A stretch of DNA of 64,000 nt from Elusimicrobia bacterium UBA6262. GTDB lineage: Bacteria; CAYTYR01; UBA6262. The position numbers were made by a program, and so were the translations under genes. The stretch covers positions 61,072 through 125,071 of the forward strand of contig DJVG01000034.1 in NCBI GenBank assembly GCA_002441095.1, given 5' to 3'. This document shows, one piece after another, positions 1 through 64,000 of the stretch. Numbering within the stretch: position 1 is the first letter of the stretch; each line of letters starts with the position of its first letter. Under the pieces are notes generated by a model, which was given only the letters and a program-made list of their open reading frames with translations, was not told the origin of the DNA and made no database searches.

Positions 1-1029
1 GGCTTCTACCAATATGACCGGGCCAAACTCATTAGGCCATTGTTCAGGGACGATCATAATTTCACTGAAATTGATCATATTCCTGACTTCACTATTTTCC
101 ATCTTAGGGAGAAAGATCACAATTTTATTGAGTTTATTAGCCGCGATAGATTCTTTTATTTTCGCTAAATGCGCCGGTACGGCATCTCCTATTCCTACTA
201 AGAGCCTGACCTGTTGATGCCTAACTGCGATCAGGCGCAGAGCTGAAATCAGCACTTCCAAGCCTTTATGGTAGGATATAGAACCCACGAACAACAGGTA
301 TCGCAAAGCAGGGTCAAGATTGTATTTCCTGGCTATGGCCGCTCGATTTTCTGGTTGGGTGATTTTTGGCACATAGTAATAATTTACCTTGATTTTATCT
401 TCGGCTATACCGTGCTCAATAGCTCTCTTTTTAGAAGCCTCGGTCAAAGCAATATAAAGGTCGATTCTCCTTAAAATAGCTTTAAGCAGCATAGTCCGGT
501 AACAGGCAATTAACTTTAACATTAACTTCAGCAGATTTTTAGCCGGTAAACCGGCAATGATCTGCAGGCTGCATTCAGCACACCATATTCCCTGGTGTTT
601 AGGGCAAATAGAACCGTCATCCCGCAAAAAAGTATTACGATGGCAGAGCAGGAAATAATCCAGGAAAGTATAAGCGGTTTTAATACCCAGCAAGCGAGCG
701 CTGATCATTACCGGTAACAGCAGGTATTTAGAATGGATGTGAATAATATCCGGTTTTATCTTTCTTAGCTTCACATAACAGTCAAGTATGGCCAAGGGAT
801 CTATCAGCGGCTGGAATAATCTGGCTATCTTTCCGTCTAATTTAAAAATAGAACGTACCGGCAGCAGTTTTTCTGAAGTTGTATTGGGAAGCTCAAAAGG
901 GCTGGTCAGGATGCAAGCATCCACATTATTGCTATTCAAGGTTTCATATAGGCGATAGCAGTATATTTCGGCACCGCTCCATTTTCTATGGAATCCGGGA
1001 ATATAATCGGCAACCAGGCATACTTTCAT
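1..1029 (-). CDS. glycosyltransferase, GT-B fold (GT4-like), C-terminus truncated by window edge
   Basis: Minus-strand ORF starting at ATG 1029..1027 (MKVCLVADYIPGFHRKWSG...) and running past position 1 with no stop. Not in the ORF track because it is partial. The N-terminal Glyco_trans_4-like architecture and its position in a polysaccharide locus support the call. Confidence 0.55.
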   Translation of the reverse strand, partial: MKVCLVADYIPGFHRKWSGAEIYCYRLYETLNSNNVDACILTSPFELPNTTSEKLLPVRSIFKLDGKIARLFQPLIDPLAILDCYVKLRKIKPDIIHIHSKYLLLPVMISARLLGIKTAYTFLDYFLLCHRNTFLRDDGSICPKHQGIWCAECSLQIIAGLPAKNLLKLMLKLIACYRTMLLKAILRRIDLYIALTEASKKRAIEHGIAEDKIKVNYYYVPKITQPENRAAIARKYNLDPALRYLLFVGSISYHKGLEVLISALRLIAVRHQQVRLLVGIGDAVPAHLAKIKESIAANKLNKIVIFLPKMENSEVRNMINFSEIMIVPEQWPNEFGPVILVEA

Positions 1030-1039
1030 TTTACCACCG

Positions 1040-1765
1040 TTAATAATGTCTGAAATATGAATTAGCCCGGTCAATTTCCTCAGGCACATTCACATTAATA
1101 TATTCATCGCAAATACTGAATGATTTGACCAGGTGGCCATCATCAATAGCCGCCTGGATCAGATCCGGCAGTTCTTTCTCTCCTCTTATCTGATTGATTG
1201 GAGTTTTTTCTATATAGTCAAATACCTTATGCTTAAAAATGCAATTACCTGTGCCCATAATGTTATTTTTAGGATGGTCTGGTTTCTCAATCAGCCGGCT
1301 GATAACCCCATTCTTATCTTGTGCTAAAGCGTAGGTTTTCTTAATCAGGCTCTTATCTTTTACTTTAACTACCCCGCAAAGCCCGAAAAGATTCTCTTTT
1401 TGGAATTTAGCCATAAATTCTTTATGTCTCGGATTCAGCATCAATTCATCGCCAAGCATCAGCATAAAATCACTTCCACCTAATACCCGCTGGCTGCAAG
1501 CAATAGCATGAACCAGTCCTGCTTGCTCGTTTTGGATAGCATACTTGACCGGTTTGCCCTTATAACTATTCCCATAGCGGTTAATTATATCCTCTGCCCG
1601 ATACCCTACCACCACGACTATTTCTTTTACTTCCGCAGCCAGGGCATTTTCAAAACTGCATTCGATCAGCGGCTGCCCTTTGATATTGACCAGGCATTTG
1701 TTCTGATGAGCTGAATTTTCCTGCAACCGCTTGCCCCGGCCAGCGGCTAAAACAAGCGCTTTCAT
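1040..1765 (-). CDS. sugar-phosphate nucleotidyltransferase
   Basis: N-terminal MKALVLAAGRGKRL matches the G-x-G-x-R-L nucleotidyltransferase motif; 241 aa. Confidence 0.75.
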   Translation of the reverse strand: MKALVLAAGRGKRLQENSAHQNKCLVNIKGQPLIECSFENALAAEVKEIVVVVGYRAEDIINRYGNSYKGKPVKYAIQNEQAGLVHAIACSQRVLGGSDFMLMLGDELMLNPRHKEFMAKFQKENLFGLCGVVKVKDKSLIKKTYALAQDKNGVISRLIEKPDHPKNNIMGTGNCIFKHKVFDYIEKTPINQIRGEKELPDLIQAAIDDGHLVKSFSICDEYINVNVPEEIDRANSYFRHY

Positions 1766-2802
1766 GCTTTTGCTCCCTTTTTAAAAAGGTCGATATTTTC
1801 CTTAACCCAATTTACCAGATTAGTTATTCCTTCTTTGGGCATTACTTTCGCTTCCCATTTTAAATTTTGTTTAACCTTGGCCGTATCGCAGATAAAATAC
1901 CTGAGGTCACCGACCCGGTCAGGACAATAATTTACTGGTATTTTGCGGCCGAGGATTTCCTGCAATACCTCAATGCATTCCAGCAGGGAAATGGCGGTTT
2001 TTGTATTGCCGCCGACATTGTATATCCCCGGTTTTCTATTATTATAAAAGGCATCAAAAGCCGCGCACAGATCAGTAGCATACAGGATGTCCCTTATTTG
2101 CTTACCGGTCCCATAGATATTGATTGGCTCACCCAGTAAGGCCCGGATAGAAAAATTTGCCACCCAGCCATGGTCTTCTCCTCCTAATTGCCTGGGGCCA
2201 TACAATCCAGTCAGACGGAAACTGGCAGCCTCAATTCCATACGTGTCAATATAAGTTTGGATATACAAGTCTGCCGACCGCTTGGAAGCATGCAGCGGAG
2301 TTAATATTCCTTCGACAGTGGGGTGTTCTTCATTTATCGTCTCGGGATCCCTGGTATAGCGGGTTTTTCCCTCTTTTAAAGTCTCGTTAATTTTATTTCC
2401 GTAAACGTGAATGGTGGCGCAGGAAACCATCGGTATTTTATGCCGGCGGGCTATTTCCAGCACATTAAAGGTCCCGATGACGTTTGAAGTAAAATCGAGT
2501 TGGGGATCTTCCACGCTAATGGTGACTGCCGGCTGAGCCGCGGTATGAATGATAAAATCACAGCCTTTAGCTGCTTTTTCCAGCTGATCATAGTCCCGGA
2601 TATCCTGTTTGAGCATTTCTACGCCCATTTTTTTCAATAGTTCCCAATTATAATCCCTGGCTTTCCCCACAGCATATCCCGTGCGCATCAATTCATACTT
2701 AGTCATGTTATCATAAGCTATGACCTGGGCACCCTTCTTAATATAGTATTCACAGACATGAGAGCCAATAAATCCGCATCCTCCAGTCACTAAAACTTTC
2801 AT
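1762..2802 (-). CDS. NAD-dependent epimerase/dehydratase (extended SDR)
   Basis: VLVTGGCGFIGSH Rossmann motif and YxxxK signature; overlaps its neighbours by 4 bp and 1 bp, consistent with an operon. Confidence 0.75.
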   Translation of the reverse strand: MKVLVTGGCGFIGSHVCEYYIKKGAQVIAYDNMTKYELMRTGYAVGKARDYNWELLKKMGVEMLKQDIRDYDQLEKAAKGCDFIIHTAAQPAVTISVEDPQLDFTSNVIGTFNVLEIARRHKIPMVSCATIHVYGNKINETLKEGKTRYTRDPETINEEHPTVEGILTPLHASKRSADLYIQTYIDTYGIEAASFRLTGLYGPRQLGGEDHGWVANFSIRALLGEPINIYGTGKQIRDILYATDLCAAFDAFYNNRKPGIYNVGGNTKTAISLLECIEVLQEILGRKIPVNYCPDRVGDLRYFICDTAKVKQNLKWEAKVMPKEGITNLVNWVKENIDLFKKGAKA

Positions 2803-4016
2803 TAATTTCCCCCTTTATCGTTATTTTTCATATCATCCTGCACCCCATATTGTTTCTCCCTGCTGCTGGTATCATAGCCGCGGCAGCTCTGGCATAGATA
2901 CGGGACTGGCCCGTTTTTCTTATTAACGCTGGCGCGGGTTTTCCTATACCGCGGTTTATTCCAGATCTGCTTAAAATCCTCTTCATATAAATTACCCAAA
3001 GCATCTTCCTTCAATTTTATCCGGTTGTTGGACATGAGCAAAGCGCAGTCCAATAGGGCTGAACCATCGATCATAATGTAAGGCTGCAGCCATTTAGCGC
3101 AATAGTCAATACTGGCGCAATTATTTGAAGTATGCGACCAGATCAGGTTAATATTGTATTTTTTGGCTAACTGGTTTGATGCTTCGATGATCTCGGGCGG
3201 GATACTACTGATATTCAGGTGATCGATCTCCGGAAAACTTAATAAGCCCACCACCTGGACATCAGTAAGCTTCCCTAAATTTACGTCAAGTTCATGCACT
3301 AATTCCAGCAACCTGGGTATTTCTCCAACATTATCTTTCATAGCTATCAGCCGGAAGAAGATATAAGGGAAAGGTGTCTTTTTTTCCTGTTTGATCTTTT
3401 TTAGAGCCCTTAAATTAGTAATGACCCTGTCAAAATTTGCGCCGACTCTTATCTTCTCGTATATCGCCTTAGAGGCAGCATCTAACGAGACCTCTATCCT
3501 TTCCACATTCAGGTCGATTATTTTTTCCACAAAATCTTCCTTGAACAGGTCAAAGCTTTCCACAAACATGGTATTGACATTTTTTTTGTTCAGATAGTCC
3601 AGCATTTTGAAGAATTCCTTGTTCAAAAATCCCGTGCCCTCTCCGGTCACATTAATATACCGTAGTTTGGGGAATTGATCTATTATTTTTTTAAACTGCT
3701 CAAAAGTCATATCCTGGTGACGATATTTTTCGTCCTTCCAATAGGTGTGCTCGCACATAACGCAACGCAAGTAACATTTGGTCGTTATCTCAATTTCCAA
3801 TTCTTTAGGATACGGGGCCAAAGCCGGGAATCTTTTAAAGAGCCAGTCAAACTTACCGCCATCTATATCCCTGACCCAAAGCTGGCTCCAGACCAGGTTA
3901 TAGGCCTTTCTCCATCTTCCTTTTTTCAAAAAATACCAGACCTCATCCCAATGCTTGGTATAAAAATTACGGATTCCCTTAATTTTCCTAAACATTTTAT
4001 TGATCGGATTAGACAT
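2802..4016 (-). CDS. radical SAM domain protein
   Basis: CYLRCVMC carries the CxxxCxxC cluster motif; cysteine-rich C-terminus (CQSCRGYD). Confidence 0.65.
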   Translation of the reverse strand: MSNPINKMFRKIKGIRNFYTKHWDEVWYFLKKGRWRKAYNLVWSQLWVRDIDGGKFDWLFKRFPALAPYPKELEIEITTKCYLRCVMCEHTYWKDEKYRHQDMTFEQFKKIIDQFPKLRYINVTGEGTGFLNKEFFKMLDYLNKKNVNTMFVESFDLFKEDFVEKIIDLNVERIEVSLDAASKAIYEKIRVGANFDRVITNLRALKKIKQEKKTPFPYIFFRLIAMKDNVGEIPRLLELVHELDVNLGKLTDVQVVGLLSFPEIDHLNISSIPPEIIEASNQLAKKYNINLIWSHTSNNCASIDYCAKWLQPYIMIDGSALLDCALLMSNNRIKLKEDALGNLYEEDFKQIWNKPRYRKTRASVNKKNGPVPYLCQSCRGYDTSSREKQYGVQDDMKNNDKGGN

Positions 4017-5904
4017 TATCTACCTCAGCTATTTCGGTTATTAATATGCTTTTTGGTTTAAGCGTGAACCGCTGCAACAACTTGCCTTTATACATAACAA
4101 TTTTCTCCTCCTCTTTAGAAGCATCATTAAGCAATATTAGTTTCTCATCGACATGCATGATATATATTCCCGTTCCCGGCTCGCCATAAAGATATAGCGG
4201 AGCCCAGGGATATTGCTGGTCCTTATTACAAAGGTAAGGCCACAATGTCCGGGCAAATGCTTTAACCTTCAGATAAGGGATACTGATCCGATATCCTTCG
4301 CCATACTGTTCGTAACTTGCAGTCTCTCCGCAAGACAAATAAATTCCGCCAGATTTTACCCAATCCAGTACTAAGTCCTGGGTCAGGCTGTGGCCATAAG
4401 GATGGCTATAGCTGAATATAAACCGGTAGTCATCAAGGATATTATCCTGCACTAAGGTGTCATCGATTATATCTAAATCTATAGAGGACCGTAAATTACT
4501 GGCTAAAGCCAGATTAAGGTTCAAGGACCCCGGTTCCAGGGCTGCGGAATCAGCACTGACCAGCAAAGCGGCTTCCACTCTTCTCGAACCATTGACCAGG
4601 TAAGGGTAATTATTGGCCAGGTTCTTGGCTACCTCGCTTGGCCGCCCAAGAGGGATACAGTTATTGCTTTTCCCGGTGCAAGACACTCTTGTACCATAAT
4701 CTATCCCGAATAATGTTTTAAAATACAAACCCTCTATATCTCCGGAGGCATAATCAAAGACCCTCATAACTACTTCATCAGGCGCGGTTTCTATGGTTTC
4801 TTCAGTCTCTATCGCGGCATGATAATGTTTAGCCGCCGTTGATAACAAGCTCTTATTGGAAAAACTTTCAGCGTAATTACTGCCTAAATTTGTAATCCTC
4901 ACACCGGCATTAAGCTCTCCAGCCAGCTTGGCCTGGCCGGCGAAATCCGCTCCGGTAATCACATCCCCATATCCCCCGGTAACCAGGTAAACAGGTTTCC
5001 CCGGAAAAAATTGTTTGGTCAATATCAGCCATTTTCTGGCATATGCAGTCATAGTTTGCATATACCATCTGACAAAGGTCAGATAATGGTTGCGTCCCGA
5101 GATGTCCTTAAGATCCCTATTCAGTAGCCGGTTTTCATACCATTGCTCTAAATTCCTGGTTACCGGCTGGTCCAGGGCAAATAGCTCATGCCAAATTTTC
5201 CTGAAAACCTTATATAAAAGATCTTGGTGCAGGTTAATCTTCTTTATCGGCCAATCAATATTATCCCAAGACGCATAAGCTGTACCCCAGTCCTTATTCA
5301 AGTTATCCAATATCACATATTTCTGAGTGCAATAATTGACAAAATCCTGCCGGGCATACTGGTCATTGCACCACCACCCGCTATGTTTATGCCCCTGGCG
5401 GTTAATCCCATCTGATGAGGGATAGATGGCTTCACCCCAGACACCGCTAATCCCTATCAGCACGCTTTCTATAACTTCATTCTGGTCATACCGCTCAGCG
5501 ATCATCCTGATGAATTTTTCAATATACTCAGGTAAAAAAGGATTCCAGATGGATTGGATATCGCATTCCTGCCCATGTTCAAGGCACTTGGCAAATACTG
5601 ACTGGGAAGAATCACTGAACCATTCAGGTATTGAATAATTGGGTCCTAAAATTATAAAAGGCACCCATTTTAGTTTATGCGCAATGATTTTTTTTACCAC
5701 TTCATCGTAAGCGCTGAAATCAAGACAGCCTTTTACCGGTTCGATCATTGACCAGTAAACATACGATTGGAGTGAAGTAATGCCATATTTTTTCACTTCT
5801 TCATAAACGCTGTCCGCCAGCAGTTCCGGTTTTACCCTGCCGAACGCCTGCCATTGCTGGATGATATGGGGTTTAGCCGCTATTTTCTGAGATGGAGTTG
5901 ACAT
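4009..5904 (-). CDS. glycoside hydrolase family 42-like protein (beta-galactosidase-like TIM barrel plus trimerisation-type domain)
   Basis: 631 aa; N-terminal YVYWSMIEP...WGEAIYP TIM-barrel-like segments and a GH42M-like central region (ALLVSADSAALEP...DLDIIDD). Assigned by overall resemblance only. Confidence 0.4.
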   Translation of the reverse strand: MSTPSQKIAAKPHIIQQWQAFGRVKPELLADSVYEEVKKYGITSLQSYVYWSMIEPVKGCLDFSAYDEVVKKIIAHKLKWVPFIILGPNYSIPEWFSDSSQSVFAKCLEHGQECDIQSIWNPFLPEYIEKFIRMIAERYDQNEVIESVLIGISGVWGEAIYPSSDGINRQGHKHSGWWCNDQYARQDFVNYCTQKYVILDNLNKDWGTAYASWDNIDWPIKKINLHQDLLYKVFRKIWHELFALDQPVTRNLEQWYENRLLNRDLKDISGRNHYLTFVRWYMQTMTAYARKWLILTKQFFPGKPVYLVTGGYGDVITGADFAGQAKLAGELNAGVRITNLGSNYAESFSNKSLLSTAAKHYHAAIETEETIETAPDEVVMRVFDYASGDIEGLYFKTLFGIDYGTRVSCTGKSNNCIPLGRPSEVAKNLANNYPYLVNGSRRVEAALLVSADSAALEPGSLNLNLALASNLRSSIDLDIIDDTLVQDNILDDYRFIFSYSHPYGHSLTQDLVLDWVKSGGIYLSCGETASYEQYGEGYRISIPYLKVKAFARTLWPYLCNKDQQYPWAPLYLYGEPGTGIYIMHVDEKLILLNDASKEEEKIVMYKGKLLQRFTLKPKSILITEIAEVDNV

Positions 5905-5911
5905 AGCGCGA

Positions 5912-6661
5912 CTATTTTACAGCCTTGATAATAACTCGCCCGTGTACCGGCATATTCCTCCTGAGCAATCCTTTAGCCAGGTCTTTCCAATGTAATGGGG
6001 TTTTATGGAGGACCTCAAATCCCGTAAAGCCAACATCCCGCAGCATCGCTTTTATAGCGCTGATAGTAGGCAGGTGCCAATTAGTGGGATCCTGATTAAA
6101 AGTAGAACCTTGCACATATTCCAGCAATGGCCGGTTATTCATATTTTTCAGGTAAGCTGTTTCTATGATCAGTGTTCTTTTGCAAACCTGGGCAATTTTT
6201 TCCAAGGCCAGGACCGGATACTTCAAATGATATAAAACCCCTAGAAACAAAACCAGATCAAATTCTCCCAGCTTCTTCGGGTCAATATCATATACATCCA
6301 AGTCAACATATTTAACTTTAGACTGCAGGATCTCTTTAGCTACCTGAAATCCCTTAGTGCCCAAACTGGCATATTTTACTTCATCAGCCCTTTGCATGCG
6401 ATACAGGTTATCAATAGCCACAACTTCCCTGGCTCCTCTTTTTTCACATTCGAAGCTGTAGAAACCGTCCCAGGCGCCTATATCCAGGACTCTTTGCCCT
6501 TTTAAATCTCCGGGCAAAGCAAGCCGGTTTATAGTAATGAGATTATCCATTACTTTACCCGGCGTAATAATTCCTTCCCCTAAAGGGATAGAATGCCCCC
6601 AAAAAGGTACTTCTTTGATCTTAGCTAATATCTGTTCCTTGGACATCGTCATTCCCGGCAC
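5912..6661 (-). CDS. class I SAM-dependent methyltransferase
   Basis: VLDIGAWDGFYSF...EVVAIDN matches motif I and the post-I acidic residue. Confidence 0.7.
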   Translation of the reverse strand: MPGMTMSKEQILAKIKEVPFWGHSIPLGEGIITPGKVMDNLITINRLALPGDLKGQRVLDIGAWDGFYSFECEKRGAREVVAIDNLYRMQRADEVKYASLGTKGFQVAKEILQSKVKYVDLDVYDIDPKKLGEFDLVLFLGVLYHLKYPVLALEKIAQVCKRTLIIETAYLKNMNNRPLLEYVQGSTFNQDPTNWHLPTISAIKAMLRDVGFTGFEVLHKTPLHWKDLAKGLLRRNMPVHGRVIIKAVK

Positions 6662-6665
6662 CTCT

Positions 6666-7853
6666 CTATTGAGTTTTTATGTGCTCTAATAAATGCCGCC
6701 ATTTTCCTTTGGCCTGGTCTGCATCCAGTTCATCTTTTAGGGTATCGGCAATCCTAATTTCTTCAGGTTTTGTAACCTTCTTGATAAAACCAGTTGGTTC
6801 GGCGTCAAATAACAAAGCATCCAGATAGTCTGCGTGCCGGTGTTTTAACTGCAGCAGGGGATATAAATAATATGAGGGTATCCCGAGTGCAGCACTGCAA
6901 AAATTAGCCGAAGAAAAAAATGAAAATACCGCCTTTATTCTTCCGGCATTAAAAATGATCACTTTCTCCAGATATTCTTTTTGGTCGATCATCGTGATCC
7001 CGGCCAGAGAAACACCCTGGTAATCGTCCTGGGTGTCATGCGGATGCCATTTCATAAACAGCTGATTAGCGGGATAAGCTGCTCTTATTCTGCCTAAAAC
7101 TTCATTCATGATCGAGCTGAATCGTTCCCTTTCGGGGATATACGTCACGAGATTATGCCCTATAAACAGGATCGTATCTTCAGGCAGGGATAATACTTGC
7201 TCTTGATCACTGAATTTTATCTGGTCCAGGGTCAAAGACATTTTTTCGTATTCTGATTTATATCCTGGCGGACTGGAACGGTTAAAAAATATCTCTTTAG
7301 CAAACATAGCAGTCCCTAACAGCCTGTTGCCGATATTAACACTGCCGGGGACATATTGATACCGGAGCATCCGGCCATAGAATAGCAAAGAATAAAAGGA
7401 AAGCGCCAGGGACCGCCACAGGGATGTTTTTATATTTCCCAGGAGATTGTATTTCAACGGATTTAACTGATAAACCAGGTGATAGGATTTAATCCGGTAA
7501 TGCTTCTTTCTCAGTTCATCGATATGGCGGTAAAGATTCAGGCAAGACAATTCAGAATCATCAAAAAAGAAAAATACCGATTCTTTTGGGATCTCTATCT
7601 TCTTTATTGCCTGCTTATGCCTGATGGCCTGCTTTAATCCTTTAATTACATTCTTCTCATAATTGCAATACGGCAGATGATGCACCCGGTCAAAGTAATC
7701 GCCCAGCCTAAGCTGATCATATTTATAAAGCTGGGGATAATGGGTGATCAGCAGTTCAAACTTGATATCCTTGTCCAGTTCACGCATTAACTGCGTCAGG
7801 CCTAGCGAAATAATGATATCCACCTGCCTGATAGCGTGAAAATAAAAAATCAT
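6666..7853 (-). CDS. hypothetical protein; candidate CMP-sugar-dependent GT-B glycosyltransferase
   Basis: 395 aa with no TM. WHPHD is followed about 43 aa later by FSFFSS, which resembles the HP...SS arrangement of sialyl/Kdo-transferases. Weak inference. Confidence 0.3.
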   Translation of the reverse strand: MIFYFHAIRQVDIIISLGLTQLMRELDKDIKFELLITHYPQLYKYDQLRLGDYFDRVHHLPYCNYEKNVIKGLKQAIRHKQAIKKIEIPKESVFFFFDDSELSCLNLYRHIDELRKKHYRIKSYHLVYQLNPLKYNLLGNIKTSLWRSLALSFYSLLFYGRMLRYQYVPGSVNIGNRLLGTAMFAKEIFFNRSSPPGYKSEYEKMSLTLDQIKFSDQEQVLSLPEDTILFIGHNLVTYIPERERFSSIMNEVLGRIRAAYPANQLFMKWHPHDTQDDYQGVSLAGITMIDQKEYLEKVIIFNAGRIKAVFSFFSSANFCSAALGIPSYYLYPLLQLKHRHADYLDALLFDAEPTGFIKKVTKPEEIRIADTLKDELDADQAKGKWRHLLEHIKTQ

Positions 7854-7895
7854 TTATACCACCATCCCATAATTATAGGAACAATACTTATGAAT

Positions 7896-9365
7896 TTATT
7901 TCGCTCGAAATAAAGCACGTATATAATGCAATTCCTTTTGACTGAACGAGCGCACAGTAAAAAGAAATATTATATACGAAGTGATACCTGCCAGAATGGT
8001 CCAGAGCAGATTATGATAGTACCAGCGTACAAAATGCATTACTATTCCCATTAATATCGAAGACAATATGAATTTACTTATTTCTTTAATACCATAGGTG
8101 AACTTAAAATGGCGTTTTACCGTTGTATTAATAATGTTAAAAGATATAAAAAAACTGACAAAAGAAGTAATTGCCGCTACGAGAATGTTCTTATAAATAC
8201 TAATAAATATCAAATTCAACGCTAAACTGGTTGCCCCTGAAATTATGTTAACATAAAAGAGGATCTTGGTCCTTAATTGTACCAACAAAAGGTTAGTAAG
8301 GATCAAATTAATTCCAAAGAATAAGACTCCTAAAGCAATAAAAGGGATACACCAAAAAGCAGCTTCTGCAACCTGCCAATTAGCCAGCAACACCAGGATA
8401 TCTTTGCCGACGACTAAACTGCCGGTGATAAAAGGGATAGCTACTACTAGAAACAGTTTAATACTATAATGCAGGGTGTTCTTGACTTCATGTTCTTTTT
8501 TCTCATCATTAGCCCTGGCCAGGCTTGGCAGCAAAGACATATTCAGGGCTTTTGGTACCACGCCAATAACCCCACCGACACTATGAGCAGGACTATATAG
8601 TCCTACTGCGCTTGCTGACATTAATCCCCCGATAATATACCGGTCACTGGAATACATAATAAATTCCAAAATATATGATAATATCAGGGGTATGCCAAGC
8701 TTTATATCCTCTACTATTTGTTTCACTTTCAATACTGGGAAACTGAACCCGATCTCCCTTAATAATTTCACAGTGACATAACTGTAGGCGATAAGACTGG
8801 AATAAATCTCCGCCTGCAAGACTACATTAATATTTTTTACTTTGAAAACGAAAAACCCGATCAGCGCAAAAAGAACCAGCAATACTGAATTCACAATAGC
8901 TGAATAAATTAAAATATTGATCCTATGCGTATAACGAAAAAAATGAGCTATCTGCCCGCTCATAAATTTCATCAGGATTACCAGACATATCAAACCCATA
9001 GAAAATGTTATGTCATTATGATAAATGGTACCTTTAACAAATCCGTCTAAGCCCATTAAGAGAGCGAAAATTATCATTAGCACATATAATTGGAAAAAGA
9101 ACTGCGGATAAAATAACTTATTTTGTTCCTGAGGATCTTTTGTAGACGGCACAAATCTCTTATACTTAAATCCTACCCCCAAAGAGGATATAACACACAA
9201 GAATTCTACCCCGGTCTTTAACAGGACATACCCACCGTAAACAGTAATACCAAAGTTTTTGATCAGAACCGGCAATAAGATCAGGCCTTGCAAAGTAGAA
9301 AAAGCATACCATATTATAGTTAGTACATTATTTTTAACAAAATTTGTCTTATAATCATTGGCCAC
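7896..9365 (-). CDS. wzx: polysaccharide flippase (Wzx, MOP superfamily)
   Basis: 489 aa with about 12 predicted TM helices and a typical Wzx hydropathy pattern. Confidence 0.65.
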   Translation of the reverse strand: MANDYKTNFVKNNVLTIIWYAFSTLQGLILLPVLIKNFGITVYGGYVLLKTGVEFLCVISSLGVGFKYKRFVPSTKDPQEQNKLFYPQFFFQLYVLMIIFALLMGLDGFVKGTIYHNDITFSMGLICLVILMKFMSGQIAHFFRYTHRINILIYSAIVNSVLLVLFALIGFFVFKVKNINVVLQAEIYSSLIAYSYVTVKLLREIGFSFPVLKVKQIVEDIKLGIPLILSYILEFIMYSSDRYIIGGLMSASAVGLYSPAHSVGGVIGVVPKALNMSLLPSLARANDEKKEHEVKNTLHYSIKLFLVVAIPFITGSLVVGKDILVLLANWQVAEAAFWCIPFIALGVLFFGINLILTNLLLVQLRTKILFYVNIISGATSLALNLIFISIYKNILVAAITSFVSFFISFNIINTTVKRHFKFTYGIKEISKFILSSILMGIVMHFVRWYYHNLLWTILAGITSYIIFLFTVRSFSQKELHYIRALFRAK

Positions 9366-9392
9366 TAATATGTTCCTGATAAGTGATTTTAA

Positions 9393-10358
9393 TCATCTTA
9401 AACTGTAAATCCTGGTTTCATGATTAGACAAAGGATATGCTTCTTTCTTTACTAGCTCATAGGCACTGGAAATAGGATACTTACTCATCACTACATCGCT
9501 AGGATCTCTTTTCCCTTCCCTATTCACTAAATAAAGTTTCCTAACCTTTAATCTGTCGATTTCAGACAAATAGTATTTTAAGTTGTCCAAGGTCATATGC
9601 TGAAAACTCATAGTATTAATGAACAAGTCTACCTTTCTGCTTAATTTTGGCAGGAGCCAGGGAGCTAACAGGATAACAACTTTTTCTGTTTCAGTAATAT
9701 TTATAGAATCAAGATCCTTTTCCTTAACCGCTACTTTAACTTTCAGGCCGCTATTACTCAGATAATAATAACTCAGGGATAAATTTTCCGGCAGGTCAAT
9801 CAGTATATAAGTTTTTATGGCGAATTCCTTTGATGAAATAAGTTTCTCGCAAAGACCGCCAAATCCGCCACCGATCTCCATAATGGTTTCAATGCTGTCA
9901 GCCGAAAATTCCTGCTTTAATTTTTCATGATAATAGAACATTCTAATACAAAAATCAGTTACTTTCCTATGACCAAGCAAATAGTAACATGGATTACCAA
10001 CCAGATTATCGGTCAGTCCGTTCATTTTTATCTTACACTGTTTATTTACCCTGTACATCTGCATTAATATATCCCTGATACCCCGTACTTTTTGCCAAAA
10101 AGGTATACCTTTTGGCCAGGGCTTAAAACTCGCAATACTTTGCGGTTGTGGTAAATACCATAACGGCCGGTCCGGGAAGGAAATTGTTCCTCCGGAAAGA
10201 GCGGTTCTCCTGAAATTTATCAGATTCGATTCGTTTAAATGGGCAGGGAAATAATCAATCTTGGCATTTTCAACCGGAGAGTGTTTCCAGCCTCCATTAC
10301 TGGTAGCGCTTAAATCCCGCAGGGTCTTGAAAAGTTCTATGGTTTCTTTTTCAAACAT
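9393..10358 (-). CDS. putative sugar O-methyltransferase
   Basis: IMEIGGGFGGLCEKL SAM-binding-like motif; sits in the glycan locus. Confidence 0.5.
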   Translation of the reverse strand: MFEKETIELFKTLRDLSATSNGGWKHSPVENAKIDYFPAHLNESNLINFRRTALSGGTISFPDRPLWYLPQPQSIASFKPWPKGIPFWQKVRGIRDILMQMYRVNKQCKIKMNGLTDNLVGNPCYYLLGHRKVTDFCIRMFYYHEKLKQEFSADSIETIMEIGGGFGGLCEKLISSKEFAIKTYILIDLPENLSLSYYYLSNSGLKVKVAVKEKDLDSINITETEKVVILLAPWLLPKLSRKVDLFINTMSFQHMTLDNLKYYLSEIDRLKVRKLYLVNREGKRDPSDVVMSKYPISSAYELVKKEAYPLSNHETRIYSLR

Positions 10359-10383
10359 TTATTCCTCCTTATTTTTTATAATA

Positions 10384-11103
10384 TTATTGATTAGGCTTAA
10401 TACCATGTTCACTAATAAGTTTTTCCGACAACCATAAATCCAGCTCATCATGTATATCAATAAAAGGTAGTTCTTCGTTATTTATAACAACTTCTACGTT
10501 GTTTCCCAGCCGCCGGCCCTGTTTAATGAACTCTGACCTGGTCGCACAAGCTAATCCAGTATCTTCCCTGTATAATGGTTCTCTTTTCTGCCGGGGCCCA
10601 TACTGCAAATCTGGCGCTAAGCGGACCATTTTCCCATCAACTCGGCGCCAGTAGTTTTTGTGGGTTTTAGTCACTACGAAGACCGAATCCAAGTTTGGGT
10701 CAGAGAGGATCTTTTGCACTGTTTCCTGCAGCATATACCTGGACCGGAATATGTCGGTTAATTGCAGAAATACCACTACATCGGCCTTATACTGCTCATT
10801 TTTCTCCAGCCATTCAACGCCGTGTTTAAGCACTGCTTCCGTAGTTGTGTCATCCTGGGCCAATTCAGCCGGCCTAATAAAAGGGATCTCGGCGCCATAA
10901 TTCCTTGCAATCTGAGCTATTTCCTGGTCATCGGTTGAAACGATGACACGATCGATCAAAGCGCATTGTTTAGCAGCTTCGATAGTGTAGGCGATCAGCG
11001 GCTTGCCGGCTAACAGCTTAATATTTTTTCTGGGTAATCCTTTCGACCCGCCCCGGGCCGGGATTATAGCTACTACTTGAAGCTTATTTTTCTCATTTGT
11101 CAT
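10384..11103 (-). CDS. CMP-sugar (acylneuraminate/Kdo-type) cytidylyltransferase
   Basis: VAIIPARGGSKGLPRKNIKLLAGKPLI is the canonical NeuA/PseF/KdsB-family P-loop. Confidence 0.8.
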   Translation of the reverse strand: MTNEKNKLQVVAIIPARGGSKGLPRKNIKLLAGKPLIAYTIEAAKQCALIDRVIVSTDDQEIAQIARNYGAEIPFIRPAELAQDDTTTEAVLKHGVEWLEKNEQYKADVVVFLQLTDIFRSRYMLQETVQKILSDPNLDSVFVVTKTHKNYWRRVDGKMVRLAPDLQYGPRQKREPLYREDTGLACATRSEFIKQGRRLGNNVEVVINNEELPFIDIHDELDLWLSEKLISEHGIKPNQ

Positions 11104-12448
11104 TGTTTTTCCACCAGTCAGAGATCAATTGTTCAGCTACCTGGAAATCGTTTGCTTTACTGACATTAAGCATATGGATCAGCCCTTCGATCTCCAGCAT
11201 TCCTACTTTGGGCCCTAATCTTTCACCTCTGCGGATAAATTCGCTGTAGGTAGCCGTGCACAAGCCCGAAATCCCGATATGCAAAGGGTTTTTGTATTTA
11301 CTCGGGACAAAACCTTCATCCAGCCGTACCAGCTTGCCTTCTTCTTCGCGCCAGCAGGATTTATATTCCGGAATAGCCGGTAAAACACTGTCAAAGCCTT
11401 CTTCTACCAGCATCCTGATGGTTTGATCGATGATATTTTTTGGCCGGAAAGGATAGGTACTGCTTAAGTATACGACCACATCAGGGATGATCGCCTGCTG
11501 CTCTAAAACCTCCACCGTATATTTCAGTATTTCCTCTATTTCAATATAATCCTGTGAAAATTCCGGCGGCCTTTTCAGGCAGATTATTTTCTTATGTTTC
11601 TTGGCCAGATTGATATATTCATCATTATCGCAGGTTAAAACTATCTGCTTTATATAACGGGAAGCCAAAGCCCGTTCAATGGTATAATCCAATAGCGGCC
11701 GTCCGCCTAAACTAGCGATCTCCCCTTTCAACGGGATAACTGCCACACAATTTAGCTTCTCCGGATCAAGATTTTTATTTAGATGTCCATTTTCAAAAGT
11801 TTCCAGTATCCCCACTATTTTGCGGCATCTTTCCTCATCGGAGCTTTGATGTATCCCATGATAGTGGTAGACACTGGCTTCGGGTTCATAGATTATTTTA
11901 TAACCCTGGGTTAAGACCTGCTTCCCCCAAACCCGGTCTTCAATATTTGTAACTTGCTCATCAAACGGTATTTTTTCCCATACTGACCGCTTGATCAAAC
12001 TATTGGCATTATGAAAAAACGGATCCTTGATCTGCACCTTGCGGTCAAGTCCAAAAGTAATAAGCAGGTCCCGTTTATCAAAATCACTGCTATATGATAA
12101 GGGTTCTTGCCGGCCATATACCCCGGCAACATCAGGAGGAATAATACTATTAACAAGGTTAGATAACCATTTGTTATTAGTAGGAATGCAATGCCCGGAA
12201 AGACAGCAAATATATTCCCCTTTTGACTGCTTAATACCGTAATTGATAGCTTTACCTGGCTTAAAATCGTTTAGCGAAACAATATTTACATTATACAGTT
12301 TAGCCTTATCAATAGTCTTATCTGTGCTCTGATTATCAACCAGGATCACTTCGAAATCCTGGAAATCCTGCTTAAAAACAGCTGCCAGGCAGGAAGAGAT
12401 CCATCTTTCTTCATTTTTGGTCCTGATAATAATAGAAACTTTTGGCAT
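11093..12448 (-). CDS. fusion protein: N-terminal GT2 glycosyltransferase plus C-terminal cytidylyltransferase-like domain with a degenerate P-loop
   Basis: N-terminus VSIIIRTKNEER...FEVILVDNQSTD (GT2). The C-terminal half (VAVIPLKGEIASLGGRPLLDYTIERA...) is paralogous to the downstream cytidylyltransferase but lacks RGGSKG..KN. Confidence 0.7.
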   Translation of the reverse strand: MPKVSIIIRTKNEERWISSCLAAVFKQDFQDFEVILVDNQSTDKTIDKAKLYNVNIVSLNDFKPGKAINYGIKQSKGEYICCLSGHCIPTNNKWLSNLVNSIIPPDVAGVYGRQEPLSYSSDFDKRDLLITFGLDRKVQIKDPFFHNANSLIKRSVWEKIPFDEQVTNIEDRVWGKQVLTQGYKIIYEPEASVYHYHGIHQSSDEERCRKIVGILETFENGHLNKNLDPEKLNCVAVIPLKGEIASLGGRPLLDYTIERALASRYIKQIVLTCDNDEYINLAKKHKKIICLKRPPEFSQDYIEIEEILKYTVEVLEQQAIIPDVVVYLSSTYPFRPKNIIDQTIRMLVEEGFDSVLPAIPEYKSCWREEEGKLVRLDEGFVPSKYKNPLHIGISGLCTATYSEFIRRGERLGPKVGMLEIEGLIHMLNVSKANDFQVAEQLISDWWKNNDK

Positions 12449-12464
12449 AACCTACCTCTATTGG

Positions 12465-13388
12465 CTAACGGTTAGATATGATTTTCGATATTGCTTCCAA
12501 CTGTTTAGCTAGTATGGCAAAATCCTTAAAATTAAGCGCCTGTAAAGGGTCAACCCAGGCTTTTTCAGGGTTCGGGTGAACCTCGATCAATAATCCATTG
12601 GCCCCAGCGGCAATAGCCGCCCGGGAAATAGCCGCGACATAGGCCCGTTTGAAGGTGGCGTGACTGGGATCCACAAAGACTGGGACCGAAGGTGCATATT
12701 CCTTGAGCGCGGGAATCGCCTGGATATCGATAATGGCCCTGGATTCAACATTATGGGTATGAGGCGCCACTATTCCCCGTTCACAAAAGACGAAATTATG
12801 CTTTCCCCTGGCTTCAAAATGTTCCCCTACCCCCAGCAGGGAGCGCAGGCTTTCTCCATAGTGACGCTTGATCATCACTGGCTTATCTGTAGTACACAAA
12901 GCCTCGATCAGGTCCATATTAAACATATGCCGGTACCCGATCTGGAACATATCAACATATTTGGACATTATGGGCAATGAGTCAGCATAGACGATCTCTG
13001 AAATGATTGGTAACCCGTATTTTTCCCCGGCTTCTTTGAAATAGGCAAAACGTTTCTCCGCCCTTTGGAACAGTTCATTCTTGGGCATTATTTCCTTGCG
13101 TTCCTTGCTTTTTTCATTAGTATCCGAGTCAGCCACGCCAATAGGATCGCCATAAGGGAAAGTCAGCGGCTTAAAAATACCGCCGCGCAGCATGGTAGCC
13201 CCGGCCTCTTTTACCGCCTTAGCCACCTCGAATATTTGCGTCTTGCTTTCTACCGTGCAGGGGCCGGCCATCAGGACGATCTTATCTCCGCCCAGGTCAA
13301 TATCCTTAACTTTAATTTCCCGCCGGTAGTCTTTTCTGCTTACCAACGGGATATTATTCTGTAAATCATTTTGTGAAATATCTTTCAT
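12465..13388 (-). CDS. DAHP synthase / Kdo8P synthase family (type I-beta) PEP-aldolase, DAHPS-like
   Basis: [16 protein letters not shown] and EVHPNPEKA motifs of the I-beta family. The loop reads KPLTFPY rather than the DAHPS KPRTSPY. Confidence 0.7.
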
Positions 13389-13397
13389 CTCTGCTCC

Positions 13398-14186
13398 TTA
13401 TGGTTTTTTTATCCAATTATGCTGCGGATCTTCGGCCCCGACCAGTTTTTTACCCTCTCCCGAAAGGAAAAAAAGATAATGCAGGTTATATCCCGGCCCG
13501 GCGGCGATCTGGTGATAACCCCAAGGCATAAAAGTGATTGAATTCTGCTCCAGGAATATCAATTCATTAATACCTCTTTCCGGTGAATAAAAACGTTCCA
13601 AACCCCAGCCCTGCGGCTTATCAGTACTAAAATAATATAATTCCTCGTGTAAGGATTCCTGCGGCAAGTTACTAACCTCATGCCTGTGAGGCGGAGTCCC
13701 GGACCAGTTCCCGGGAAAATTAATGGTCTCACCCACTAACATATTGACTGCCGGCGATTCAGGACCGATGATCATTCTCACTTCGCGCGACCAGTTATCC
13801 TTGCCCACGATAATCGGTTTTATTTTATCCGGGGTAAAGATGGCAGTTTCAGTCTGGACTTGGCAGTGTGACCGGCAAACCGCGACTAAAGCCTGTTTTC
13901 CCTTCAATATGAATGCAGTTTGCGCAGGGATGTATATCCCGGTCGGCAACCCGCTGAACACATCCTTACGCTGGCCAAGATCCGCATATTCCTTGCCCTT
14001 TATGCTTAGGGAACATGATCCTGCCAGGACCACCAGCCCGGTCTCAGCATCTTCCTCCTTAAACTCCAGTTCTTGCGCAGTAGTTATGTTAACTATTGCG
14101 AATCCTTTGATATATTTAAATAGCCCCCCCGGATCAACCTCATTAAGGCCCGGTTTTAGGGTCAACCGCTGATCAAATTTTCCCAT
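13398..14186 (-). CDS. IolB/KduI-family cupin ketol-isomerase
   Basis: 262 aa; NWSGTPPHRHE...ESLHEELYYF resembles 5-deoxy-glucuronate isomerase (IolB). Confidence 0.55.
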   Translation of the reverse strand: MGKFDQRLTLKPGLNEVDPGGLFKYIKGFAIVNITTAQELEFKEEDAETGLVVLAGSCSLSIKGKEYADLGQRKDVFSGLPTGIYIPAQTAFILKGKQALVAVCRSHCQVQTETAIFTPDKIKPIIVGKDNWSREVRMIIGPESPAVNMLVGETINFPGNWSGTPPHRHEVSNLPQESLHEELYYFSTDKPQGWGLERFYSPERGINELIFLEQNSITFMPWGYHQIAAGPGYNLHYLFFLSGEGKKLVGAEDPQHNWIKKP

Positions 14187-14187
14187 A

Positions 14188-16977
<2,790 letters not shown>

Positions 16978-17083
16978 AAATTACTCCTGGAGAAAAAATG
17001 CATATTTTTTATTTTCTCATAATACTTATTAGAAGTCAATATAATATCAATGTACACCCAAGGTGCTTCCAAGTAAACAGCTA

Positions 17084-18010
17084 TTAATGTTTCGTAAACC
17101 ATTGAATGGTTTTCTTTAAACCTTCCTTTACCGGGACTTGAGGCTCCCACTGCAATAATTTTTTAGCCAGGGCAATATCCGGCTGACGGACCTTGGGATC
17201 ATCCACCGGCAGGTCTTTGAAGACGATCTGGCTTTTGGTTTTGGTCATTTTCTTGATGATCCTGGCAAATTCCAGCACTGTCATCTCTTCCTGGTTGCCG
17301 ATATTGATCGGCTCATGGGTATTACTGAGTACTAACCGGTATATTCCCTCTGCCAGGTCGCTGACATAGCAGAAACTGCGGGTCTGCGAGCCGTCCCCGA
17401 ACACGGTTAAAGGTTCACCTTTTAACGCCTGGTCAATAAAACTCGGCACTACCCGGCCGTCATTTTTGCGCATGCGCGGGCCGAAAGTATTGAATATCCG
17501 CACTATTTTCACATCTACCCCGTGGAACCGATGATACGCCATGGTCAGAGCTTCAGCAAAACGCTTGGCTTCATCATATACACCGCGCGGGCCGATAGGA
17601 TTGACATTCCCCCAGTAGGTCTCTTTCTGCGGATGCACCAGCGGGTCACCGTATACCTCCGAGGTTGAAGCCAGCAGGAAGATGGCTTTCTTTTCTTTTG
17701 CCAGGCCCAGGGCTTTATGCGTGCCTAATGATCCGACTTTCAGGGTTTGTATGGGAAAATTCAGATAATCTATGGGACTGGCCGGCGAAGCAAAATGGAG
17801 TATGGCATCCAGCTTACCCGGCACAAATATGAATTCAGTCACATCATGATGGATGAACCGGAATTTCTTGTTCCCGATCAAATGGGCGATATTTTCCATA
17901 TTGCCGGTGAGCAGATTATCCATGGCGATAACAGTATGTCCTTTTTTAACGAATAGATCGCACAAATGAGAGCCCAGGAAACCCGCTCCGCCAGTGATCA
18001 AAACTTTCAT
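17084..18010 (-). CDS. uxs: UDP-glucuronate decarboxylase (UDP-xylose synthase)
   Basis: Near-collinear with UXS1: [24 protein letters not shown]...[10 protein letters not shown]. Confidence 0.85.
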
Positions 18011-18030
18011 CCCGTCAGACCTCCTCTTAT

Positions 18031-19323
18031 TTATTTTCGGCCGATACTTTTGTATATAAAACCATGCTTTTTCATTTTAGCCGGATCATAGATATTGCGG
18101 CCATCAACGATAGCCGGAGTTTTCAACAGTTTTTTGATCCGGCCGAGATCCAGTTCTTTAAATTCATTCCAATCAGTAATTATTACCAGCAGGTCACTGC
18201 CTCTGGCTACTTCATAAGCATTCCGGCCATATTTTACTCCGGTCAGGATCTTCCGGGCTTTGGCCATAGCGATAGGATCGTAAGCCTTGATCTTAGCTCC
18301 CTCAGACTGCAGCGATTTAATAATATCAATAGCCGGGGCAAAACGCAGGTCATCGGTTTCCGGCTTAAAAGCCAGGCCCAGGATACCGATAGTCTTGTTT
18401 TTTAACACCCACAGCGACTCTTCAATTTTTTGCAGTAAAAGCTTTTTTTGCTGTTCGTTTATCTTCTGTACGGCTTTTAATAATTCAAAATCATAGCCGC
18501 TTTTTTTAGCAATATAAATAAAGGCCGCCAGGTCCTTGGGAAAACATGAACCACCAAAGCCAACCCCGGCATTCAAGAATTCTCGGCCGATCCTTTTGTC
18601 ATAACCCATGCCTTCCGCCACTTTTTCTACATCCGCTCCCACCCGGTCACAGATATTGGCGACCGCATTAGCAAAGGATATTTTCGTAGCCAAGAAAGAA
18701 TTGGAAGCATGCTTGATTATCTCTGAGCTTTTAATATCCGTGACAATGACCGGCGCTTTCAGCGGACGATAAAGCTCCCGCATGATCTTTTCCGCCCTCT
18801 TACTCGATACGCCCAGCACTATCCGGTCAGGATGCATGGTATCTTTGATGGCCGATCCCTCTCTCAGGAATTCCGGGTTGGATACCACATCAAAATCAGT
18901 TTTATGGGTATTATATAATTTAATGGTTTGCATTATTCTTTCGCCGGTTTCCACGGGTACGGTACTTTTTTCCACGATAATTTTATATTCCCGCATATGC
19001 ACGGCAATTTCTGCCGTCACTGTTTCCACAAAAGACAGGTCAGCTTCGCCATCCTGTTTAGGGGGAGTGTTGACTGAAATAAATATGATCTGGCTCTGTT
19101 CCACGCCTTCCTTGATCTTAGTTGTAAATTTAAGCCTTTTCTCTCTTGTATTTTTAACCACCAGCTCAGCCAGGCCTGGCTCATAGATAGGCATTTTGCC
19201 CCTCTTAAGCATGTTGATCTTTTCCTGGTTGTTATCAACACAGATCACCTGATTGCCCAGATCCGCCAGGCAGGTCCCGGTGACCAATCCTACATAACCT
19301 GTGCCGATTACGCAAATCCTCAT
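18031..19323 (-). CDS. ugd: UDP-glucose 6-dehydrogenase
   Basis: [16 protein letters not shown]...GGSCFPKD catalytic Cys motif. Confidence 0.9.
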
Positions 19324-19361
19324 GTTTGCTCCTTTAATTTAATAAGCTATCCTGCCGCTGC

Positions 19362-20135
19362 CTATTTCCATACCTTCCAGGGAGCCTGGCCCGACTGCCA
19401 GAGCTGTTCCAGTTCATTTTTATCCCTGAGGGTATCAGTAGGACGCCAGAATCCATTATGCCGGTATGCTGCTAACTGTCCTTCTTGAGCGAGCTTGGCC
19501 ATTGGTTCTTTCTCCCAGGCTGTGCCATCACCTTCAATATATTTGAATACTTCCGGCTGCAGGACAAAGTATCCGGCAGTGATCCAGGCATTATCGCCTT
19601 TGGGTTTTTCCAGGAAGGAAGCTACCTTATCCTCTCCTCCTATATCCATAGTGCCAAACCGTCCCAGAGGCTGTACTGCGGTCACTGTAGCCAGTGTTTT
19701 ATGCTCCTGGTGAAATTTTACCAGCGCCGCAATATCGATATTGCCTATCCCATTGCCATAGGACATCATGAACGGGTTATTGCCGATATATTTCTCTATC
19801 TTTTTCAAGCGCCCGCCAGTCATAGTTTCCGGACCGGTATCCACCATGGTTACCTTCCAAGGCTCAGAAGCGCCGGTATGAATGCTCATGCTGTTCTTGG
19901 CCAGGTCAAAGGTGACATCGCTCAGGTGCAAGAAATAATGGGAAAAAAATTCCTTTACCGCATAGCCATGATTTCCCAGGCAGATCACAAACTCATTGAA
20001 TCCAAAATGGGAATATGTTTTCATGATGTGCCATAATACCGGCTTGCCGTCGATCTCGATCATCGGTTTAGGTATGGTTTGTGTTTCCTCGCTTATCCTG
20101 ATTCCTTGGCCGCCTGCTAAAATCACTACTTTCAT
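19362..20135 (-). CDS. rfbF: glucose-1-phosphate cytidylyltransferase
   Basis: MKVVILAGGQGIRISEET..IPKPMIEI and a C-terminal WKVW typical of RfbF/DdhA. Confidence 0.85.
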   Translation of the reverse strand: MKVVILAGGQGIRISEETQTIPKPMIEIDGKPVLWHIMKTYSHFGFNEFVICLGNHGYAVKEFFSHYFLHLSDVTFDLAKNSMSIHTGASEPWKVTMVDTGPETMTGGRLKKIEKYIGNNPFMMSYGNGIGNIDIAALVKFHQEHKTLATVTAVQPLGRFGTMDIGGEDKVASFLEKPKGDNAWITAGYFVLQPEVFKYIEGDGTAWEKEPMAKLAQEGQLAAYRHNGFWRPTDTLRDKNELEQLWQSGQAPWKVWK

Positions 20136-20149
20136 CCTGCTCCGCCTCC

Positions 20150-21115
20150 TTAAAGCTCTTTATCCAATATCGCTTTGAAATTCCTGGCTGTAAAATCAAG
20201 GATGACTTTGTTACCCTGTACCGATACAGTATGGTTATAAACCAGTTGGGAATAAGCATACTTTCGCTTGATCACTTCACCCAGGAACTGGGCATCATTC
20301 TGCATTAACTTTACCTTTGCCGGATCACTGCATTTAAAGAAGAGCTTCCCCTTGACCTCATCATCAGTCACCAGGCTGAAGGTCAGTAATAATGATTCCA
20401 GCCACTGGCCAGACAGCAGTACTACCATCTTATTATCAGTTTCCCATTTTTTCAATTCTTGCGAAAACCGGCGGCTCTGGTTGTTTATAAATATATAACC
20501 TTCATAGCCTTTGGGTATCGCGCTTGACAACTCTTTAAAAGCCGCCGTCTGTACAACATTGCTGCCGGTTCGTGCTGCTGCCAGGCAGGTGGAAACAAGT
20601 CCGCTATTACTGGCGAGTATGACCCGCCCTTCCTGTACAGAAAAAGCCGTCAGGCGGTCATTGCGCTCAGCTTCGCTGTCAAAATATATCTCCTGCTGGT
20701 TGCTTTCCTTCTTGCTCCAGCCAGGATTAATACTGACGAAATTCCCTAAATTATCGATCAGGAACTTATTAAATCTTTCCTTTTCCCCTTCCAGGTCAGG
20801 GAACACCACTAATATATTTTTCCAGCCTGCCTCAGCCGGGAAGCTCCCTCCGGCAACCTGTTTAAAAGTGAATTGCTTGAACAAGTATGACAGCAGCAGG
20901 TAATTTGGGTCATCCTGATGCTGCGCTATTTTCCCCTGGTAAGTCTTGATCAGTGAGCGCCAGGCGCTGCTGGTGTTCAGGTTCTTTAAGCTGAACACTA
21001 CTTCCGCATTCTTGGGCAAATAATTGACCAGCTCCGCGGCCAGTCCGGCAGCAGCGCTAAATAAGCAATATAAAACTAATAACCAGACGCTCTTTTTCAT
21101 TGTATTTGCCGCCAT
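20150..21115 (-). CDS. hypothetical secreted protein
   Basis: Signal peptide MKKSVWLLVLYCLFSAAAGLAAE; no recognisable domain. Confidence 0.45.
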   Translation of the reverse strand: MAANTMKKSVWLLVLYCLFSAAAGLAAELVNYLPKNAEVVFSLKNLNTSSAWRSLIKTYQGKIAQHQDDPNYLLLSYLFKQFTFKQVAGGSFPAEAGWKNILVVFPDLEGEKERFNKFLIDNLGNFVSINPGWSKKESNQQEIYFDSEAERNDRLTAFSVQEGRVILASNSGLVSTCLAAARTGSNVVQTAAFKELSSAIPKGYEGYIFINNQSRRFSQELKKWETDNKMVVLLSGQWLESLLLTFSLVTDDEVKGKLFFKCSDPAKVKLMQNDAQFLGEVIKRKYAYSQLVYNHTVSVQGNKVILDFTARNFKAILDKEL

Positions 21116-21996
21116 ATATTATGCAAATCCTTTACCTGGTAATTGATCTCTACGAAATTAGCCAATGAACTTACTTCTCCTTCATAAGCCAAGCCCTCCC
21201 CCAGGAGCAACCTCATCAGCAGGTTATTCAGGAAAAAAGCATCCAGGCTTATTTTATCGACATCAGCAATGTACCTGGCAGTAAATGACATCTTTCCTCT
21301 GACCTGGTCGGCGCTGACCAAATTGCCGTTTACCTGGACATATTCGACTGAATCAATGGCCGGGAAAAAAGCAAAACTGTTCTTCTGCTCAAAATACTTG
21401 ATCAGAACGCTTAACTCCCTTTGCCTGTTAGGAATATAGATATTCAGTTCTTCCCTGGCATACGGTTTAAAAATAGCCCTCAAACCGGCTAGCTCAATTG
21501 CCGGCAATGATTCCTGATGAATATTGGCCGCATTCAGGATCATCAGGTTGTTCATTATTTTGAATTGCTTATCCTCTCCGCAGTTAAAACCCCGGGCAGA
21601 AGCTATTTTACAGCCGAGATTAACTAACCGCGTCTTTTTGCCAAGATCAATAATAATATCATAATCAGGCTGTTTGTTTAAACGCGCATAATCCTGGTCA
21701 TACTTCAGGCTGAATAAAATATCCCTGGGCAGTATGGAAATTACTAATTTTTTTACCAGGGCATTATTTAATTGGGGATTAACCGCGGTCATTTTTTGCC
21801 AGAACACATCGAAAAGCTGGGCCGGCCCCGGCTGCTGCCAATCAATGCTCAGCTGGCCGTAAGCCAGGGAATTACCCGGCAAAAACATGAATTTATCTAC
21901 CTGCTTTTGCGGCCAGTTATACCAGACCAAAGCTACTAATAAGAAGCTGGCTGATACAATGCTGATAAAAAAGAAAAGTTTTCTGATGATTTTCAT
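21097..21996 (-). CDS. hypothetical membrane-anchored protein
   Basis: N-terminal TM FFFISIVSASFLLVALVWY; overlaps the downstream ORF by 19 nt. Confidence 0.45.
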   Translation of the reverse strand: MKIIRKLFFFISIVSASFLLVALVWYNWPQKQVDKFMFLPGNSLAYGQLSIDWQQPGPAQLFDVFWQKMTAVNPQLNNALVKKLVISILPRDILFSLKYDQDYARLNKQPDYDIIIDLGKKTRLVNLGCKIASARGFNCGEDKQFKIMNNLMILNAANIHQESLPAIELAGLRAIFKPYAREELNIYIPNRQRELSVLIKYFEQKNSFAFFPAIDSVEYVQVNGNLVSADQVRGKMSFTARYIADVDKISLDAFFLNNLLMRLLLGEGLAYEGEVSSLANFVEINYQVKDLHNIWRQIQ

Positions 21997-22880
21997 TATC
22001 CTAAATACCTTTTAAGCGCATCCTGCCAGGTAGGCAGTACAGGCAAATTGTGTAATTTCCAGTTAAAATTATCCAATACCGAGTTTCCGGGTCGCGGAGC
22101 CGGCCGGTTTATCTGTTGGGTACTGACCGGCGCTATATTATCTTTGGCTCCGCTTTGTCTTACTATTTCCCTGGCAAAATCAAACCAGGAACAGGACCCG
22201 CTGTTAGTGATATGCCAAATACCATACAAGCCAGTTGATAGTTGATTGTTGATAGTTAATAGCTGCTTGATAGCTTCGGCCAGATCATCTGTATAGGTTG
22301 GAGAACCAAATTGGTCATTGATTACTTTTAGCTCATGTTTATTCTGTATTTGCGATTGGATTGCCGTCACAAAGTTTTGGCCATGCCGGCCAAAGAGCCA
22401 GCTGGAGCGGATAATCATAAACCTGTTGACCAGCCATTGGGTATATAATTCCCCCCAATATTTACTTTTAGCGTAGGTGCCCAGGGGTTCTGGCTGGTCT
22501 ATTTCCAGGTAAGGTTCTTTTTTCTGCCCGTTAAATACATAATCAGTGCTGATGTAAATCAAAGCTGAATCAAACCGCTGGCAGGCTAAGGCTACATTCC
22601 TGGTACCCAGGGAATTGACCTGGTATGCTTGTTCCTGGGAGCTTTCCGCCCCATCTACATTGGTGTAAGCAGCCGCGTGTATTACTAATTCAGGATTAAT
22701 TTTGGTAATAATTTCATAGGTTGCTTTAGCCTCGGTAATATCTATCAGCTGATATTTAGCACTCGGCATTTCTATGGTTGGCTTCCTGTTATCCAACCCA
22801 TAAAGCTCATGTTCTCCTGCCAGTGCCTGCATTAAATCAGTTCCCAACATGCCACTGGCCCCGGTTATCGCGATCCTCAT
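21996..22880 (-). CDS. rfbD: dTDP-4-dehydrorhamnose reductase
   Basis: MRIAITGASGMLG... RmlD-type SDR of 294 aa. Confidence 0.8.
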   Translation of the reverse strand: MRIAITGASGMLGTDLMQALAGEHELYGLDNRKPTIEMPSAKYQLIDITEAKATYEIITKINPELVIHAAAYTNVDGAESSQEQAYQVNSLGTRNVALACQRFDSALIYISTDYVFNGQKKEPYLEIDQPEPLGTYAKSKYWGELYTQWLVNRFMIIRSSWLFGRHGQNFVTAIQSQIQNKHELKVINDQFGSPTYTDDLAEAIKQLLTINNQLSTGLYGIWHITNSGSCSWFDFAREIVRQSGAKDNIAPVSTQQINRPAPRPGNSVLDNFNWKLHNLPVLPTWQDALKRYLG

Positions 22881-23004
22881 AACTACTCCTAAGAGAAAAA
22901 TAAGTCCTATCTTTAAAAGCAGTTTTAAGTTTAAAGTTGAAAGTGTTAAGTTTCGGTAATATTATTGATATAATAACCTTAACTTAAAACTTTACACTTT
23001 TAAC
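22881..23004. repeat. family-D AT-rich palindromic element (AAGTTTAAAGT / ACTTTAAACTT-like arms)
   Basis: aagtttaaagttgaaagtgttaagttt...cttaacttaaaactttacacttttaacttataactt between rfbD and rfbB. Confidence 0.6.
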
Positions 23005-23973
23005 TTATAACTTTTTTTCTTTTAACTTCTTCCACCATTGCTGATTTTCTTTATACCAATCAATGGTTTCTTTTAATGCCTGGTTGAAATCATGCTGGGG
23101 TTTCCAACCCATTTCGCTCCTCAGCTTGAAACAATCCAAGGCATAACGGCGGTCATGACCCAGCCGGTCAGTAACTGGCTGAATAAATTCATCATTTTTG
23201 CCTAACAGCTCCAGGATCTTTTTGGTTAGCTCAATATTAGCCAGCTCATTGCTGCCGCCAATATTATAAATTTCTCCAGCCTTACCCTTGTGCATCACCT
23301 GGTCGATAGCTTCGCAGTTATCCAGTACATAAACCCAATCCCGCACATTCTGGCCGTCGCCATATAGGGGCACCGGCTTTTCTTCCAAAATATTAGTGAT
23401 AAAAAGAGGTATTACTTTTTCCGGAAACTGGTACGGCCCGAAATTATTACTGGAACGGGTGATTATGACCGGCAATTGATAGGTAGCGAGATAGGATAAA
23501 GCCAGCAGGTCAGCACTCGCCTTAGAAGCTGAATACGGGCTTGAAGGCTTCAGGTTGTCTGCTTCTTTGAACGCTCCTTTTTCGATAGACCCATAAACTT
23601 CATCTGTCGAGATCTGGATGAATTTGCTGATATTATTCTTTTTAGCTGCTTCCAATAAGGTATAAGTCCCGAACACATTGGTTTTAATAAAATCACCGGC
23701 ACTGACAATAGAGCGGTCAACATGGGTTTCCGCTGCAAAATTAACGATAACCTGGGTTTCTTTTACCCATTTAGCGACTATTTTAGGATCAGCAATATCA
23801 CCTTTGACAAATCTATAGCGCTTATTTTTCTTCAGGTCTGCTAAATTTTCCAAATTACCCGCATAGGTTAATTTATCCAAATTAATAATTTCATAATCAG
23901 GATATTTCTTCAGTATATGCCTGATAAAGTTAGACCCTATGAATCCTGCCCCACCCGTAATTAATAGCCTCAT
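23005..23973 (-). CDS. rfbB: dTDP-glucose 4,6-dehydratase
   Basis: [16 protein letters not shown]...; RmlB length and motifs. Confidence 0.85.
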   Translation of the reverse strand: MRLLITGGAGFIGSNFIRHILKKYPDYEIINLDKLTYAGNLENLADLKKNKRYRFVKGDIADPKIVAKWVKETQVIVNFAAETHVDRSIVSAGDFIKTNVFGTYTLLEAAKKNNISKFIQISTDEVYGSIEKGAFKEADNLKPSSPYSASKASADLLALSYLATYQLPVIITRSSNNFGPYQFPEKVIPLFITNILEEKPVPLYGDGQNVRDWVYVLDNCEAIDQVMHKGKAGEIYNIGGSNELANIELTKKILELLGKNDEFIQPVTDRLGHDRRYALDCFKLRSEMGWKPQHDFNQALKETIDWYKENQQWWKKLKEKKL

Positions 23974-23994
23974 GGAAGTACACTCCTGTTTTGT

Positions 23995-24135
23995 TGTCGC
24001 TAGTCTCTAGTCGCTGGTCGCTAGTCTAAATACAGTCTCTGGTTACTAGTTTCTGGTCGCTAGTTCTTATGGTATTATTATTTGCTCTAATGCTTTTACT
24101 AGCAACTAGATACCAGCGACTAGCGACTGTCTTTA
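23995..24135. repeat. family-E palindromic element (GTCGCTAGTC / GACTAGCGAC arms)
   Basis: gtcgctagtctctagtcgctggtcgctagtc...ctggtcgctagttc / ctagcaactagataccagcgactagcgactg. Confidence 0.7.
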
Positions 24136-24152
24136 AACCAGCTACTGTTTCA

Positions 24153-24614
24153 CTACCATCCTTTTTTGTCCTGCCAAGGTTCGTACGGCACTTCTTTAGA
24201 ATCCAGGGTGATACGATGCTCATCCGGCTGCTTATAATTATACAATTGGTTGGGCACATTCATGATCCAGGCTTCATCCGCTGAAAGACACTCAAATCCA
24301 TGGACCACCCCCTCTGGGATGACCAAAGCCTGTGGTTTTTCAGAACTCAATTCAAACTCGTTGATCTCGTTTTTTGTCGCTGAGCCTGCTCTCCTGTCAA
24401 ACAGGACAATTTTAGCTTTGCCGCGCAGGGCACAAAAATAATCCTGCTGTTGCAAGTGGTAATGCCACCCTTTGACCCATCCTGGTTTGCAGATAGTGAT
24501 ATACGTCTGGCCGAAAGCCTTGAATTCAGGATAATCGTTACGCAATATTTCAAACAAAGCTCCCCGCTCATCCTGATGCACCACCAGGTCCTTCAGCACC
24601 ACTCCATTTATCAT
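24153..24614 (-). CDS. rfbC: dTDP-4-dehydrorhamnose 3,5-epimerase (short form)
   Basis: RmlC cupin: HQDERG..FE..R......F.Q...S....V.RG.H. Confidence 0.75.
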   Translation of the reverse strand: MINGVVLKDLVVHQDERGALFEILRNDYPEFKAFGQTYITICKPGWVKGWHYHLQQQDYFCALRGKAKIVLFDRRAGSATKNEINEFELSSEKPQALVIPEGVVHGFECLSADEAWIMNVPNQLYNYKQPDEHRITLDSKEVPYEPWQDKKGW

Positions 24615-24671
24615 ATACAGAACCTCTTCTTTTTTCCTATACGCTAAACGCTACCCGCTATACGCCGCCTT

Positions 24672-25733
24672 CTAAAGCACTTCAATCTTCGAACTATCCC
24701 CGACCATGAGGCGGTAGGCCTGCGGCCGGGAATGGGACTTCTTGACTTCCACATTCTGTCCGATCAGGCTGTCTTCAATTCTCTTGATATCAATAATGTG
24801 GCTGTTTTCCAGGACAATGCTATGCTCTATCTCGCTTGATTCAATACAGGCACCGAAATAGATTGCCGAGTACGGGCCCACATAAGAGTTAATCACCTTG
24901 GCATTTTCGCCGATTATGGCCGGCCCCCGGATCACGCTATTTTCAATGACCGCTCCCTTTTCAATAACCACTTTGCCTTCTATTTTTGATTTAGCATCGA
25001 CCCGGCCATCGTTCTTGAAAGTAAATGTATCCAATATAATGCTGTTTGCTTCCAGCATGTCTTCCAGTTTGCCTGTGTCTTTCCACCAGCCGGTAATAAC
25101 ATGCGGATGTACCTTCATCTTGGTATCAATGAGGTATTGGATGGCATCCGTGATTTCCAATTCATTTCGGATGCTTGGCTTAATATTGTCAACCGCCTCG
25201 AAAATCGACTGGTCGAACATATAAACGCCGCACAAAGCCAGGTCACTGCGGGGATGTTTTGGTTTTTCTTCCAATCGTACTATCCGGCCTTCGAGCAATT
25301 CAGCCACTCCGAACTGCTCCGGATGCGGCACATGGGCCAGTAAGATCTGGGCGTTTGGCTTTTTAGCTTCAAATTCTTCGACCAGGGACTTTATCCCGTC
25401 TTTGATCAGGTTATCTCCCAGATACATGACAAAACTGTCCTGCCCGATAAATTTCCGGGAGATCTTGACGGCATGAGCTAATCCTAAAGGCTCATCTTGT
25501 TCAATATAGGTGATCTTTACGCCCCACTTACTGCCGTCGCCGACCGCCTGCCTGATCTCATCTTTTGTCTCACCTATCACAATACCAATATCAACGATGC
25601 CTGCTTCCTTGATCGCTTCAATACCATAAAACAGTATCGGTTTATTAGCGATCGGGATCAATTGCTTGGCATTGGTATGGGTAATGGGCCGGAGCCTGGT
25701 CCCTTTGCCCCCGCTGAGTATTAACGCCTTCAT
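24672..25733 (-). CDS. rfbA: glucose-1-phosphate thymidylyltransferase (long form with C-terminal LbH domain)
   Basis: MKALILSGGKGTRLRPITHTNAKQLIPIANKPI; 353 aa. Confidence 0.75.
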   Translation of the reverse strand: MKALILSGGKGTRLRPITHTNAKQLIPIANKPILFYGIEAIKEAGIVDIGIVIGETKDEIRQAVGDGSKWGVKITYIEQDEPLGLAHAVKISRKFIGQDSFVMYLGDNLIKDGIKSLVEEFEAKKPNAQILLAHVPHPEQFGVAELLEGRIVRLEEKPKHPRSDLALCGVYMFDQSIFEAVDNIKPSIRNELEITDAIQYLIDTKMKVHPHVITGWWKDTGKLEDMLEANSIILDTFTFKNDGRVDAKSKIEGKVVIEKGAVIENSVIRGPAIIGENAKVINSYVGPYSAIYFGACIESSEIEHSIVLENSHIIDIKRIEDSLIGQNVEVKKSHSRPQAYRLMVGDSSKIEVL

Positions 25734-25750
25734 TGAAATACCTCTACATA

Positions 25751-25842
25751 GTTGCGAGTTTCCAGTTGCGAGTTGCGAGTTAAAAAACCTGACCTTGATC
25801 TTTTATTGTTTAACCGCGAACTGCGAACTGCCAACCGCGAAC
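25751..25842. repeat. family-A element variant (3x AGTTGCGAGTT then GCGAACT repeats)
   Basis: agttgcgagtttccagttgcgagttgcgagtt...aaccgcgaactgcgaactgccaaccgcgaacc. Confidence 0.65.
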
Positions 25843-25847
25843 CGTTT

Positions 25848-26807
25848 TTATATTTTCTCGCGCCAGTAATTCAGCAAGTCTTCCATCGTCTGCTTGAACG
25901 GGATCTCTGGTTTCCACCCGGTTTGTTTCCTGAACTTAGAGTTGTCGCCATAGAGTATCATTACATCGCTCGGCCGTAGCCTGGTTGGATCCTCTTTTAC
26001 TTTGATCTGATCCTTCATTTTGGAAAAACCGATCAAAGTGCTGAGCATATCTTTAATGCTGATGGTGGTATTGGAGCAAATATTATAGACTTCCCCAGGC
26101 TCGCATTTTTCTGTGGCCAACCAGTAGCCGCGGACTATGTCGCGCACATCAGTGAAGTCCCGCTTGGCATCCAGGTTGCCGACAGAAATGACCGGCTCAC
26201 GCTTGCCCTTCTCTATTTCCGCGATCTGTTTGGCAAAATTACTGGTCACAAAATTCTCGCCGCGGCGCGGGCCGGTATGGTTAAAAGCCCGGGTACGCAC
26301 GGTCTTCAGTTTATAGCTCTGGCAGTACTGGTATCCTAACAGGTCCTGGGCTACCTTACTCACTGCATACGGGGAAAGAGGCCGTAATTGATTGGTCTCT
26401 TTGATCGGCACTTCATCAGGATAGACCATCCCGTATTCCTCACTGGAACAGGCTAATTGTATCCAGGGATCAAGCTTTAGTTGCCGGACTGCCTCAAAAA
26501 TATTTAATTGTCCGAGAATATTGGTATTAAGTGTCTCGGCCGGAGCATTCCAGCTGGTGGGGACAAAACTTTGGGCAGCCAGGTGAAATATTTTTTCAGG
26601 CCTGGTCTTGTCCAGCACTTTCATCACCGAACTAAAATCAGTCATATCAAATTCCAGGTATTCAAACTGGCCCAGTAAATGATTAAGATTATCTTTCTTG
26701 GTATACCAGCGGTCCACCCCGACTATCTCTACATTCTTCTGTTTTAACAAAAATTCAACCAGATGGCTGCCGACAAATCCTGCTACTCCTGTAATTAAGC
26801 ATTTCAT
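25848..26807 (-). CDS. NDP-sugar dehydratase/reductase SDR (Gmd/Rmd-like)
   Basis: CLITGVAGFVGSHLVEFLL; 319 aa; adjacent to the GDP-fucose and dTDP-rhamnose genes. Confidence 0.55.
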   Translation of the reverse strand: MKCLITGVAGFVGSHLVEFLLKQKNVEIVGVDRWYTKKDNLNHLLGQFEYLEFDMTDFSSVMKVLDKTRPEKIFHLAAQSFVPTSWNAPAETLNTNILGQLNIFEAVRQLKLDPWIQLACSSEEYGMVYPDEVPIKETNQLRPLSPYAVSKVAQDLLGYQYCQSYKLKTVRTRAFNHTGPRRGENFVTSNFAKQIAEIEKGKREPVISVGNLDAKRDFTDVRDIVRGYWLATEKCEPGEVYNICSNTTISIKDMLSTLIGFSKMKDQIKVKEDPTRLRPSDVMILYGDNSKFRKQTGWKPEIPFKQTMEDLLNYWREKI

Positions 26808-26827
26808 ACTGCTCTACTCCTCCTCTT

Positions 26828-29116
26828 CTATTTTCTCCTGATATTCCATTCTTCTTCCATCACATTGCCGGTGACGCGCTGGGAGTGGATAAAACTCATT
26901 TTCCGTTCCGGGAACACTTTCAGGTTAAACCGCACCCAAAATTCTTCTTCCAGCTGGTATTTAGTCCAGGATAACAGCATTTCCCAGCAATGCAGGTCAC
27001 GGAACAACTGCACACTGCGTTCAGTGATCCTCGTCCCGGTTATTCTGAGCTGGTCATTGCTCAGCTGGTACTTGGTATGGACATTCAGTTTCCAGTTCTC
27101 GGAGAGCCAGAAACCAACATCATTTTGGACATCCAGGCTGCCTGGCACACTTTTTAAATAGCTGGTCAGGAGACCTACACTCCACCGGTTCCTGGCCAAA
27201 CGCAGGTCTGTACTTACCCGCTGGGTATTATGAGCTATTATATTATATTCCTCTGTTCCGCTAAGAGTGATCCAGTCATTAGGAGTAAGGGTTAATGTGT
27301 TCACCAGGTTACTGAACCGTTCCTTCCGGTTGACCGGGAAATAACCATTATGAATCAAGTTATAGCTGACGCTGGTGCGGAACCTGAGCAACTGCTTCCG
27401 CGTATATACGATCACCGGATCAGCCGTCGAATATTTTTGCAGTATTAAATCTACATTGTAACCAGGCGCATACCGGCTTAATTCCCGGCTCAAGACGTCC
27501 AGCTGCGGGACCGTCATCGTGACTGGCCGCGCCTTTCTGGGACCTAAGTTTGAATCTTGGATTTGCCAGGGATATTTTTCCGATATCTCCGGTAAAGCTT
27601 TGGCTGTTTTAATTTTCCGGGCAAACCTGAATTCAAAAGCAGTAGAAGCCAGATTGGAGATCACGCCCCTGACCTCATTCGGCCTGGCCTTAAATTCCTC
27701 GGCATAACTATGACCCAAGTCCCAATCAAGATTATCAGTCACCCGGGTACGCAGGTTCAAGTTGGTAAAATACTGGGTGCGCAAAACATTCCTGGTATCC
27801 TGCAGGTCAATCCTGTCCTGCCACAGTTCACGCAAACCGATTTGCGGTGTCAAAGACATGTTGCGGGTAAGGCCCAGCCTATTGGTCAGTGTAACATTGG
27901 TATTTCCATCCCAGAGATAATATCCCTGGCTTTGGGTATACCCTCTTTTAGTCTCCAGGTTATACGTAAAATATAACGGCGCTCTGCGCGAATAGCTCCA
28001 GGGCAGGCGCAGCTGGTTGGTACTAAAGCTTACCCGCGGCGCATAGACATAGTCTGGCTTATATTTTTGTTCTGCTTCGTTCCAAAGTTCGCGTCTTTCT
28101 CCTAGGATCCTGAAGGTATAGGTTTTTTCCAGCTTGCTCAAGGCTAAAAATGAAGTAATATCATTATTTACCTGGCGCCAGGCTTCTTCCTCATAACGCT
28201 TCTGGAAGGTCTGGTCACTTTGCACCTTCACATTAGCCTGGGCAATCCAGGTCGGGTCCAGCCGCTGCCAGTGGGATATCACGGCATTCCAGCGGGATGC
28301 TTCCGGCAAGACCGGCGGTTCCAGCCGCTCTCGCTGGCGAATATGGTAATAGTACCAGGAGCCATTCATCCGGTCAGGATAATTATATTCAACCTGCGCG
28401 CCCTTGCCCCAGCCCAGATATTCCATATAATCAAGGTATAGTTTCCCGTATATATTATCAGTTAAAGGATAACCATATACTATCTTGGCAAAATCACCTT
28501 CCGTGCTATTGTGGCCGACATAAATATTCAAGGTGTATTTCTTTTTTTTCAATGACTGGTAATAGACCGGGAAATACAATACCGGGAGGTCCCCGATGTA
28601 GAACCGGGCATGATGACAGATCAAATATTTCTTTGGGTACACCGCGATCCGGCTGGCCCTGATCTGAAAGTGCGGATTTTCCAGGTCACAGGTAGTCATA
28701 TAGCCTGTGGGCAGGTACATTTTTTCCGCTCCCTGGCGTTCCATTTTCGGCCCGGTGATGTACCATTTATAGGCATATAATTTCCCGTAAGAAAGAACAC
28801 CCTGTTTGGTTTTCAGGTTATAGGTTACTTCATGCCCGCTTAAATCCTGGTCTTTATCTTTGCCTACAACGTGCCCGACCGCAGTCACAGTTTCTTCTTT
28901 TACATTGTAAAAGATCTCATCTGCCTCTAAATACATATCCCCGGAGGTTACCTGGACATGGCCGGCACCGTACACCAGGTCTTGTTGTTTCTGGTATTCG
29001 AGGTAATCAGCTTTGATATCAACAGTGTCTTCTGCTTCTTCAGCAGCTGCCTCTACTAAAAAAAAAGAACTGAGGATTATTAAAAAGGCAATTATGCCTC
29101 TTACTTTATTAGCCAT
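26828..29116 (-). CDS. lptD: LptD-like outer-membrane LPS-assembly protein
   Basis: Signal peptide, an N-terminal OstA/LptA-like domain (ADYLEYQKQQDLVYGAGHVQV...EADEIFYN) and a large C-terminal beta-rich region of 762 aa. Confidence 0.55.
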   Translation of the reverse strand: MANKVRGIIAFLIILSSFFLVEAAAEEAEDTVDIKADYLEYQKQQDLVYGAGHVQVTSGDMYLEADEIFYNVKEETVTAVGHVVGKDKDQDLSGHEVTYNLKTKQGVLSYGKLYAYKWYITGPKMERQGAEKMYLPTGYMTTCDLENPHFQIRASRIAVYPKKYLICHHARFYIGDLPVLYFPVYYQSLKKKKYTLNIYVGHNSTEGDFAKIVYGYPLTDNIYGKLYLDYMEYLGWGKGAQVEYNYPDRMNGSWYYYHIRQRERLEPPVLPEASRWNAVISHWQRLDPTWIAQANVKVQSDQTFQKRYEEEAWRQVNNDITSFLALSKLEKTYTFRILGERRELWNEAEQKYKPDYVYAPRVSFSTNQLRLPWSYSRRAPLYFTYNLETKRGYTQSQGYYLWDGNTNVTLTNRLGLTRNMSLTPQIGLRELWQDRIDLQDTRNVLRTQYFTNLNLRTRVTDNLDWDLGHSYAEEFKARPNEVRGVISNLASTAFEFRFARKIKTAKALPEISEKYPWQIQDSNLGPRKARPVTMTVPQLDVLSRELSRYAPGYNVDLILQKYSTADPVIVYTRKQLLRFRTSVSYNLIHNGYFPVNRKERFSNLVNTLTLTPNDWITLSGTEEYNIIAHNTQRVSTDLRLARNRWSVGLLTSYLKSVPGSLDVQNDVGFWLSENWKLNVHTKYQLSNDQLRITGTRITERSVQLFRDLHCWEMLLSWTKYQLEEEFWVRFNLKVFPERKMSFIHSQRVTGNVMEEEWNIRRK

Positions 29117-29119
29117 TGC

Positions 29120-30082
29120 TCATTCGCTTAACGCCAGCATTGCCGCCCCGATCACCCCAGCCTCTTCACCCAGTTTCGCCCGCACGATCTTGACATCATG
29201 CAGTGATACTGCCAGAGCCCGCTCTTTAATGGTTTTCATCATAGGATCTGAGATCAACTTGCCGGCGTTGGCTACTCCTCCTCCGATAATGATCTTTTCC
29301 GGATTAAAAATATTGATCAAACTGGCCAAACCTATCCCCAGATACATTCCTGTTTCCTGCCATAGTTCCAACGCTAATTCGTCTTTATAGAACGCTGCTT
29401 CTTCCAGGACTTTAGGAGTGATTTTAGAAAGGCTTCCGTCTACGATCTTCGTAATAATGCTTTTCCGGCCGGTTTTTAGTTTTTCAATACAACGGTCCCT
29501 GATATGTAGGGCTCCGACATAGGCTTCCATGCAGCCATGATTGCCGCAATTACACTTCCGGCCTTTGGATTCAACCGTAATATGGCCGATCTCCCCGGCT
29601 CCGCCGCCGGCACCGCGGTAGATCTTCCCGTCAATGATTATGCCCCCGCCCACGCCCGTACCCAGGGTCACACAGATGATACTTTTAGTACCCTTACCGG
29701 CGCCGAATAAATATTCGCCGTAGCAAGCAACATTAGCGTCATTATCGATCAAAACCGGCACATGGCATTCTTTTTTGAGTTCTTTCACAATCGCGATGTT
29801 GCGCCAGTGCAGATTGGGCGAAAACTGGATCACCCCTTTGACATGATCGATCTGTCCGGCCGCGCCGATACCAGCCCCCGCAATTTGGCTGCAGCTTATA
29901 TTCCTGACCAGCACCTTGATGTTCTCGATGATCGTCTTAATAACAAAATTAGCATCCCTGTCTGCCTGCGTAGAGATCTTTATTTTTTCCTTGATCTTGC
30001 CTTTAAGGTCAACCAGGGCAATAGTGATGTTCGTCCCGCCCAGGTCAACTCCGATGCAATATTTAGACATCAGCCACCCCAA
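29120..30082 (-). CDS. ROK-family glucokinase
   Basis: CIGVDLGGTNITIALVD and a C-x-C-G-x-x-G-C zinc motif (CNCGNHGC). Confidence 0.8.
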   Translation of the reverse strand: MGWLMSKYCIGVDLGGTNITIALVDLKGKIKEKIKISTQADRDANFVIKTIIENIKVLVRNISCSQIAGAGIGAAGQIDHVKGVIQFSPNLHWRNIAIVKELKKECHVPVLIDNDANVACYGEYLFGAGKGTKSIICVTLGTGVGGGIIIDGKIYRGAGGGAGEIGHITVESKGRKCNCGNHGCMEAYVGALHIRDRCIEKLKTGRKSIITKIVDGSLSKITPKVLEEAAFYKDELALELWQETGMYLGIGLASLINIFNPEKIIIGGGVANAGKLISDPMMKTIKERALAVSLHDVKIVRAKLGEEAGVIGAAMLALSE

Positions 30083-30122
30083 TGAAATACAAATTCAAAA
30101 TTCTAATATCGAAATTCTAAAT

Positions 30123-31241
30123 CTAAATAATAGTTTTTTCTGTTTCCGCGTCAAAAATATGGATCTTGTTCATATTAAAAACAACTTCCAGGTCTTTCTC
30201 TACTTCTGCTTTCACATGCGAGTCAAGTTTCGCCAGGAAAAGTTTATTGCCAGAAGATAAATGGACATAGATCTCACTGCCCATCGGTTCGATCACATCG
30301 ACTTTCATCTTGACCGGGCAGCACCCGGGTATACTGCGGGCAAAGAACTTATCATATATATCTTCCGGGCGGATCCCGAATACAATTTTCTTATCCACGC
30401 AATTAGCCAGCAGGTCTGAGATCGGACTATTGATCTTCAAGGTTAGTTTGCCTTCCTCCAGGTACAATCCGTCACTCTTCTTAACTACGGTGCATTCGAT
30501 GAAGTTCATCGGCGGACTGCCGATAAACCCGGCTACGAATTTATTCACCGGTTTATCATAGAGAGTCAGCGGATCAGCTATCTGCTGGATCAAACCATCC
30601 TTCATGACTACGATCTTATCACCCATAGTCATGGCCTCGATCTGGTCATGGGTCACATAAATGATCGTGGCTTCCAATTTCCTGTGTATTTTCTTAATTT
30701 CCGTCCGCATCTGCACCCGCAGTTTGGCGTCCAGGTTGCTGAGCGGTTCATCAAACAAGAACACTTTCGGCCTTCTGACAATAGCCCGTCCGACAGCCAC
30801 TCTCTGTCTTTGTCCCCCGGACAGCGCTTTCGGTTTCCGGTTCAAAAGATGGGTAATGCTCAATATTTCGGCCGCTTCTTCTACTCTTTCCTTGATCTCT
30901 TTTTTAGGCAATTTACGCAGTTTTAGGCCAAAAGCCATATTATTAAAAACAGTCATGTGCGGATACAGGGCATAATTCTGGAAAACCATAGCGATATTCC
31001 TGTCCTTTGGCTGCATATTATTGACCATAGTGTCACCGATCCAGATCTCTCCTTCGGTAGACTCTTCCAGGCCCGCTACCATGCGCAGGGTCGTGGTTTT
31101 GCCGCAGCCTGAGGGACCGACAAAGATGCAAAACTCCTTATCCTTGATCTCCAGGTTAAAATCTTTTACTGCCCAGACATCCTCGCCGCTTTTCTTGCTT
31201 TTAAATAGCTTGCCCACATGTTTTAACACCACATCAGCCAT
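30123..31241 (-). CDS. sugar ABC transporter ATP-binding protein (MalK/UgpC-like)
   Basis: Walker [18 protein letters not shown] signature, and a C-terminal TOBE-like domain. Confidence 0.8.
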
Positions 31242-31313
31242 TTTACTCTCCTTTTTAAATACGATTACACAGATTATAAATACAGATTACACAGATTCAA
31301 GATGGAGTTAATT

Positions 31314-32600
31314 CTATTCTTTACTATGGTCTAATAAAAGTATTTTACGGACTTCACCTACGGTATATAATGAACCGGTGACAGTCACCAGGTCTTTTCT
31401 TCCGGCCAGTTTCAGCGCCTGCCTTATAGCTTGTGGGATAGAATTGGCTACTAATACCTGCGCATTGTCCGGCCATAACTTCCTGATTTTTTGCGGATCT
31501 AAAGCCCTATCCGAACCAGGCCGCACCAATATAGCCTGGTCAACCAGTGGAGCTATGATCTTAACCATCCGGCGATAATCCTTATCCTTTAAAACGCCAA
31601 AAACAAGAATAAGTTTGTGCCCGCTGGATTTCCTGTTTTCAAGTTCTCTTACCAGCGAGTTCATACCGGCTGGGTTATGCGCACCATCTAAAAGAACGGT
31701 TCGTGGTTCGTGGTTCGTGGTAAAAACCTTAAAGAGCTCCAGGCGGCCGGGCCAGAAAGCTTTTGCCAAACCCTGCTTGACTGCCTTTTCTGATATTTTG
31801 AAGCCTTGACGCTGTAATTGTTTAATAGCGCCTACAGCACAAGCGGCATTTATTTTTTGATGGGATCCTTTAAGGCTGATACTCCATCCTGCCGGGATCT
31901 TGATAATTTTATCTGCCCTTACCAGCCTGGCGTGTTTCTTCCGGCATTGTTCCCGGAAGACTGCCAACACTTCAGGTTGGGTGGCTGCAGTCACTACGAA
32001 ACTGTTCTTTTTGATGATCGCCGCTTTTTCGCGGGCAATTTTCCTTAAAGTGTTGCCCAGATATTCGGTGTGGTCATAATCCACATTCGTGATCACTGCT
32101 ACCAGTGGGTTCTCTACCACATTGGTAGCATCAAGCCTGCCGCCCATACCTGTTTCAATTACAGCCAGGTCAACTTTTTCCCGTGCAAAATAAATATAAG
32201 CAACCGCGGTAAGCATTTCAAAATAGGTCAGTTTTAGCCGCAGGGAATCACAGACTGCTTTTACTGTGCAGATCAAGCCGGCAAATACGGTCCGGTCAAT
32301 ATCCTGCCGGTTTATCTGTAGGCGTTCAGTCACCTCTGCTAAATGCGGAGAGGTATAAAGTCCTACCCTGTATCCGCCAGCCTGCAGGATACTGGACAGG
32401 AAAGCGCAAACTGAGCCTTTGCCGTTTGTCCCAGCTACGTGTATTACCGGTATCCGGCCTTGGGGATAGTTAAAAACTGCCAGCACTTTTCCTATCCTTT
32501 GCAGGTCAAATTTCACCCCGAGCAAAGCTAAGCTTTCCAGATAGCGGATAGCATCTTTAAAAGAACTAATTTTTTTATTATAACACATCGAACTGCTCAA
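31314..32600 (-). CDS. folC: bifunctional folylpolyglutamate synthase / dihydrofolate synthase
   Basis: VIHVAGTNGKGSV P-loop; Mur-ligase architecture. Confidence 0.85.
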   Translation of the reverse strand: MSSSMCYNKKISSFKDAIRYLESLALLGVKFDLQRIGKVLAVFNYPQGRIPVIHVAGTNGKGSVCAFLSSILQAGGYRVGLYTSPHLAEVTERLQINRQDIDRTVFAGLICTVKAVCDSLRLKLTYFEMLTAVAYIYFAREKVDLAVIETGMGGRLDATNVVENPLVAVITNVDYDHTEYLGNTLRKIAREKAAIIKKNSFVVTAATQPEVLAVFREQCRKKHARLVRADKIIKIPAGWSISLKGSHQKINAACAVGAIKQLQRQGFKISEKAVKQGLAKAFWPGRLELFKVFTTNHEPRTVLLDGAHNPAGMNSLVRELENRKSSGHKLILVFGVLKDKDYRRMVKIIAPLVDQAILVRPGSDRALDPQKIRKLWPDNAQVLVANSIPQAIRQALKLAGRKDLVTVTGSLYTVGEVRKILLLDHSKE

Positions 32601-32810
32601 CTACGATCCCTTTATAACTTCGGTTATCAGTTTATCAGGCTATCAGGAAGTGGTTATCAGGTTAATAAAGCTTCAGGATAACAGGCTATCAGAAGATCAG
32701 GACATCAGGAAATGCTTGATACTATGACTTTCTGATTCCCTGTTAACCTGATTCCCTGATACACTGGTTCCCACTTCCTGGTCTCCTGATTACCTGATCT
32801 CCTTTACTGT
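32601..32810. repeat. 210-bp imperfect palindrome built from about 9 ATCAGG and about 6 CCTGAT hexamer copies
   Basis: Seen directly: ggttatcag/tttatcagg/ctatcagg/...gatcagg/acatcagg on the left arm, mirrored by tccctgat/acctgat/ctcctgat on the right; ggaagtgg (32647) pairs with ccacttcc (32779). Confidence 0.7.
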
Positions 32811-33638
32811 CTACCCTTTGTATAAGTAGTCCAAAAGCTTATCGATAGTATCCTTCAGGTTCCTTCGTTCTACCACCATATCTACCATGCCATGAGTCAC
32901 CAGGAATTCAGAACGCTGGAATCCCGCCGGCAATTGCTGGCGGATAGTCTGCTCAATAACCCGGGGGCCGGCAAAACCGATCAAAGCTTTTGGTTCAGCC
33001 AAATTCACATCTCCCATCATGGAAAAACTGGCAGTTACCCCGCCGGTAGTCGGGTTAGCCATGATTGATATATAGGGCAGTTTATTCTCTCCCAGCTTGG
33101 CCAGGGCGGCGCACGTTTTAGCCATCTGCATCAGCGATAAAATGCTTTCCTGCATCCTGGCTCCGCCGCTTACAGAGACAATGATCACCGGCAGTCTCTT
33201 GGCGATCGCTTTTTCCACCATCCTGGCGATCTTTTCCCCTACTACCGAACCCATACTGCCGCCCAAAAAACTAAAATCCAGCAATCCTACCCCGACCCGG
33301 TGGCGGCCAATATCGCCGATACCGGTAATGATCGCTTCATTAAGCCCGCTTTTCCTGGTATTATCCTTAAGCCGGTCTTTATATTTTTTCAGGTCATTGA
33401 ATTCCAGCGGATCGCAGGGCTTCATGTGGGCATCTAATTCAACAAAAGTCTTCTTGAGGCATAATTGCGCCAACCGTTCCCTGGCTGACAAGGTAAAATG
33501 ATAATCGCACTTAGGGCAAACTTTCAGGTTTTTTTCCAAGTCTTTGTTAAAAATGATCTGGGTGCAGCCTGGGCACTTGGTCCACAAGCCTTCAGGCACA
33601 TTTTTCTTTTTCTTTGGATTCTTGACCGCCATGTTCAC
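32811..33638 (-). CDS. accD: acetyl-CoA carboxylase carboxyltransferase beta subunit
   Basis: N-terminal Zn ribbon CPGC...CPKC and a carboxyltransferase domain. Confidence 0.9.
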   Translation of the reverse strand: MNMAVKNPKKKKNVPEGLWTKCPGCTQIIFNKDLEKNLKVCPKCDYHFTLSARERLAQLCLKKTFVELDAHMKPCDPLEFNDLKKYKDRLKDNTRKSGLNEAIITGIGDIGRHRVGVGLLDFSFLGGSMGSVVGEKIARMVEKAIAKRLPVIIVSVSGGARMQESILSLMQMAKTCAALAKLGENKLPYISIMANPTTGGVTASFSMMGDVNLAEPKALIGFAGPRVIEQTIRQQLPAGFQRSEFLVTHGMVDMVVERRNLKDTIDKLLDYLYKG

Positions 33639-33738
33639 CTCTAAATACAGTTGCGAGTTCCCGGTTTCAGGTTACGAGTTTTGATATATGCCTTGAATAA
33701 AAACCTTAACTCGCAACCCGCAACTCGAAACTTGTCAA
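33639..33738. repeat. family-A palindromic element (GTTGCGAGTT / AACTCGCAAC arms)
   Basis: agttgcgagttcccggtttcaggttacgagtttt ... aactcgcaacccgcaactcgaaac; near-identical architecture to 35816-35921. Confidence 0.75.
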
Positions 33739-34530
33739 CTATTTTTTCGCCATTAGACTTCTGACAAACCTGCCTACTTTTGCGACCAGGTCCTTTTTCC
33801 CGATATTTTTTTCGATGATGCTGACTATTGCACTGCCGACTATTACCCCGTCAAACCAGGCAGACAGTTGTTTCACCTGCCGGGCATTGGAAACGCCAAA
33901 TCCGACAGCAACAGGCTGGTTAATATAGCGTCTTAATGACTGGGCATGCCTGCCGATATCCTGCGGCAGGCTGGTCCTGGCCCCGGTGATACCGGTAACT
34001 GATACATAATACACAAATCCGGCAGACTCTTTGTTGATCAGCGCTAACCTTTTCCCGCTGGTGAGCGGTGATACTAAATAAACCGGAGCGAGCTTGTGCT
34101 TTTTTAGTATCCTGCTGGCTGCCCGGCCGCTTTCCGGCAACAGGTCAGGAATTATAAAGCCATCTACTCCTGATTTCACTGCCGCCTGAGCCAGCTTTTC
34201 CAGGCCAAACTGGTATACAGGATTAAAATAAGTCATCAATAATATCGGGATCTGGCTTTTCTCCCTGAGCTGGCGCACCAGGCCAAGAATATCCGCCAGG
34301 GAAGTATTATTTTTTAATGAACGCAAAGCAGCCCGCTGGATAGTCGGGCCATCAGCGATCGGATCACTAAAAGGGACACCCAGCTCAATGATATCTGCCC
34401 CATTCTTTTCCAGCTCCAGGACCAATTCGCCGGTAGTACGCAGGTTCGGGTCTCCGGCGCAAATATACGTTATCAGCGCTTTTTTATGCTTCTTTTTTAA
34501 CTCTTTAAATTTTGCATCTATGCGATTCAT
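33739..34530 (-). CDS. trpA: tryptophan synthase alpha chain
   Basis: 263 aa TrpA; ...ELGVPFSDPIADGP. Confidence 0.9.
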   Translation of the reverse strand: MNRIDAKFKELKKKHKKALITYICAGDPNLRTTGELVLELEKNGADIIELGVPFSDPIADGPTIQRAALRSLKNNTSLADILGLVRQLREKSQIPILLMTYFNPVYQFGLEKLAQAAVKSGVDGFIIPDLLPESGRAASRILKKHKLAPVYLVSPLTSGKRLALINKESAGFVYYVSVTGITGARTSLPQDIGRHAQSLRRYINQPVAVGFGVSNARQVKQLSAWFDGVIVGSAIVSIIEKNIGKKDLVAKVGRFVRSLMAKK

Positions 34531-34630
34531 ATTTAACCCTAGCTCTTAAGCTGTAGAAGTACAACAAGAAGTTCAGCAAGCTGTACAGCTGTAGAGAAGC
34601 AAACTTCTTTACAGCTTTATAGCTCTACAC
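34531..34630. repeat. family-C palindromic element (GCTGTAGAAG / CTTCTTTACAGC)
   Basis: aagctgtagaagt...agctgtacagctgtagagaag...cttctttacagct; a second copy lies at 45957-46065. Confidence 0.65.
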
Positions 34631-35815
34631 CTATAAACTTTCTTCTCTCTTCATTATCTGTTCCATATCTTTATCCCCGCGCCCGGAAAGGCAAACAATG
34701 ATTATTTTGTTCTTATCCAGCTTGGGGGCGATCTTTTTCAAATAAGCCAGGGCATGAGAACTCTCTAAAGCCGGTAAAATACCTTCCTGCCTGGCCAGCA
34801 AGTCAAAAGCAACCAGCGCTTCCTGGTCCGTAGCATTGACATACTCTGCCCGTCCAGTGTATTTATAATAGCTGTGCTCCGGCCCCACTCCGGGATAATC
34901 CAGCCCGGCAGCGATAGAATGCGTCGGCGAAACCTGCCCATTCTTATCCTGTAACAAATATGATTTAGAGCCATGCAGGATACCAATAGTGCCTTTAGCC
35001 ATGGTCGCGGCAGTATGCGGTTTGTTCACTCCTGCCCCGGCAGCTTCCACACCGATAAATTTGACTTTTTTATCATTATAAAACGGATAAAACAGGCCGA
35101 TAGCATTACTGCCGCCATTAACACAGGCCAGTAAATAATCAGGTAACCGTTTTTCCGCTTTTAAGATCTGCTTTTTCGCTTCCCGGCCGATCACTGTCTG
35201 GAAATCCCTGACGATCAGCGGGAACGGATGCGGCCCGGCGCAGGATCCCAGCATATAATGCGTAGAACGGACATTAGTCACCCAGTCTCTCAGGGCTTCG
35301 TTCATCGCGTCTTTCAGGGTCTGGCTACCGCTGGTCACAGGGATCACTTTGGTGCCCAGTTTCTGCATCCGATACACATTCAGTTTCTGCCGCTCGATAT
35401 CTTCTGCTCCCATATAAACTTCGCATTGCAGTTTAAACAATGCTGCGACAGTAGCCACAGCTACGCCATGCTGACCAGCGCCGGTCTCGGCGATTATTCT
35501 TTTCTTCCCCATGCGTAAGGCCAACAAGGCTTGCCCTATTGTATTATTAATTTTATGGGCGCCGGTATGGGCCAGGTCTTCCCTTTTTAAATAAATTTTA
35601 GCGCCGCCATACAAGCTGGTCAGGTTCCTGGCAAAATATAATGGCGTAGGACGGCCGGCATATTCAGCCAGATAATAAGCCAGTTCTTTTTTAAAAGCGG
35701 CATTATTCTTCACCTGGCAGTATATTGTTTCCAGTTCTGCCAGTGCCGGCATCAATGTTTCCGGCACGTACTTTCCGCCGAAAGGGCCAAAATATCCATT
35801 CCTGTCTGGTAACAT
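34631..35815 (-). CDS. trpB: tryptophan synthase beta chain (TrpB1)
   Basis: GRPTPLY...[18 protein letters not shown]-lysine motif. Confidence 0.9.
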
Positions 35816-35921
35816 CTAAACCTCAAAAGAAGTTGCGAGTTTCCAGTTTCAAGTTGCGAGTTTTGGATAAATGCTTTTTAAATAATAAACCTTAACTCGC
35901 AAACTCGTAATCCGCAACCTG
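35816..35921. repeat. family-A palindromic element
   Basis: agttgcgagtttccagtttcaagttgcgagtttt...ccttaactcgcaaactcgtaatccgcaacctgtcaact. Confidence 0.75.
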
Positions 35922-36602
35922 TCAACTGTTTTTAGCTTTGGTAATAAAGTCTTTCATTTTGTCGTAATCTTTGCGCTTGGGCGAACGCTCTATCCCGCTG
36001 GCCACATCAGCAGCAAAAGGTTTTACTTTGTCCATTGCTTCCTGCACATTTTCCGGGGTCAGCCCGCCAGCCAGGAATACCGGTTTTCCCAATTCCTTGG
36101 CTTTCACTGCCAGGTCCCAGTTGAAAATCGCCCCGGTTCCGCCGGCTACATCTTCCACATACGCATCCAGCAAGAAATAATCAGCTATTTCCAGGTATGG
36201 TCTCAGCGCGTCAAGTATTGTTTCATCCTTGACCCTGAAAGCCTTGATTATTTTTATTCCGGGTATTGCCTCTTTTAATTGCCGGCAATATTCTACGGTT
36301 TCATCTCCATGCAGCTGGACCAGTGCCAAATTTAATTTCTTGACCAGCTTAATTATGTTCTTGCTGTCTTCATTGACAAAAACACCGACGCTGGAAACAA
36401 AAGGAGGTATCTCCTTCAGTATCTCTAAAGCATTTTGGGGCGAAATCTTTCTTGGACTATCTTTATAAAAGTTTAATCCAATGAAATCCGCCCCTAAATT
36501 AGCCGCCCAGGTCGCATCCTGCGCACAGGTTATGCCGCAAATTTTAGTTTTTACCAATATACCTTCCCAATGTTTATTTTTAATCTGTGCTGCGCCCGCC
36601 AA
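35922..36602 (-). CDS. trpF: phosphoribosylanthranilate isomerase
   Basis: KICGIT...GADFIGLNFY..SPR. Confidence 0.85.
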   Translation of the reverse strand: MAGAAQIKNKHWEGILVKTKICGITCAQDATWAANLGADFIGLNFYKDSPRKISPQNALEILKEIPPFVSSVGVFVNEDSKNIIKLVKKLNLALVQLHGDETVEYCRQLKEAIPGIKIIKAFRVKDETILDALRPYLEIADYFLLDAYVEDVAGGTGAIFNWDLAVKAKELGKPVFLAGGLTPENVQEAMDKVKPFAADVASGIERSPKRKDYDKMKDFITKAKNS

Positions 36603-36625
36603 CGCATTAGTGGCGGGTAATCGTT

Positions 36626-37999
36626 TTACTCTACTTTTGGGAGGTGTTTTAACGCCTCTTTCACTTTTTCCGTAGGATACTCATAGTCTTCCAGCTGCTT
36701 GCTGAAATACTTATCATAGCTGGTCATGTCAAAGTGTCCATGTCCGCTCAGGTTGAAGACGATGCACTTGGCTTCATTGTTCTTTTTGCACTGCAAAGCC
36801 TCATCGATCGCTACCCTGATCGCATGGGATGATTCCGGAGCCGGGATAATGCCTTCGGTCCGGGCAAACTGTACCGCAGCTTCAAAGCATGGGTTCTGGT
36901 GCACAGCCCTGGCTTCGACCAAACCTGTCTTCACAGCCAAGCTTACTAATGGGGAGCACCCATGATATCTCAGTCCTCCGGCATGGATTCCCGGCGGCAT
37001 GAAAGTGTGGCCAAGCGTATACATTTTCAGTAACGGGGTTAACCCGACAGTATCACCGAAATCATAGGTGAACGGCCCTTTGGTCAGGGTCGGGCAGCTA
37101 TGCGGCTCCACAGCGATCATCTTGATATCCTGGCCTTTTTTCTTATCCGGCACGAACGGGAAAACAAACCCGGCAAAATTACTGCCACCACCGACACAAC
37201 CTATTAGTATATCGGCTTTATCGCCGGCTTTTTTCAGTTGCTCCCTGGTTTCCAATCCGATAATGGTCTGATGCAGCATTACGTGGTTCAGTACACTACC
37301 CAGGGCATATTTAGCATCATCATGCGTGGCTGCATCTTCCACTGCTTCACTGATAGCCATCCCCAGTGAACCATTAGAATTCGGATCCTCTTTTAAAAAC
37401 GCTCTTCCGGAATTAGTCTTATCAGAGGGTGAGGCAAAAGCTTCTCCACCCCAAGCCTGCATCATAAATTTACGGTAAGGCTTCTGGTCAAAACTGACTC
37501 TTACCATATAAACAGTGCATTTAAGATCAAACAAAGCAGTAGCAAAAGATAACGCACTGCCCCATTGGCCGGCGCCAGTCTCTGTGCAGAGTCTCTTGAC
37601 TCCTTCTTTTTTGTTGTAATAAGCCTGGGCAACGGCTGTGTTCGGTTTATGACTGCCAGGGGGGCTCACGCTTTCATTTTTGTAATATATCCTGGCCGGT
37701 GTTCCCAATGCTTTTTCCAGGCGGTGCGCCCGGACCAGGGGAGTCGGACGCCATATTTTCAAAATATCAGCAACTTCCTGAGGTATTTCTATCCATGGTT
37801 CCTGGGACATTTCCTGTTTAATCAACTCCATCGGGAAGATTGGCGTAAAATCAGCGGCTTCAGCCGGTTTTCCGGTTTTCGGGTTCAGAGGCGGTGCCAG
37901 CTGTTCCGGCAGGTCCGGCGCCACGTTATACCAGGCTTTGGGCATTTCGCTCTCATTGAGCAAGATCTTGGTATCAGTCATAGACGATACTCCTCTCAA
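36626..37999 (-). CDS. trpB2: TrpB2-type tryptophan synthase beta-like protein
   Basis: 457 aa; WRPTPLVRA...SHKPNTA is the TrpB2 signature and is distinct from the TrpB1 at 34631. Confidence 0.8.
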
Positions 38000-38011
38000 A
38001 AAATAGTTTTT

Positions 38012-38800
38012 CTACTTACTCATCAGCTCTTTTAAAGCCTTGCCAATATTGTCTTTTTTCTCCAACAGATAATGTCCAATTAGTATAGCATTTATATCCA
38101 TTTCTTTCAACAGTTTTATGTCTGCTTTTGACCGTATCCCGCTCTCGCTGACTACGACCTTCCCTTTGGGTATTTTAGGCCGTAATTTCACGGTATTATT
38201 AATATCCACTTTCAGGGTAGCCAGGCTCCGGTTATTAATACCAATGATCTGGGCATCTGTATCCAGGACTTTCTTGAGATCATGTTCAGTATGCACCTCA
38301 ACCAGGCAATGTAATCCCAGGCCTTTGGCTATATCGAGGAACTTCTGCAGCTCGCTGGTAAATAAAAGGCTGGCGATAAGCAGGACCGCGTCAGCGCCGT
38401 AAAACCGGGATTCATAGATCTGGTATTCATCAATAATAAAATCCTTGCGCAAAACCGGCAGGGTAGTGACTTCCTTGACTACTGAAAGATGATAAATATC
38501 CCCTTGAAAATAGTTTTCCTCGGTCAAGACGGAAATAGCATCAGCGTCATATGTTTCATAGGTCCGGGCTATCTTGCCGGGATTATAGTTCTCCACTATC
38601 AGGCCGGCACTGGGAGAAGCTTTTTTAGCTTCAGCTATCACATGCAAGGTATCCTTGGGCACGGAAATGGCAGTCTTAAAATTCCTGATCGGGGTGTGCT
38701 TATTGATCAGTTTGCCTTGCAACTCCCAAAGCGAAATCGACTGTTTAGCTAAAGCGACGGATTTCTTTTTCGAATCGATGAATTTCTGCATTATACCCAT
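38012..38800 (-). CDS. trpC: indole-3-glycerol phosphate synthase
   Basis: LPVLRKDFIIDEYQIYESRFYGADAVLLI. Confidence 0.85.
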   Translation of the reverse strand: MGIMQKFIDSKKKSVALAKQSISLWELQGKLINKHTPIRNFKTAISVPKDTLHVIAEAKKASPSAGLIVENYNPGKIARTYETYDADAISVLTEENYFQGDIYHLSVVKEVTTLPVLRKDFIIDEYQIYESRFYGADAVLLIASLLFTSELQKFLDIAKGLGLHCLVEVHTEHDLKKVLDTDAQIIGINNRSLATLKVDINNTVKLRPKIPKGKVVVSESGIRSKADIKLLKEMDINAILIGHYLLEKKDNIGKALKELMSK

Positions 38801-38911
38801 AAGTTAAACCTAATCTCCAAATCTAAATAACAAAATCCAAATAAAGTCCAAAATCCCAATCTTAAATATTTTTTAATGATTATTGGGTTTTTATTTGTCA
38901 TTTGACATTTG

Positions 38912-39991
38912 TCATTGGTCATTTTTTTTATTCGTATATTTCTTTAAAAGTTCCAGCTTTCCCATGGCTTTCCCTGAATCAATACTCTCGCTGGCAATTT
39001 TTATACCGCTTTCCATCGTCGGAGCCTTATCGCCCACATAGATGGCTGCTGCTGCGTTCAAAAGAACAATATCCCGTTTGGGTCCTTTTTCACCTTTGAG
39101 GACATTGAGGATGATCTGGGCGTTTTCCTGGGCATTACCGCCGCGAATATCAGCTAAAGTAACGGCTTTCATACCGAACTGTTCCGGGGTGATATCATAG
39201 CTCTTGACCTGGCCATCCTTCAGCTCTGCTATCCTGGTCGGCCCGGTTATTGAAATTTCATCAATAGCATCTTTGCCATGTACCACCATCGCCCTTTTCA
39301 CTCCCAGGTTCCCGAGGACTTTTGCCATTATCTCGCAGAGATGTTCGCTATATACACCCAACACCTGGGCAGTAGCTTTGGCTGGATTTGATAGCGGCCC
39401 CAGGATATTGAAAATAGTGCGGATACCGATCTGTTTGCGCGGGCCGGCCGCAAATTTCATCGCCCCGTGCAGTAAAGGCGCAAAAAGAAAACCAATACCT
39501 ACTTCATTCAGGCATTTTTCCACTTCCGCCGGAGATATATTAAGATTTACACCAAGGGTCTCAATCACATCAGCGCTGCCGCACAAGGAAGAAACTGAAC
39601 GATTACCATGTTTGGCCACTTTCAAACCTGCCCCGGCAACCACAAAAGCGCTGGCTGTGGAAATATTGAAAGTATTGGTCTTGTCGCCGCCAGTGCCACA
39701 GGTGTCAATGATCGTTTCCCGGTCAATATTGATATCATCACGGTCCAGGTCTACTACACCGTTACCGGCGATCCTGATCGGAGTAGCGTGCTCACGCATG
39801 ACTTTGGCGCAACCGGTGATCTCTGCCACGCTTTCGCCCTTCAGGCGCAAAGCAGTGATAAAAGCGCCAATCTGCGCTTCAGTCGCCTCGCCGTTCATGA
39901 TCTCATCCATCACGGCCATTGCTTCCTGCTCGGTCAGATCCTGCTTTTCCACGATTTTCCCGATCGCTTCTTTAATCATAGTTTTTTTCAC
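38912..39991 (-). CDS. trpD: anthranilate phosphoribosyltransferase
   Basis: [10 protein letters not shown]...LNAAAAI. Confidence 0.9.
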
Positions 39992-40037
39992 CTTTGATTT
40001 TAACTGCTATCCGCCGACTGCGAACTGCCAACGGCCC

Positions 40038-40193
40038 TTACTTTTCCGCTTCTTCTACCAGCATGACGGGGATGCCGTCCTTAATCGGATATTTCTTGCC
40101 GCATTTCTGGCAGATGATCTTATTATCTTTTTCTACGACATTACCTTTGCAATCAGGGCAAGCCATAATTTCCAGTAAACTTTTTTCAACCAT
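40038..40193 (-). CDS. Trm112/UPF0434-family small zinc-ribbon protein
   Basis: 51-aa ORF MVEKSLLEIMACPDCKGNVVEKDNKIICQKCGKKYPIKDGIPVMLVEEAEK, found by hand translation; too short for the ORF track. The CPxC...CxxC plus IP.ML motif is typical of the family. Confidence 0.55.
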   Translation of the reverse strand: MVEKSLLEIMACPDCKGNVVEKDNKIICQKCGKKYPIKDGIPVMLVEEAEK

Positions 40194-40202
40194 GATTCCC
40201 CC

Positions 40203-40766
40203 CTATAACTTAATAAAATTATCCAGTATATTTTTGCCTTCTTTGGTCAAAATGGATTCCGGGTGGAACTGCACTCCATACACGGCATATTTCTTATGCC
40301 GCAGGCCCATGATCTCTTTTTCTTTGGTCTCAGCCGTGATCTCCAGGCACGCTGGCAGGCTTTTGCGTTCTACTATCAGCGAATGATACCGGGTGGCTTC
40401 AAAAGGATTAGTTAATCCGTTGAATATTTCCTTGCCCTTGTGGTAAATCAATGAGGTTTTGCCATGCATCAACCGGCCAGCCCTGACGATCTTACCGCCA
40501 AAAGCATACCCGATCGCCTGATGTCCAAGGCACACGCCTAAGATTGGGATCTTACCGGCATATTCCCGTATAACTCCTACGGAAATACCAGCTTCTGCCG
40601 GCGACCCAGGGCCGGGAGAAACTACTATACGGCGCGGTTTGTATTTTTTTACTTCAGCAACTGTAATTTCGTCATTACGGACGACTTTAAGTTCCTGGCC
40701 CAACTCCCCCAGGTACTGCACCAGGTTATAAGTAAATGAATCATAATTATCGATCATTAGTATCAC
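40203..40766 (-). CDS. trpG: anthranilate synthase component II (glutamine amidotransferase)
   Basis: [15 protein letters not shown]...GVCLGHQ. Confidence 0.85.
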
Positions 40767-40827
40767 TTTACACCTCTACACCTTTACACCTGACATTCAG
40801 CTTTCAGCATTTAGCATTCAGCTGTTC

Positions 40828-42318
40828 CTACTCCAGTCCTTCTTCTGCCATTTCCACTGCCTTCACCATTGCCCTGGCCTTATTCACTGTCTCCTGGTAC
40901 TCCTTAGCTGGGTCACTGTCTGCGACAATACCAGCCCCAGCCTGCACATAAGCATTATCACCCTTGATGATTATCGTCCGAATAGTAATACAGGCATCCA
41001 GGTTACCGCTGAAGGAAAAATAGCCCACACATCCGGCATAAGGCCCGCGTTTGACTGGTTCCAGTTCATCAATGATCTCCATCGCCCGTATCTTCGGCGC
41101 CCCGGATACAGTCCCAGCCGGGAAACAAGCCCGTAAGACGTCAAAAGAGTTTTTTCCGCGGCTCAATTTGCCGACCACATCTGAGACTATATGCTGAACA
41201 TGGGAATATTTCTCGATCACCATTAACTCCGGCACCTTAACTGTATGAAAATCGCAAACCCGGCCGATATCATTGCGCCCCAGGTCAACCAGCATAATAT
41301 GCTCAGCCCGTTCTTTCGGGTCAGCCAGCAGCTGCTTTTCCAATAAAATATCTTCTTCGTCTGTTTTGCCCCGCGGCCGCGTACCAGCAATTGGCCGGAC
41401 TTCCACTGTGCCCTCTTCTTCACGCACCAGGATCTCGGGAGATGTACCGACGAGATATTCCCCATTGCATTTCAGGAAATACATATAGCTGGACGGGTTA
41501 ATCCTCCGCAAGGAGCGGTAAATATCAAAAGGACTGGATTTGATCTTCATTTTAAAGCGCTGTGACAACACCACCTGAATAATATCTCCGGCCTTGATAT
41601 ATTCTTTGGCTTTAACGATCATTTTTTTGAAAGCTGCTAAGGTAAAATTAGATTCCATTTTTAAAGCTGGTTTAAGGTGTGGTTTGTGCAGCGGGATCTC
41701 TGCCGGCTTACGCAGTAGGGCGATCAGCTTATCTATCTTGGCGCAGGCTTCTTTATATACTTTCTGTTCATTTTTTTCCACATGAGCGCAGGATACTACC
41801 TTGATCGTATGGTTCACATGGTCAAAGATGAGGATAGTATCCGTGAACATAAAGACACTGTCAGCCAGTTTCAGGTCATCCGGGTTCTGGTCAGTTTTTT
41901 TGAGACACGGCTCAAAGAAGCGCACCATATCATAACCCATATAACCGACTGCCCCGCCATAAAAACGCGGCAAGCCCCGGTGATGCACCGGCCGGTAGTC
42001 TTTCATCAATTGCTGCAGGATATAGAGCGGATCATTGCCTTTCAGATCAATATTTATGTTTATACCTTTACAGATAATCCTGGCCTGGCCGCCTTTGGAT
42101 TCCAGAATAATGGAAGGACTGGCAGAAATAAAGGAATAGCGCCCTAATTTCTCGCCCCCTTCCACGCTTTCCAGCAGATAAGCATACTTGGCGTCCTGGG
42201 ATATCTTGTAAAACGCAGATACCGGTGTTTCCATATCTGCCAGGATCTCTTTGTAAACCGGTATTAAATTATATTTTTTCGCTAATTTCTTAAATTCTTT
42301 AAATTCTGGGTAAAACAT
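40828..42318 (-). CDS. trpE: anthranilate synthase component I
   Basis: LLESVEGGEKLGRYSFI and C-terminal chorismate-binding motifs. Confidence 0.9.
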   Translation of the reverse strand: MFYPEFKEFKKLAKKYNLIPVYKEILADMETPVSAFYKISQDAKYAYLLESVEGGEKLGRYSFISASPSIILESKGGQARIICKGININIDLKGNDPLYILQQLMKDYRPVHHRGLPRFYGGAVGYMGYDMVRFFEPCLKKTDQNPDDLKLADSVFMFTDTILIFDHVNHTIKVVSCAHVEKNEQKVYKEACAKIDKLIALLRKPAEIPLHKPHLKPALKMESNFTLAAFKKMIVKAKEYIKAGDIIQVVLSQRFKMKIKSSPFDIYRSLRRINPSSYMYFLKCNGEYLVGTSPEILVREEEGTVEVRPIAGTRPRGKTDEEDILLEKQLLADPKERAEHIMLVDLGRNDIGRVCDFHTVKVPELMVIEKYSHVQHIVSDVVGKLSRGKNSFDVLRACFPAGTVSGAPKIRAMEIIDELEPVKRGPYAGCVGYFSFSGNLDACITIRTIIIKGDNAYVQAGAGIVADSDPAKEYQETVNKARAMVKAVEMAEEGLE

Positions 42319-42671
42319 CTTAACCTCATATTATTTAATTAGTATTTTCCGTGTATCAGGTAACTGTCACTATTTGTTCGCTCCAGTGTCGATTTTTAGC
42401 GTCAAAGGTCTTGCGTCAACTCGGTGCCGAGAAACTCGCCCCTTGGGCTCAGACAATCTCGGCATCCAGCAGCCAAAGATACCCTCGTTGCTTGCAAGCA
42501 TGCTTTGACTAAAATCGACAAGCTCGCTCAAAATAATGACAAGTTCCCTGATCTGTATGGTTGCCGTTATCATCAGAGTAACTGGGGGTGGCGAGGGTTT
42601 GATTTTTGCCAGGGTTATTGATGCTTTTGTCCCGATATAGTTATATCGGGAAGACAGGACCCCAAGTAAAC
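42319..42671 (-). ncRNA. 353-nt trpE 5' leader containing blocks conserved with the polA leader (family F); function unknown
   Basis: Blocks gtatcaggtaactgtcactatttgtt (42353-42378), caaaggtctt (42403-42412) and cgacaagctcgctcaaaataatgacaagttccctgatctgta (42516-42557) recur at 60220-60405. A perfect hairpin cccgatata..tatatcggg sits at 42631-42650. Confidence 0.4.
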
Positions 42672-43061
42672 CTATTTCTTATATACTTTCTCAGGATCAA
42701 AGACCCTTTTACCTTTTACTTTCAATTTTCCTTTTTCCAGTACCCGGTAAAAACAACTCTTAAACCCGGTGTGGCAGGCTGCCCCGCCTACTTGTTCTAT
42801 CTTTATCACCAGCGCATCACCGTCGCAATCAAGGCAAACTTGCTTTACCTTCTGGATATTGCCGCTGGTCTCGCCTTTCAACCAGTATTTGTGACGTGAG
42901 CGTGACCAGTACCAGCATTGCTTATCGCGCAGGGTGCGCTTGAGCGCTTCCTTATCCATATAAGCCAGCATCAGGATATCACCTGTTTTGTAATCCTGTA
43001 ATACTGCCGGCACTAAACCATTCTTGTCAAACTTCACTTGCCTTAAAATAACCTGGGTCAT
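42672..43061 (-). CDS. hisI: phosphoribosyl-AMP cyclohydrolase (monofunctional, no HisE fusion)
   Basis: 129 aa; ...[10 protein letters not shown]...C.GD. Confidence 0.85.
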
Positions 43062-43813
43062 ATTCTTACCGTCACTTTCTTTTTCTTCAGATATTTTTTC
43101 ACTTGTTTGATCGTCAGCTCTTTAAAGTGGAACAACGACGCAGCCAGTGCGGCATCAGCTTTACCCGTGGCAAAAGCCTCGTAAAAATGCTCCAGCTTTC
43201 CTGCGCCGCCTGAGGCGATCACGGGAATATTTACTGATTCGGAAATTGCCCTGGTCAAGGCCAGGTCATAACCATCCTTGGTCCCGTCGCAGTCCATGCT
43301 GGTCAGCAGTATCTCCCCGGCACCGAGCCTCTCTACGGTTTTAGCCCATTCTATCGCATCAAGGTCTATGGGTGTCCTGCCCCCATGCGTATATACCTGC
43401 CACCCGGGATCTTTACGTTTGGCGTCGATCGCTACGACGATGCACTGGCTGCCAAACCGGTCGCTGGCTTCTTTGACCAGTTTCGGATTCTCCACTGCCG
43501 CGGTATTCATGGAGACCTTGTCTGCCCCGCTCTTGAGCAAAATCCTAATATCATCAATATTCCTAATGCCGCCTCCTACAGTCAGCGGCATAAAGACCTG
43601 CTCCGCTGTTTTCTTGACCACTTCCAGCATGATATTACGTTTCTGGTAGCTGGCAGTAATATCCAGGAAAACGATCTCGTCGGCGCCTTCGGCATCATAG
43701 CGCTTGGCTACTTCTACCGGGTCGCCGGCATCGCGGATATTTATAAATTTTGTACCCTTGACCACGCGTCCTGCGTCAACGTCGAGGCAAGGGATGATTC
43801 TTTTGGTTAACAT
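43058..43813 (-). CDS. hisF: imidazole glycerol phosphate synthase cyclase subunit
   Basis: IIPCLDV..GRVVKG... Confidence 0.9.
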
Positions 43814-43828
43814 GGCAACCTCAAAGCA

Positions 43829-43902
43829 AGCGTTAAGCGGGTAGCGTTTAGCGTATAGAAAATCTTTTAAAACTATCCGCTATACGCCATACGCTATACG
43901 CC
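43829..43902. repeat. family-B palindromic element (TATACGC / GCGTATA heptad arms)
   Basis: gcgttaagcgggtagcgtttagcgtatag-aaaatcttttaaaa-ctatccgctatacgccatacgctatacgcc. Confidence 0.75.
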
Positions 43903-43905
43903 GAT

Positions 43906-44322
43906 TTAATTATGCATCTTTTCACCCAGGTAACCTCCCAGGGTGCTGAACACTACCATCAGAAACCAGTGCAGGTAATCAAAGCTTTGGTTCTTCAGAT
44001 AAGGAATTATCCGGTCTAAATTGTTAAAAATATTTTCCCCGGCTTTGAGCGTCTGGGCAAAGCTGGAATATTCCCCCCAAAAAATAAAGGCCAGGCCTAC
44101 TAATAATCCCATCAAGATCCCTTTTTCATTGGCAATGTAACCGACAAAAAGCCCGCCCAGGAAATAAGCTACTATGCCTGGCATGATCTTGTAATATTTC
44201 AGGATCGTTGATCTTTGCTTACTGAACAATTCAAACATAAACCCATTCAGGAGGTATACAACAAAAACGCCCAAACAAATTAAAAAAAGAATACGCAGGA
44301 ACCCGCTTTTCTTTTTCGCCAT
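43906..44322 (-). CDS. hypothetical small membrane protein (about 4 TM)
   Basis: 138 aa and hydrophobic; inserted between hisF and hisA. Confidence 0.45.
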   Translation of the reverse strand: MAKKKSGFLRILFLICLGVFVVYLLNGFMFELFSKQRSTILKYYKIMPGIVAYFLGGLFVGYIANEKGILMGLLVGLAFIFWGEYSSFAQTLKAGENIFNNLDRIIPYLKNQSFDYLHWFLMVVFSTLGGYLGEKMHN

Positions 44323-44494
44323 GCTTTACCCCTTTGAAGCTCAACTTCATCCCGATAGGATAATTATAATTCCTATCGGGGAATGAACTATATTTTTTCA
44401 ATTTTCTATTTCTCAAAATTCTCTGTGAATTAATCCCCGCGTTTAGATTCGCAAAGCGAATCTGCTGGGGATATAAACCTTAAATTATTTTTAT

Positions 44495-45223
44495 TTAACC
44501 TGCTAATTTTACCGCATCTTCCAATTTTAAAGTGTCCGTATATAAGGCCTTGCCGATAACCATTCCCTCTACTCCATACTTTTCAATTTCAATGATCTTT
44601 TCCACATCTTTGATCGTAGAGATCCCGCCAGCAGCAATGACTGCTATCCCGCCTTTTTGGGCCATCGATTTAATACCTTTAATATTCGGCCCTTCCATCA
44701 TTCCGTCACGGCTAATATCGGTATAAAGGATCTCCTTGACCCCGGCTGCTTTCATCTTTTTAGCCAGGTCAGCGGCATTTACTTCGGTATCATCTTTCCA
44801 GCCGCCGATAGATATTTTGCCTTTCTTGGCGTCTATAGCGACAATGATCTTATCACCATATTTTTTCAGGGCCTCATCCAGTAATGGCTGATTGGTAATA
44901 GCGATAGTTCCCAGGATCACTTTACTGGCCCCGGCAGAAATTACCTTATCGATCATTTCCATTTTTCGCATCCCGCCGCCTACCTGGACCGGCATGTTCA
45001 CTTCCTTACAGATCTTCTCGATGATTTCCAGGTTTTGGACCACTCCGGCAAAAGCGCCATCCAAATCTATGATATGCAGCCGTTTTGCCCCTTTAGCCTG
45101 AAACAACTTAGCGATAAATAGCGGGTCCTTGGAATAGATTGTTTCCTGTTCAAGCTTGCCCTGTTCCAACCTGACACACTGGCCGCCGCGCAAGTCTATA
45201 GCCGGAATTATCATCATTTTCAT
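44495..45223 (-). CDS. hisA: ProFAR isomerase
   Basis: MIIPAIDLRGGQCVRL. Confidence 0.9.
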   Translation of the reverse strand: MKMMIIPAIDLRGGQCVRLEQGKLEQETIYSKDPLFIAKLFQAKGAKRLHIIDLDGAFAGVVQNLEIIEKICKEVNMPVQVGGGMRKMEMIDKVISAGASKVILGTIAITNQPLLDEALKKYGDKIIVAIDAKKGKISIGGWKDDTEVNAADLAKKMKAAGVKEILYTDISRDGMMEGPNIKGIKSMAQKGGIAVIAAGGISTIKDVEKIIEIEKYGVEGMVIGKALYTDTLKLEDAVKLAG

Positions 45224-45284
45224 ACTCCTAAAGATTACACAGATTATTAAAAGATCCGCCAGAGGCGGACAGGGATTACACAGA
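45224..45284. repeat. family-K element: two GATTACACAGATTA copies flanking a ccgccagaggcgg hairpin
   Basis: GATTACACAGATTA at 45233-45246 and 45274-45287; the second copy supplies the hisH stop codon. The same 14-mer occurs twice at 31261-31296. Confidence 0.7.
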
Positions 45285-45956
45285 TTACTTACATAATCTC
45301 ACAAAATTACGCAGGATCTGTAAGCCTATTTTTTGGCTCTTCTCCGGGTGGAACTGGCAGGCAAAAAGATTCCCTTTGGCAATTGAAGAACAAAATTCAA
45401 CGCCATAATCCGTAGTCGTAGCGATAATATTTTTATCTTTGGGCCTCACATAATACGAATGCACGAAATATACATAAGCATTATTTGGAATATTTTGTAA
45501 TATTTTTAGATTTTTACTTCCTGCACGCTGTACGCTATACGCTATACGCTGATTTATTTGATTCCACCCCATGTGGGGGATCTTTAAACCTGTCACGGGT
45601 TGCGGGTCGCGAGTCGCGAGTTTAGAGAAATTGAAGCGGGGGACAGTGCCTTTAACAATACCAAGGCCTTTACAGCCGCCGCCTTCTTCACTGGTCTCAA
45701 ACAGCAGTTGCAATCCCAGGCAGATACCCAGAAAAGGCTTATCCGCAGCAATAGTTTTCTTGATACTGCTGATCACTTTGGCCTTTTGCAGGGCTTGCAT
45801 GGCATCCGGCATCGCTCCTACGCCAGGCAGGACCACGCCAGAAGCTTTATTTATTATATCGGGGCTGGCTGTGATCTTAACTTCGGCCCCCAAACTTTCC
45901 AGGGCTTTGGCGACACTGCGCAGATTCCCCATCCCGTAATCGATTATGGCAATCAT
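45285..45956 (-). CDS. hisH: imidazole glycerol phosphate synthase glutaminase subunit
   Basis: GMGNLRSV...GICLGLQLLF...HMGWNQ...FVHSYY. 223 aa against about 196 typical, with two repeat-derived in-frame segments. Confidence 0.85.
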   Translation of the reverse strand: MIAIIDYGMGNLRSVAKALESLGAEVKITASPDIINKASGVVLPGVGAMPDAMQALQKAKVISSIKKTIAADKPFLGICLGLQLLFETSEEGGGCKGLGIVKGTVPRFNFSKLATRDPQPVTGLKIPHMGWNQINQRIAYSVQRAGSKNLKILQNIPNNAYVYFVHSYYVRPKDKNIIATTTDYGVEFCSSIAKGNLFACQFHPEKSQKIGLQILRNFVRLCK

Positions 45957-46065
45957 TGCTTATTCCTTAGCTGTAAAGCTGTAGAAGTTCTGCCTCGAAG
46001 TCCGGCAAGATGTAAAGATATAGAGAGGCATGCTTCTTTACAGCTGTACATCTCTACAGCTGCTC
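45957..46065. repeat. family-C palindromic element
   Basis: gctgtaaagctgtagaagtt...cttctttacagctgtacatctctacagctg. Confidence 0.65.
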
Positions 46066-46668
46066 TTAGATTCTACCTTTTGTAGACGGTATTCCTTTAA
46101 TTCTCGGGTCTACTTTGGTGGCCGTATCCAGCGCCCGGGCCAGGGCCTTGAACAGCGCTTCCAAAATATGGTGCAGGTCCTCGCCGGCTAAAATATCAAT
46201 ATGGGCATTGATACCGGCATGCTGGCAGAACGAACGCAAAAAATGCTTGGCATCTTCAAAACTGTATCCTTTTTTATCGCGCACAGGCAAGGTAACATTC
46301 TTATCTACGGTAATATAGAGTGACGGGCGTCCGCTGACATCCATGGTGATCCTGGCTAAAGCTTCATCCATCGGCACTCCTGCCCCGGCAAACCGCTTGA
46401 TGCCTTTTTTATCTCCCAGGGCCCGGTCAAAGGCCTGGCCCAGGCAAATCCCCACGTCTTCATTGGTGTGATGTATATCCACATCCAGGTCTCCTTTGGC
46501 TTTGATCTCCAGGTCAAACAAACCATGTTTGGCAAATAAGCCCAGCATATGATCCAGGAAAGCGATGCCGGTTTTAATATTATAATCCCCACGGCCATCA
46601 ATATTCAGGTTAAGCTGGATCTTGGTTTCCCTGGTATCGCGCTTTATTGCCGCTGTGCGTTTAATCAT
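46066..46668 (-). CDS. hisB: imidazoleglycerol-phosphate dehydratase
   Basis: ...DxHHxxE motifs (VDIHHTNED). Confidence 0.85.
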   Translation of the reverse strand: MIKRTAAIKRDTRETKIQLNLNIDGRGDYNIKTGIAFLDHMLGLFAKHGLFDLEIKAKGDLDVDIHHTNEDVGICLGQAFDRALGDKKGIKRFAGAGVPMDEALARITMDVSGRPSLYITVDKNVTLPVRDKKGYSFEDAKHFLRSFCQHAGINAHIDILAGEDLHHILEALFKALARALDTATKVDPRIKGIPSTKGRI

Positions 46669-47720
46669 TTTTTCCCTCTCATAAAGTTTTTTACTTCCGC
46701 CATGAATTTTTTATTTTCCGGAGGAGTGCCCACAGTCACCCTTAAATAATCCCGCAGGTAGCTTTCGCTAAAGACTTTGACCAGGATTTTCTTTTTCAGC
46801 AGGTATTTATATAGTTCCTGCGCCTGGTTGCAGGAGAATAGGATGAAATTGGTTTCACTGGGGTACGGGGAAACCATTTTTTTCAACTCTTCCATCATGG
46901 CAGCCCGTTCTGCCTTGATAATATCCACGGTTTTACTGATCCTCTTGCTGTTCTTTACGATGATTTCAGCTGCTGCCTGACTTAGGGCATTTACATTATA
47001 AGGCAGTTTTACCTTGGCCACTTCTTTAATTACTTCCTGGCTGCCTACCATATACCCCACCCGCAGGCCGGCCAGGCCAAAAGCTTTTGATAAAGTCCTG
47101 AGCACGATAATATTCTCATATTCTGCTATCTGGTTAATAAAAGAACGATTAGAAAATTCAAAATAGGCTTCATCTATCACTACGATGCCCCTGGATTTTT
47201 CAGCTATCTCCAGGATCTCATCCTTGTTAAAGCAGTTACTGGTAGGATTATTGGGATTGGCAATAAACACGACATCCGGATATTCTTTCAGGATCTTCCG
47301 CGCATTCAGCTGGAAGTCCTCTTCCAGGAATACTTCCCTCTTGATGCCGCCGGTTATCTGCGCCAGAATGCCATAAACAGCAAAGGTTGGGACCGGATAC
47401 ACTATCCGCTTGCCCCAACCCCCGAACGTCAACAATATCGCCAGGATCAATTCATCCGAACCATTGCCCAGCAGCACTTCATCCGGCGAGACTTTCAAGT
47501 ACCCGGCAATAGCTTTGCGCAAGGCCATACCTTTGGCATCCGGATACCGGTTAAAAGATATTTGCTTGATCCTTTGCAAAATTTTCTTTTTCAGGTCTCC
47601 CGGCAAATCATAGGGATTTTCCATGGCATCGAGTTTTAGATCATAGCTCACTTCCGGCACAAAATACGGTTCGAGTGTCCTGATCTCCGGCCGCACTAAT
47701 CCCTGGATATTAATTTTCAC
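46665..47720 (-). CDS. hisC: histidinol-phosphate aminotransferase
   Basis: Class-II aminotransferase; ...LSKAFGLAGLRVGY. Confidence 0.85.
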   Translation of the reverse strand: MKINIQGLVRPEIRTLEPYFVPEVSYDLKLDAMENPYDLPGDLKKKILQRIKQISFNRYPDAKGMALRKAIAGYLKVSPDEVLLGNGSDELILAILLTFGGWGKRIVYPVPTFAVYGILAQITGGIKREVFLEEDFQLNARKILKEYPDVVFIANPNNPTSNCFNKDEILEIAEKSRGIVVIDEAYFEFSNRSFINQIAEYENIIVLRTLSKAFGLAGLRVGYMVGSQEVIKEVAKVKLPYNVNALSQAAAEIIVKNSKRISKTVDIIKAERAAMMEELKKMVSPYPSETNFILFSCNQAQELYKYLLKKKILVKVFSESYLRDYLRVTVGTPPENKKFMAEVKNFMRGKK

Positions 47721-48877
47721 TTTTTACCTCTTTGGATCACGCTGGAAGCATGGAACTTAAGACCCTCTCTTTCAGCCAGGGCAATAATACTCTGGGCCGC
47801 CTTCCCCAATGCTTTCTGCGTATATTCGATAATACTGGAACGCTTCATAAAATCAGCGCTGGATAAGCCGCTGGAAAAACGGGCTGTGCCGCCGGTCGGC
47901 AGTACATGGCTCGGACCGGCATAATAATCGCCCACTGCTGTCGGGGAATAATAACCGACAAAAATAGCGCCGGCATGGATGATCTTCTTGCTCAAAGTCC
48001 GCGCATCCCGGGTCAGCAGTTCCACATGTTCGGGAGCCCGGGCATTGGTAAAGGAGATTATTTCCTCCATGGTCTTAAATACCTGGATTTTCACATTAGG
48101 GAACTTGCCGATCTTGAGCTTGACCACATCAGCCAGTTTTTTAGAACTGGTAAGCAGCAAGGCTTCTGCGCCGCTGGCATGCTCTGCCTGGGCCATCAGG
48201 TCAGAAACCACATACTCTGACCGGACCGAATCATCAGCAATAATGATCACTTCGCTCGGACCGGCAATAGAATCAATGCCCACGGTACCGAATACCAGTT
48301 TCTTGGCCATAGCCACATATGAATTTCCTGGCCCAACGATCATATCAACCATGGGAATAGTTTCTGTGCCATAAGCTAAGGCAGCTATAGCTTGCGCACC
48401 GCCGATTGAATAGACTTCCTTGATCCCGCACATGGCTGCGGTAGCCAGGACATCATGGGTCACATTACCGGGCGGGGTGACCATGGCTATCCGTTTCACT
48501 CCCGCTACCTGTGCCGGCACCGCGGTCATTAAAACAGTAGAAGGATACGGAAATTTACCGCCGGGGATATACATGCCAACGCTATCCATAGGTGTGTATT
48601 TTTCACCCAGTGTCACTCCCCTACGGGTGGCTGACCAGGATTTAGGCAATACTTTGCGTTGGAAAGTCTCAATATTCTTTTTTATCTTAATGACCGCCTG
48701 TTTGAACTCAACGGAAACCCGGTTCAGGCTTTCTTCCAAGGCCTCTTCAGGTATCCGCAGTGTTTTTGGGGTCAGGGAAAATCCGTCAAAAACCCTGGTA
48801 AATTTCAACAGGGCTTTATCCCCATCCTTCTGCACTTCATCCAGTATGGCTTTCACCATTTTTTCAACGTTTTCCAT
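47717..48877 (-). CDS. hisD: histidinol dehydrogenase
   Basis: ...SQAEH...GPSHVLPT...; 386 aa with a short N-terminus. Confidence 0.8.
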   Translation of the reverse strand: MENVEKMVKAILDEVQKDGDKALLKFTRVFDGFSLTPKTLRIPEEALEESLNRVSVEFKQAVIKIKKNIETFQRKVLPKSWSATRRGVTLGEKYTPMDSVGMYIPGGKFPYPSTVLMTAVPAQVAGVKRIAMVTPPGNVTHDVLATAAMCGIKEVYSIGGAQAIAALAYGTETIPMVDMIVGPGNSYVAMAKKLVFGTVGIDSIAGPSEVIIIADDSVRSEYVVSDLMAQAEHASGAEALLLTSSKKLADVVKLKIGKFPNVKIQVFKTMEEIISFTNARAPEHVELLTRDARTLSKKIIHAGAIFVGYYSPTAVGDYYAGPSHVLPTGGTARFSSGLSSADFMKRSSIIEYTQKALGKAAQSIIALAEREGLKFHASSVIQRGKK

Positions 48878-48897
48878 AGTAACTCCATAAAAAATTA

Positions 48898-48935
48898 TGT
48901 TTAGTTATTATACCATAAAATAGGTAAAATTGCGT
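48898..48935 (-). promoter_or_regulatory. putative his operon promoter (extended -10 TGgTATAAT)
   Basis: Minus strand reads cgcaattttacctattttaTGgTATAATaactaaac, about 30 nt upstream of the hisD ATG; the -35 is weak. Confidence 0.4.
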
Positions 48936-49098
48936 AGTTTCTGCTGAAAAAGTGCTTTCGTAGCGAAATTTTTAGTATCGAGCCGAAATAGAAGCTTATG
49001 AAGCGAGCATATCTATGGCAGTGATATGTAAGCTGAATAAACTTTTATTGCAGGCCGATAATGAAAATTGCAGCAGAAATCGACTTTTTCTGTAGAAA

Positions 49099-50364
49099 CT
49101 ACTCCCCTATTCTCTTTATTTTTGCTCCTAATTTAGCTAATTTTACTTCGATCCGCTCATAACCGCGGTCTAAATGGTAGATACGGGATATTTCTGTTTC
49201 CCCCTTGGCAACCAAACCAGCCAGGATCAAGGCCGCGCTGGCTCTCAAGTCTGTCGCCATAACCTGGGCTCCGCTTAAGGATTTCACTCCATTGACAAAG
49301 GCAATATTGCCCTTAAGAACAATGTCTGCTCCCATCCTTTGCAGTTCGCCGACATGCATAAAACGGTTCTCAAAGATCGTTTCGGTAAAGATACTCGTGC
49401 CAGGAGTAATACACATCAGGCTCATCATTTGCGCTTGCATATCTGTCGGGAATCCAGGATAGGGCATGGTCTCTACTTCCACTGGCTTAATTTTCGGCGA
49501 CCCGTCCACCAGGATATCGCCGTCCTGTTCCTTTATCTCCACTCCGGTGCTCCTCAGTTTATCGGCCAAAGCAGTCAAATGGTCAAGACGGGCATTCTTG
49601 ATCCTGATATCTCCCCCGGTAATAGCGCTGGCCACCATGAATGTGCCAGTCTCGATCCGGTCAGGGATGACGGCATGTGTACCGCTGCCCAGTTCTTTTA
49701 CCCCTTTGATGGTGATCATGCCGGTACCTGCCCCGCTGATCTGCGCGCCCAGGGTATTCAGGAAATCAGCCAGGTCTACTATCTCCGGTTCCCGGGCAGC
49801 ATTGTCGATCACGGTTTTGCCTTCAGCCAGGACAGCTGCCATCATCAGGTTCTCGGTTGCTCCGACACTGGGAAAATCCAGGGTAATCCGGTTGCCGACA
49901 AGTTTTTTCGCTTTTAAATTAACATAGCCTTTCCTGATCTCTACTTTAGCGCCTAATTTTTTGAAACCATCCAGGTGAATATTGATCGGCCGCAGGCCGA
50001 TAGCGCAGCCGCCTGGCAAAGCTACCTTGGCTTCACCCAGCCTGGCCAGCAACGGGCCAACTACCAGGACAGAAGCGCGCATGGTTTTGACCAGGTCATA
50101 CGGTGCCATATTTTTCAACGCGCCTTTAGCCTGGTAAACAAAATTATCTTTTTTCCCTTTAATATTCATACCAATGGCCCTGAGCACATCATTCATAGTA
50201 TTGATGTCCCGGAGCTGTGGTACATTGAGCAAAGTACATTCAGCATCAGTCAGTAAAGTCGCTACCTGTATCGGCAACGTGGCATTTTTACTGCCGCTGA
50301 TAGTCACTTCGCCCTTCAGTTTTTTCCCACCGGTGATGATTATTTTATCCATAATTAACCCCAA
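49099..50364 (-). CDS. murA: UDP-N-acetylglucosamine 1-carboxyvinyltransferase
   Basis: ...active-site Cys loop LPGGCAIG; 421 aa. Confidence 0.9.
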   Translation of the reverse strand: MGLIMDKIIITGGKKLKGEVTISGSKNATLPIQVATLLTDAECTLLNVPQLRDINTMNDVLRAIGMNIKGKKDNFVYQAKGALKNMAPYDLVKTMRASVLVVGPLLARLGEAKVALPGGCAIGLRPINIHLDGFKKLGAKVEIRKGYVNLKAKKLVGNRITLDFPSVGATENLMMAAVLAEGKTVIDNAAREPEIVDLADFLNTLGAQISGAGTGMITIKGVKELGSGTHAVIPDRIETGTFMVASAITGGDIRIKNARLDHLTALADKLRSTGVEIKEQDGDILVDGSPKIKPVEVETMPYPGFPTDMQAQMMSLMCITPGTSIFTETIFENRFMHVGELQRMGADIVLKGNIAFVNGVKSLSGAQVMATDLRASAALILAGLVAKGETEISRIYHLDRGYERIEVKLAKLGAKIKRIGE

Positions 50365-50469
50365 GTTCTAATTTCTAATTTCTAAACTCTAAACAATTTC
50401 AAAATTCTAATATTCAAAACGTTTTGAATTTTGGTAATTTAATATTGTTTAGGATTTCGAATTTAGTAT

Positions 50470-51348
50470 TTAGGATTTGTTCTTTGCTATTATTATTCTT
50501 TCAATTCCAGCATAATCTTTTTTAATCTCAATATTACTGAAAAGCTGCTCTTTTTCCAATAATTGCTTTATTTTCCCGGCTTGCCCATACCCTATCTCAA
50601 ACGCCAGTAAGCCTCCCGGCTGCAGGTAGTACCTGGCCTGGGGAATGATCTTGCGATAAAAATCCAGGCCGTCCTTCCCGCCATAAAGAGCGGCTTTTGG
50701 TTCATATCCGACTTCTGGCTGTAACGCAGCAAAATCTTTCTCAGTGACATACGGCGGATTAGACACGATAAAATCGAACTTTTCCTTCAGCCTGGCAAAC
50801 AAACTGCCCCTGATCAGTTTAACCTGTGTTTCTACCCGGTGTTTCTTAATATTTTTCCTGGCGATTCTGAGCGCTTTTGCCGAGGTATCTGTCCCTAGTA
50901 TGCTGGCCTGGTTCAAATTTTTAGCCAGGGCCACGACAATCGCCCCGCTCCCCACCCCAATCTCCAATATCTTTAGTTTACCAGCGACTAGCGACCAGCG
51001 ACTAGCGACTGCTTTTATTATTTCTTCTACCAGCAGCTCCGTCTCCGGCCGGGGAATGAGTACTCCTTTATTAATGAACAGGTCCAAGCCATAGAATTGC
51101 GCATTCTTTAAAATATAGCTAGCTGGTATCCTCTGGCGACGCAATACAATATATTTTTTGAAACACGTTAAGTCTTTTTTGGCTATTTCTTTTTCTTTTT
51201 TCAGGAACAGGTCCAGTTTTTTCATTCTCAGTGCCTGGGAAAGCAGCAACTGCGCTTCCAAAGCCGGCTCAGGCACCCTGGCTTGGGTTAATTGTTCAAT
51301 CCCCCATTCTAATAATGTGCTAATCCGAGAGCCATTTATAATACTCAT
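50470..51348 (-). CDS. prmC: peptide chain release factor N5-glutamine methyltransferase
   Basis: LIPRPETE...[11 protein letters not shown]...IVSNPPYV. Confidence 0.85.
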
Positions 51349-52418
51349 TTGTCTTTGCGTTCCCGCAATTGTTTTAGTTTCGCTTCTTCTTCCGCCGCCA
51401 TCATTCCGTTGACCAGTTCATCGATCTCGCCTTCCATTATGGTTGGAAGATTATGGCAGGATAATCCGATCCTGTGGTCCGTGATCCGGTCCTGGGGAAA
51501 ATTATAGGTCCGTATTTTCTCGCTGCGGTCACCAGAACCGATCTGTGACTTGCGATTCACTGATAAAGCTTTATCCTTTTCTTCCCGTTCCCGTTCCAAC
51601 AACCTGGCCATCAGCACTTTCATGGCTTTGGCCCGGTTTTTGATCTGGGAACGTTCATCCTGACATTGCACGATCAACCCAGTAGGTAAATGAATAATAC
51701 GCACCGCTGAATATGTGGTGTTTACGCACTGGCCGCCTGGCCCGCCGGCGCAATAGGTATCTATCCGCAAATCTTCAGGATTTATTTTGATATCCACGTC
51801 TTCAGCTTCCGGCAATACAGCTACCGTCACGGTAGAAGTATGTACCCGGCCGCTGGCTTCAGTCTCCGGCACCCGCTGCACCCGGTGCACGCCGCTCTCA
51901 AATTTGAGATGCTTAAATACATCCGTGCCGCTGATATTGAAGATCACTTCCTTGAAACCATTCTTGTCCGTGGCATGTGAATCAAGGACATCCACTTTCC
52001 AGCCCATTTTCCCCGCATATTTTGTGTACATGCGGTATAATTCAGCCGCAAACAAGGCTGCCTCTTCCCCTCCGGCGCCAGCCCGTATTTCCATGATTAT
52101 ATCTTTGGGGTCATCCGGGTCAGGAGGTATGAGCATGGTCGTGAGCTCTTTTTCCAGGATCTCTTTTTGCCGGCTGAGTTCGGGTAATTCTTCCTGCGCC
52201 AGGGCTTTCATCTCTTCATCCTGCCCGCTCAGCATTTCTTGCACATGCTTTAGCTCTGCCAGGACTTTCGTATATTCGGTATACTTGACTACGGTTTTCT
52301 GCAGTCCGGCATGTTCTTTGGCTAATTTCTGAAAATCCTGCCCGCTCACTGTCCCATTGGAAAGCAATTGGCTCAATTCTTCATATCTTTGTTTTATTTT
52401 TTCTAATTTCTCCAACAT
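51345..52418 (-). CDS. prfA: peptide chain release factor 1
   Basis: GGQCVNTT (GGQ), RVQRVPETE tripeptide region; 4-bp overlap with prmC. Confidence 0.85.
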
Positions 52419-52537
52419 TTGAAACCTTTCTGTTGCGAATTACGCGAATTAAAAGACGCGAATTACACGAATGTTCTTATTCGAGGTATTCGCTGTCCTG
52501 CCTACCGGCAGGCAGGCATTCGAGTTATTCGTATTAT

Positions 52538-53473
52538 CTAGGGACAAACTTCCAGCGTATTATCGGTTCCTTGCGCTCTGGTTGATTCTAAACGCAGTAC
52601 TTCCTTCAGCGCCGCGATAGCTACTTCCAGCTGCTTATCATCCGGCTCCTTGGTAGTCATGTTTTGCAGCCACAATCCGGGAGCGATCAGCAAGTTAGTG
52701 AACATGTTTCTCTTCCGGTCCGCCCACTTGATGATCTCATAGCTCAAGCCGGCGATCAGCGGGATAAAAATAATACGGATGCCTATTTTAACCAGGGTTT
52801 GGTATAATTTTGGCCATTCTTTACTGATCGGTATCATGGAAAACATGATGATCGCTACAACCATAACCACCATTAAAAAAGCCGTGCCGCAGCGCGGATG
52901 CAGCGGGGAATACTTACGGGTATTTTCCACGGTCAACTCTTCTTTGGCTTCATGGGTAAATACGGCTTTATGTTCTGCCCCATGATATTGGAAGACCCGC
53001 CTGATATCTGCCATCATGCTGATGATATAGATATAGCTGATAAAGAATAATATCCTGATCAACCCATCTATCACGTTGAACAAGAATCCATAGCTCACCA
53101 GCCTGGCGGTAAGGAAATAAGGGAGGACCACGAACAGGCCGATGCCAAAAGCAAAGGCAAAAGCAAAGGTGCCGACCCACATCCAGGTATTGTCTTTCTT
53201 TTTATCTTCCTGCAGGTCCACCATCTGGACATCAGCGGAATAATTCAGGGCTTTGACTCCCAGCACCAGGCTTTCTATTAAAACCACTATGCCCCGTAAA
53301 ATAAATTTCTTGAATACAGGATATTTTCTCGCGATAGACCTGACTTTATCAGTCTTCATGACGATCTCGCCCTGCGGATTTCGCACCGCTACAGCATAGT
53401 AATGCGGCGAACGCATCATCACGCCTTCTAAGACAGCCTGCCCGCCTATTTTGATCTCTTTAATATCAGTCAC
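52538..53473 (-). CDS. DUF1385 (YqhQ-like) membrane protein
   Basis: HGAEHK motif and multi-TM C-terminus; a common neighbour of rpmE/prfA. Confidence 0.6.
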   Translation of the reverse strand: MTDIKEIKIGGQAVLEGVMMRSPHYYAVAVRNPQGEIVMKTDKVRSIARKYPVFKKFILRGIVVLIESLVLGVKALNYSADVQMVDLQEDKKKDNTWMWVGTFAFAFAFGIGLFVVLPYFLTARLVSYGFLFNVIDGLIRILFFISYIYIISMMADIRRVFQYHGAEHKAVFTHEAKEELTVENTRKYSPLHPRCGTAFLMVVMVVAIIMFSMIPISKEWPKLYQTLVKIGIRIIFIPLIAGLSYEIIKWADRKRNMFTNLLIAPGLWLQNMTTKEPDDKQLEVAIAALKEVLRLESTRAQGTDNTLEVCP

Positions 53474-53525
53474 TATTTACTCCTCTACCCAAGTACCAAT
53501 ATCGGTTCCAGGGTATGTAATTAAA

Positions 53526-53556
53526 CAACAAGGACAGAGTTCATCTGTCCTTGTTG
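53526..53556 (-). terminator. putative rho-independent terminator downstream of rpmE
   Basis: Perfect 13-bp stem caacaaggacaga / tctgtccttgttg with loop gttca. On the minus strand it is followed by TTTAATT. Confidence 0.4.
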
Positions 53557-53576
53557 TTGGTACATATATGGATTAG

Positions 53577-53894
53577 CTAAGAGTTCTGTTTTTCGGTCTC
53601 AGCAGCCGGCATTTCTTTTTTTACTTTTTTAATGCTGGCTTTTTCTTTGGCCGCGGCTTTCGCCTTTTTCCCTTTTGCTCTCTTTACTTCGCCGGTCTTC
53701 TTAGCCATTTTCTTCTGGAATCTTTCCACCATGCCGGCGGTGTCTACCAGCTTCTGCTTGCCGGTATAAAACGGATGGCAAGCGGAACAGATTTCTACGT
53801 GAATGTTTTGCTTGGTTGACCGTGTCGGGTAGGTGGCTCCGCAGGCGCACTTGATCACAGTCTCCTTATACTCTGGATGTATTCCCTCTTTCAT
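53577..53894 (-). CDS. rpmE: 50S ribosomal protein L31 with a Lys-rich C-terminal extension
   Basis: MKEGIHPEY...CxC...[13 protein letters not shown]. Confidence 0.85.
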
Positions 53895-53915
53895 GAACGT
53901 CTTCCTCCTCTTTTT

Positions 53916-53993
53916 AGCGGGTAGCGTTTAGCGGGTAGCGTATAGAAAATCAATATTCTTTTCCTATACGCTATACGCCATACGCTATACGCT
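53916..53993. repeat. family-B palindromic element
   Basis: gcgggtagcgtttagcgggtagcgtatag-aaaatcaatattctttt-cctatacgctatacgccatacgctatacgc. Confidence 0.75.
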
Positions 53994-54001
53994 GTTTTAT
54001 T

Positions 54002-55276
54002 TTATTTACCATTAAACTCCATCGATTTCAGGAATTCTTTATTGGACTTGGTTTTACGCGTCTTCTCCGAGACCAGCTCCATTGCTTCCACAACATTGAG
54101 CGGGCTCAGCACTTTACGCAGGATCCAGACCTTGTTCAATTCATCTTCGCTGAGCAGTAATTCCTCGCGCCGCGTACCAGATTTATTAATGTCCAGGGCC
54201 GGGAACACGCGCTTGTCCACCAACCGGCGATCCAGGATCATTTCCATATTGCCGGTACCCTTAAACTCTTCAAAAATGACTTCATCCATCCGGGAGCCGG
54301 TTTCTACCAGCGCCGTGGCCATGATAGTCAGGCTGCCACCCTCTTCAATATTACGAGCGGCGCCAAAAAACCGCTTGGGCCGTTGCAAAGCATTGGAATC
54401 CACACCGCCGCTGAGTACTTTACCGCTGGGTGGTACCGTGGCATTATAGGCCCGGGCCAGCCTGGTTATACTATCTAATAATATTACCACATCCTTCTTC
54501 TGTTCGACAAGTCTTTTCGCCTTCTCAATGACCATTTCCGCTACCTGGATATGCCGTTCGCTCGGTTCGTCAAACGTAGAAGATATTACTTCTCCTTTTA
54601 CGGACCGCTGCATATCTGTCACTTCTTCCGGCCGCTCATCGATCAACAGTACGATCAGCGCTACTTCCGGATGATTGGTGCTGATAGCATTGGCTAGCTT
54701 CTGCAGCAGGATGGTCTTTCCGGCACGGGGCGGCGAGACGATCAATCCTCTTTGCCCTTTGCCGATCGGGGTAAACATATCCATGATGCGCATAGATATC
54801 TCTTCCTGCTTGGTTTCCAGTGTGAGCTTCTGCTGCGGATAGAGCGGGGTCAGGTTGTCAAATAATATTCTTTTCTTAATATCATCAGGATTAGCGCTAT
54901 TGACGGCTTCGATCTTTAAGAGAGCAAAATATCGCTCTCCTTCCTTGGGCGGGCGCACCTGGCCGCTGATAGTATCGCCTTTGCGCAGGTCAAACCTGCG
55001 GATCTGGCTGGGAGAGACATAGATATCATCCGGCCCAGACAGGTAGTTATACTGGGGAGAACGTAAAAAACCGAAGCCATCCGGCAATATCTCCAGGGTG
55101 CCTTCGTCAAAAACCAGGCCGTTTTTCTCGGTCTGCGCCTGCAGGATCTTGAAGATGATCTCCTGCTTTTTCAACCCGCTGACTGATTCCAGCTTCAATT
55201 CTTTGGCTATGTCCGTCAGATCGGATATAGTCTTCTTGCCTAAGGCAGCCATATCTAAAGCGGCGCCATTTTCCAT
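54002..55276 (-). CDS. rho: transcription termination factor Rho
   Basis: N-terminal RNA-binding domain plus Walker A PPRAGKT. Confidence 0.9.
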
Positions 55277-55432
55277 AAATCCTTCCTCCTGGTAAAAATA
55301 AGATGTGCTAAAATCTATACTTACTGCAATAGACTGTTGGTTAACGATTTTTTAGGGGTTTTGAGAATTGCTTGCAAATGGAGAGAACTCCTGTAGGTAA
55401 AAAAAGCAGTATTGCCATTTGTATTTGTATAA

Positions 55433-55462
55433 AGTATACCTGAAAACCCTTGATTCGTCAAG
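55433..55462 (-). promoter_or_regulatory. putative rho promoter (TTGACG-17-TATACT) with a 150-nt leader
   Basis: Minus strand reads TTGACGaatcaagggttttcaggTATACT; the -35 overlaps the coaE stop. The leader contains the gcaaatgg...ccatttgc hairpin. Confidence 0.45.
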
Positions 55463-56039
55463 CAAATTTTTGAAATAAAGATTGGGAGGCGGTTTTGAAG
55501 GCAGCCAGTGGCTGGTCGCCATCAATCATATAATCGCAGGCTGATATTTTTTCACCATGAAATGACATGGAATTGATCCGGGCCATGGCCTGCTCCCGGG
55601 TGAGATTGCGCTCTTCAGTCAGCCGCTTGAGTTGGTTATACTGTGATACCCGCACCACCACGATCTTATCAAACAATTTCTCTGCCTTGGCCTCAAACAA
55701 TACAGCCATATCAGCTACCACTACTTTAGTTTTAGCAGCGGCCAGTTGTTTTTCCAGCTCTTTTACTATGGCTGGATACATTATTCTGTCCAGTTTTGCC
55801 AGTTTTTTATTATCCGCAAAAACTTTTGACCCTAATGCTGCCCGGGAGATAGTATTATTATCATTCAATATATCTTTTCCAAAAACTTTTACTACCTGCT
55901 GCCAGATCCTGGTCTTGGGCTGGTACAGATCATGGGCCAATTCATCCACATCAATGACTTTCGCTCCCATTTTCTGCCAAACCTTCGCCACTGTTGATTT
56001 TCCCGAAGCAATATTTCCCGTCAGTCCAATCTTGATCAT
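55458..56039 (-). CDS. coaE: dephospho-CoA kinase
   Basis: IGLTGNIASGKST. Confidence 0.85.
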   Translation of the reverse strand: MIKIGLTGNIASGKSTVAKVWQKMGAKVIDVDELAHDLYQPKTRIWQQVVKVFGKDILNDNNTISRAALGSKVFADNKKLAKLDRIMYPAIVKELEKQLAAAKTKVVVADMAVLFEAKAEKLFDKIVVVRVSQYNQLKRLTEERNLTREQAMARINSMSFHGEKISACDYMIDGDQPLAAFKTASQSLFQKFA

Positions 56040-56056
56040 GGCAAACCTTTCCCGGC

Positions 56057-56136
56057 GGCGTAAAGCGTATGGCGTATAGCGGATAGTAAGAAGAAATTGT
56101 TTTCTATACGCTACCCGCTAAACGCTATCCGCTATC
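56057..56136. repeat. family-B palindromic element
   Basis: gcgtaaagcgtatggcgtatagcggatag-taagaagaaattgttttc-tatacgctacccgctaaacgctatccgc. Confidence 0.75.
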
Positions 56137-56137
56137 T

Positions 56138-56959
56138 TTATTTCTGGCAGTTGGGGCAATAGTGGGTACCGCGGCCGGCGACAACTATCCTTTTGATCTC
56201 CCCTTGGCACCGCGGGCACTTATTCCCCTTTTTCCCATACACCTTCAAATGCTTCTGGAAATCCCCGCCTTTGCCTTCCGGAGTGGTAAAGTTCACTACT
56301 GTGGTCCCTTTATATTTGATCGCTTTGGCCAGGATATTCTTAATCGCATCAAAGATTAGCTTTTTTCCCGTTACTGTCAACCGATTCGCTGGCCTTGATG
56401 GCTTAACTCCGGCTCTATACAATACTTCATCTACATATATATTACCCAGCCCTGCCACAATCTGCTGGTTCAGGAGTAATACTTTTATCTTTCCTTTATT
56501 CTTCGCTAAAGACTGGCTGAATTCCTCAAAGACAAACTCATTTCCCAGTGGTTCAGGCCCCAGCTTTAATACTGGTTCAAACTTTCCCAAGTCCCTAGAG
56601 CTAATCAGCCATACTCTCCCGAATTTCCTGATATCAGAATAGGCCATGGTTTGGCCGCCAGAGAGCTGGAAGATAAGATGCATGAATTTATCTTTTTTGA
56701 TCTCCGGTCCTACCAGCCAATGACCAGTCATGCGCAGATGAGATACCATTATTTTGCTGCCGCTTAAATGAAAGAGCAGGAATTTGCCCCGCCGGGAGAG
56801 AGATTCTATTGTTTTCCCGGTAATAATTTTCTCAAATGCCTTAAAATCCGGCTGGGCAACTATTTTTTCAAAGTTGCTTTCAACTTTTAGTATAACCTTA
56901 CCTAATATTTTCTTGGAAAGGGCTCTTTTTATTGTTTCCACTTCTGGCAGTTCAGGCAT
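56138..56959 (-). CDS. mutM: formamidopyrimidine-DNA glycosylase
   Basis: MPELPEVE N-terminus and a C-terminal zinc finger CPRCQ..C. Confidence 0.85.
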   Translation of the reverse strand: MPELPEVETIKRALSKKILGKVILKVESNFEKIVAQPDFKAFEKIITGKTIESLSRRGKFLLFHLSGSKIMVSHLRMTGHWLVGPEIKKDKFMHLIFQLSGGQTMAYSDIRKFGRVWLISSRDLGKFEPVLKLGPEPLGNEFVFEEFSQSLAKNKGKIKVLLLNQQIVAGLGNIYVDEVLYRAGVKPSRPANRLTVTGKKLIFDAIKNILAKAIKYKGTTVVNFTTPEGKGGDFQKHLKVYGKKGNKCPRCQGEIKRIVVAGRGTHYCPNCQK

Positions 56960-57007
56960 ATAACCTCAAAAGAAGTTGCGGGTTTCGAGTTGCGTGTTGC
57001 GAGTTAT

Positions 57008-57397
57008 CTAAACATTAACTTTATAACTGTTCTCCTGTTCTTTTGGTATTTCTAAAGGTGTTGTTTCCTCATATCCGCGTTGGGAAAACAGGAATAATAA
57101 AGCAATCAGCATCGGCACTAGTCCGTTAAATAAATTAATGCTGGATAGCCTGCCCAAACGGTAGCAATATACGACAAATACAAATCCCTCGGCAAAAAGC
57201 CAGGCTCCTCCTGCTACTGGTTTGCGCAAAGCAATCATTACCGTAAGCGTAAGTATCAAGCCGCCAGCCAAGTCAGCCAGATAATACCAAGAACTGATAT
57301 ACTCTTCGTTCACAAACTGCCCGGTAATGACAACTAGCCATAAAATAGCTATGAACAAGCCGGCAAAACTAGCTAACCAATAGATTAGTTTACGCAC
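57008..57397 (-). CDS. hypothetical small membrane protein
   Basis: 129 aa with 3-4 TM. Confidence 0.4.
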   Translation of the reverse strand: MRKLIYWLASFAGLFIAILWLVVITGQFVNEEYISSWYYLADLAGGLILTLTVMIALRKPVAGGAWLFAEGFVFVVYCYRLGRLSSINLFNGLVPMLIALLFLFSQRGYEETTPLEIPKEQENSYKVNV

Positions 57398-57531
57398 AAT
57401 TACTCCTATATCACGATGATCGGTGTACGGTTACGACGCCCGATTAAAGATTTTGTTTCGGGTTTCGTATCCGTTTACCGTGAGCCGAGCATTTAATTCG
57501 GGTTTCGTATCCGTATATCGTATACCGAGTT

Positions 57532-60192
57532 TCATTCCAGGTCTCTCCAATTGGTGCCGACGCTGACATTGGCCTCTAAAGGTACATCCAGTTTTAAGGC
57601 TGTTTCCATTTCCTGCTTGATCATCTTGGTTAACTGCTTCTCTTCTGCTTTTGGCACTTCAAATATCAGTTCATCGTGAACCTGCAGCAGCATTTTCGCC
57701 TGGAAGGTTTCCTGCTTCAGTTTTTTAGCTATATTGATCATCGCAATCTTGATAATATCCGCGGCTGTCCCCTGGATCGGCATATTGATCGCTACCCGCT
57801 CGGCAAAAGAGCGGATGTTCCTGTCCTTGGCATTAATTTCCGGCAGGTATCTCCGGCGGTTCAGCAGGGTCGTGACAAAACCGTCATGCCGGGCTTTTTC
57901 CACTATCTTTTCCATATATTCTTTTACGCCACTGAAACGGGCAAAGTATTTATCAATATAATCCTTGGCTGTTGCTGCGTCTATACCCAAGGCCTGGGAT
58001 AGTCCATACGGGCTCATGCCATAGGAAAGGCCAAAGTTAACTGTTTTGGCTATGCGTCTTTTTTCATCATCTACTTCCTCTGGTTTCAAGCCGAATATCT
58101 CACACGCGGTATGGCTATGGATATCTTCATGGTTATGGAATGCCTGCTTCATATGTTCATCGCCAGACATATGCGCCAATACCCGCAGGTCGATCTGCGA
58201 GTAGTCGGCAGACACAAATATACATCCTTCTTTGGGAATGAACGAGCGCCTGATGGACCGCCCGATCTCGGTCCGGATCGGGATATTCTGCAGGTTCGGC
58301 TCGCTGGAGGATAATCTCCCGGTATTGGTCACGGTCTGGTTAAATGAAGTGTGCAACCGGCCGGTTTTGGGATTGATCATTTCCGGTATCGGATCAATAT
58401 AGGTTGATTTAAGCTTGGCCAGCTCCCGGTATTCAATTATTCTCTTCGGCAGATCATGCATAGCCTGCAGTTGGCGCAGGACTGATTCATTGGTTGACGC
58501 GCCGGTTTTGGTTTTTTCTATGATCGGCAGTCCCAGTTTTTCAAAAAGGATCTTGGATAATTGCTGGGGTGAGTTAATATTAAACTCAGTATCAGCTATT
58601 TTGTAGATCACCTGTTCCAAAGCAACAATTTTCCCATCGATCTCTTTGGATAATTCTTTCAGGTATGGCAGGTCCACCAGTATCCCCGCGTATTCCATCC
58701 CTGCCAGGATCTCCAGCACCGGCATTTCTACGTCATAGAATAACTTATCCAGTCCTTTTTCTTTGAGCAAGAATGATAGTTTCTGTTTTAACCGCCAGAC
58801 CATATCCACCTGGGCACAGGCATATTCGCTAACTCTTTCCACCTGCACCTGGTCCATAGTGATCTGTTTGGCCCCTTTGCCGATCAGGTCTGTGATCGGG
58901 ATCATTTTATATTGCATATATTCAGCAGAGATATCCCCCAGACTGTGGTTAAGTTTGGATGGATTGATGAGATAAGAAGCGATCATAGTATCAAAAGATA
59001 TACCATTCAGTTTCAGGCCTTCATTTTTCAGGACCAGCAGGTCATATTTCAGGTTTTGCCCGTATTTCTTTATCTGCTCATCTTCAATAATGGATTTAAG
59101 CAGGTCCAGGGTTTTCTTTTTATCTTGAGCTGGGGCACCCAGGTAGTTGTGAGCCACGGGTAGGTAATATGCTTTTTTTTCTTCAAAACATAATACCAGG
59201 CCAACTATTTCCGCCAACATGGGCTCGCTGCTATTGGTTTCCAGGTCAATAGAAACTTCATTTTTCTGCTTTATTTGGGAGGCGATCTTTTCCATCTCGG
59301 CTGATGTAGTAATAACTTCATAGCACGCGTCTTTTTCCGTGCTCTGATCGATCAATTCAGTAGTCAAGGACTTGAATTCATATTTATGGAACAAAGCCAT
59401 GGCTTTTTCCTGGTCCAAAGGGACTGGTTTCAGGTCTTCCAAGGTCATATTGAGCGGCACATTTTCTACCAAGGTCACCAACTCTTTTGATTTAAAAGCC
59501 AGTTCCTTGCCTGCCTCCATTTTATTCTTTACTTTAGCCGGCATTTTGTCCAGGTTCTGATACATATTCTCAATAGTCCCGAATTCTTTTACCAGCTGCA
59601 AAGCGGTTTTTTCCCCTATGCCTGGTACTCCAGGAATATTGTCGCTGGAGTCGCCGCATAAGCCTAAATAGTCTTTGATCTTATCAGCGTCAAACCCAAA
59701 TTTTTCCTGCACTTCCTTTTCAGTGAAAAGTACTCCCTTGGGCTCGCTCAGTACTTTGATATGTTCATCTACCAGCTGGAGTATATCTTTATCCCCGCTG
59801 ACCACAACCACATCCACATCCTGCTTTTCTGCTTGCCGGGCAATAGTAGCGATCAGGTCATCAGCTTCATAGCCAGGCATCCGGAAAACCGGTATCTTGA
59901 ATGCTTCTACCATTTCCTGGACCATGGGTATCTGCGTTTTTAGTTCAGCAGGAGTTTCCTTGCGGGTAGCTTTATACTGTTCGAAGGCTTTGTGCCGGAA
60001 AGTCGGATGCGGGGAATCAAAGCAAACTGCCAGGTAATCAGGCTGTTCACGCTTAATTATCTTGAGAAGCATGCGGGTAAAACCATAGACGGCATTGATC
60101 ACCAGGCCTTGGGAATTGGTGAGCATCGGGAGGGCATGGAACGCGCGGTGGATATAGGCATGTCCATCTATGATATAGAGTTTCTTTTTCAA
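57532..60192 (-). CDS. polA: DNA polymerase I
   Basis: 5' nuclease, 3'-5' exo-like and Pol A motifs (RRxAKxxNFGxxYG -> RRIAKTVNFGLSYG); TTG start preceded by GAGG. Confidence 0.9.
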   Translation of the reverse strand: MKKKLYIIDGHAYIHRAFHALPMLTNSQGLVINAVYGFTRMLLKIIKREQPDYLAVCFDSPHPTFRHKAFEQYKATRKETPAELKTQIPMVQEMVEAFKIPVFRMPGYEADDLIATIARQAEKQDVDVVVVSGDKDILQLVDEHIKVLSEPKGVLFTEKEVQEKFGFDADKIKDYLGLCGDSSDNIPGVPGIGEKTALQLVKEFGTIENMYQNLDKMPAKVKNKMEAGKELAFKSKELVTLVENVPLNMTLEDLKPVPLDQEKAMALFHKYEFKSLTTELIDQSTEKDACYEVITTSAEMEKIASQIKQKNEVSIDLETNSSEPMLAEIVGLVLCFEEKKAYYLPVAHNYLGAPAQDKKKTLDLLKSIIEDEQIKKYGQNLKYDLLVLKNEGLKLNGISFDTMIASYLINPSKLNHSLGDISAEYMQYKMIPITDLIGKGAKQITMDQVQVERVSEYACAQVDMVWRLKQKLSFLLKEKGLDKLFYDVEMPVLEILAGMEYAGILVDLPYLKELSKEIDGKIVALEQVIYKIADTEFNINSPQQLSKILFEKLGLPIIEKTKTGASTNESVLRQLQAMHDLPKRIIEYRELAKLKSTYIDPIPEMINPKTGRLHTSFNQTVTNTGRLSSSEPNLQNIPIRTEIGRSIRRSFIPKEGCIFVSADYSQIDLRVLAHMSGDEHMKQAFHNHEDIHSHTACEIFGLKPEEVDDEKRRIAKTVNFGLSYGMSPYGLSQALGIDAATAKDYIDKYFARFSGVKEYMEKIVEKARHDGFVTTLLNRRRYLPEINAKDRNIRSFAERVAINMPIQGTAADIIKIAMINIAKKLKQETFQAKMLLQVHDELIFEVPKAEEKQLTKMIKQEMETALKLDVPLEANVSVGTNWRDLE

Positions 60193-60618
60193 GGTAAAAA
60201 CCTCATTGTCTGGCTCTGCGTATCAGTGAACTGTCACTATTTGTTTCCGCCAAAGAGACTGGCGGACTCCCTCTGGTCGCGCTTGCCAAAGGTCTTTAAA
60301 CTCAATAATTGCTTCAGCCGCAGGCTGATCCGCCGATCTTTTTGGAGGATTTGGGCTGAAACACGACAAGCTCGCTCAAAATAATGACCAGTTCCCTGAT
60401 CTATACAGTGTATAAGAGGCGAGCGCGGCCGCTGATGTCGTGTAGAAAACCCTGCCTGCCGGCAGGCAGGGTTCGAGAGTCTTGAGTTGGCATGGACTCT
60501 TCATCCCCGTACTTTGGGGAACTCAAGCGAGAATTGAGTGCGTTTTCCTCGCAGGGGAAAACGACACGCTTTTCGGAACGACGCAGCGTGACAGCGAGCC
60601 CTATTATATCTTAATAAA
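60193..60618 (-). ncRNA. 426-nt polA leader / suhB trailer with blocks conserved with the trpE leader, plus several perfect hairpins; function unknown
   Basis: Blocks at 60220-60245, 60286-60296 and 60364-60405 match the trpE leader. Hairpins: ccgccaaagagactggcgg, ccctgcctgccggcaggcaggg, cgttttcctcgcaggggaaaacg. Confidence 0.4.
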
Positions 60619-61431
60619 TTAGTATTTATCAAAAACGACCCGGCAGTGGAAGTCTTTCAGCCGACGGACCAGTATTTTGCTCATCTGCGCATGGAGTAAC
60701 CCATTTGTGGCCAGGATCTCCTGGTCATAATGGGAATATTTACTGCCATTAAATTTGGACAGCTTCCCGCCGGCTTCTTTCACTACCAGGATAGCTGCCG
60801 CCGTATCCCAGGGCTTGAGACCGATTTCCCAGAATCCGTCAAAACGCCCGCAGGCCACATAGCACAGATCCAGCGCTGCAGACCCCATCCGGCGTATCGC
60901 CTGGGACGTCATCAAGAAATCAACAAAATGTTCGACATTGGAATCCCGGGCATCTTTAATTTCATAGGCAAACCCGGTACAGAGCAGGGATTTTTTCATG
61001 TCTTTGGTCTTGGAAACTTTTATTTTCTTTTTGTTTAGATAAGCGCCGCCGCCCTTGGTAGCATAAAAAAGTTCATTATGCATGGGGTCATAAACAACTC
61101 CGACTGCCGGCTGGCAGTTGATCTCCAGTGCGATCGAAACGCTGAAATACGGAAAGCCATGGGCAAAATTAGTTGTACCGTCTATCGGGTCAACGATCCA
61201 CCGGTAACCTTTTTTTTCCCTCTCGCCACCGCTTTCCTCACCTAAGAAGAGATGTTTGGGGAACTTTCTGAGGAGATGCTCTTTGATCAACCGTTCAGAT
61301 GCCTTGTCCACATCAGTGACCAGGTCAATCGCGCCTTTATAATTAATCGTTTTTATTTTCCCGACGCGCCGGCGGATCAATTCTCCGCTTTTCTTCGCCG
61401 CCGCAATCGCTTCTCCAAGAAATTTGTTCAA
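60619..61431 (-). CDS. suhB: inositol monophosphatase family protein
   Basis: WIVDPIDGTTNF metal-binding motif. Confidence 0.8.
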   Translation of the reverse strand: MNKFLGEAIAAAKKSGELIRRRVGKIKTINYKGAIDLVTDVDKASERLIKEHLLRKFPKHLFLGEESGGEREKKGYRWIVDPIDGTTNFAHGFPYFSVSIALEINCQPAVGVVYDPMHNELFYATKGGGAYLNKKKIKVSKTKDMKKSLLCTGFAYEIKDARDSNVEHFVDFLMTSQAIRRMGSAALDLCYVACGRFDGFWEIGLKPWDTAAAILVVKEAGGKLSKFNGSKYSHYDQEILATNGLLHAQMSKILVRRLKDFHCRVVFDKY

Positions 61432-61572
61432 ATTATGTCTCCTAAAAACAGTTTCGGGTTACGAGTTCCAGGTTGCGAGTTAAGGCTATACAACTATTGC
61501 TATTATAAAAATTATCAAAACTCGAAACGGGAAACCCGCAGACTGCCGAAGGCAGACAACTCGCAACTGTAT
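61432..61572. repeat. family-A palindromic element (long copy)
   Basis: cagtttcgggttacgagttccaggttgcgagtt ... aactcgaaacgggaaacccgcagactgccgaaggcagacaactcgcaactg. Confidence 0.7.
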
Positions 61573-62106
61573 TTACAAATTCATCCAGTTCCAGACATGG
61601 CTCTCTTCTTCCGTGAACCAGTCACTGGTCTGGGTCAGGTACAAATGGATATTGGCTAAAGCCTCATAATGGGCGTTTTCCTGCTTGAGCAATTCCTTAT
61701 AGAACAATTTTTCATTATTGTCAGTCGCTTTGGCCAGAAATTTTTCATACATGACATAGCCCTTTTTTTCTACCTGCATGGCCAGTTCCAACCCCTTGAT
61801 ATTATCAGACAATTGCACTGCCGGATCTTTTTTGACGGAATGGAAATATTCTTTAATGATATATTCCAGTTTTTCGCCTTCTTCCACAGTCCAGCGGGGC
61901 CATTTGTTTTCGCGTTTTAGTTTTTCATAGATATCCTCAAACATAATGATATGCTGGATCTCCTGCTGGGCCAACTGGTAAAAAAGCCGGCGGGCCAGGG
62001 GGTTTTTTGTTTTGGCGGCCAGCTGCAGGTATAAGCCCACGCCTCTCCGCTCAAAATCAATACTGATCTTCAATGCGCTTGGTATCTTAGCCATACTTTC
62101 CTCCAT
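61573..62106 (-). CDS. ferritin-like diiron protein (rubrerythrin family)
   Basis: Two ExxH motifs (QQEIQH, KQENAH) in a 177-aa helical protein. Confidence 0.55.
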   Translation of the reverse strand: MEESMAKIPSALKISIDFERRGVGLYLQLAAKTKNPLARRLFYQLAQQEIQHIIMFEDIYEKLKRENKWPRWTVEEGEKLEYIIKEYFHSVKKDPAVQLSDNIKGLELAMQVEKKGYVMYEKFLAKATDNNEKLFYKELLKQENAHYEALANIHLYLTQTSDWFTEEESHVWNWMNL

Positions 62107-62110
62107 CTCC

Positions 62111-62305
62111 CTATTGCTTTAATAGTTTAAGCATTTCCTGGGCGATCTGGATATGCTTGATCTCATCCTGCTTGATCTGCCCTAAACGGGCAATAATAAA
62201 TTCATCATGTATTTGGCTGATTATCTGGGTATACAGTTTTAGCGCAATTTTTTCCCGCTCTAGTATATCTTCAAACTTTTTAATGATATTTTCGCTAATA
62301 GTCAT
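62111..62305 (-). CDS. small ferritin-like half-domain protein
   Basis: 64 aa. ILEREKIALKLYTQII...KQDEIKHIQIAQEML parallels the first helix pair of the downstream gene, with a single ExxH. Confidence 0.35.
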   Translation of the reverse strand: MTISENIIKKFEDILEREKIALKLYTQIISQIHDEFIIARLGQIKQDEIKHIQIAQEMLKLLKQ

Positions 62306-62627
62306 TTTTTTGTCCCTGCCTGATCTGTTCCATGAGCTCCTGGACCATAGCTTTATGCTTGAGGCTATCCTGTTCCAAGACCTTCAAGGAGGCATCGATC
62401 TTTTTCAGGGAAGCCGGCTCCAAAGGGAGATTATCCACTACGTTTTGGAAAAAATAGCTCATCAGGGAGACAAATTCTTCCTCAATGGTATTACCGCTCT
62501 GCAGTTGTTTCAGGAGTTCATTCTTGTTCAAGCCAGGTACCTGCTCTTTCTGTTCAGGTTGGTTATCTAGGCAAGACCACTTTTGGCGGGTGTCCAAATT
62601 CTTGTTCAAATATTTTAGGGAATTCAT
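62295..62627 (-). CDS. hypothetical protein
   Basis: 110-aa ORF. It overlaps the thyX 3' end by 65 nt and the next ORF by 11 nt; the real start may be an internal Met. Confidence 0.3.
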   Translation of the reverse strand: MNSLKYLNKNLDTRQKWSCLDNQPEQKEQVPGLNKNELLKQLQSGNTIEEEFVSLMSYFFQNVVDNLPLEPASLKKIDASLKVLEQDSLKHKAMVQELMEQIRQGQKNDY

Positions 62628-64000
62628 CTTTGGCGCCGATGAAGGTCATGGTCAACGGCATGGCGCGTTTGGCCTGGTCGCACATCTTGGCGGTTTTTTT
62701 CCTGATCTCCCACTGGGCATGCTCATCTTCCCTCAGCCGGGAGATATGGTACAGCTCGCGGGCATTCACTTTCATCAGCACCCGGCGCTTGTGGGCATTG
62801 GTCAGGATATACGGAGCCGCCAACGGGAAGTCAGTGACTATCCGGCGGTAGACCTGGTTAGTCTTATCGATCACTTCCTTAAATTCTTTGTCCAGGCCGG
62901 CTTCTACGATAGCATCGGGGATCACTACTCCCAGATCAGGATCATAATCCTGCGTGGTCAGGGTTGCCATCCTGTGTCTTTTCAGCTGGGCAAAACAGCT
63001 GGCTGAAATAAATAATTCATAGGTCAACGCAGGATACTCAAATTCGCGTAAAGCAGCATCATAAAATTGCATATGTTGGCAGGCAGTTTTAATAATATCC
63101 TTTTTCTGGTCCGGTTTCATCAGCCTGACCGATTGGAGACACTGGCGGTAATTAACTTTGGAGGAGGAATGGACCAGCGCGGCCAGCAATGAATCATCGG
63201 CATGCAGGCTGTATTCCACCAGGTTGACATCACCGGGATAGGCCTCCGGCACGATCTGCTGGGAGCTTAAGATAGCATGGCTCAGGTTCCTTAAGGCCGG
63301 GTAAGTCTTCTGGTCATATTCATTGATATCCGTGAAAATAATTATAGACGGGGCAACGGTATTGACCAGGTTGAACATTTTCCGGCCCAGTTCCTGGACT
63401 TCCTTGAGCGGGTGGCTGGCAAAACGGCGGATGACCAGCTCCAGGTTGCGGGCATTCAGTGTCTCTCCTACCTGGCCGCAGGCAGCCAGCGGTGTAATAT
63501 AGCGGGCATCTTCCTTAGCCCAGCCATCCAGCAGGCTTTCCTTCTTGGGGTCAGCCGCTTCCTGGGGATGTTTTTCTTTGACCTGTTGTTTCAGGGTTTC
63601 ATAGCATTTTTTATAGAAAGCAAACTGCAGCCGCACCGTTTCTGAAAATTCCCGGATATGCGTGCTCATCTTCAGCTCTACCGGGATAATAAAATCATTC
63701 TCCAGGGTAATATAACGCTGGGATTTCTCGGTAAAGGAACACAGCCGGAATTTCTCGATCTCTTCCAGCGCCAGCCGGGAAACACCGATAATATCAAAAT
63801 TGAATATCGCGTGTTCAGCCACTGAATGGTGGCCCATCTTAAAAATAATAGCTTTATTGGACTTGCGGGAGTTTTCCACTTCCTGGCGGGCTACCTGCCG
63901 CAGCTCATCAATGGACCTGGGATCGCGGCTGATCCTGGCATAAGCAGCAGATAAGGTTTCGGGAGTGACATCGGCTCTGGCTGGATTGCTTTTGGTAAGA
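62563..64000 (-). CDS. thyX: flavin-dependent thymidylate synthase, long tandem-domain form (5' end beyond the window)
   Basis: HHSVAEHAIFNFDIIGVSR...EKSQRY and RHRMATLTTQ ThyX motifs in two halves. The reading frame stays open upstream of the listed Met through position 64000. Confidence 0.7.
   Translation of the reverse strand, partial: LTKSNPARADVTPETLSAAYARISRDPRSIDELRQVARQEVENSRKSNKAIIFKMGHHSVAEHAIFNFDIIGVSRLALEEIEKFRLCSFTEKSQRYITLENDFIIPVELKMSTHIREFSETVRLQFAFYKKCYETLKQQVKEKHPQEAADPKKESLLDGWAKEDARYITPLAACGQVGETLNARNLELVIRRFASHPLKEVQELGRKMFNLVNTVAPSIIIFTDINEYDQKTYPALRNLSHAILSSQQIVPEAYPGDVNLVEYSLHADDSLLAALVHSSSKVNYRQCLQSVRLMKPDQKKDIIKTACQHMQFYDAALREFEYPALTYELFISASCFAQLKRHRMATLTTQDYDPDLGVVIPDAIVEAGLDKEFKEVIDKTNQVYRRIVTDFPLAAPYILTNAHKRRVLMKVNARELYHISRLREDEHAQWEIRKKTAKMCDQAKRAMPLTMTFIGAKDEFPKIFEQEFGHPPKVVLPR

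Follow-up and report, generated by a model that had tools for sequence, protein, structure and literature searches.

The C-terminal half of the protein described here most resembles the CMP-nonulosonate and CMP-Kdo synthetases (NeuA, PseF, LegF and KdsB). In these enzymes, the P-loop residues Arg12, Gly14, Ser15, Lys16 and Lys21 contact the CTP phosphates, with Asn22 as the ribose-binding residue; Ser15, Lys16, Lys21 and Asn22 have been found experimentally to be needed for cytidylyl transfer, and the K21A substitution abolishes activity (PMC6580227). For the Mg2+ ligand pair of NmCSS, D209A abolishes measurable activity and D211A reduces kcat 15,000-fold (PMC2901514). Cytidylyltransferase (CT) enzymes form obligate dimers in which domains are swapped and active sites are shared (PMC6580227). 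The N-terminal half belongs with the inverting GT-A enzymes of family GT2, e.g., SpsA, TarS, PcManGT and WrtF. A chain with two Rossmann-like GT-A-type domains, only one of them catalytic, is known from COLGALT1/GLT25D1, whose GT1 domain has a GT-A fold, binds nucleotide sugar and plays a structural role only; this non-catalytic, ligand-binding domain is needed for stability or assembly (PMC12003778). COLGALT1 is among the top whole-chain Foldseek matches of our protein, with a domain orientation that is not superposable (rmsd above 20 A). However, it is a eukaryotic protein with two GT-type domains, whereas the silent domain in our protein is derived from a nucleotidyltransferase. Synthetase-type and GT-fold domains of sialic-acid-like pathways are also combined in one polypeptide, as here, in Helicobacter pylori HP0326, a natural PseF-PseG fusion, and in an engineered fusion of the Neisseria meningitidis CMP-Neu5Ac synthetase and alpha-2,3-sialyltransferase. 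In those cases, both halves are active and the GT partner is GT-B (PseG) or a sialyltransferase, whereas here an apparently dead synthetase is joined to a GT-A/GT2 domain. A search of the literature for a published characterization of this fusion found none.

We analyzed a window of 64,000 nucleotides from Elusimicrobia bacterium UBA6262 (contig DJVG01000034.1). An open reading frame at 11093..12448 on the minus strand (stop codon 11093-11095), the strand on which all features given below lie, encodes 451 amino acids. It consists of an N-terminal GT-A (GT2) domain (residues 1-200; 11849..12448), a linker of one helix and a loop (residues 201-232; 11753..11848) and a C-terminal CT-derived domain (residues 233-451; 11096..11752). 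The outer domains were assigned with Pfam and Foldseek and the linker from an AF2 model. The Pfam model Glycos_transf_2 (PF00535) matches residues 5-159 (E 1.4e-25; 90.6 bits against a cut-off of 23.3), and CTP_transf_3 (PF02348) matches residues 244-355 (E 1.3e-11; 45 bits against a cut-off of 22.6). The initial annotation had described a degenerate nucleotide-binding loop in the second domain and suggested a profile alignment as a check; the CTP_transf_3 match covers only profile positions 18-122, and the model's N-terminal loop segment is left unmatched. The AF2 model (mean pLDDT 92.7) has high confidence in both domains. Its lowest-pLDDT stretch (71-78), apart from the last residue, is the linker with its helix at residues 205-218, and the inter-domain orientation is uncertain (pTM 0.68). 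The C-terminal domain shares the alpha/beta/alpha fold and dimerization arm of the CTP_transf_3 family, and its Foldseek matches are CMP-nonulosonate synthetases (6ifd/6ifi, 1qwj, 1eyr, 9ftb/9ftc and 9t4z; target-normalised TM-score 0.74-0.86). Immediately downstream is an intact CMP-sugar synthetase of 239 amino acids (10384..11103) with a canonical IIPARGGSKGLPRKN. Read directly from the sequence, its gene shares 11 nt, start codon included, with the 3' end of the fusion ORF. The synthetase matches the A. caviae CMP-Pse synthetase 9ftb with E 5.6e-30.

The fusion is an ancient and widely conserved two-domain protein. We considered the best 120 of 3,941 proteins with E <= 1e-5, the larger number including ordinary GT2s. 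These best 120 of 3,941 are all full-length fusions of 440-494 amino acids from independent samples, and the fused gene occurs in 39 genome loci. The fusion proposed in the initial annotation is thus real: the same architecture is found in all 120 best homologues and in 37 genome copies. The hosts, in which the fusion is accompanied by the deletion described below, span many phyla, including SAR11, Prochlorococcus, Nitrospirota, CPR bacteria and archaea. Purifying selection acts on both halves: relative to a 94%-identical orthologue in an independent MAG (L006), dN/dS is 0.05, with 0.035 in the N-terminal and 0.072 in the C-terminal half. Mean pairwise identity within the family is 68% for the GT2 domain, 41% for the linker and 46% for the C-terminal domain. 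The initial annotation had also raised the possibility that an assembly or frameshift error joined two genes, and overlapping unfused GT2 and CT pairs do occur in Rhodobacterales. However, an artefact is refuted by the independent full-length homologues, the 39 loci, the dN/dS of the orthologue pair and the AF2 model, in which a helical linker connects two confidently predicted domains, and we give it practically no chance.

The C-terminal domain is paralogous to the neighbouring type of synthetase, as had been proposed: the two are 34% identical over 226 residues (BLASTP, E 5e-36), and this type is the nearest stand-alone relative in a crude NJ tree. The BLASTP alignment has one 8-residue gap, VAVIPLKG--------EIASLGGRPL in the fusion against VAIIPARGGSKGLPRKNIKLLAGKPL in the partner, and the gap falls exactly on the partner's GSKGLPRK loop. 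In the truncated loop, I238-P-L-K-G-E-I-A-S-L-G-G-R-P-L252 (11693..11737), alignments and DSSP put the deletion between E243 and I244. In the AF2 model, DSSP assigns residues 234-240 to a strand and 246-251 to a mini-hairpin, with a helix starting at 252; this puts the deletion in the P-loop and not in the hairpin that comes after it. The deletion is present in 120/120 of the closest homologues (best 120 of 3,941) and in all 37 fused copies in genome loci, while none of the 44 stand-alone synthetases beside fused copies carries it and all 44 keep PARGGSKGxPxKN. The P-loop set of CMP-ulosonate synthetases (Arg12, Gly14, Ser15, Lys16, Lys21 and Asn22) is thus not present in the C-terminal domain. 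The initial annotation had listed the Arg-Gly-Gly-Ser-Lys and Lys-Asn residues as lost. This is correct with respect to the 8-residue deletion, but the first Arg is not lost; its position is conservatively occupied by Lys241, with K or R in 118/120 of the closest relatives (best 120 of 3,941) and L, M or Q in divergent members.

The earlier list did not include the ribose-binding Asn, which is removed along with the loop, or the changes at both Mg2+-ligand Asp positions. Where synthetases have I-D-I-D/H, with Asp209 and Asp211 of NeuA as Mg2+ ligands, the window protein has L427-N428-V429-S430 (11159..11170); the corresponding residues of the neighbouring synthetase are D216 and H218. At 428 and 430, the fusion family has a consensus of E/D and R/G, with an acidic residue at 428 in 118/120 relatives (best 120 of 3,941), and divergent members have LRYS or LRCT. 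The window domain thus lacks the two acidic Mg2+ ligands of CMP-ulosonate synthetases. At the positions of the arm residues Arg165 and Gln166, which synthetases contribute in trans to the active site of the dimer partner, the window protein carries S383 and K384. The family shares a P-R-x-x-K-x-P consensus in which K386 is invariant, and conservation of the Gln is confined to stand-alone synthetases. Likewise, S20, K26, N27 and Q172 are conserved solely among stand-alone synthetases. We tried alternative alignments of the loop. Pairing IPLKG with IPLKN of mouse CMAS (phmmer) would delete strand beta-1, and an ungapped KdsB-style pairing rescues two basic residues at most; no alternative restores the catalytic set. 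Compared with NeuA, PseF, LegF and KdsB, therefore, residues 233-451 share the fold, the Arg-Pro described below and the domain-swapped arm region, but are attached to a GT2 domain, lack Ser15, Lys16, Lys21 and Asn22, do not conserve Gln166, and have N/S (window) or E-or-D/R-or-G (family) in place of Asp209/Asp211. With the residues needed for cytidylyl transfer missing, i.e., the P-loop residues, Asn22 and the Asp pair, the non-catalytic role proposed in the initial annotation is a sound inference from the alignments.

Some features of the nucleotide site persist. R293-P294 (11567..11572) aligns with the cytosine-selecting Arg71 of CMP-Neu5Ac synthetases (role from PMC6580227), and R293 is present in 109/120 of the closest relatives (best 120 of 3,941). 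The Arg-Pro is kept in 92% of fused and 86% of stand-alone copies, so some nucleotide binding by the C-terminal domain is still plausible. R335, D353 and K386 are family-specific and occur in 120/120 of the closest relatives (best 120 of 3,941), and R406 is 84% conserved. The basic residues R335, K386 and R406 might rebuild a phosphate site and permit non-canonical catalysis. It is conceivable, then, that the domain still works as a cytidylyltransferase, or as some other CMP-dependent enzyme, with a rebuilt active site, as might be supposed from the strong purifying selection, the invariant R335, D353 and K386, and the acidic residue 428. However, the window protein has N428 and S430, Ser15, Lys16, Lys21 and Asn22 are missing from every member, in divergent members K241 and the acidic residue are gone as well, and an intact CT is nearly always present in cis. 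As single losses are crippling in mutants (PMC2901514, PMC6580227), we regard a rebuilt enzyme as very improbable. Conversely, with Asn22 and all phosphate contacts gone, nucleotide affinity may be too low for binding, in which case the domain would be purely structural.

The GT2 half resembles solved GT-A structures in Foldseek (PcManGT 6yv7, WrtF 9omh, SpsA 1qg8 and TarS 5tzi). It has in common with SpsA, TarS, PcManGT and WrtF the GT-A fold, the VDNxSTD nucleotide-binding segment, the xED base and a C-terminal His. The xED catalytic-base motif of inverting GT-A enzymes (PMC7185993) corresponds to E170-D171 (11936..11941), with E170 in 120/120 and D171 in 119/120 of the best 120 of 3,941. 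The candidate metal-binding C-terminal His (C-His; concept from PMC7185993) is H195-Y-H197 in YHYHGIH (11858..11866), with both His residues in 120/120 (best 120 of 3,941). The initial annotation did not remark on the fact that this half lacks a DxD motif. S84-G85-H86 (12191..12199) aligns to the DCD, DSDD and DAD of solved GT2 structures (K4CP, 6p61 and GalT1); S84 and H86 are present in 120/120 (best 120 of 3,941), and LS[GAS]H is found in all fusion copies, whereas D.D or N.D stands at this place in the ordinary GT2 relatives aligned with them. A metal-binding DxH variant, which resembles S-x-H, exists in GT27 and GT60 (PMC7185993). Unlike that variant and the enzymes named above, every fusion member has S-x-H, with the first acidic residue gone. 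The N-terminal motif RTKNEERW is specific to the fusion family, which also has GRQEP and FFHNANS.

The fused C-domains form one clade in the crude NJ tree, whose nearest relatives are stand-alone synthetases of the window type; this points to a single origin. Unfused S-x-H GT2s of the same subgroup (31-36% identity, ISGHCVP) occur on Rhodobacterales plasmids (Thalassovita pAge77, Gemmobacter p5 and Sulfitobacter p4SUD7). As with the fusion, these are linked to acid-sugar genes, and a CTP_transf_3 gene lies directly 3' of the GT2 gene and overlaps it. However, the two are separate genes, the CT retains LLPMKANSQRVKGKN and SDIDTPED and looks active, and no second CT is adjacent, the flanks being Maf-type proteins (annotated MptE-like) and a 2-hydroxyacid dehydrogenase. 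We take this pair, with its intact loop, as suggestive of the ancestral state. The closest unfused S-x-H GT2s, in Gloeothece, belong to EPS clusters of an ordinary kind that also contain GT1, GT4 and pyruvyl transferase genes, and no CT was found in the neighbourhoods examined.

Upstream of the fusion gene in the window are genes for a DAHP-synthase-family aldolase (12465-13388), an IolB/KduI-like cupin (13398-14186) and an IolO-like TIM barrel (14188-15000). These three also accompany the fusion in loci L006, L008, L093 and L094. A stand-alone CT lies within 5 kb in 28/30 fusion loci, in 13 of these within 200 nt, and in 0/26 control GT2 loci. The partner synthetases are heterogeneous (NeuA-like, KdsB-like and ARIGSTRL type), which argues against a single conserved heterodimer and is compatible with binding of the shared CMP moiety. 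Several loci have upstream NDP-sugar tailoring genes (DegT, GFO/IDH/MocA, hexapeptide acetyltransferase, epimerases and UDP-glucose dehydrogenase). Among the 8 Pfam-labelled loci, no PseG-type gene is listed, and a NeuC-type Epimerase_2 is found only at the edge of one (L092). The cluster also contains a gene that the initial annotation did not mention, encoding a polysialyltransferase-family (GT38-like) protein of 395 amino acids (6666..7853), a separate candidate CMP-sugar transferase. The assignment comes from a 73%-identical homologue that matches PF07388 (36 bits against a cut-off of 23.3), the window copy itself having no Pfam match; a member of its 90%-identity cluster carries the NCBI name 'polysialyltransferase family glycosyltransferase'. 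The cassettes in L093 and L094 have a GT30 Kdo-transferase-like gene in its place. An acidic surface sugar not described so far is the probable product of the cassette, whose hosts include very abundant microbes of marine waters and groundwater.

The architecture of the fusion, its losses, the selection on it and its genomic linkage are matters of observation. We consider it fairly probable that the fusion combines a GT-A domain of a GT2 subgroup with a CT-derived pseudoenzyme for dimerization or ligand recognition, in a cassette for a CMP-activated acid sugar of the 3-deoxy-ulosonic type. The N-terminal half would be the sole part that is likely catalytic, as an inverting-type GT-A domain. 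The C-terminal half would be a pseudoenzyme derived from the CMP-sugar synthetase subfamily to which the gene overlapping its 3' end belongs. Having lost the phosphate-gripping loop and the Mg2+-holding Asp pair, it presumably cannot make CMP-sugar, which would instead be made by the intact neighbouring synthetase. It keeps the fold, the cytosine-selecting Arg-Pro and the dimerization arm, and has gained the invariant R335, D353 and K386. We infer that it dimerizes or binds a ligand, i.e., a cytidine nucleotide and/or an ulosonate moiety, and so would tie the GT2 activity to the CMP-sugar pathway. The GT2 half itself may use the CMP-sugar as donor, attach a sugar next to it, or act on a precursor nucleotide-sugar.

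These possible reactions underlie the main alternatives. The initial annotation had proposed a channelling module; on this view, the dead CT domain would capture a labile CMP-ulosonate from the neighbouring synthetase, possibly as a heterodimer, and pass it to the fused GT2 domain as donor. CMP-Kdo is chemically unstable, which would reward channelling, and the tight linkage and translational coupling of the CT and the retained cytosine-selecting Arg also fit; by analogy with the domain-swapped dimers of CT enzymes, a dead/live heterodimer is conceivable. Loss of the DxD motif fits a monophosphate donor, and sialyltransferases usually lack DxD (PMC7439481). However, the clusters hold other candidates for CMP-sugar transfer, i.e., the GT38-like protein in the window, the GT30-like proteins in L093 and L094, and the Maf-type proteins that surround the unfused relatives on the Rhodobacterales plasmids; where a dedicated GT38-like or GT30-like transferase is present, direct channelling is not favoured. 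Moreover, the partner CTs are drawn from several subfamilies, the fusion stands among precursor genes rather than transferase genes, the Gloeothece relatives have no nearby CT, and we know of no GT2 enzyme that uses a CMP-sugar. The B. subtilis GT2 SpsA, encoded beside the CMP-legionaminic acid pathway, is a negative precedent, as it is not the Leg transferase (PMC7439481). We therefore do not favour the channelling proposal, and consider it rather unlikely.

If the GT2 domain instead used water as acceptor, it would be a nucleotide-sugar hydrolase analogous to PseG, LegG or NeuC, freeing an aldose for PEP condensation by the DAHP-synthase-like enzyme, and the CT half would be a relic of a bifunctional hydrolase-synthetase. 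In gene order, the fusion lies next to the synthase and the CT or between them, the upstream tailoring genes and the missing PseG-type gene agree with such a step, the families of the IolB-like and IolO-like enzymes act on free rather than nucleotide-linked sugars, and HP0326 is a case of PseF and PseG joined in nature. However, no GT-A-fold enzyme dedicated to NDP-sugar hydrolysis is known to us, sugar phosphates are the normal substrates of DAHP and Kdo8P synthases, the Gloeothece S-x-H GT2s are in ordinary EPS clusters, and the argument from gene absence rests on a small sample of 8 loci, all of which makes a hydrolase quite unlikely. Alternatively, the GT2 half might transfer from NDP-sugars in the ordinary way and attach the residue adjacent to the ulosonate, with the dead CT domain recognizing the acceptor ulosonate or serving as an oligomerization scaffold. 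The intact xED base and C-His, the standard inverting GT2 enzymes that are its nearest solved structural neighbours, the unfused S-x-H relatives in ordinary EPS clusters, the likeness of S-x-H to the DxH of GT27/GT60 (PMC7185993) and the COLGALT1 precedent all suit this role, and faster evolution of the C-terminal domain (46% versus 68% identity) is expected if it tracks a variable sugar. However, the near-constant adjacency of a CT and the placement in a precursor cassette, not among GT genes, would be left unexplained, and a CT pocket suits a free anomeric hydroxyl rather than a glycosidically bound residue. We see an ordinary transferase as somewhat unlikely, with a real chance nonetheless.

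Beyond the pseudoenzyme reading that we prefer, a bolder one can be put forward only tentatively. The fusion could be an unrecognised essential step toward a new CMP-activated ulosonic, possibly ulosaric, acid. Such a widespread pathway, shared by SAR11, Prochlorococcus, SAR86, Nitrospirota, CPR bacteria and archaea, would rely on inositol-catabolism-like isomerases and on an aldolase of the DAHP-synthase family. In it, the S-x-H GT-A domain would perform a reaction new for GT2, using a CMP-sugar donor or hydrolyzing a nucleotide-sugar in the manner of PseG, and the pseudoenzyme would be a substrate-recognition or partner-docking module.

If our preferred interpretation is correct, the fusion represents a natural conversion of a nucleotidyltransferase into a pseudoenzyme that has been held on a glycosyltransferase for hundreds of millions of years. 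The analysis also flags a conserved cassette, consisting of a DAHP-synthase-like aldolase, IolB-/IolO-like isomerases or a GFO-type oxidoreductase, an intact CMP-sugar synthetase and the fusion. Current annotations call fusion proteins "glycosyltransferase", "rhamnosyltransferase" or "CMP-N-acetylneuraminic acid synthetase", of which the third is almost certainly wrong for the fused domain. Biochemistry on the S-x-H GT2 subgroup and on the dead CT domain would sharpen automated annotation, whichever outcome is found.

The minus-strand ORF at 11093-12448 encodes a 451-aa fusion protein, in which Pfam places Glycos_transf_2 at residues 5-159 (E 1.4e-25) and CTP_transf_3 at residues 244-355 (E 1.3e-11). 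Because the latter match starts no earlier than profile position 18, it misses the stretch of the model that represents the phosphate-binding loop. The top NCBIfam match of the C-terminal half is the PseF model, with a score far under the cut-off. In BLASTP, the fusion is 34% identical over 226 residues (E 5e-36) to the 239-aa product of the neighbouring, downstream gene (10384-11103, minus strand), and the alignment has one gap, of 8 residues, where the fusion reads VAVIPLKG--------EIASLGGRPL and the neighbour VAIIPARGGSKGLPRKNIKLLAGKPL. The initial annotation had described a GT2 transferase fused to a cytidylyltransferase-like (CT-like) domain that is paralogous to the neighbour and has lost its loop, and this description is correct. 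The neighbour’s ATG lies inside the final codons of the fusion gene (overlap 11 nt), and the fusion is separated from the gene upstream by 16 nt that contain a GAGG-type ribosome-binding site. The neighbour itself reads, from its sequence, as a textbook CMP-nonulosonate synthetase; it matches the CMP-Pse synthetase of A. caviae (9ftb) with E 5.6e-30, and the IIPARGGSK.IPRKNIK segment is nearly identical. A separate observation is that its residues 216-219 are D-I-H-D where NeuA has D209-I-D211, which places His at the position of the second Mg2+ ligand; its closest relatives beside other fusions have DIHD, DIND or DIGD.

The AlphaFold model of the fusion has a mean pLDDT of 92.7. Foldseek matches its C-terminal half to CMP-Neu5Ac, CMP-Pse and CMP-Kdn synthetases (6ifd/6ifi, 1qwj, 1eyr, 9ftb/9ftc and 9t4z), with TM-scores, normalised to the target, of 0.74-0.86, and its N-terminal half to the GT2 enzymes PcManGT, WrtF, SpsA and TarS. 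The top whole-chain matches are enzymes with two GT-A domains (K4CP, PmHS2 and COLGALT1), whose domain orientation does not match that of the model.

We compared the loop in 37 fused C-terminal domains with that in 44 stand-alone synthetases encoded beside them. All 44 synthetases have P-A-R-x-G-S-x-x-x-x-x-K-N/P, and all 37 fused domains have the loop deletion. In column statistics, conservation of Ser20 (100%), Lys26 (100%), Asn27 (86%) and Gln172 (80%) is confined to the stand-alone proteins, and Lys26 and Asn27 fall within the gap in 100% of the fused domains. Close to the C-terminus, nearly all stand-alone synthetases carry an acidic D-x-(D/H/N)-x-x-x-D motif; it occurs in 0/37 fused domains, which have IEVR, IDIG, LNVS, LRYS or LRCT at this position. 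In NeuA-type synthetases, the P-loop residues Arg12, Gly14, Ser15, Lys16 and Lys21 bind the alpha- and beta-phosphates and Asn22 the ribose hydroxyls, Arg71 selects cytosine, and the K21A mutation abolishes activity (PMC6580227). Likewise, activity could not be measured for D209A, R165A is inactive, and kcat drops 15,000-fold in D211A (PMC2901514). Based on these alignments, the fused CT domain lacks the catalytic residues. The initial annotation held that the loop residues from the Arg to the Lys-Asn pair appeared to be lost; this stands for Ser15, Lys16, Lys21 and Asn22, which are absent, but not for Arg12, whose position is occupied by the conservative Lys241 (K or R in 118/120 close relatives).

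Two alternative alignments were considered. In phmmer, IPLKG is paired with IPLKN at the end of the mouse CMAS P-loop. We rejected this pairing on two grounds: core strand beta-1 would be lost, and LNCVAVIP is a clear match to LQVVAIIP. An ungapped, KdsB-style pairing (IPARYASTRLPGKPL vs IPLKGEIASLGGRPL, using what we take to be the KdsB sequence) gives a correctly spaced K...R pair, yet it was also rejected. DSSP assigns a strand to residues 234-240 of the model, a mini-hairpin to 246-251 and, starting at 252, a helix; this arrangement matches the KLLAGKPL hairpin that comes after the loop, and DSSP places SLGGRP in that hairpin. Moreover, S15, K16 and N22 are absent even in this pairing, and divergent members, whose residue 241 is Leu, Met or Gln, are without any basic residue. 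Both alternatives would rescue one or two basic residues at most and are contradicted by the secondary structure of the model; given that they fail on DSSP and on position 241, no better alignment keeps all of the catalytic residues.

A search of 5.8 billion proteins gave 3,941 homologues at E <= 1e-5, a set that includes ordinary GT2 enzymes. The best 120 of these 3,941 are 440-494 aa long, align over 96-100% of the query with 50-65% identity and all contain both Pfam domains; the exact 8-column gap occurs in 120/120. In a scan of species-representative genomes, the fused gene was found in Thermodesulfovibrionales, Omnitrophota, CPR bacteria, SAR324, Planctomycetes, Rhodospirillales, Magnetococcales, Pelagibacteraceae, Prochlorococcus, SAR86, Bacteriovorax and one Thermoplasmatales archaeon, so the architecture recurs in many lineages as well as among the best homologues. 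An independent MAG (locus L006) carries an orthologue that is 94% identical, and comparison with it gives a dN/dS of 0.035 in the GT2 half and 0.072 in the CT-like half (dS near 0.6), i.e., both halves are under purifying selection. The full-length homologues, the orthologue in the independent MAG and the low dN/dS rule out an assembly or frameshift artefact. Searches of a phage collection gave short GT2 matches only, and no counterpart with the fusion architecture was found among the BFVD viral structures. Databases name the fusion’s homologues “glycosyltransferase”, “rhamnosyltransferase” or “CMP-N-acetylneuraminic acid synthetase”, and we found no description of the GT2/CT-like fusion or its cassette in the literature.

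The GT2 domain recognised in the initial annotation is indeed a member of GT2, but its atypical, DxD-less motif had been overlooked. At the DxD position of solved GT2 enzymes, the fusion family has S84-G/A-H86, with Ser84 and His86 each present in 120/120. All fused copies have LS[GAS]H, where D.D or N.D is found in the ordinary GT2 relatives aligned with them. Two further elements are essentially invariant: the xED catalytic base (E170 in 120/120, D171 in 119/120) and H195-x-H197 at the C-terminal end of this half. Judging by these motifs, the GT2 half keeps the features of inverting GT-A enzymes, and its altered metal/phosphate site resembles either the DxH variant of GT27/GT60 or the DxD-less, metal-independent cases of GT14/GT6 (framework of PMC7185993).

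Conserved positions also indicate that the fused CT-like domain is not decaying. The cytosine-selecting Arg-Pro is retained (R293 in 109/120), while R335 (in P-F-R-P), D353 and K386 (in the dimerisation arm) are each present in 120/120 of the fused family and variable in active synthetases; G395 is conserved in 92% of the fused set in column statistics. In a crude neighbour-joining tree, the fused domains form one clade with 0 stand-alone members inside, and the nearest outsiders are NeuA/PseF-like synthetases of the window’s type. This clade suggests that duplication, fusion and loss took place once, long ago. An exhaustive search with the C-terminal domain only, for stand-alone loop-deleted CTs, returned fused proteins, fragments, canonical synthetases and two doubtful cases, P0126 and P0246, which may be truncated gene calls. 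We also observed ten stand-alone CT-like proteins of 220-250 aa (P0174, P0198, P0202, P0214, P0217, P0222, P0227, P0230, P0250 and P0251) that have a full-length post-beta-1 loop without Ser15, Lys16, Lys21 and Asn22, e.g., IPVRESDV..EGR...LAGRPL. These may be non-canonical or dead cytidylyltransferases of another class, which arose independently of the first.

Unfused relatives bear on the history of the fusion. Thalassovita, Gemmobacter and Sulfitobacter have plasmids on which a gene for an S-x-H GT2 (ISGHCVP, 31-36% identical) and a synthetase gene overlap; the synthetase retains LLPMKANSQRVKGKN and SDIDTPED. A 2-hydroxyacid dehydrogenase gene follows downstream, so that a conserved triad is seen in L087 (Thalassovita pAge77), L088 (Gemmobacter p5) and L089 (Sulfitobacter p4SUD7), and Maf-type (MptE-like) proteins flank the group. 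In Pararhizobium, the synthetase beside the GT2 gene is a remnant, and on two Gloeothece plasmids the S-x-H GT2 gene lies in an ordinary EPS cluster from which the synthetase is absent. These relatives suggest that a GT2 gene coupled to an active CT became fused to it, that a second CT was then recruited or duplicated, and that the fused copy lost catalysis. We note in addition that the flanking Maf-type proteins are very large, that the Thalassovita triad also lies by Kdo genes, and that the RefSeq start of the Thalassovita CT is an internal Met that cuts off beta-1; a longer ORF restores MSGSSRCIALLPMK.

Linkage was counted at 30 fusion loci flanked on each side by 3 kb or more and, as controls, at 26 loci with an ordinary GT2 relative at the centre. 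A stand-alone, loop-intact synthetase lies within 5 kb of the fusion in 28/30 loci (within 200 nt in 13), nearly always on the same strand, and in 0/26 control loci. In the window, the order of transcription is an IolO-like TIM barrel, an IolB/KduI-like cupin, a type-I-beta DAHP-synthase-like aldolase (these three at 12465-15000, minus strand), the fusion, the intact synthetase (10384-11103), a NanM-type O-methyltransferase, a Wzx flippase, a 395-aa protein, a methyltransferase, a GH42-like protein and a radical SAM/SPASM protein. The first five genes are also found, differently ordered, in L006, L008, L093 and L094, and the cassette recurs with differing downstream transferases. In SAR11, Prochlorococcus and SAR86 loci, a Gfo/Idh/MocA oxidoreductase gene between the fusion and the aldolase replaces the IolB/IolO pair, while in other lineages the fusion and CT occur with Ldh_2, GFO, DUF386, 2-hydroxyacid dehydrogenases or an HpcH aldolase. 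The cassette looks like an undescribed CMP-ulosonic acid pathway with a DAHPS-type rather than a NeuB-type synthase.

Several further genes of these loci deserve mention. The Gfo/Idh/MocA oxidoreductase (~350-370 aa) has conserved GCGRVA..HY, FQNRLNP and DGGVINQQAIHH.D, and is encoded in the ~1 kb beside the fusion, before the DAHP-synthase-like gene is reached, in the SAR11, Prochlorococcus, SAR86 and SAR324-type loci L011, L014, L019, L023, L031, L033 and L036. Radical SAM/SPASM and B12-binding radical SAM genes recur beside the fusion/CT pair (L002-L005, L092, L094 and the window, at 2802-4016, minus strand). A 631-aa GH42/GH14/GH35-like TIM-barrel protein is encoded inside the biosynthetic cluster (4009-5904, minus strand); on comparison, it is not the same as the 636-aa protein after the fusion in L003/L004. 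The 636-638-aa proteins at that position in the two loci belong to another family, are 48% identical to each other, have no Pfam family that we could find, and contain SHGSH and YSSTTIEEALQNRVPVL segments that look GT-B-like by eye. In the polysaccharide cluster, two overlapping minus-strand ORFs of 321 and 299 aa (20150-21115 and 21097-21996) gave no Pfam or NCBIfam family.

The 395-aa protein (6666-7853, minus strand) gave no Pfam match of its own and no hit in a profile search against PDB sequences, and its matches among the 5.8 billion proteins form two clusters only. A 73%-identical homologue scores above threshold to PF07388 (polysialyltransferase family), and one member of that homologue’s 90%-identity cluster carries the NCBI polysialyltransferase-family name. 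Through this homologue, the 395-aa protein is classed as a very divergent, putative GT38-like enzyme. Its sequence also includes KWHPHD, which we interpret as the ‘HP’ motif of sialyltransferases, and SFFSSANFCSAALGIPSY. The synthetase gene of L093 and L094 is followed instead by a GT30 Kdo-transferase-like gene. Given the GT38-like gene in the window and the GT30-like genes in these loci, transfer of the CMP-sugar appears to fall to a gene of its own that can be exchanged between cassettes; the fusion keeps company with the genes that form the precursor.

Synthetases with this fold are obligate dimers, formed by domain swapping, in which an arm enters the partner’s active site (PMC6580227), and COLGALT1 is a precedent for a GT-A-fold domain that is ligand-binding and non-catalytic (PMC12003778). 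By analogy, a dead CT domain that is linked to an intact synthetase and an ulosonate-type cassette would serve as a dimerisation and/or ligand-recognition module.

For the GT2 half, we weighed three readings. In the channelling model of the initial annotation, it takes the CMP-sugar as donor. The missing DxD fits this model, but separate GT38-like, GT30-like and Maf-type candidates exist, the partner synthetases come from varied subfamilies, and the GT2 protein SpsA of B. subtilis, encoded beside the CMP-Leg pathway, is not the Leg transferase (PMC7439481). It could also be an ordinary NDP-sugar transferase that acts beside the ulosonate, a sugar that the dead domain would recognise. Alternatively, it might hydrolyse a nucleotide sugar to feed the aldolase, like PseG, LegG and NeuC, which would fit the fusion’s place in the cassette, and such a hydrolase is apparently lacking in the Pfam-labelled loci; to our knowledge, however, this reaction is unprecedented for a GT-A enzyme.

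Both domains have well-known folds, and what is new is a conserved pseudo-cytidylyltransferase domain on a DxD-less GT2. Its interest would be higher if the cassette makes a new sugar, or if the GT2 half performs a new reaction.

Follow-up and report, generated by a model that had tools for sequence, protein, structure and literature searches.

A minus-strand gene in the window (the whole stretch of 64,000 nucleotides that was analysed) encodes a relative of type I-beta DAHP synthases (DAHPS) that probably, with a likelihood of roughly 0.6, acts as a metal-dependent, PEP-using synthase, converting a non-phosphorylated aldose into a free 3-deoxy-2-ulosonic acid that would be activated with CMP and incorporated into a glycan or flagellin. 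Its product would most likely be a sugar acid resembling Kdo or sialic acid and destined for a surface glycan. The evidence comes from the substitution of the acceptor loop, from the conservation of this change across a large clade and from the genes that accompany the synthase.

Identity of the synthase and its acceptor site

The 307-residue protein was recognised by the Pfam family DAHP_synth_1 (E=2.5e-45), and the best Foldseek matches of its AF2 model (pLDDT 88.3, pTM 0.89) were the I-beta DAHPS structures 1zco and 1vs1 (target-normalised TM 0.88-0.89, identity 35-37%); both lines of evidence place it within the (beta/alpha)8 fold of DAHP_synth_1. Its scores remained below the cut-offs of all NCBIfam models for DAHPS and KDO8PS. 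Among the DAHPS models, 265.7 was obtained against a cut-off of 335 (NF006421), 234.1 against 267.75 (TIGR01361) and 193.5 against 279 (NF009239). The Pfam NeuB match was also sub-threshold (16.8 bits vs 22.1), and a SAF domain was absent.

In the phmmer alignment with the DAHPS of P. furiosus (1zco/4c1k), the loop of the synthase lies opposite GGAFKPRTSPYS with no gaps, the segment GGAFKPRTSPY being matched residue for residue. Therefore, Leu75 occupies the position of the Arg and Phe77 that of the Ser, and Thr76 is kept. The first-pass annotation of this DNA, which described an I-beta DAHPS-family protein with KPLTFPY in place of KPRTSPY, is thus borne out by both the Pfam match and the alignment: the register of its motif was right, and the equivalent position is held by Leu and not by Arg. 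In the T. maritima complex, the Arg and Thr of KPRT, within the I-beta motif VLRGGAFKPRT, bind erythrose 4-phosphate (E4P), and the earlier Arg and the Lys bind PEP (PMC6362186).

The remaining parts of the active site are intact. No variation was seen among 35 clade members in the metal ligands (C44, H243, E269 and D280) or in the PEP-binding residues (R68, K73, R153, K174 and R204), all of which correspond to I-beta DAHPS residues given in PMC6362186. Other segments have changed. The alignment with PDB sequences breaks into residues 19-80 and 110-300, flanking a clade-specific insertion, for which AF2 predicts a helical turn of three residues (82-84), otherwise no assigned secondary structure up to residue 102, and a helix at 103-124; within the insertion D87 is invariant and R97 nearly invariant in the 35 members. 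A second remodelled loop, containing the PHTH motif, is found in the sister clade as well, which lacks the 29-residue insertion in the multiple alignment; AF2 confidence is low at residues 210-214. Further signatures that distinguish the clade from ordinary I-beta enzymes are QIGYRHMFN, KRH for KRGxxxTIxE and DPSHxTF for DPSHxxGxR, the change from DPSHxxG to DPSHxTF being present in every KPLTF lineage, and an N-terminal MKDIS..D..N..L segment is invariant in the clade.

Table 1. Features of the synthase gene and its surroundings in the window.
Feature	Position	Strand	Basis
DAHPS-I-beta-fold, KPLTF-type predicted ulosonic-acid synthase, 307 aa	12465..13388	minus	ATG start; Pfam, AF2, Foldseek
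K73-P-L75-T-F77-P-Y79 loop of the synthase; Leu75 for E4P-phosphate Arg, Phe77 for Ser	13152..13172	minus	ungapped P. furiosus alignment
Clade-specific 29-residue insertion, residues 81-109, between beta2 loop and lengthened helix alpha2	13062..13148	minus	alignments, AF2
I206-VAPHTHN213 loop; 3-residue insertion, invariant H210-T-H212-N for RTFE of ordinary I-beta DAHPS	12750..12773	minus	multiple alignment
KduI/IolB-family cupin, IolB-like aldose-ketose isomerase of acid sugars (predicted), upstream module type A	13398..14186	minus	Pfam KduI E=5e-61
Xylose-isomerase-like TIM barrel, IolO-like keto-acid-sugar epimerase (predicted), module type A	14188..15000	minus	Pfam AP_endonuc_2 E=4.9e-41
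GT2 glycosyltransferase fused to CTP_transf_3-like domain without nucleotide-binding loop	11093..12448	minus	Pfam
CTP_transf_3 cytidylyltransferase (PseF/KdsB/NeuA family), predicted CMP-ulosonic-acid synthetase	10384..11103	minus	Pfam E=1.6e-27
NanM-like putative sugar O-methyltransferase	9393..10358	minus	TIGR04371 118 bits, cut-off 44 exceeded
Wzx/MATE-type polysaccharide flippase, end of sugar-specific block	7896..9365	minus	Pfam MatE, Polysacc_synt

The KPLTF clade and its gene neighbourhood

The KPLTFPY substitution is a clade-wide trait, not a one-off mutation, as judged from sequence comparison. The clade comprises at least 120 protein clusters, all listed members being at least 69% identical to the query. 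KPLTFPY was found in 111 of the 120 closest homologue clusters and KPMTFPY in one, the search pattern giving no reading for the other eight. A sister clade of at least 120 clusters, with shorter proteins found in Nitrospira and others, carries KPLTFPY in 117 of 120, and among the next 149 representatives of clusters at the 50% identity level KPR[TS][ST] is present in 110. In species genomes, clade members show 60-95% identity, and after a gap come the ordinary DAHPS, none of them above 39%. In a neighbour-joining tree the KPLTF lineages fall outside the cluster that holds every ordinary KPRTS sequence. Variants of this kind are therefore not scattered among housekeeping DAHPS but form their own branch, with a different gene neighbourhood. 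Members occur in Omnitrophota, Desulfobacterota, Dehalococcoidia, Margulisiibacteriota, Nitrospirota and CPR, including Saccharibacteria and Staskawiczbacteria. No relative was detected on viral contigs scanned with clade-specific patterns. An inactive enzyme or pseudogene was ruled out, since the catalytic residues are all invariant and the members retain their high identity across phyla.

In the window, the synthase lies in a glycan operon, and the trp operon (33739-42318) forms a separate block about 20 kb away, in accordance with what was first noted. The absence of an aro context, noted at the same time, extends to all 26 clade loci, none of which has a shikimate or aromatic genomic context. 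Instead, when homologues within the retrieved flanks of each locus were counted, a cytidylyltransferase of the CTP_transf_3 family accompanied the synthase in 24 of 26 clade loci vs 0 of 60 ordinary DAHPS loci, and in four of five distant KPLTF loci. The best NCBIfam model for the cytidylyltransferase in the window is PseF (151.5 bits vs a cut-off of 205.7). The CTP domain fused to the glycosyltransferase is 34% identical to this stand-alone enzyme and has an 8-residue deletion at RGGSKGLPRKN. The GT2-CTP3 fusion is present in 15 of 23 clade loci, and in the sister clade GT2 and CTP3 are separate genes. Homologues of the NanM-like methyltransferase are found in six clade loci, and a gene resembling GT30 Kdo transferases in three related loci. 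Flippases, Wzy and Maf flagellin glycosyltransferases also occur near KPLTF genes, some of which are located in flagellin-glycosylation islands together with Maf genes. The intact PEP and metal sites, together with linkage to a predicted CMP-ulosonic-acid synthetase and glycosyltransferases, suggest that the enzyme belongs to the functional class of alpha-carboxyketose synthases.

Two kinds of two-gene modules were found directly upstream of the synthase: an IolO-like epimerase with an IolB-like isomerase (type A), or a GFO/IDH/MocA dehydrogenase with a shikimate-dehydrogenase-like (SDH-like) reductase (type B). The window is one of 11 clade loci, out of 23, that have a KduI/IolB homologue upstream of the synthase, usually as its immediate neighbour. 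The type A proteins of the window score just under the equivalog cut-offs (191.8 bits vs 205 for TIGR04378 IolB; 296.9 vs 300 for NF041099, 5-keto-L-gluconate epimerase), and by sequence resemble an isomerase and an epimerase of acid sugars; the IolO reaction assigned to the TIM-barrel partner is that of PMC12632266. The identity of this protein as IolE was rejected (52.8 bits vs 296.9 for IolO), as was classical myo-inositol catabolism (IolE/IolB/IolG), for which IolD, IolC and IolJ are absent. The SDH-like partner of type B keeps the SxS, K, N, D, Y and Q substrate and catalytic residues, with none of the shikimate/quinate-binding residues lost; among proteins of solved structure, a 5-ketofructose reductase ranks third in similarity to it. 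Synthases with type A and type B modules are interspersed in the tree, and the alignment has no column that tells them apart; therefore, the idea of one clade with two substrate specificities, divided by the upstream module, was rejected. The modules appear to be interchangeable and functionally equivalent.

The combination of DAHPS, SDH-like and GFO-type enzymes is also known from the aminoshikimate (Rif-type) pathway, which was ruled out: dehydroquinate synthase and dehydratase, AHBA synthase, the kinase and the aminotransferase are not conserved at the loci, but cytidylyltransferases and glycosyltransferases are. A full-text literature search returned no paper on a DAHPS-like enzyme in a CMP-sugar pathway or on the KPLTF clade. 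The large conserved clade, the co-changing segments near the active site and the partners pointing to CMP-ulosonic-acid synthesis go beyond the first-pass annotation. Its proposal of altered substrate specificity, in turn, is supported by the loop substitution, the separate branch, the family scores below cut-off and the cytidylyltransferase context.

Proposed pathway and alternative readings

The ancestor of the clade was probably a type I-beta DAHP synthase that lost the recognition of E4P. With metal and PEP sites intact, the aldol-type alpha-carboxyketose chemistry would be retained. The acceptor-phosphate site on the beta2-alpha2 loop has been taken over by the hydrophobic Leu75 and Phe77, with which Phe246 co-varies, and the loops around it are remodelled. 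The loss of the phosphate-binding Arg and the lack of a conserved phosphatase suggest that the substrates are PEP and an aldose carrying no phosphate, and that a 3-deoxy-2-ulosonic acid is released in free form. The PseF-like cytidylyltransferase may convert this acid to a CMP-sugar, to be transferred onto a surface polysaccharide or flagellin by the GT2 fusion or, elsewhere, by a GT30 enzyme resembling Kdo transferases or a Maf enzyme. Supply or adjustment of the acceptor might fall to the pair of genes immediately upstream, modules A and B being possibly two redox-neutral routes to the same free-sugar epimer.

The least secure step is the nature of the acceptor, for which a uronic acid is the most plausible candidate; its condensation with PEP would yield a dicarboxylic 'ulosaric' acid. 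The change of Arg to Leu would be unexpected if the new distal group is a carboxylate, and a uronate would then need other basic residues, for which the invariant R182, R248, H176, H210 and H212 are candidates by their conservation. UDP-glucose dehydrogenase is near the cassette in a minority of loci only, and no enzyme releasing free uronate was identified. The wider proposition that KPLTF enzymes constitute a fourth branch of PEP-aldose condensing enzymes is speculative and rather unlikely as a whole; such enzymes would use an aldehydo-acid (uronate-type) acceptor to form a 3-deoxy-2-ulosaric acid (an undescribed nine-carbon sugar or a bacterial heptulosaric acid of the Dha type), CMP-activated and displayed on the surface glycans and flagella of many uncultivated phyla, including CPR.

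The nature of the acceptor is also where the most serious alternative departs from the proposed pathway. The enzyme might be a sugar-phosphate synthase like KDO8P or Kdn-9-P synthase, with the phosphate held at a different place, built from the newly conserved His and Arg side chains together with the 29-residue insertion, and with a phosphatase encoded elsewhere acting before CMP activation. The loss of the Arg is indeed accompanied by new basic or polar residues invariant in the clade (H154, H176, R182, H210, H212 and R248), plus R97 in the insertion; HAD-type genes are present at the edges of a few loci (L084 and L092); and all characterised members of DAHP_synth_1 known so far have a phosphorylated aldose as substrate. 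Against this, neither a phosphatase nor a kinase is conserved in about 30 loci: a tblastn search with a KdsC-type HAD domain matched only in L082 and L083, where the HAD domain and the cytidylyltransferase of a distinct NeuB cluster form a single fusion protein. Moreover, both type A partners of the synthase look like enzymes that handle acid sugars without a phosphate group, and this alternative is considered unlikely, if worth keeping in mind. An ordinary housekeeping DAHPS that merely tolerates loop variation is far less credible. It has in its favour a fold, a metal site and a PEP site of the I-beta DAHPS type, the public annotation of the clade homologues as 3-deoxy-7-phosphoheptulonate synthase, and the trp operon of the window organism, which therefore needs chorismate. 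Nevertheless, this reading is largely refuted already by the clade-wide loss of the E4P-binding Arg, the scores below every DAHPS equivalog cut-off, the neighbourhood counts given above for aro genes and cytidylyltransferases, and the occurrence of the gene in flagellin-glycosylation islands and in CPR genomes. Aromatic amino-acid synthesis is usually missing from the Saccharibacteria and Staskawiczbacteria lineages.

In a further alternative, the synthase converts a common aldose in its free form to an ulosonic acid, and the enzymes of the two adjacent genes come into play only after condensation, perhaps by epimerising a ring hydroxyl of the pyranose ulosonic acid, or else the intermediate enters a longer pathway that includes NeuB; this alternative differs from the preferred explanation only in the order of steps. 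KduI-family enzymes have 3-deoxy-2-ulosonic acids as substrates, a pyranose 2-ulosonic acid may be viewed as a look-alike of quinate, for which the SDH-like partner keeps its binding residues, and the gene order in the sister clade is GFO, synthase, SDH-like and then NeuB. On the other hand, no reaction suggests itself for the type A enzymes, a ketose 3-epimerase type and an aldose-ketose isomerase, with a 3-deoxy-2-ulosonic acid lacking a distal carbonyl, and the apparent equivalence of modules A and B is easier to explain if they act before condensation, which makes product tailoring improbable.

If the preferred reading of a free-acid synthase is correct, several consequences would follow. 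DAHPS, KDO8PS and NeuB are named as the three principal enzyme types that form alpha-keto sugar acids from PEP (PMC12531865), and a DAHPS-derived enzyme with a different acceptor, working in glycan synthesis, would join them. An undescribed sugar acid would be present across many environmental phyla, and the current database label would lead to a false assignment of the shikimate-pathway entry step to genomes, reduced CPR genomes among them. The cassette is compact, with two tailoring genes, the synthase and the cytidylyltransferase, and thus amenable to in vitro work.

Comparison with known systems

The closest known relatives are the unregulated I-beta DAHPS of P. furiosus (1ZCO/4C1K), A. 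pernix (1VS1) and T. maritima (1RZM), with which the synthase has in common the fold, the Cys/His/Glu/Asp metal site, the Arg/Lys/Arg/Lys/Arg PEP site and, presumably, the attack of PEP C3 on an aldehyde. It differs from them by the Leu/Phe loop, the 29-residue insertion, PHTH for RTFE, KRH for KRG, DPSHxTF and the MKDIS helix, as well as by its glycan context instead of a shikimate one.

KDO8P synthase (KdsA) belongs to the same Pfam family and offers an analogous logic, from PEP and an aldose through a 3-deoxy-2-ulosonic acid and a CTP_transf_3 enzyme to a glycan. However, its identity to the synthase is only about 20-22%, and the KdsA models of NCBIfam gave 60-94 bits vs cut-offs of 242-457 (93.9 vs 242 for NF003543, 88.1 vs 314 for TIGR01362). 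The acceptor loop of KdsA has the consensus KANRS, whereas that of the synthase reads KPLTF. Of the KdsC and KdsB partners, no KdsC-type phosphatase is conserved at the clade loci, although one may be encoded elsewhere in the genome, and a cytidylyltransferase is present but is PseF-like. Phylogenetically, the synthase is nearer to I-beta DAHPS than to KdsA.

Dha is a representative of the 3-deoxy-2-ulosaric acids, the class to which the product would belong if the acceptor is an aldehydo-acid. A four-carbon acceptor might be natural for a DAHPS-derived enzyme, but judging by the IolO-like, IolB-like and SDH-like enzymes encoded alongside, a six-carbon acid sugar is the better fit. According to PMC12168206, the enzymes that make Dha, like the nucleotide form of this sugar, had yet to be identified in 2025, and with an aldehydo-acid acceptor the KPLTF family would offer a tangible starting point for work on ulosaric acids, Dha included.

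The closest functional analogy is predicted to be with NeuB/PseI/LegI and NeuA/PseF, where PEP and a non-phosphorylated aldose give a free ulosonic acid. Both the NeuB family and the synthase adjoin a PseF-like cytidylyltransferase, and both occur in Maf flagellin-glycosylation islands in some genomes, but NeuB belongs to another family, as is evident from the sub-threshold match and the missing SAF domain. In three of five sister-clade loci (L086, L091 and L092) a true NeuB gene with a SAF domain is part of the operon of the synthase, and therefore the two enzymes are not redundant.

The acceptor loop and its clade

The target, a DAHPS-I-beta-fold protein with a KPLTFPY loop, was assigned to Pfam DAHP_synth_1 (E=2.5e-45) but scores below every curated NCBIfam cut-off for DAHPS and KDO8PS (265.7 vs 335, 234.1 vs 267.75 and 93.9 vs 242 bits); among solved structures it is closest to the unregulated I-beta DAHP synthases from Pyrococcus furiosus and Aeropyrum pernix. 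Within the VLRGGAFKPRT motif of I-beta enzymes, the first Arg serves together with the Lys in PEP binding, and the Arg and Thr of KPRT are the E4P-binding pair in the T. maritima complex; the metal ligands of these enzymes are four residues, Cys, His, Glu and Asp (PMC6362186). The loop region of the target aligns by phmmer without gaps with GGAFKPRTSPYS of a solved I-beta DAHPS; past the loop the alignment is interrupted and restarts 29 residues on (query 19-80 and 110-300). Since this alignment is ungapped and the residue roles are described in PMC6362186, the register in which the first-pass annotation had read KPLTFPY as replacing the conserved KPRTSPY is correct, with Leu75 at the E4P-contacting Arg and Phe77 at the following Ser. 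Judged from the alignment, the residue that holds the acceptor phosphate is gone from the target. The AlphaFold model has high confidence scores (pLDDT 88.3, pTM 0.89), matches I-beta DAHPS structures with a target-normalised TM of 0.88-0.89, and places the 29-residue insertion as a loop running into a lengthened helix alpha2.

As judged from its homologues, KPLTFPY marks a clade and not a single mutation. A word-indexed search found at least 120 homologue clusters, each 69-100% identical to the target and of about 308 residues, and the motif is present in 111 of the 120 listed. Alignment of 35 members indicates that the PEP and metal machinery is strictly conserved in this clade: the metal ligands C44, H243, E269 and D280 are invariant, as are the PEP residues R68, K73, R153, K174 and R204. 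Further invariant residues (Y152, H176, E179, R182, H210, T211, H212, N213, T245, F246, R248 and W278) and an invariant N-terminal segment, M1-K2-D3-S5-D8-N12-L15, are absent from ordinary enzymes.

In species-representative genomes, identity is 60-95% within the clade and then falls directly to 39% or less, the range in which ordinary DAHPS begin. The former group comprises 20 loci in Omnitrophota, Desulfobacterales, Dehalococcoidaceae, Myxococcia, Sulfurovum, Victivallales, Planctomycetales and the CPR hosts Saccharibacteria and Staskawiczbacteria. This taxonomic spread is a minimum, since the patterns used for the genome scan were specific for the protein in the window. With one exception the carriers are MAGs; the nearest genome, the unclassified MAG STB_115, is syntenic (95% identity). 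An exhaustive search of 50%-identity representatives reduced the clade to one sequence and surfaced more distant KPLTF, KPLTW, KPCTF and KPATF lineages. Of the 149 representatives that follow, 110 have KPR[TS][ST]. In a neighbour-joining tree the non-Arg lineages fall outside the cluster holding every ordinary KPRTS enzyme. A large sister clade, itself one of these distant lineages, has members of 286-297 residues that lack the insertion; it carries KPLTFPY in 117 of 120 clusters listed and has in common with the clade KRH, a PHTH loop, DPSH[AS]TF[KR]R and an MKD[IV][ST] N-terminus. A full-text literature search found no publication describing the clade.

Genomic context of the synthase

The window is a single long co-directional block, with the target inside a glycan operon. 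Nearly all long ORFs of window 1-64000 run on the minus strand, all 2-kb bins up to about 62 kb have a negative GC skew, and the block takes in glycan, trp and his genes, including two trpB-type genes. In transcription order (falling coordinates), the operon encodes a UDP-glucose dehydrogenase, an SDR epimerase/dehydratase, an unknown gene, a GDP-fucose-synthase-like SDR, an IolO-like TIM barrel (296.9 bits vs a cut-off of 300 for 5-keto-L-gluconate epimerase), an IolB-like cupin (191.8 vs 205 bits), the target, a GT2-CTP_transf_3-like fusion, a PseF-like CTP_transf_3 (CTP3) cytidylyltransferase, a NanM-like sugar O-methyltransferase and a flippase. In the fusion, an 8-residue deletion takes out the RGGSKGLPRKN nucleotide-binding loop (IPARGGSKGLPRKNIKLL to IPLKG--------EIASL); its CTP_transf_3 domain is probably inactive as a cytidylyltransferase and may be a CMP-sugar-binding module serving the GT2 domain. 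In the sister clade, GT2 and CTP3 are separate genes. A radical-SAM/SPASM gene lies in the polysaccharide locus of the window and another near the cassette in L093; B12-radical-SAM genes occur in L019, L006 and L017.

Coordinates of features in the window and in fetched loci (L-numbers)
Feature	Position	Strand	Remark
Target synthase ORF	window 12465-13388	-	307 residues; contains EVHPNPEKA
KPLTFPY codons of target	window 13152-13172	-	read from sequence
GT2-CTP_transf_3-like fusion	window 11093-12448	-	C-terminal domain a 34%-identical paralogue of adjacent cytidylyltransferase
Radical-SAM/SPASM protein	window 2802-4016	-	in polysaccharide locus
GH42/GH14-like protein	window 4009-5904	-	631 aa; in polysaccharide locus
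Canonical trpB	window 34631-35815		
TrpB-like gene	window 36626-37999	-	TrpB2-type (NF009057, 747 bits); trp operon, between trpC and trpF
GT30 Kdo-transferase-like gene	L093 11857-13245; L009 9715-10968; L020 1245-1802		N-terminal domain PF04413
DHDPS-family / MR/MLE-type additions	L006 11665-12627; L018 1505-2686; L011, L012, L004, L014, L017		
P0131	L087 and L088, 2984-10175		short divergent KPLTF homologue, 268 aa
Nitrospira sp. Kam-Ns4a locus (L091)	OZ224218.1 2117374-2138240		genes at 775-20382

Neighbour clustering of 23 clade loci revealed one of two modules directly upstream of the synthase: type A, the IolO-like and IolB-like pair (11 loci), or type B, a GFO/IDH/MocA dehydrogenase (GFO) with a shikimate-dehydrogenase-like (SDH-like) protein of about 347 residues (11 loci). 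L016, unclassified in the clustering, likewise has GFO-like and SDH-like genes. Downstream are a cytidylyltransferase and usually also a GT2-CTP3 protein. By tblastn, a cytidylyltransferase homologue flanks the synthase in 24/26 clade loci and 4/5 distant KPLTF loci, and 0/60 ordinary DAHPS loci. The synthase gene is genetically linked to genes for CMP-ulosonic-acid activation and glycosyl transfer rather than to those of the shikimate pathway. A GT30 homologue adjoins or separates the cytidylyltransferase genes of the cassette in three loci (embedded in L093, and present in L009 and L020), consistent with a CMP-sugar donor resembling Kdo. In several clade loci there are also genes for a DHDPS-family protein with weak similarity to KdgD and NanA, and for an acid-sugar-dehydratase-like protein of the enolase superfamily (MR/MLE); such enzymes are typical of acid-sugar metabolism and may help to identify the acceptor.

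In the sister clade, GFO, synthase and SDH-like genes are contiguous in this order in four loci and rearranged in L094, the only locus where GT2, CTP3 and CTP3 do not follow; NeuB+SAF is co-operonic with the synthase in 3 of 5 loci. The Nitrospira synthase lies in a flagellar region: FlgK, a 586-aa flagellin, CsrA, FliW, several other genes, GFO, synthase, SDH-like, NeuB+SAF, GT2, CTP3, CTP3, a methyltransferase and a 1174-aa Maf/MptE-like protein. This layout suggests that flagellin is glycosylated with the synthase-derived sugar. Maf genes also flank the cassette in a Margulisiibacteriota locus. P0131 neighbours a KduI-like gene, a CTP3-GT2 fusion, a CTP3 gene and methyltransferases, on contigs with many small ORFs without Pfam match and a KilA-N gene. 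These contigs may come from a phage, or from a CPR or otherwise unusual genome; scanning IMG/VR with the clade patterns gave no match.

Proposed reaction and acceptor

The synthase would keep the aldol-type PEP attack on an aldehyde that is typical of the family, with an acceptor other than a sugar phosphate, and would therefore release a free 3-deoxy-2-ulosonic acid in a NeuB-like manner, to be activated next by the neighbouring cytidylyltransferase. Loci of types A and B are interspersed in the synthase tree, and the alignment has no column that separates them; thus both modules should deliver the same compound, and each can be read as a way to epimerise or isomerise a free sugar without net redox change. 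Type A would pair an aldose-ketose isomerase acting on acid sugars with an epimerase inverting the carbon beside the keto group, as IolO converts 5-keto-L-gluconate to D-tagaturonate (PMC12632266). Type B would oxidise a hydroxyl and then reduce the ketone from the opposite face; the SDH-like protein retains the Ser-x-Ser, Lys, Asn, Asp, Tyr and Gln of shikimate dehydrogenases, and a 5-ketofructose reductase, which belongs to the SDH family and reduces a keto sugar, ranks third among its solved relatives. Because three of the four partners (IolO-like, IolB-like and SDH-like) resemble enzymes of carboxylated or keto sugars, our working hypothesis, to which we give a probability of about 0.25, is that the acceptor is of uronate type and the product a dicarboxylic 'ulosaric' acid. 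Allose, or another neutral sugar accessible via both routes, fits almost as well, and the hydrophobic Leu/Phe replacement is not an obvious means of binding a carboxylate.

Another explanation, which we consider unlikely, is that the phosphate site has been relocated and the phosphatase is encoded remotely; no KdsC-type phosphatase is conserved in the loci examined. It is still less probable that the upstream enzymes work after the condensation step. As for an ordinary housekeeping DAHPS, the database names of clade members include 3-deoxy-7-phosphoheptulonate synthase, along with NeuB-family protein and hypothetical protein; given the loop, the scores and the neighbourhood, this reading is essentially excluded.

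Comparison with known systems

The target departs from DAHPS in the defining tests of acceptor site, score and context, from KdsA in score and motif, and from NeuB in domain. If the acceptor of the proposed reaction were an aldehydo-acid, the product class would, speculatively, be that of Dha, whose biosynthetic enzymes and nucleotide form were listed as unknown in 2012 and still in 2025 (PMC12168206 for 2025). The target would act as an alpha-carboxyketose synthase in the manner of the NeuB or KdsA pathways; structurally, it is an offshoot of the I-beta DAHPS.

Follow-up and report, generated by a model that had tools for sequence, protein, structure and literature searches.

Arrays of heptanucleotide repeats, often paired as hairpins, occupy most gene spacers of a co-directional bacterial locus

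The locus and its repeat elements

All of the approximately 62 genes in the 64-kb stretch of DNA analysed here (the window) lie on the minus strand, and GC skew is negative throughout, in agreement with the co-orientation described in an initial annotation. The genes include a trp operon (trpE-G-D-C-B2-F-B-A) and a his operon (hisD-C-B-H-A-F-I), both of which bear intercistronic repeat elements; others lie between housekeeping genes. As had been claimed, elements within the operons sit directly between one stop codon and the next start. They begin 0-8 nt past the stop codon and leave the Shine-Dalgarno sequence free in 13 of 16 cases. A tRNA/tmRNA scan of the window found none, and no Rfam 15 model reached its gathering score anywhere in it.

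Every repeat family listed in the initial annotation is present where it had been placed, and the density and diversity of families are, as remarked there, unusually high (Table 1). The spacers are indeed largely filled, but 'nearly every' was slightly too strong: of the 26 spacers that reach 50 nt between 22.9 and 61.6 kb, 20 by manual count contain short-repeat arrays or palindromes. Spacers at 44323, 53474 and 55277 have no repeat-family element, and those at 60193 and 42319 contain another repeat of approximately 400 nt; Rfam 15 gave no match in 60150-60660 at E values up to 1. Repeats also inflate ORF calls, e.g. ORF 42370-42678, which is probably spurious and not a real gene, and they interrupt short-read assemblies, with contig L001 terminating within an element. 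An assembly artefact is ruled out, because the elements recur in an independent Logan contig and in NCBI MAGs.

The window holds at least ten families with several unit sequences, mostly intergenic and dispersed. Elements are approximately 70-180 nt long, and their arms each consist of 3-5 phased heptads, replaced in one family by 8-mers. In 13 of the 20 filled spacers the element is an imperfect hairpin, built from two inverted arms of 3-5 heptamers in tandem. The remainder include single arrays (those beginning at 24626, 30083, 40002, 40767 and 56974), the palindrome with an 8-nt period at 32622-32802, and the family C palindromes, which have no tandem repeat. Family A has one orientation in all five copies, and on the sense strand of families B and E, UAG recurs every 7 nt. 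Small GC-rich palindromes lie at 45254-45270, 52497-52516, 60450-60471 and 61541-61556. Arrays also run in frame within hisH and prmC, and the process is therefore not targeted to regulatory positions.

Table 1. Repeat elements of the window, with their positions and strands
Element	Position	Strand	Remarks
Family D hairpin, AAGTTTA heptads, rmlD-rmlB spacer	22929..23004	-	MFE z -5.1; period-7 run beyond all shuffles
Family E hairpin, GTCGCTA/TAGCGAC heptads	23996..24145	-	z -5.4
Family B single arm, TATACGC-TAAACGC-TACCCGC-TATACGC	24626..24665	-	Variant dominant in metagenome contigs
Family A hairpin, AGTTGCG/AACTCGC heptads	25750..25843	-	
AT-rich heptad array, AAATTCT	30083..30122	-	
Family K direct repeat, 22-nt unit GATTACACAGATTA	31256..31297	-	
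Family L long palindrome, 8-nt-period arms TATCAGGn, accD-folC spacer	32622..32802	-	MFE -75.9, z -6.2
Family A hairpin, trpA-accD spacer	33651..33738	-	
Family C palindrome, GCTGTAGAAG type, trpB-trpA spacer	34553..34628	-	Not period 7
Family A hairpin, trpF-trpB spacer	35830..35920	-	
AT-rich heptad hairpin, CAAATGA/ATTTGTC, trpD-trpC spacer	38801..38911	-	
Single heptad array GGCAGTT	40002..40029	-	Downstream of small Trm112-like ORF
Two adjoining single arrays, GCTGAAT x4 (period 7) and AGGTGTAA x3 (period 8), trpE-trpG spacer	40767..40827	-	
Family B hairpin, GCGTATA/TATACGC	43829..43902	-	Upstream of hisF
Family K repeat, hisH-hisA spacer	45224..45284	-	Split by small GC-rich hairpin 45254-45270
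Two heptad arrays inside hisH, ACGCTAT and GCGAGTC types	45518..45622	-	In frame
Family C palindrome, hisB-hisH spacer	45977..46061	-	85% mean column identity to copy in spacer 34531-34630
AT-rich heptad hairpin, TTCTAAT/TTTAGGA, prmC-murA spacer	50375..50466	-	
Family E array AGCGACT x4 within prmC	50977..51017	-	In frame
CGAATAn heptad hairpin	52436..52531	-	Encloses family G mini-palindrome 52497-52516, missing in L082 orthologue
Family B hairpin, rho-rpmE spacer	53916..53993	-	
Family B hairpin, fpg-coaE spacer	56064..56133	+	Reversed orientation
Family A single arm	56974..57005	-	
GATACGA-type heptad hairpin, polA-DUF7670 spacer	57402..57530	-	40-nt tandem duplication inside
Family A hairpin	61448..61570	-	Encloses small GC hairpin 61541-61556

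A common seven-base period

The trait that unites the elements, unnamed in the initial annotation, is a period of 7 nt. Self-match was measured over the 33 spacers of 30 nt or longer in the whole window, 4,027 nt in total, of which 30 lie between 22,881 and 62,294. At lags of 7, 14 and 21 it is 0.343, 0.319 and 0.295, against a baseline of approximately 0.26. A lag-7 peak was also looked for in coding DNA and none was seen; period 7 is limited there to three short in-frame arrays in hisH and prmC. In 17 of the 30 spacers between 22,881 and 62,294, no more than 1% of 200 dinucleotide-shuffled sequences match the period-7 run, and hairpin-energy z-scores are as low as -6. TRF returned a period of 7 or 14 in 34 of its 65 rows for the window, and over all repeat-rich loci examined period 7 is dominant (425/1,024 rows).

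Heptads from different families can be separated by single substitutions. A layout of four conserved plus three variable bases is indistinguishable from chance over all window arrays (p=0.37), and is valid only in family B compared across genomes. Among loci of 80 species from many phyla, retrieved as a background sample with the Rho protein as probe, a strict inverted heptad pair occurs in 4 of 80.

Turnover among relatives and spread across phyla

Presence/absence and replacement polymorphism had been set in advance as a test, and close relatives do differ both in whether a spacer is filled and in the family that fills it. The rubrerythrin/inositol-phosphatase spacer (the element at 61448..61570) has family A in the window, family B in relative L082 and a single GATGGCA array in relative L085. 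Similarly, the prmC-murA spacer holds an AT-rich hairpin in the window and a CGAATAG-type element in L082, and is 9 nt long in L085, while at the AIRC/Ni-insertion spacer three relatives have three different families. Between rho and rpmE, family B is present in the window and in L082 (91% identical), and the L085 spacer, of 26 nt, is empty. Insertions can also be nested, as with the GC mini-palindrome that lies inside a heptad hairpin and is missing in L082. The comparison of L082 with L083 offered no slippage polymorphism, these two assemblies being virtually identical.

The elements are not restricted to this region or genome. The family B arm (GCGTATA) is found in at least 120 metagenome contigs with GC contents of 30-63%, and one of its 32 permitted variants makes up 38 of 83 matches. 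This arm is common to the distant phylum Atribacterota almost letter for letter; the Atribacterota locus L156 has a PolA only 45% identical to that of the window. In the two Atribacterota loci examined (L099 and L156) elements form a large share of intergenic DNA, and in this phylum nested versions of family B occupy 300-400 nt between genes. The literature searched contained no description of such repeats in Atribacterota or Elusimicrobiota. Searches of viral contigs with two patterns and of plasmids with one element gave no exact or near match; no vehicle for spread across phyla is therefore seen, which counts against the copying of elements that we favour below.

Conservation and constraint in family B

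Eight family B copies from the window and L082 follow one design of approximately 75 nt, including its asymmetric mismatches, in both orientations. The heptad of this family, the only one compared across genomes, consists of a conserved core and 2-3 variable bases, which places an AGCG/CGCT core every 7 nt. Paralogues in L082/L083 are 93-94% identical. Orthologous copies are 82-91% identical, compared with 54-75% at the fourfold-degenerate sites of most flanking genes (rpmE, at 84%, is the exception), and this conservation above the neutral rate could equally well reflect a function for the host. Between copies the loops are more divergent than the arms, an uncommon trait for a simple unit moved by cut-and-paste or copy-and-paste, and one that argues against mobility of that kind. 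The arms could act as terminal inverted repeats, as in a MITE; neither a target-site duplication nor a common target motif was seen when the borders of eight family B copies were inspected and filled sites were set against empty ones, a point against the copying preferred below.

The initial annotation envisaged large mRNA hairpins, and selection for these is not borne out. The sense strand is more stable than the antisense strand in 9 of 17 elements (p=0.41), i.e. folding energy does not differ; family B occurs in both orientations; and its 16 copies contain no compensatory pairs, with all pairs falling in invariant cores. Terminator-like sites are not enriched (25 vs 21.5 and 22 vs 21.5 expected). 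Intrinsic terminators were rejected as an identity for the elements, as no heptad hairpin was called and only two GC mini-hairpins match the pattern of a GC-rich stem, short loop and U tract. Because covariation, sense-strand bias and a terminator signature are all lacking, the constraint looks to be on sequence, in the form of phased cores, and not on an RNA helix. A CRISPR reading was also rejected.

Origin and possible roles of the elements

The elements are best read as a dense variant, with many families, of heptanucleotide repeats already known, namely the cyanobacterial STRR and the paired arrays of Xanthomonas and Geobacter. As to what sustains them, the account we prefer, and hold with about even confidence, is that they are dispersed palindromic repeats, selfish or recognised by a protein, which together with slippage occupy the spacers as non-coding DNA. 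Elements would multiply and replace each other by copy-and-paste, through either a trans-acting transposition protein or conversion between copies, and would land in the sole neutral spots of a packed co-directional genome, from a stop codon to the next Shine-Dalgarno sequence. Replication slippage would then alter the number of units and give rise to single arrays. The conserved sequence of the phased cores points to recognition by a sequence-specific protein rather than to a stable RNA helix as the object of selection, and that protein may be a mobilising enzyme or a host factor. Further results weigh on the other side. No RAYT (Y1 transposase), other transposase or mobilising gene is present among the 40 of approximately 62 window proteins profiled, which is to be counted against this account. 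The single orientation of family A, in turn, would fit a strand-specific role at the RNA level.

Since they lie inside operons, the elements must be transcribed. Their transcripts may fold into hairpins broken approximately every 7 nt, which would be potential REP-like barriers or processing points. The mRNA stabilisation and translational coupling or decoupling put forward in the initial annotation are possible on these grounds, as is a REP-like influence on mRNA in general, but any such effect on the host would be secondary and is unproven.

Host selection of the elements as RNA would make more of this. They would be REP/BIME-like punctuation of polycistronic mRNAs that tunes the relative expression of cistrons, acting as a barrier to 3'-exonucleases, as an RNase processing site, or as phased sites of approximately 7 nt per unit for an RNA-binding protein such as a cold-shock protein, S1 or a HutP/TRAP-like oligomer. 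Their position in the trp and his operons, straight after stops and clear of the Shine-Dalgarno sequence, would suit this, as would the retention of family B sequence above the neutral rate and across phyla, the constant orientation of family A and the UAG repeated every 7 nt in families B and E. Binding of S1, Csp or CsrA has also been proposed for TAACTGA heptamer repeats (MacGregor, 2015; PMC4679880). We nevertheless consider RNA-level selection unlikely: the sense strand is no stabler than the antisense, the 16 family B copies lack compensatory covariation, this family is seen in both orientations, a relative with identical gene order has empty orthologous spacers, arrays are found within coding sequence too, and more than ten unrelated heptads would require as many specificities. 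Strand symmetry, and conservation of sequence and not of structure, would suit paired inverted blocks of phased half-sites on DNA for a nucleoid-associated protein or global regulator that organises or insulates the co-directional chromosome. The architecture resembles that of Geobacter classes 1-3, with paired opposite-strand sites of 3-5 tandem 7-9-nt units at variable distance (PMC2700814). This is less probable still, as one genome has numerous unrelated families, families turn over fast and replace each other at the same site, a 7-bp phasing sets successive sites on different faces of B-DNA, and a candidate protein is lacking, the Geobacter proposal itself being a hypothesis only.

Of much the same low probability, if slightly lower, is a purely local origin, in which slippage in place makes the arrays, fold-back or template switching makes the palindromes, and nothing is copied between loci. 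A preference of slippage for 7-nt units has been suggested, and heptamers are given as the commonest class of long simple sequence repeats in many prokaryotes (Mrazek, 2007, as cited in PMC4679880 and PMC4692102). Local origin is also in keeping with the dominance of period 7 in the TRF rows of repeat-rich loci, the single and in-frame arrays, the variation in unit number and the single substitutions that separate the heptads of different families. It accounts poorly for near-identical copies at non-homologous loci, which agree even in the order of non-identical units and in parts of the loop, for an identical 30-mer in organisms of different phyla, and for the substitution of one family for another between close relatives. 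Copies at different loci appear to be each other's closest relatives, contrary to what local origin predicts. Palindromes that follow co-oriented genes also recall an integron-like array, with attC sites between cassettes. The likeness is superficial, and this reading is effectively refuted: the genes are housekeeping genes in conserved operons (polA, rho, rpmE, prfA, trp, his), synteny is retained in relatives without the elements, the GTTRRRY core is absent from the family A arms read, the arms are tandem heptads, and no integrase is found among the 40 window proteins profiled.

Beyond the dispersed, slippage-prone repeats that we prefer, it is conceivable, though rather doubtful, that the window is a mild case of an undescribed architecture shared across phyla, in which a common vocabulary of phased heptads, read by a dedicated putative protein machinery, punctuates almost every gene boundary of co-directional genomes. 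An example of such a vocabulary is TATACGC-TAAACGC-TACCCGC-TATACGC; elements are 70-180 nt long in the window, against nested palindromes of 300-400 nt in Atribacterota. If true, this would be either a general means of marking gene boundaries or handling mRNA, or a mobile element of a new class, moved by a new mechanism, and not ordinary junk repeats.

Heptanucleotide repeats have been known since the first reports of cyanobacterial STRR. The present locus and its relatives are unusually well suited to comparing them, with many families in one genome, with filled, empty and replaced orthologous sites within housekeeping operons, and with one family conserved well above neutral whose arm also occurs in Atribacterota. 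Taken together, these features allow one to look for protein families that co-vary with array density in MAGs, and to ask whether the repeats are selfish or used by the host.

Comparison with known repeat systems

The STRR or heptanucleotide LSSR of Calothrix, Nostoc and Anabaena are the nearest general parallel. They too are made up of 7-nt units in tandem, lie for the most part between genes at dispersed sites, fall into several families per genome, have no established function and change fast in length and sequence. The arrays described here differ in having mostly 3-5 units, in being paired as inverted hairpin blocks, and in filling a large share of intercistronic gaps; their host, moreover, is not a cyanobacterium but belongs to an uncultivated lineage, the nearest named relatives of which carry the label Elusimicrobiota. 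To our knowledge, no unit here resembles the unit sequences of cyanobacterial STRR1-3. The SDRs of Nostoc, reportedly described by Elhai and colleagues in 2008, are said to be tiny GC-rich palindromes inside heptamer arrays, present or absent between relatives. The GC mini-palindromes nested in heptad arrays of the window are similar to these by description.

In Xanthomonas, GGGAATC repeats form 70-75 cases per genome of close array pairs on opposite strands, which are potential stem-loops (Rehm et al., 2015; PMC4692102). Most of these arrays keep their flanking genes in related species, though with differing length and sequence, and most are transcribed (PMC4692102). Heptamer arrays and opposite-strand pairs able to form stem-loops are thus common to both systems. 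However, Xanthomonas has a single G-rich, quadruplex-forming family, whereas more than ten families, none of them G-rich, occur here at a much higher local density and within biosynthetic operons. The paired sites of Geobacter metallireducens classes 1-3 likewise consist of 3-5 tandem repeats of 7-9 nt on opposite strands (Aklujkar et al., 2009; PMC2700814). They lie, for example, between proB and proA or adjoining trpB2, are missing or replaced in the sister species, and have been read, as a proposal, as IHF/HU or global-regulator sites; heptanucleotide elements occur within genes as well (PMC2700814). The pairs of Geobacter number in the tens in a 4-Mb genome, against an occupancy of most spacers here, and the sequences differ.

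REP/BIME elements and REPINs (Bertels and Rainey, 2011; PMC3116915) share with the present elements the form of short extragenic inverted doublets in many copies, able to form hairpins in single-stranded DNA or mRNA, as well as decayed-looking singlets, nested clusters and differences between close strains (PMC3116915). The unit is where they part, and a REP/BIME identity, in line with the REP/BIME-like roles suggested in the initial annotation, is not supported: a REP unit is an imperfect palindrome of approximately 20 nt (20-40 nt for REP/REPIN units together), whereas the arms here are direct arrays of tandem heptamers, complementary only as a pair, and no RAYT is among the 40 window proteins profiled. 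The analogy with REPINs covers selfish spread and possible effects on mRNA.

Heptad architecture of the spacers

Every repeat family listed by the initial annotation was recovered where it had been reported, and the feature common to these families, which had not been named, is a period of 7 nt. Periods of 7 or 14 account for 34 of the 65 TRF rows, and in 33 pooled spacers of at least 30 nt the self-match at lags 7, 14 and 21 is 0.343, 0.319 and 0.295, against a baseline of ~0.26; no lag-7 peak was present in the coding DNA of the window. With 200 dinucleotide shuffles per spacer as the null, the period-7 run was matched by at most 1% of shuffles in 17 of 30 spacers (22,881-62,294), and folding z-scores reached -3 to -6 in many. 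By our own count, arrays or palindromes occupy 20 of the 26 spacers that reach 50 nt, so the earlier claim that nearly every spacer is built of repeats slightly overstates the case. Outside the pattern lie the rho leader, the post-rpmE hairpins and the 44323 spacer, and the 60193 and 42319 spacers carry another repeat of ~400 nt instead.

In 13 spacers the element is an imperfect hairpin in which a loop of 10-25 nt separates two arms, each an array of 3-5 heptads inverted with respect to the other; five spacers contain single arrays. The stems are interrupted, with helix segments most commonly of 4-5 bp and a weak periodicity of unpaired positions at lags 7 and 13-14. The two family C spacers align at a mean column identity of 85%.

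Placement relative to genes

Hairpins start 0-8 nt past the stop codon of the preceding gene, and their far ends lie 4-48 nt (mostly 10-48 nt) ahead of the next start codon, with the Shine-Dalgarno in the single-stranded tail in 13 of 16 cases. Intrinsic terminators were rejected as an identity for them: terminator-like sites show no excess over shuffles, and no heptad hairpin was called as one.

Heptad arrays of the B (TATACGC/GCGTATA), A/E-like (A, AGTTGCG/AACTCGC) and E (GTCGCTA/TAGCGAC) types also occur in frame inside hisH and prmC, encoding the HisH inserts 'QRIAYSVQRAG' and 'ATRDPQPVTG' and an 11-residue insert in PrmC; HisH exceeds its family profile by ~23 residues. These three arrays are consistent with mutation that is not targeted and whose products selection then filters.

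The DNA is metagenomic in origin. Its PolA matches proteins on a 149.8-kb NCBI/ENA contig and on an SRR5323248 contig from Logan at 100% identity, and the closest named relatives carry the label 'bacterium' or 'Elusimicrobiota bacterium'. The gene content is unremarkable. [quoted passage not shown] A tRNA scan of the window found no tRNA, and no Rfam family matched anywhere in it at gathering score. Repeat elements are missing from the first 22.8 kb, a stretch of overlapping or almost touching genes. This repeat-free stretch (1-22880), in which the polysaccharide genes overlap or abut and G+C falls to 35% at 8-10 kb, is in sharp contrast to the remainder. Between trpG and trpD is an ORF of 51 codons, Trm112-like by eye, that has two CxxC pairs (MVEKSLLEIMACPDCKGN…CQKCGKKYPIKDGIPVMLVEEAEK) and falls below the 80-aa minimum of the ORF list; the real spacer downstream of it is only ~46 nt.

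Coordinates and contents of genes, spacers and elements in the window and in its relatives L082, L085 and L087
Feature	Window	L082	L085	Remark
Polysaccharide biosynthesis cluster	1-22.9 kb			rml genes on to 26.8 kb
folC, accD and trp operon				trpE-G-D-C-B2-F-B-A
his operon, then murA, prmC, prfA				hisD-C-B-H-A-F-I
DUF1385, rpmE, rho, coaE, fpg, DUF7670, polA, inositol monophosphatase, rubrerythrin
8-nt-period element	32622-32802			one case
Family C palindromes	34553-34628, 45977-46061			no tandem repeat
In-frame arrays, hisH	45518-45622
In-frame array, prmC	50977-51017
51-codon ORF	40038-40193
rho-rpmE spacer	family B hairpin	family B hairpin	26 nt, empty
prmC-murA spacer	AT-rich hairpin	CGAATAG-type hairpin	9 nt
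Rubrerythrin / inositol phosphatase spacer	family A	family B	single GATGGCA array
AIRC / Ni-insertion spacer		GCGTATA	AAGTTTT	outside window; L087, GTAGTTA
Nested GC-rich palindromes	52497-52516, 60450-60471, 45254-45270, 61541-61556
~400-nt repeat upstream of polA	60193-60618	9543-10000
~400-nt repeat, partial copy upstream of trpE	~42319-42560
102-aa ORF	42370-42678
murA-hisD palindrome	48930-49098
Post-rpmE hairpin	53474-53576	16570-16672	16669-16733

Dispersal and turnover among relatives

Eight family B copies were aligned, four from the window and four from L082, and the whole ~75-nt design GCGTAnAGCGTATGGCGTATAGCGGATAG-loop-CTATACGCTACCCGCTAAACGCTATCCGCTA, including unpaired arm positions and part of the loop, is common to seven; the eighth, at 24615, has the right arm only. 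Copies lie in both orientations with respect to transcription, and paralogues inside L082/L083 are 93-94% identical. In family A the 3' arm is kept, and all five copies share one orientation.

Relatives were compared at polA loci, with PolA identities of 92% (L082/L083), 87% (L084), 73% (L085/L086) and 68% (L087); gene order is kept and the elements are not. A check for presence/absence polymorphism, suggested by the initial annotation, found it along with replacement of one family by another at the same spacer, a result that speaks for copying from locus to locus. Family G and similar small, GC-rich palindromes are nested in larger window elements, the L082 orthologues of which are without them. 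Their sequences include CCTGCCTGCCGGyAGGCAGG, GTCCGCCTCTGGCGGAT and TCTGCCTTCGGCAGTC, two precede a T run and so look like terminators, and the similar GGGGCAGACCTTGTGTCTGCCCC recurs in the Atribacterota-like locus L099. A Logan contig of SRR5323248 (L001) ends inside a family B array (4118-4149), and several metagenome loci likewise show that short-read contigs often terminate within such arrays, as would be expected of dispersed repeats, which break assemblies.

Conservation of family B

Identity between the window and L082 is 54-75% at fourfold-degenerate sites (84% in rpmE), 91% (rho-rpmE) and 82% (fpg-coaE) in orthologous family B elements, and 53-60% in two other heptad families. Conservation of family B thus exceeds the neutral rate. 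RNAalifold predicted 17 pairs from 16 family B copies of several genomes, all in invariant AGCG/CGCT and TA positions, with 2-3 variable bases per heptad unpaired. No compensatory changes were found in these pairs across the 16 copies, and greater stability of the sense than of the antisense strand was not supported (9/17, Wilcoxon p=0.41). Together, this looks like constraint acting on the sequence of the phased cores rather than on an mRNA helix. A heptad layout of four conserved and three variable positions could not be generalised across all window arrays (p=0.37).

Origin of the elements

The best-supported account, to which we would give about an even chance of being right, is that of dispersed, copied, non-coding palindromic repeats with arms made of heptad arrays. 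Such elements would be copied between loci via a candidate trans-acting protein or conversion, would survive only where nothing was disrupted, in the gap from stop codon to next Shine-Dalgarno, and would change in unit number by slippage, their phased cores being recognised sequence-specifically by a putative mobilising enzyme or host factor. They would necessarily be transcribed within operon mRNAs and fold there as interrupted hairpins, which might influence mRNA decay or processing in a REP-like way, a plausible but speculative effect. Among the weaknesses of this account, no transposase or RAYT was found in the 64-kb window (40 of ~62 proteins profiled) and no target-site duplication was seen at eight family B borders or at filled versus empty sites; that loops vary more than arms is a further weakness.

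The above-neutral conservation of family B fits a host function equally well. Exerted at the RNA level, such a function seems unlikely to us, given constraint that appears to follow the core sequence and not a helix. Protein-binding sites in DNA, as has been proposed for Geobacter, would be compatible with a constrained core and are rated lower. Slippage acting alone and purely locally would account for changes in unit number and is less probable again, since presence/absence and family replacement argue for copying between loci, and an integron-like array can practically be discounted.

Other spacer elements

The conserved ~400-nt repeat upstream of polA has inverted ends (…GCTGTCAC … GTGACAG…) and is flipped in L082 relative to the window, at 82% mean column identity with long identical blocks. 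It has no match in Rfam, contains a family G mini-palindrome in the window and none in L082, and may be a MITE or an ncRNA of no described family. The 102-aa ORF that overlaps its second, partial copy matches nothing in Pfam and is unlikely to be a real gene. The ~170-nt imperfect palindrome between murA and hisD contains no tandem repeats and is missing from this spacer in both L082 and L085, which retain only the promoter-like TTTACC-N-TGGTATAAT seen directly upstream of hisD in all three. The hairpin right after rpmE (AACAACAAGGACAGA…TCTGTCCTTGTTGTT) persists in relatives whose PolA is as little as 73% identical and, unlike the heptad elements, probably represents a true terminator or a regulatory structure.

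Occurrence in other lineages

Scanned for exact matches to the family B arm CTATACGCTAMMCGCTWMMCGCT, JGI metagenome contigs gave at least 120 stretches. Among the matches listed, G+C is 30-63% in 80 loci, TATACGC-TAAACGC-TACCCGC makes up 38 of 83 arms from a pattern permitting 32 variants, and TATACGC is the next unit in 28; the window has this 30-mer too, at 24626-24665. The skewed distribution of variants points to common descent or constraint, not chance convergence. In the loci listed, 7 nt is the leading tandem-repeat period (425 of 1,024 TRF rows), and GATACGA, TATACTA, AACTCGA and GTTTTGA are among the further heptads that recur. Two loci of ~32% G+C (L099 and L156) have co-directional genes with 300-400-nt spacers at essentially all or almost every boundary, composed of nested palindromes and several heptad families around a ~170-nt core in either orientation; spacers appear to make up a large fraction of both. 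L156 is from Atribacterota, its PolA being 84-97% identical to proteins so named and 45% to that of the window.

Strict inverted heptad pairs were seen in four of 80 background species (Rho loci, many phyla). Among the four, a Methylomirabilis MAG has three clear hairpins in 10 kb of locus L063 (1931-2009, 3627-3720 and 8151-8236), with GTTCAGA/GTTCATA heptads, and a Desulfacinum MAG has long CCCCTAT/TAGGGGA and GGCGTTA arrays, so that unrelated phyla share the architecture with different heptads. No matches were found to two patterns in 2.9 million viral contigs, or to one element in a plasmid collection.

Comparison with known systems

According to summaries in PMC4679880 and PMC4692102, long simple-sequence repeats in many prokaryotes are most often heptamers, and three heptanucleotide families have been reported in Calothrix. 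Xanthomonas genomes each hold 70-75 convergent pairs of GGGAATC arrays, potential stem-loops that differ among species (PMC4692102). In Geobacter metallireducens there are several classes of paired opposite-strand sites, each of 3-5 tandem units of 7-9 nt, some between proB and proA or adjoining trpB2; these are missing from G. sulfurreducens, and heptanucleotide elements occur inside genes too (PMC2700814). The nearest functional analogy is with REPINs, inverted REP doublets (PMC3116915), to which the window elements do not belong because their arms are not self-palindromic REPs. No description of such repeats in Atribacterota or Elusimicrobiota was found in the literature searched. What is new here is the density of the elements, the number of families within one stretch, their position inside core biosynthetic operons, their turnover among close relatives, and an arm that, in one family, is nearly identical between phyla.

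What the first reader, a model, noticed from the sequence alone, without database searches (positions are those of the whole stretch)
42319..42671. trpE leader shares three conserved sequence blocks with the polA leader; no Trp leader peptide, T-box or classic attenuator found
The 353-nt region upstream of trpE has no tandem Trp codons and no T-box (AGGGTGGNACCGCG) on either strand. It shares three blocks with the 426-nt region upstream of polA, in the same order and orientation relative to the downstream start. The blocks are GTATCAG(G/T)(T/G)AACTGTCACTATTTGTT about 35 nt before the RBS, CAAAGGTCTT, and the 42-nt CGACAAGCTCGCTCAAAATAATGAC(A/C)AGTTCCCTGATCT(G/A)TA. The intervening segments differ but are each internally self-complementary, for example gccgag...ctcggc versus ccgcca...tggcgg. 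This is the pattern expected of a structured RNA or protein-binding module rather than of random spacer. The shared block is read in different frames in the two copies, so it is not a conserved peptide.
Basis: seen in the sequence. Interest (0 to 1): 0.7.

Follow-up and report, generated by a model that had tools for sequence, protein, structure and literature searches.

The report
Dispersed hairpin repeat, not a leader
The sequence shared upstream of trpE and polA is two copies of a roughly 200-bp hairpin-forming repeat with inverted ends that is scattered through the intergenic DNA of a few related uncultured bacteria, so it is MITE-like selfish DNA and not a tryptophan or polA control element.

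Summary
The three shared blocks are real and lie at the stated coordinates. Blocks 1 and 3 are imperfect inverted repeats of each other. Together they bound a core element of about 190-210 bp (42348-42558 and 60216-60407, minus strand) that folds as one long hairpin.

A scan with the end motif found at least 26 copies or fragments in three related MAGs, plus more in one metagenome. The family has two interior subtypes (trpE type and polA type), solo ends, a 530-bp variant, and accessory modules attached to one end. Together these fill almost the whole trpE and polA spacers.

Copies lie in both orientations relative to neighbouring genes (about 14 sense, 12 antisense). Close relatives lack the element at both sites. 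Their hisI-trpE spacer is 47-100 nt and their inositol-monophosphatase-polA spacer is 43 nt. Other relatives carry a different subtype, an inverted copy, or a toxin-antitoxin cassette there.

Nothing matches in Rfam. There is no T-box and no Trp leader peptide.

The hairpin keeps compensatory changes (11 pairs against 3.1 in shuffles). No target-site duplication and no transposase partner were found.

Verdict: a new family of MITE/ERIC/REPIN-like mosaic intergenic repeats.

The parts
42348..42558 (-). Core repeat element, interior subtype 1 (trpE copy), 211 bp. It reads A end to C end on the minus strand.
   Evidence: nhmmer profile hit, E=2.9e-62. Aligns with 12 other type-1 copies. Folds as a rod at -81 kcal/mol.
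42516..42557 (-). A end: the 42-nt block, TACAGATCAGGGAACTTGTCATTATTTTGAGCGAGCTTGTCG on the minus strand
   Evidence: Nearly invariant in all copies.
42353..42378 (-). C end: the 26-nt block, an imperfect inverted repeat of the A end. It ends 29-35 nt before the trpE start.
42403..42412 (-). Interior block AAGACCTTTG, shared by both subtypes. It is part of the rod stem.
42560..42668 (-). Accessory module Y, joined to the A end. It fills the rest of the hisI-trpE spacer.
   Evidence: Also joined to an A end in L006, L021, L029 and L032. The reverse complement of its start flanks the C ends in L004 and L024.
60216..60407 (-). Core repeat element, interior subtype 2 (polA copy), 192 bp
   Evidence: nhmmer hit, E=7.5e-45. 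93-94% identical to the L004 and L011 copies.
60364..60405 (-). A end of the polA copy
60220..60245 (-). C end of the polA copy. The element ends 23 nt before the polA TTG start.
60287..60296 (-). Interior block AAGACCTTTG of the polA copy
60406..60602 (-). Accessory module X, about 197 nt and made of several small hairpins, joined to the A end
   Evidence: Found directly upstream of an A end in L001, L003, L005, L014, L022, L024, L027, L031 and L041. Stems show compensatory change, for example CGTTTTCC/GGAAAACG against CGATTTCC/GGAAATCG.
60451..60470 (.). 20-nt palindrome CCTGCCTGCCGGCAGGCAGG nested inside module X
   Evidence: Absent from the other X copies. Also at 52497-52516, and inside the L016 core copy.
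40828..42318 (-). trpE (anthranilate synthase component I), the gene on the C-end side
   Evidence: PF04715, PF00425.
42672..43061 (-). hisI (PRA-CH), the gene on the A-end side
57532..60192 (-). polA, the gene on the C-end side
60619..61431 (-). Inositol monophosphatase family gene, on the A-end side

Best explanation
The two regions are two copies of a non-coding, hairpin-forming mosaic intergenic repeat, MITE-like and closest in behaviour to ERIC, Correia and REPIN/BIME elements. Each core is bounded by a 37-42-nt 'A end' and a 26-45-nt 'C end' that are imperfect inverted repeats. Between them lies one of two self-complementary interiors. Accessory modules (X or Y) are often joined to the A end. 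The family has spread and turned over in the intergenic DNA of a small clade of uncultured bacteria. In this genome, a Y+type-1 unit sits between hisI and trpE and an X+type-2 unit sits between the inositol-monophosphatase gene and polA. Both happen to be co-oriented with the genes.

Shown here:
- the family exists;
- it has inverted ends, subtypes and a conserved hairpin;
- copies lie in both orientations;
- the element is absent or different at orthologous sites in relatives.

Inferred:
- the conserved ends are recognition sites for a transposase or recombinase encoded elsewhere;
- any effect on trpE or polA is incidental, most likely a long hairpin in a read-through his-trp transcript that could be an RNase III target or a stability determinant. 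It is not Trp-responsive regulation.
For: - Inverted ends.
- The end motif finds paired A/C ends about 150-220 bp apart (about 510 bp in L001) in 13 loci of three MAGs (JAQTQE01, JAQTPL01, CAYTYR01). One metagenome, Ga0265297, holds further copies.
- The profile search gives 26 copies or fragments in the MAG loci and only the two in the window.
- There are two interior subtypes, solo A ends and a 530-bp variant.
- Orientation is 14 sense against 12 antisense. By independent site it is about 9 against 8.
- hisI-trpE site in relatives: a 47-nt spacer where TrpE is 80% identical (L042, L043), and 100 nt where TrpE is 94% identical (L044). The profile finds no element there.
- polA site in relatives: a 43-nt spacer in L047, a toxin-antitoxin cassette in L046, a type-1 copy in place of type 2 in L017, and an inverted X+type-1 unit in L014.
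- Sublineages are shared between genomes at non-orthologous sites. L017 and L020 are 93% identical. The window trpE copy is closest to L013, at 90% by BLAST.
- The rod structure has 97% of cells paired. 11 pairs show compensatory change against 3.1 +/- 1.3 in shuffles (0 of 500 shuffles reach it) and 1-3 in the slid controls.
- The two spacers are the largest in the window, and repeat modules fill them almost completely.
- No Rfam family matches.
Against: - No consistent target-site duplication flanks the copies.
- No autonomous element was found. No pair of ends encloses a transposase-sized segment in the genome or metagenome scans. The two ends 2.09 kb apart in L007 belong to two separate copies flanking a lipoprotein gene. 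No transposase turned up among the neighbouring genes examined by Pfam or by reading their translations.
- Filled and empty orthologous spacers cannot be aligned, so a clean insertion event is not demonstrated.
- The orthologous copies in L006 and L021 are somewhat better conserved (92-94%) than the flanking genes (87.5%).
- The A-to-C strand folds better than its complement in 16 of 19 copies. The last two points leave room for a host-level or single-strand-specific function.
- Only 8-kb pieces of the related genomes were seen, and nothing of the window's genome beyond the 64 kb.
Confidence: 0.8

Rival explanations
1. It is a cis-regulatory structured RNA (riboswitch or attenuator-type leader) shared by the trpE and polA mRNAs.
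For: Both window copies lie in the sense orientation 23-29 nt upstream of the start codons. The spacer RNAs fold with z about -4. The structure carries compensatory changes. trpE has no other recognisable control element.
Against: About half of all copies are antisense or sit just after a stop codon. The element is missing upstream of trpE in relatives with 80% and 94% identical TrpE, and upstream of polA in L047 and L046. Subtype and orientation differ at the same site between species. The fold is a plain rod with no ligand-pocket-like junction. No Rfam family matches.
Confidence: 0.03
2. It is a host-exapted intergenic module, comparable to REP/BIME or ERIC elements in function. The ends would bind a host protein, or the hairpin would punctuate polycistronic transcripts through processing, stabilisation or partial termination.
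For: The ends are nearly invariant across species whose genes are only 77-88% identical. Orthologous copies are at least as conserved as the flanking genes. Compensatory changes maintain the hairpin. In this window all called genes but one short ORF run on one strand, and almost every spacer holds some kind of hairpin. A weak hairpin followed by a T-run lies in the A end.
Against: Close relatives dispense with the element at the same sites, where heptamer hairpins occupy the spacer instead. The rod is not followed by a proper U-tract. Concerted evolution or recent spread explains the conservation equally well. There is no direct evidence of protein binding.
Confidence: 0.13
3. It is a regulator-binding cassette for DNA-repair genes, an SOS-like operator carried on a repeat.
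For: Many neighbouring genes are repair or replication genes: polA, recA, a dinB-like gene, LigD phosphoesterase, an HhH-GPD glycosylase and ligA.
Against: This is a post hoc observation on about 17 sites. Other neighbours are trpE, leuC-like, glycosyltransferase, UPF0016 and gpsA genes. Neither end contains a conserved palindrome resembling a known LexA box (read). The polA copy is absent in relatives.
Confidence: 0.03

Closest known systems
ERIC / IRU elements of enterobacteria (from my own knowledge)
   Same: Imperfect palindromes of about 130 bp that fold as a long hairpin. They are confined to intergenic, transcribed regions and occur in either orientation. Their presence differs between species at the same site. 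Larger variants carry internal insertions.
   Different: There is no sequence similarity. The present elements are longer (186-235 bp), have two alternative interiors, and carry extra modules (X or Y) on one end.
Correia elements (CREE/NEMIS) of Neisseria (from my own knowledge)
   Same: A MITE with terminal inverted repeats of about 26 bp and length subtypes that differ in the interior. Copies sit close to gene starts and ends, are co-transcribed, and form hairpins.
   Different: Correia elements have a TA target duplication and defined promoter, IHF and RNase III features. No target duplication was found here, and promoter-like matches are weak and not general.
REPINs and BIMEs (REP doublets mobilised by RAYT transposases; from my own knowledge)
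   Same: Inverted doublets that form a hairpin maintained by compensatory change. They lack a target duplication and are combined in a mosaic with variable linkers. The two end variants differ by a small indel, as the Y and Z REPs do. Folding may be strand-specific.
   Different: Each arm here is not itself a short REP palindrome. No RAYT gene could be looked for. The arms and interior are much longer.
BOX elements of Streptococcus pneumoniae and NIMEs of Neisseria (from my own knowledge)
   Same: Modular repeats with conserved terminal modules and swappable inner modules, which fill whole intergenic regions.
   Different: The sequences, hosts and module sets are unrelated.
T-box riboswitch and trp leader-peptide attenuators
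   Same: They occupy the same kind of position, upstream of trpE.
   Different: There is no T-box sequence, no tandem Trp codons, no terminator/antiterminator pair and no Rfam match.

Membership tests
MITE (miniature inverted-repeat transposable element) | Short (under about 500 bp) and non-coding | tested here: met
   Cores are about 170-250 bp. Copies differ by indels of 1, 4, 7 and 10 nt, which break any reading frame.
MITE (miniature inverted-repeat transposable element) | Terminal inverted repeats | tested here: met
   The A and C ends share ATCAGGKAACT(N)GTCAYTATTT in inverted orientation. They pair in the consensus fold.
MITE (miniature inverted-repeat transposable element) | Many dispersed copies per genome | tested here: met
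   Exact-end scanning alone found ends at 5-8 loci per MAG, 19 family loci in all. The profile search found 26 copies or fragments. The window holds 2 in 64 kb.
MITE (miniature inverted-repeat transposable element) | Presence/absence polymorphism at orthologous sites | tested here: met
   The trpE site is empty in L042, L043 and L044. The polA site is empty in L047 and different in L046, L017 and L014.
MITE (miniature inverted-repeat transposable element) | Target-site duplication flanking each copy | tested here: not met
   No consistent direct repeat flanks the copies whose ends abut unique sequence, namely L008, L011, L012, L016 and L020. An 'AT' duplication cannot be told apart from the ATCAG/CTGAT end symmetry.
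MITE (miniature inverted-repeat transposable element) | A cognate autonomous IS with the same ends | tested here: inconclusive
   None was found in genome contigs, metagenome contigs, viral contigs, plasmids or phages. MAGs often lose IS copies, however, and whole genomes were not available.
REPIN / REP-RAYT system | An inverted doublet forming a hairpin kept by compensatory substitutions | tested here: met
REPIN / REP-RAYT system | Each arm is a short REP palindrome | tested here: not met
   The A and C ends have no conserved internal palindrome. The only one is a weak 6-bp stem whose middle position varies without compensation.
REPIN / REP-RAYT system | A single-copy RAYT (Y1 transposase) gene flanked by the repeats | not testable with these tools
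   Whole genomes of the hosts cannot be scanned. None of the 10 neighbouring genes examined has such a domain.
T-box riboswitch (RF00230) | A match to the covariance model and the conserved T-box sequence | tested here: not met
Leader-peptide transcription attenuator (trpL type) | A short ORF with tandem Trp codons plus alternative terminator and antiterminator hairpins | tested here: not met
   No TGGTGG and no terminator-like site in 42200-42800.
Any Rfam 15 family | A score at or above the gathering threshold | tested here: not met
   0 matches in the window. The best sub-threshold hits reach at most 21 bits against cut-offs of 45 bits or more.

The most novel reading that the evidence does not exclude
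The repeats may not be mere junk. They could be one part of a lineage-specific system of intergenic hairpin modules, together with the heptamer-periodic hairpins and the 20-nt palindrome, that the host maintains. One form of this would be a REPIN-RAYT-like single-strand-DNA partnership. Another would be RNA punctuation of very long co-directional transcription units. The better folding of the A-to-C strand, the compensatory changes and the above-gene conservation of orthologous copies would then be signs of function.
Probability: 0.12. Interest if true: 0.55.

Novelty: new member of a known kind. Interest (0 to 1): 0.25.

Why it matters
The result removes a false lead. There is no new trp or polA regulatory RNA here, and how this organism controls trpE remains open. 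It also documents a previously undescribed family of mosaic, hairpin-forming intergenic repeats in a poorly known uncultured lineage. NCBI labels these MAGs only 'bacterium', and relatives are labelled variously Elusimicrobiota, Omnitrophica or Clostridia. Repeats of this kind break assemblies: contig JAQTPL010000033 appears to end inside module X, because locus L014 starts there. They mark hot spots of spacer turnover, and they can mislead motif-based searches for riboswitches.

Tried and rejected
- **Known RNA families.** Rfam at gathering score and at E<=10 gave nothing meaningful.
- **Conserved peptide.** Rejected. The stop-free-run test was uninformative, but frame-breaking indels between copies exclude a shared ORF.
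- **Autonomous partner.** No pair of ends encloses a transposase. The 2.09-kb pair in L007 proved to be two separate copies flanking a lipoprotein gene. No neighbouring gene is a transposase. There are no plasmid or phage matches and no viral-contig matches.
- **Target-site duplication.** None is consistent.
- **Outward promoter or terminator in the ends.** Only 9-of-12 promoter-like matches, which do not hold across copies. One weak hairpin with a T-run in the A end, with an uncompensated variable base.
- **LexA/SOS-box reading of the ends.** No conserved palindrome, so not pursued further.
- **Clean empty-site alignment to define insertion boundaries.** The filled and empty spacers share no alignable sequence.
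- **Literature.** No hit for the sequence or for the MAG source.
- **Exact look-up of the window's TrpE.** It is not in the collection, so the window's own genome could not be retrieved.

Full report
**Observation**

The 42-nt and 26-nt blocks each occur exactly twice in the window, against zero expected by chance. They lie at 42516-42557 / 60364-60405 and at 42353-42378 / 60220-60245. The 10-mer CAAAGGTCTT lies between them in both places.

Both regions are upstream of minus-strand genes. These are trpE (40828-42318; PF04715 and PF00425) and polA (57532-60192). The genes on the other side are hisI (42672-43061) and an inositol-monophosphatase-family gene (60619-61431).

There are no tandem Trp codons and no T-box core. 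No terminator-like site lies in the trpE spacer. Rfam gives no match at gathering score and only noise at E<=10.

**What the blocks are**

The 26-nt block and the reverse complement of the 42-nt block are imperfect inverted repeats, ATCAGGKAACT(N)GTCAYTATTT. Read on the minus strand, each region is one unit: an 'A end' (the 42-mer), an interior, and a 'C end' (the 26-mer). The units span 211 bp at 42348-42558 and 192 bp at 60216-60407.

The unit folds as one long imperfect hairpin in which the A half pairs with the C half.

**It is a dispersed family**

One scan of the species-representative genome collection with the end motif returned 24 loci. Nineteen of them come from three related MAGs: 'bacterium' STB_132 (JAQTQE01), 'bacterium' STB_115 (JAQTPL01) and an 'uncultured Clostridia bacterium' (CAYTYR01). 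The other five are single chance hits in unrelated taxa.

In the family loci, an A-type end (22-mer) and a C-type end (21-mer) face each other about 150-220 bp apart. A profile built from 12 copies finds 26 copies or fragments in these loci and only the two in the window. The metagenome scan adds more copies, nearly all from one sample, Ga0265297. Viral contigs, plasmids and phages have none.

The family has several forms:
- Two interior subtypes, type 1 (as at trpE) and type 2 (as at polA).
- Solo A ends in L003, L018 and L022.
- A 530-bp copy with an internal insertion in L001.

**The rest of both spacers is also repeat**

The A end is often preceded by one of two accessory modules.
- Module X is about 197 nt and consists of several small hairpins. 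It lies at window 60406-60602.
- Module Y is about 110 nt. It lies at window 42560-42668.

In every case seen, each module is joined directly to an A end. The reverse complement of the start of X or Y follows the C end in some copies, which gives nested outer inverted repeats in mixed combinations. The window's X copy also carries a nested 20-nt palindrome (60451-60470) that the other X copies lack.

Repeat modules therefore account for all but about 30-40 nt of the 353-nt and 426-nt spacers. These are the two largest spacers in the window.

**No preference for leaders**

Relative to the neighbouring genes, 14 copies read A to C and then into a gene start, with the C end 7-68 nt from the start. 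Twelve copies are antisense, with the C end 7-88 nt beyond a stop codon (7-58 nt for the full-length copies) and the A side facing the next gene. Counting orthologous sites once, the split is about 9 against 8.

The window cannot test orientation on its own. All called genes but one 137-aa ORF are on the minus strand, and there are only two copies.

**The element is not conserved at the two sites**

The hisI-trpE spacer differs among relatives:
- It is 47 nt in the genome whose TrpE is 80% identical (L042 and L043, GCA_003153935.1).
- It is 100 nt in the contig whose TrpE is 94% identical (L044).
- It is about 100 nt in L045.

These spacers contain heptamer-type repeats or unique sequence, and the profile finds no element in them.

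The inositol-monophosphatase-polA spacer also differs:
- It is 43 nt in L047 and holds heptamer repeats only.
- It holds a PhdYeFM/ParE cassette in STB_132 (L046).
- It holds a short X plus a type-1 core in L017.
- It holds an X+type-1 unit in the opposite orientation in STB_115 (L014).
- The window has a long X plus a type-2 core.

Other sites behave the same way. One is type 1 in L008 and type 2 in L011, and L011 also carries an extra orphan gene there. The spacer upstream of the glycosyltransferase gene carries the 530-bp copy in L001, a solo A end in sense orientation in L003, and a solo A end in antisense orientation in L018.

Copies do not cluster by genome. L017 and L020 are 93% identical at different loci in different MAGs. 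The window's trpE copy is closest to L013. Sublineages of the repeat have therefore been dispersed to new sites.

**Structure**

On 13 type-1 copies, the rod has 97% of pair cells paired. Eleven pairs show compensatory change, against 3.1 +/- 1.3 in column shuffles (0 of 500 reach it) and 1-3 when partners are slid. Module X shows the same behaviour in its small stems. The palindromic structure is maintained.

The A-to-C strand folds better than its complement in 16 of 19 copies, summing to -1531 against -1354 kcal/mol. This comes from a few fixed G-U positions. The copies share ancestry, so this is only a hint of single-strand specificity.

An orthologous pair, L006 and L021, is 92-94% identical in the repeat and 87.5% in the flanking genes. 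Either constraint or homogenisation between copies would explain that.

**Mechanism**

I commit to a mobile or recombining, non-coding mosaic repeat of the MITE/ERIC/REPIN kind (confidence 0.8). Its conserved ends are presumably bound by a transposase or recombinase encoded elsewhere.

The steps not shown are the enzyme and the insertion chemistry. No target-site duplication is seen. No autonomous partner was found. Filled and empty spacers do not align, so no clean insertion junction can be drawn.

Any effect on trpE or polA is inferred to be incidental. In relatives, hisI and trpE are 47 nt apart and probably co-transcribed. Here a read-through transcript would carry a rod of about -81 kcal/mol just before the trpE ribosome-binding site.

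**Rivals**

A dedicated leader RNA (0.03) is contradicted by orientation and by presence/absence. A host-exapted punctuation or protein-binding module (0.13) is not excluded. An SOS-like operator (0.03) rests only on a post hoc impression that many neighbours are repair genes.

**Comparison and novelty**

The element works like ERIC, Correia, BOX and REPIN/BIME elements. It shares no sequence with anything in Rfam, plasmids, phages or the searched literature.

As a MITE it meets the criteria of size, inverted ends, copy number and site polymorphism. It fails the target-duplication criterion and lacks a known partner. As a REPIN it meets the hairpin-with-compensation criterion, but its arms are not REP palindromes, and RAYT association could not be tested.

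It is a new member of a known kind, and interest is low to moderate. The most novel reading still open is a host-maintained hairpin-module system, at a probability of about 0.12.

Noticed in passing
window 22921-23028, 23996-24128, 25750-25844, 33640-33732, 43829-43902, 50366-50478, 53913-53993, 56058-56136 and others: About 30 short period-7 tandem arrays lie in the intergenic spacers. They usually come as two inverted arms of 4-5 heptamers that fold into a hairpin of -24 to -51 kcal/mol. The heptamer sequence differs from site to site, for example GCGTATA, AGTTGCG, GTCGCTA and TTCTAAT. The 'empty' trpE and polA spacers of relatives (L044, L047) hold only such repeats. I do not know what these are.
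   Followed up: partly
window 52497-52516 and 60451-60470; L016 about 6420-6445: A 20-nt perfect palindrome, CCTGCCTRCCGGCAGGCAGG, recurs. It sits at the apex of another intergenic hairpin, inside module X of the polA copy only, and inside the core of the L016 copy. It behaves like a tiny insertion that lands in other repeats.
   Followed up: partly
window 1-64000: All 60 called ORFs of at least 90 aa except one (62157-62570, probably spurious) are on the minus strand. This is an unusually long co-directional run of about 59 genes. Typical spacers are about 100 nt.
   Followed up: no
L010, L022, L024, L007/L004, L017, window 57532-60192: Genes next to copies of the repeat include polA, recA, a dinB-like polymerase, a LigD phosphoesterase, an HhH-GPD glycosylase and ligA.
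   Followed up: partly
L046 985-1487; L011 4288-5040: The spacers that hold the repeat in one genome hold small cassettes in another. STB_132 has a PhdYeFM/ParE toxin-antitoxin pair directly upstream of polA. A 250-aa orphan gene with no Pfam match and an AT-rich end lies beside the type-2 copy in L011, where L008 has none.
   Followed up: no
window 60603-60632 (minus strand): A near-consensus promoter-like site, TTGATA-18-TATAAT (11 of 12), overlaps the stop of the inositol-monophosphatase gene and ends just before module X. The equivalent position is not promoter-like in other X copies.
   Followed up: partly
L045 2337-2693 and 3442-4087: In a more distant relative, the trp operon is interrupted between trpE and trpG by a 23S-rRNA-IVP/bAvd-like gene. 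A nucleotidyltransferase/HepT pair follows trpG.
   Followed up: no
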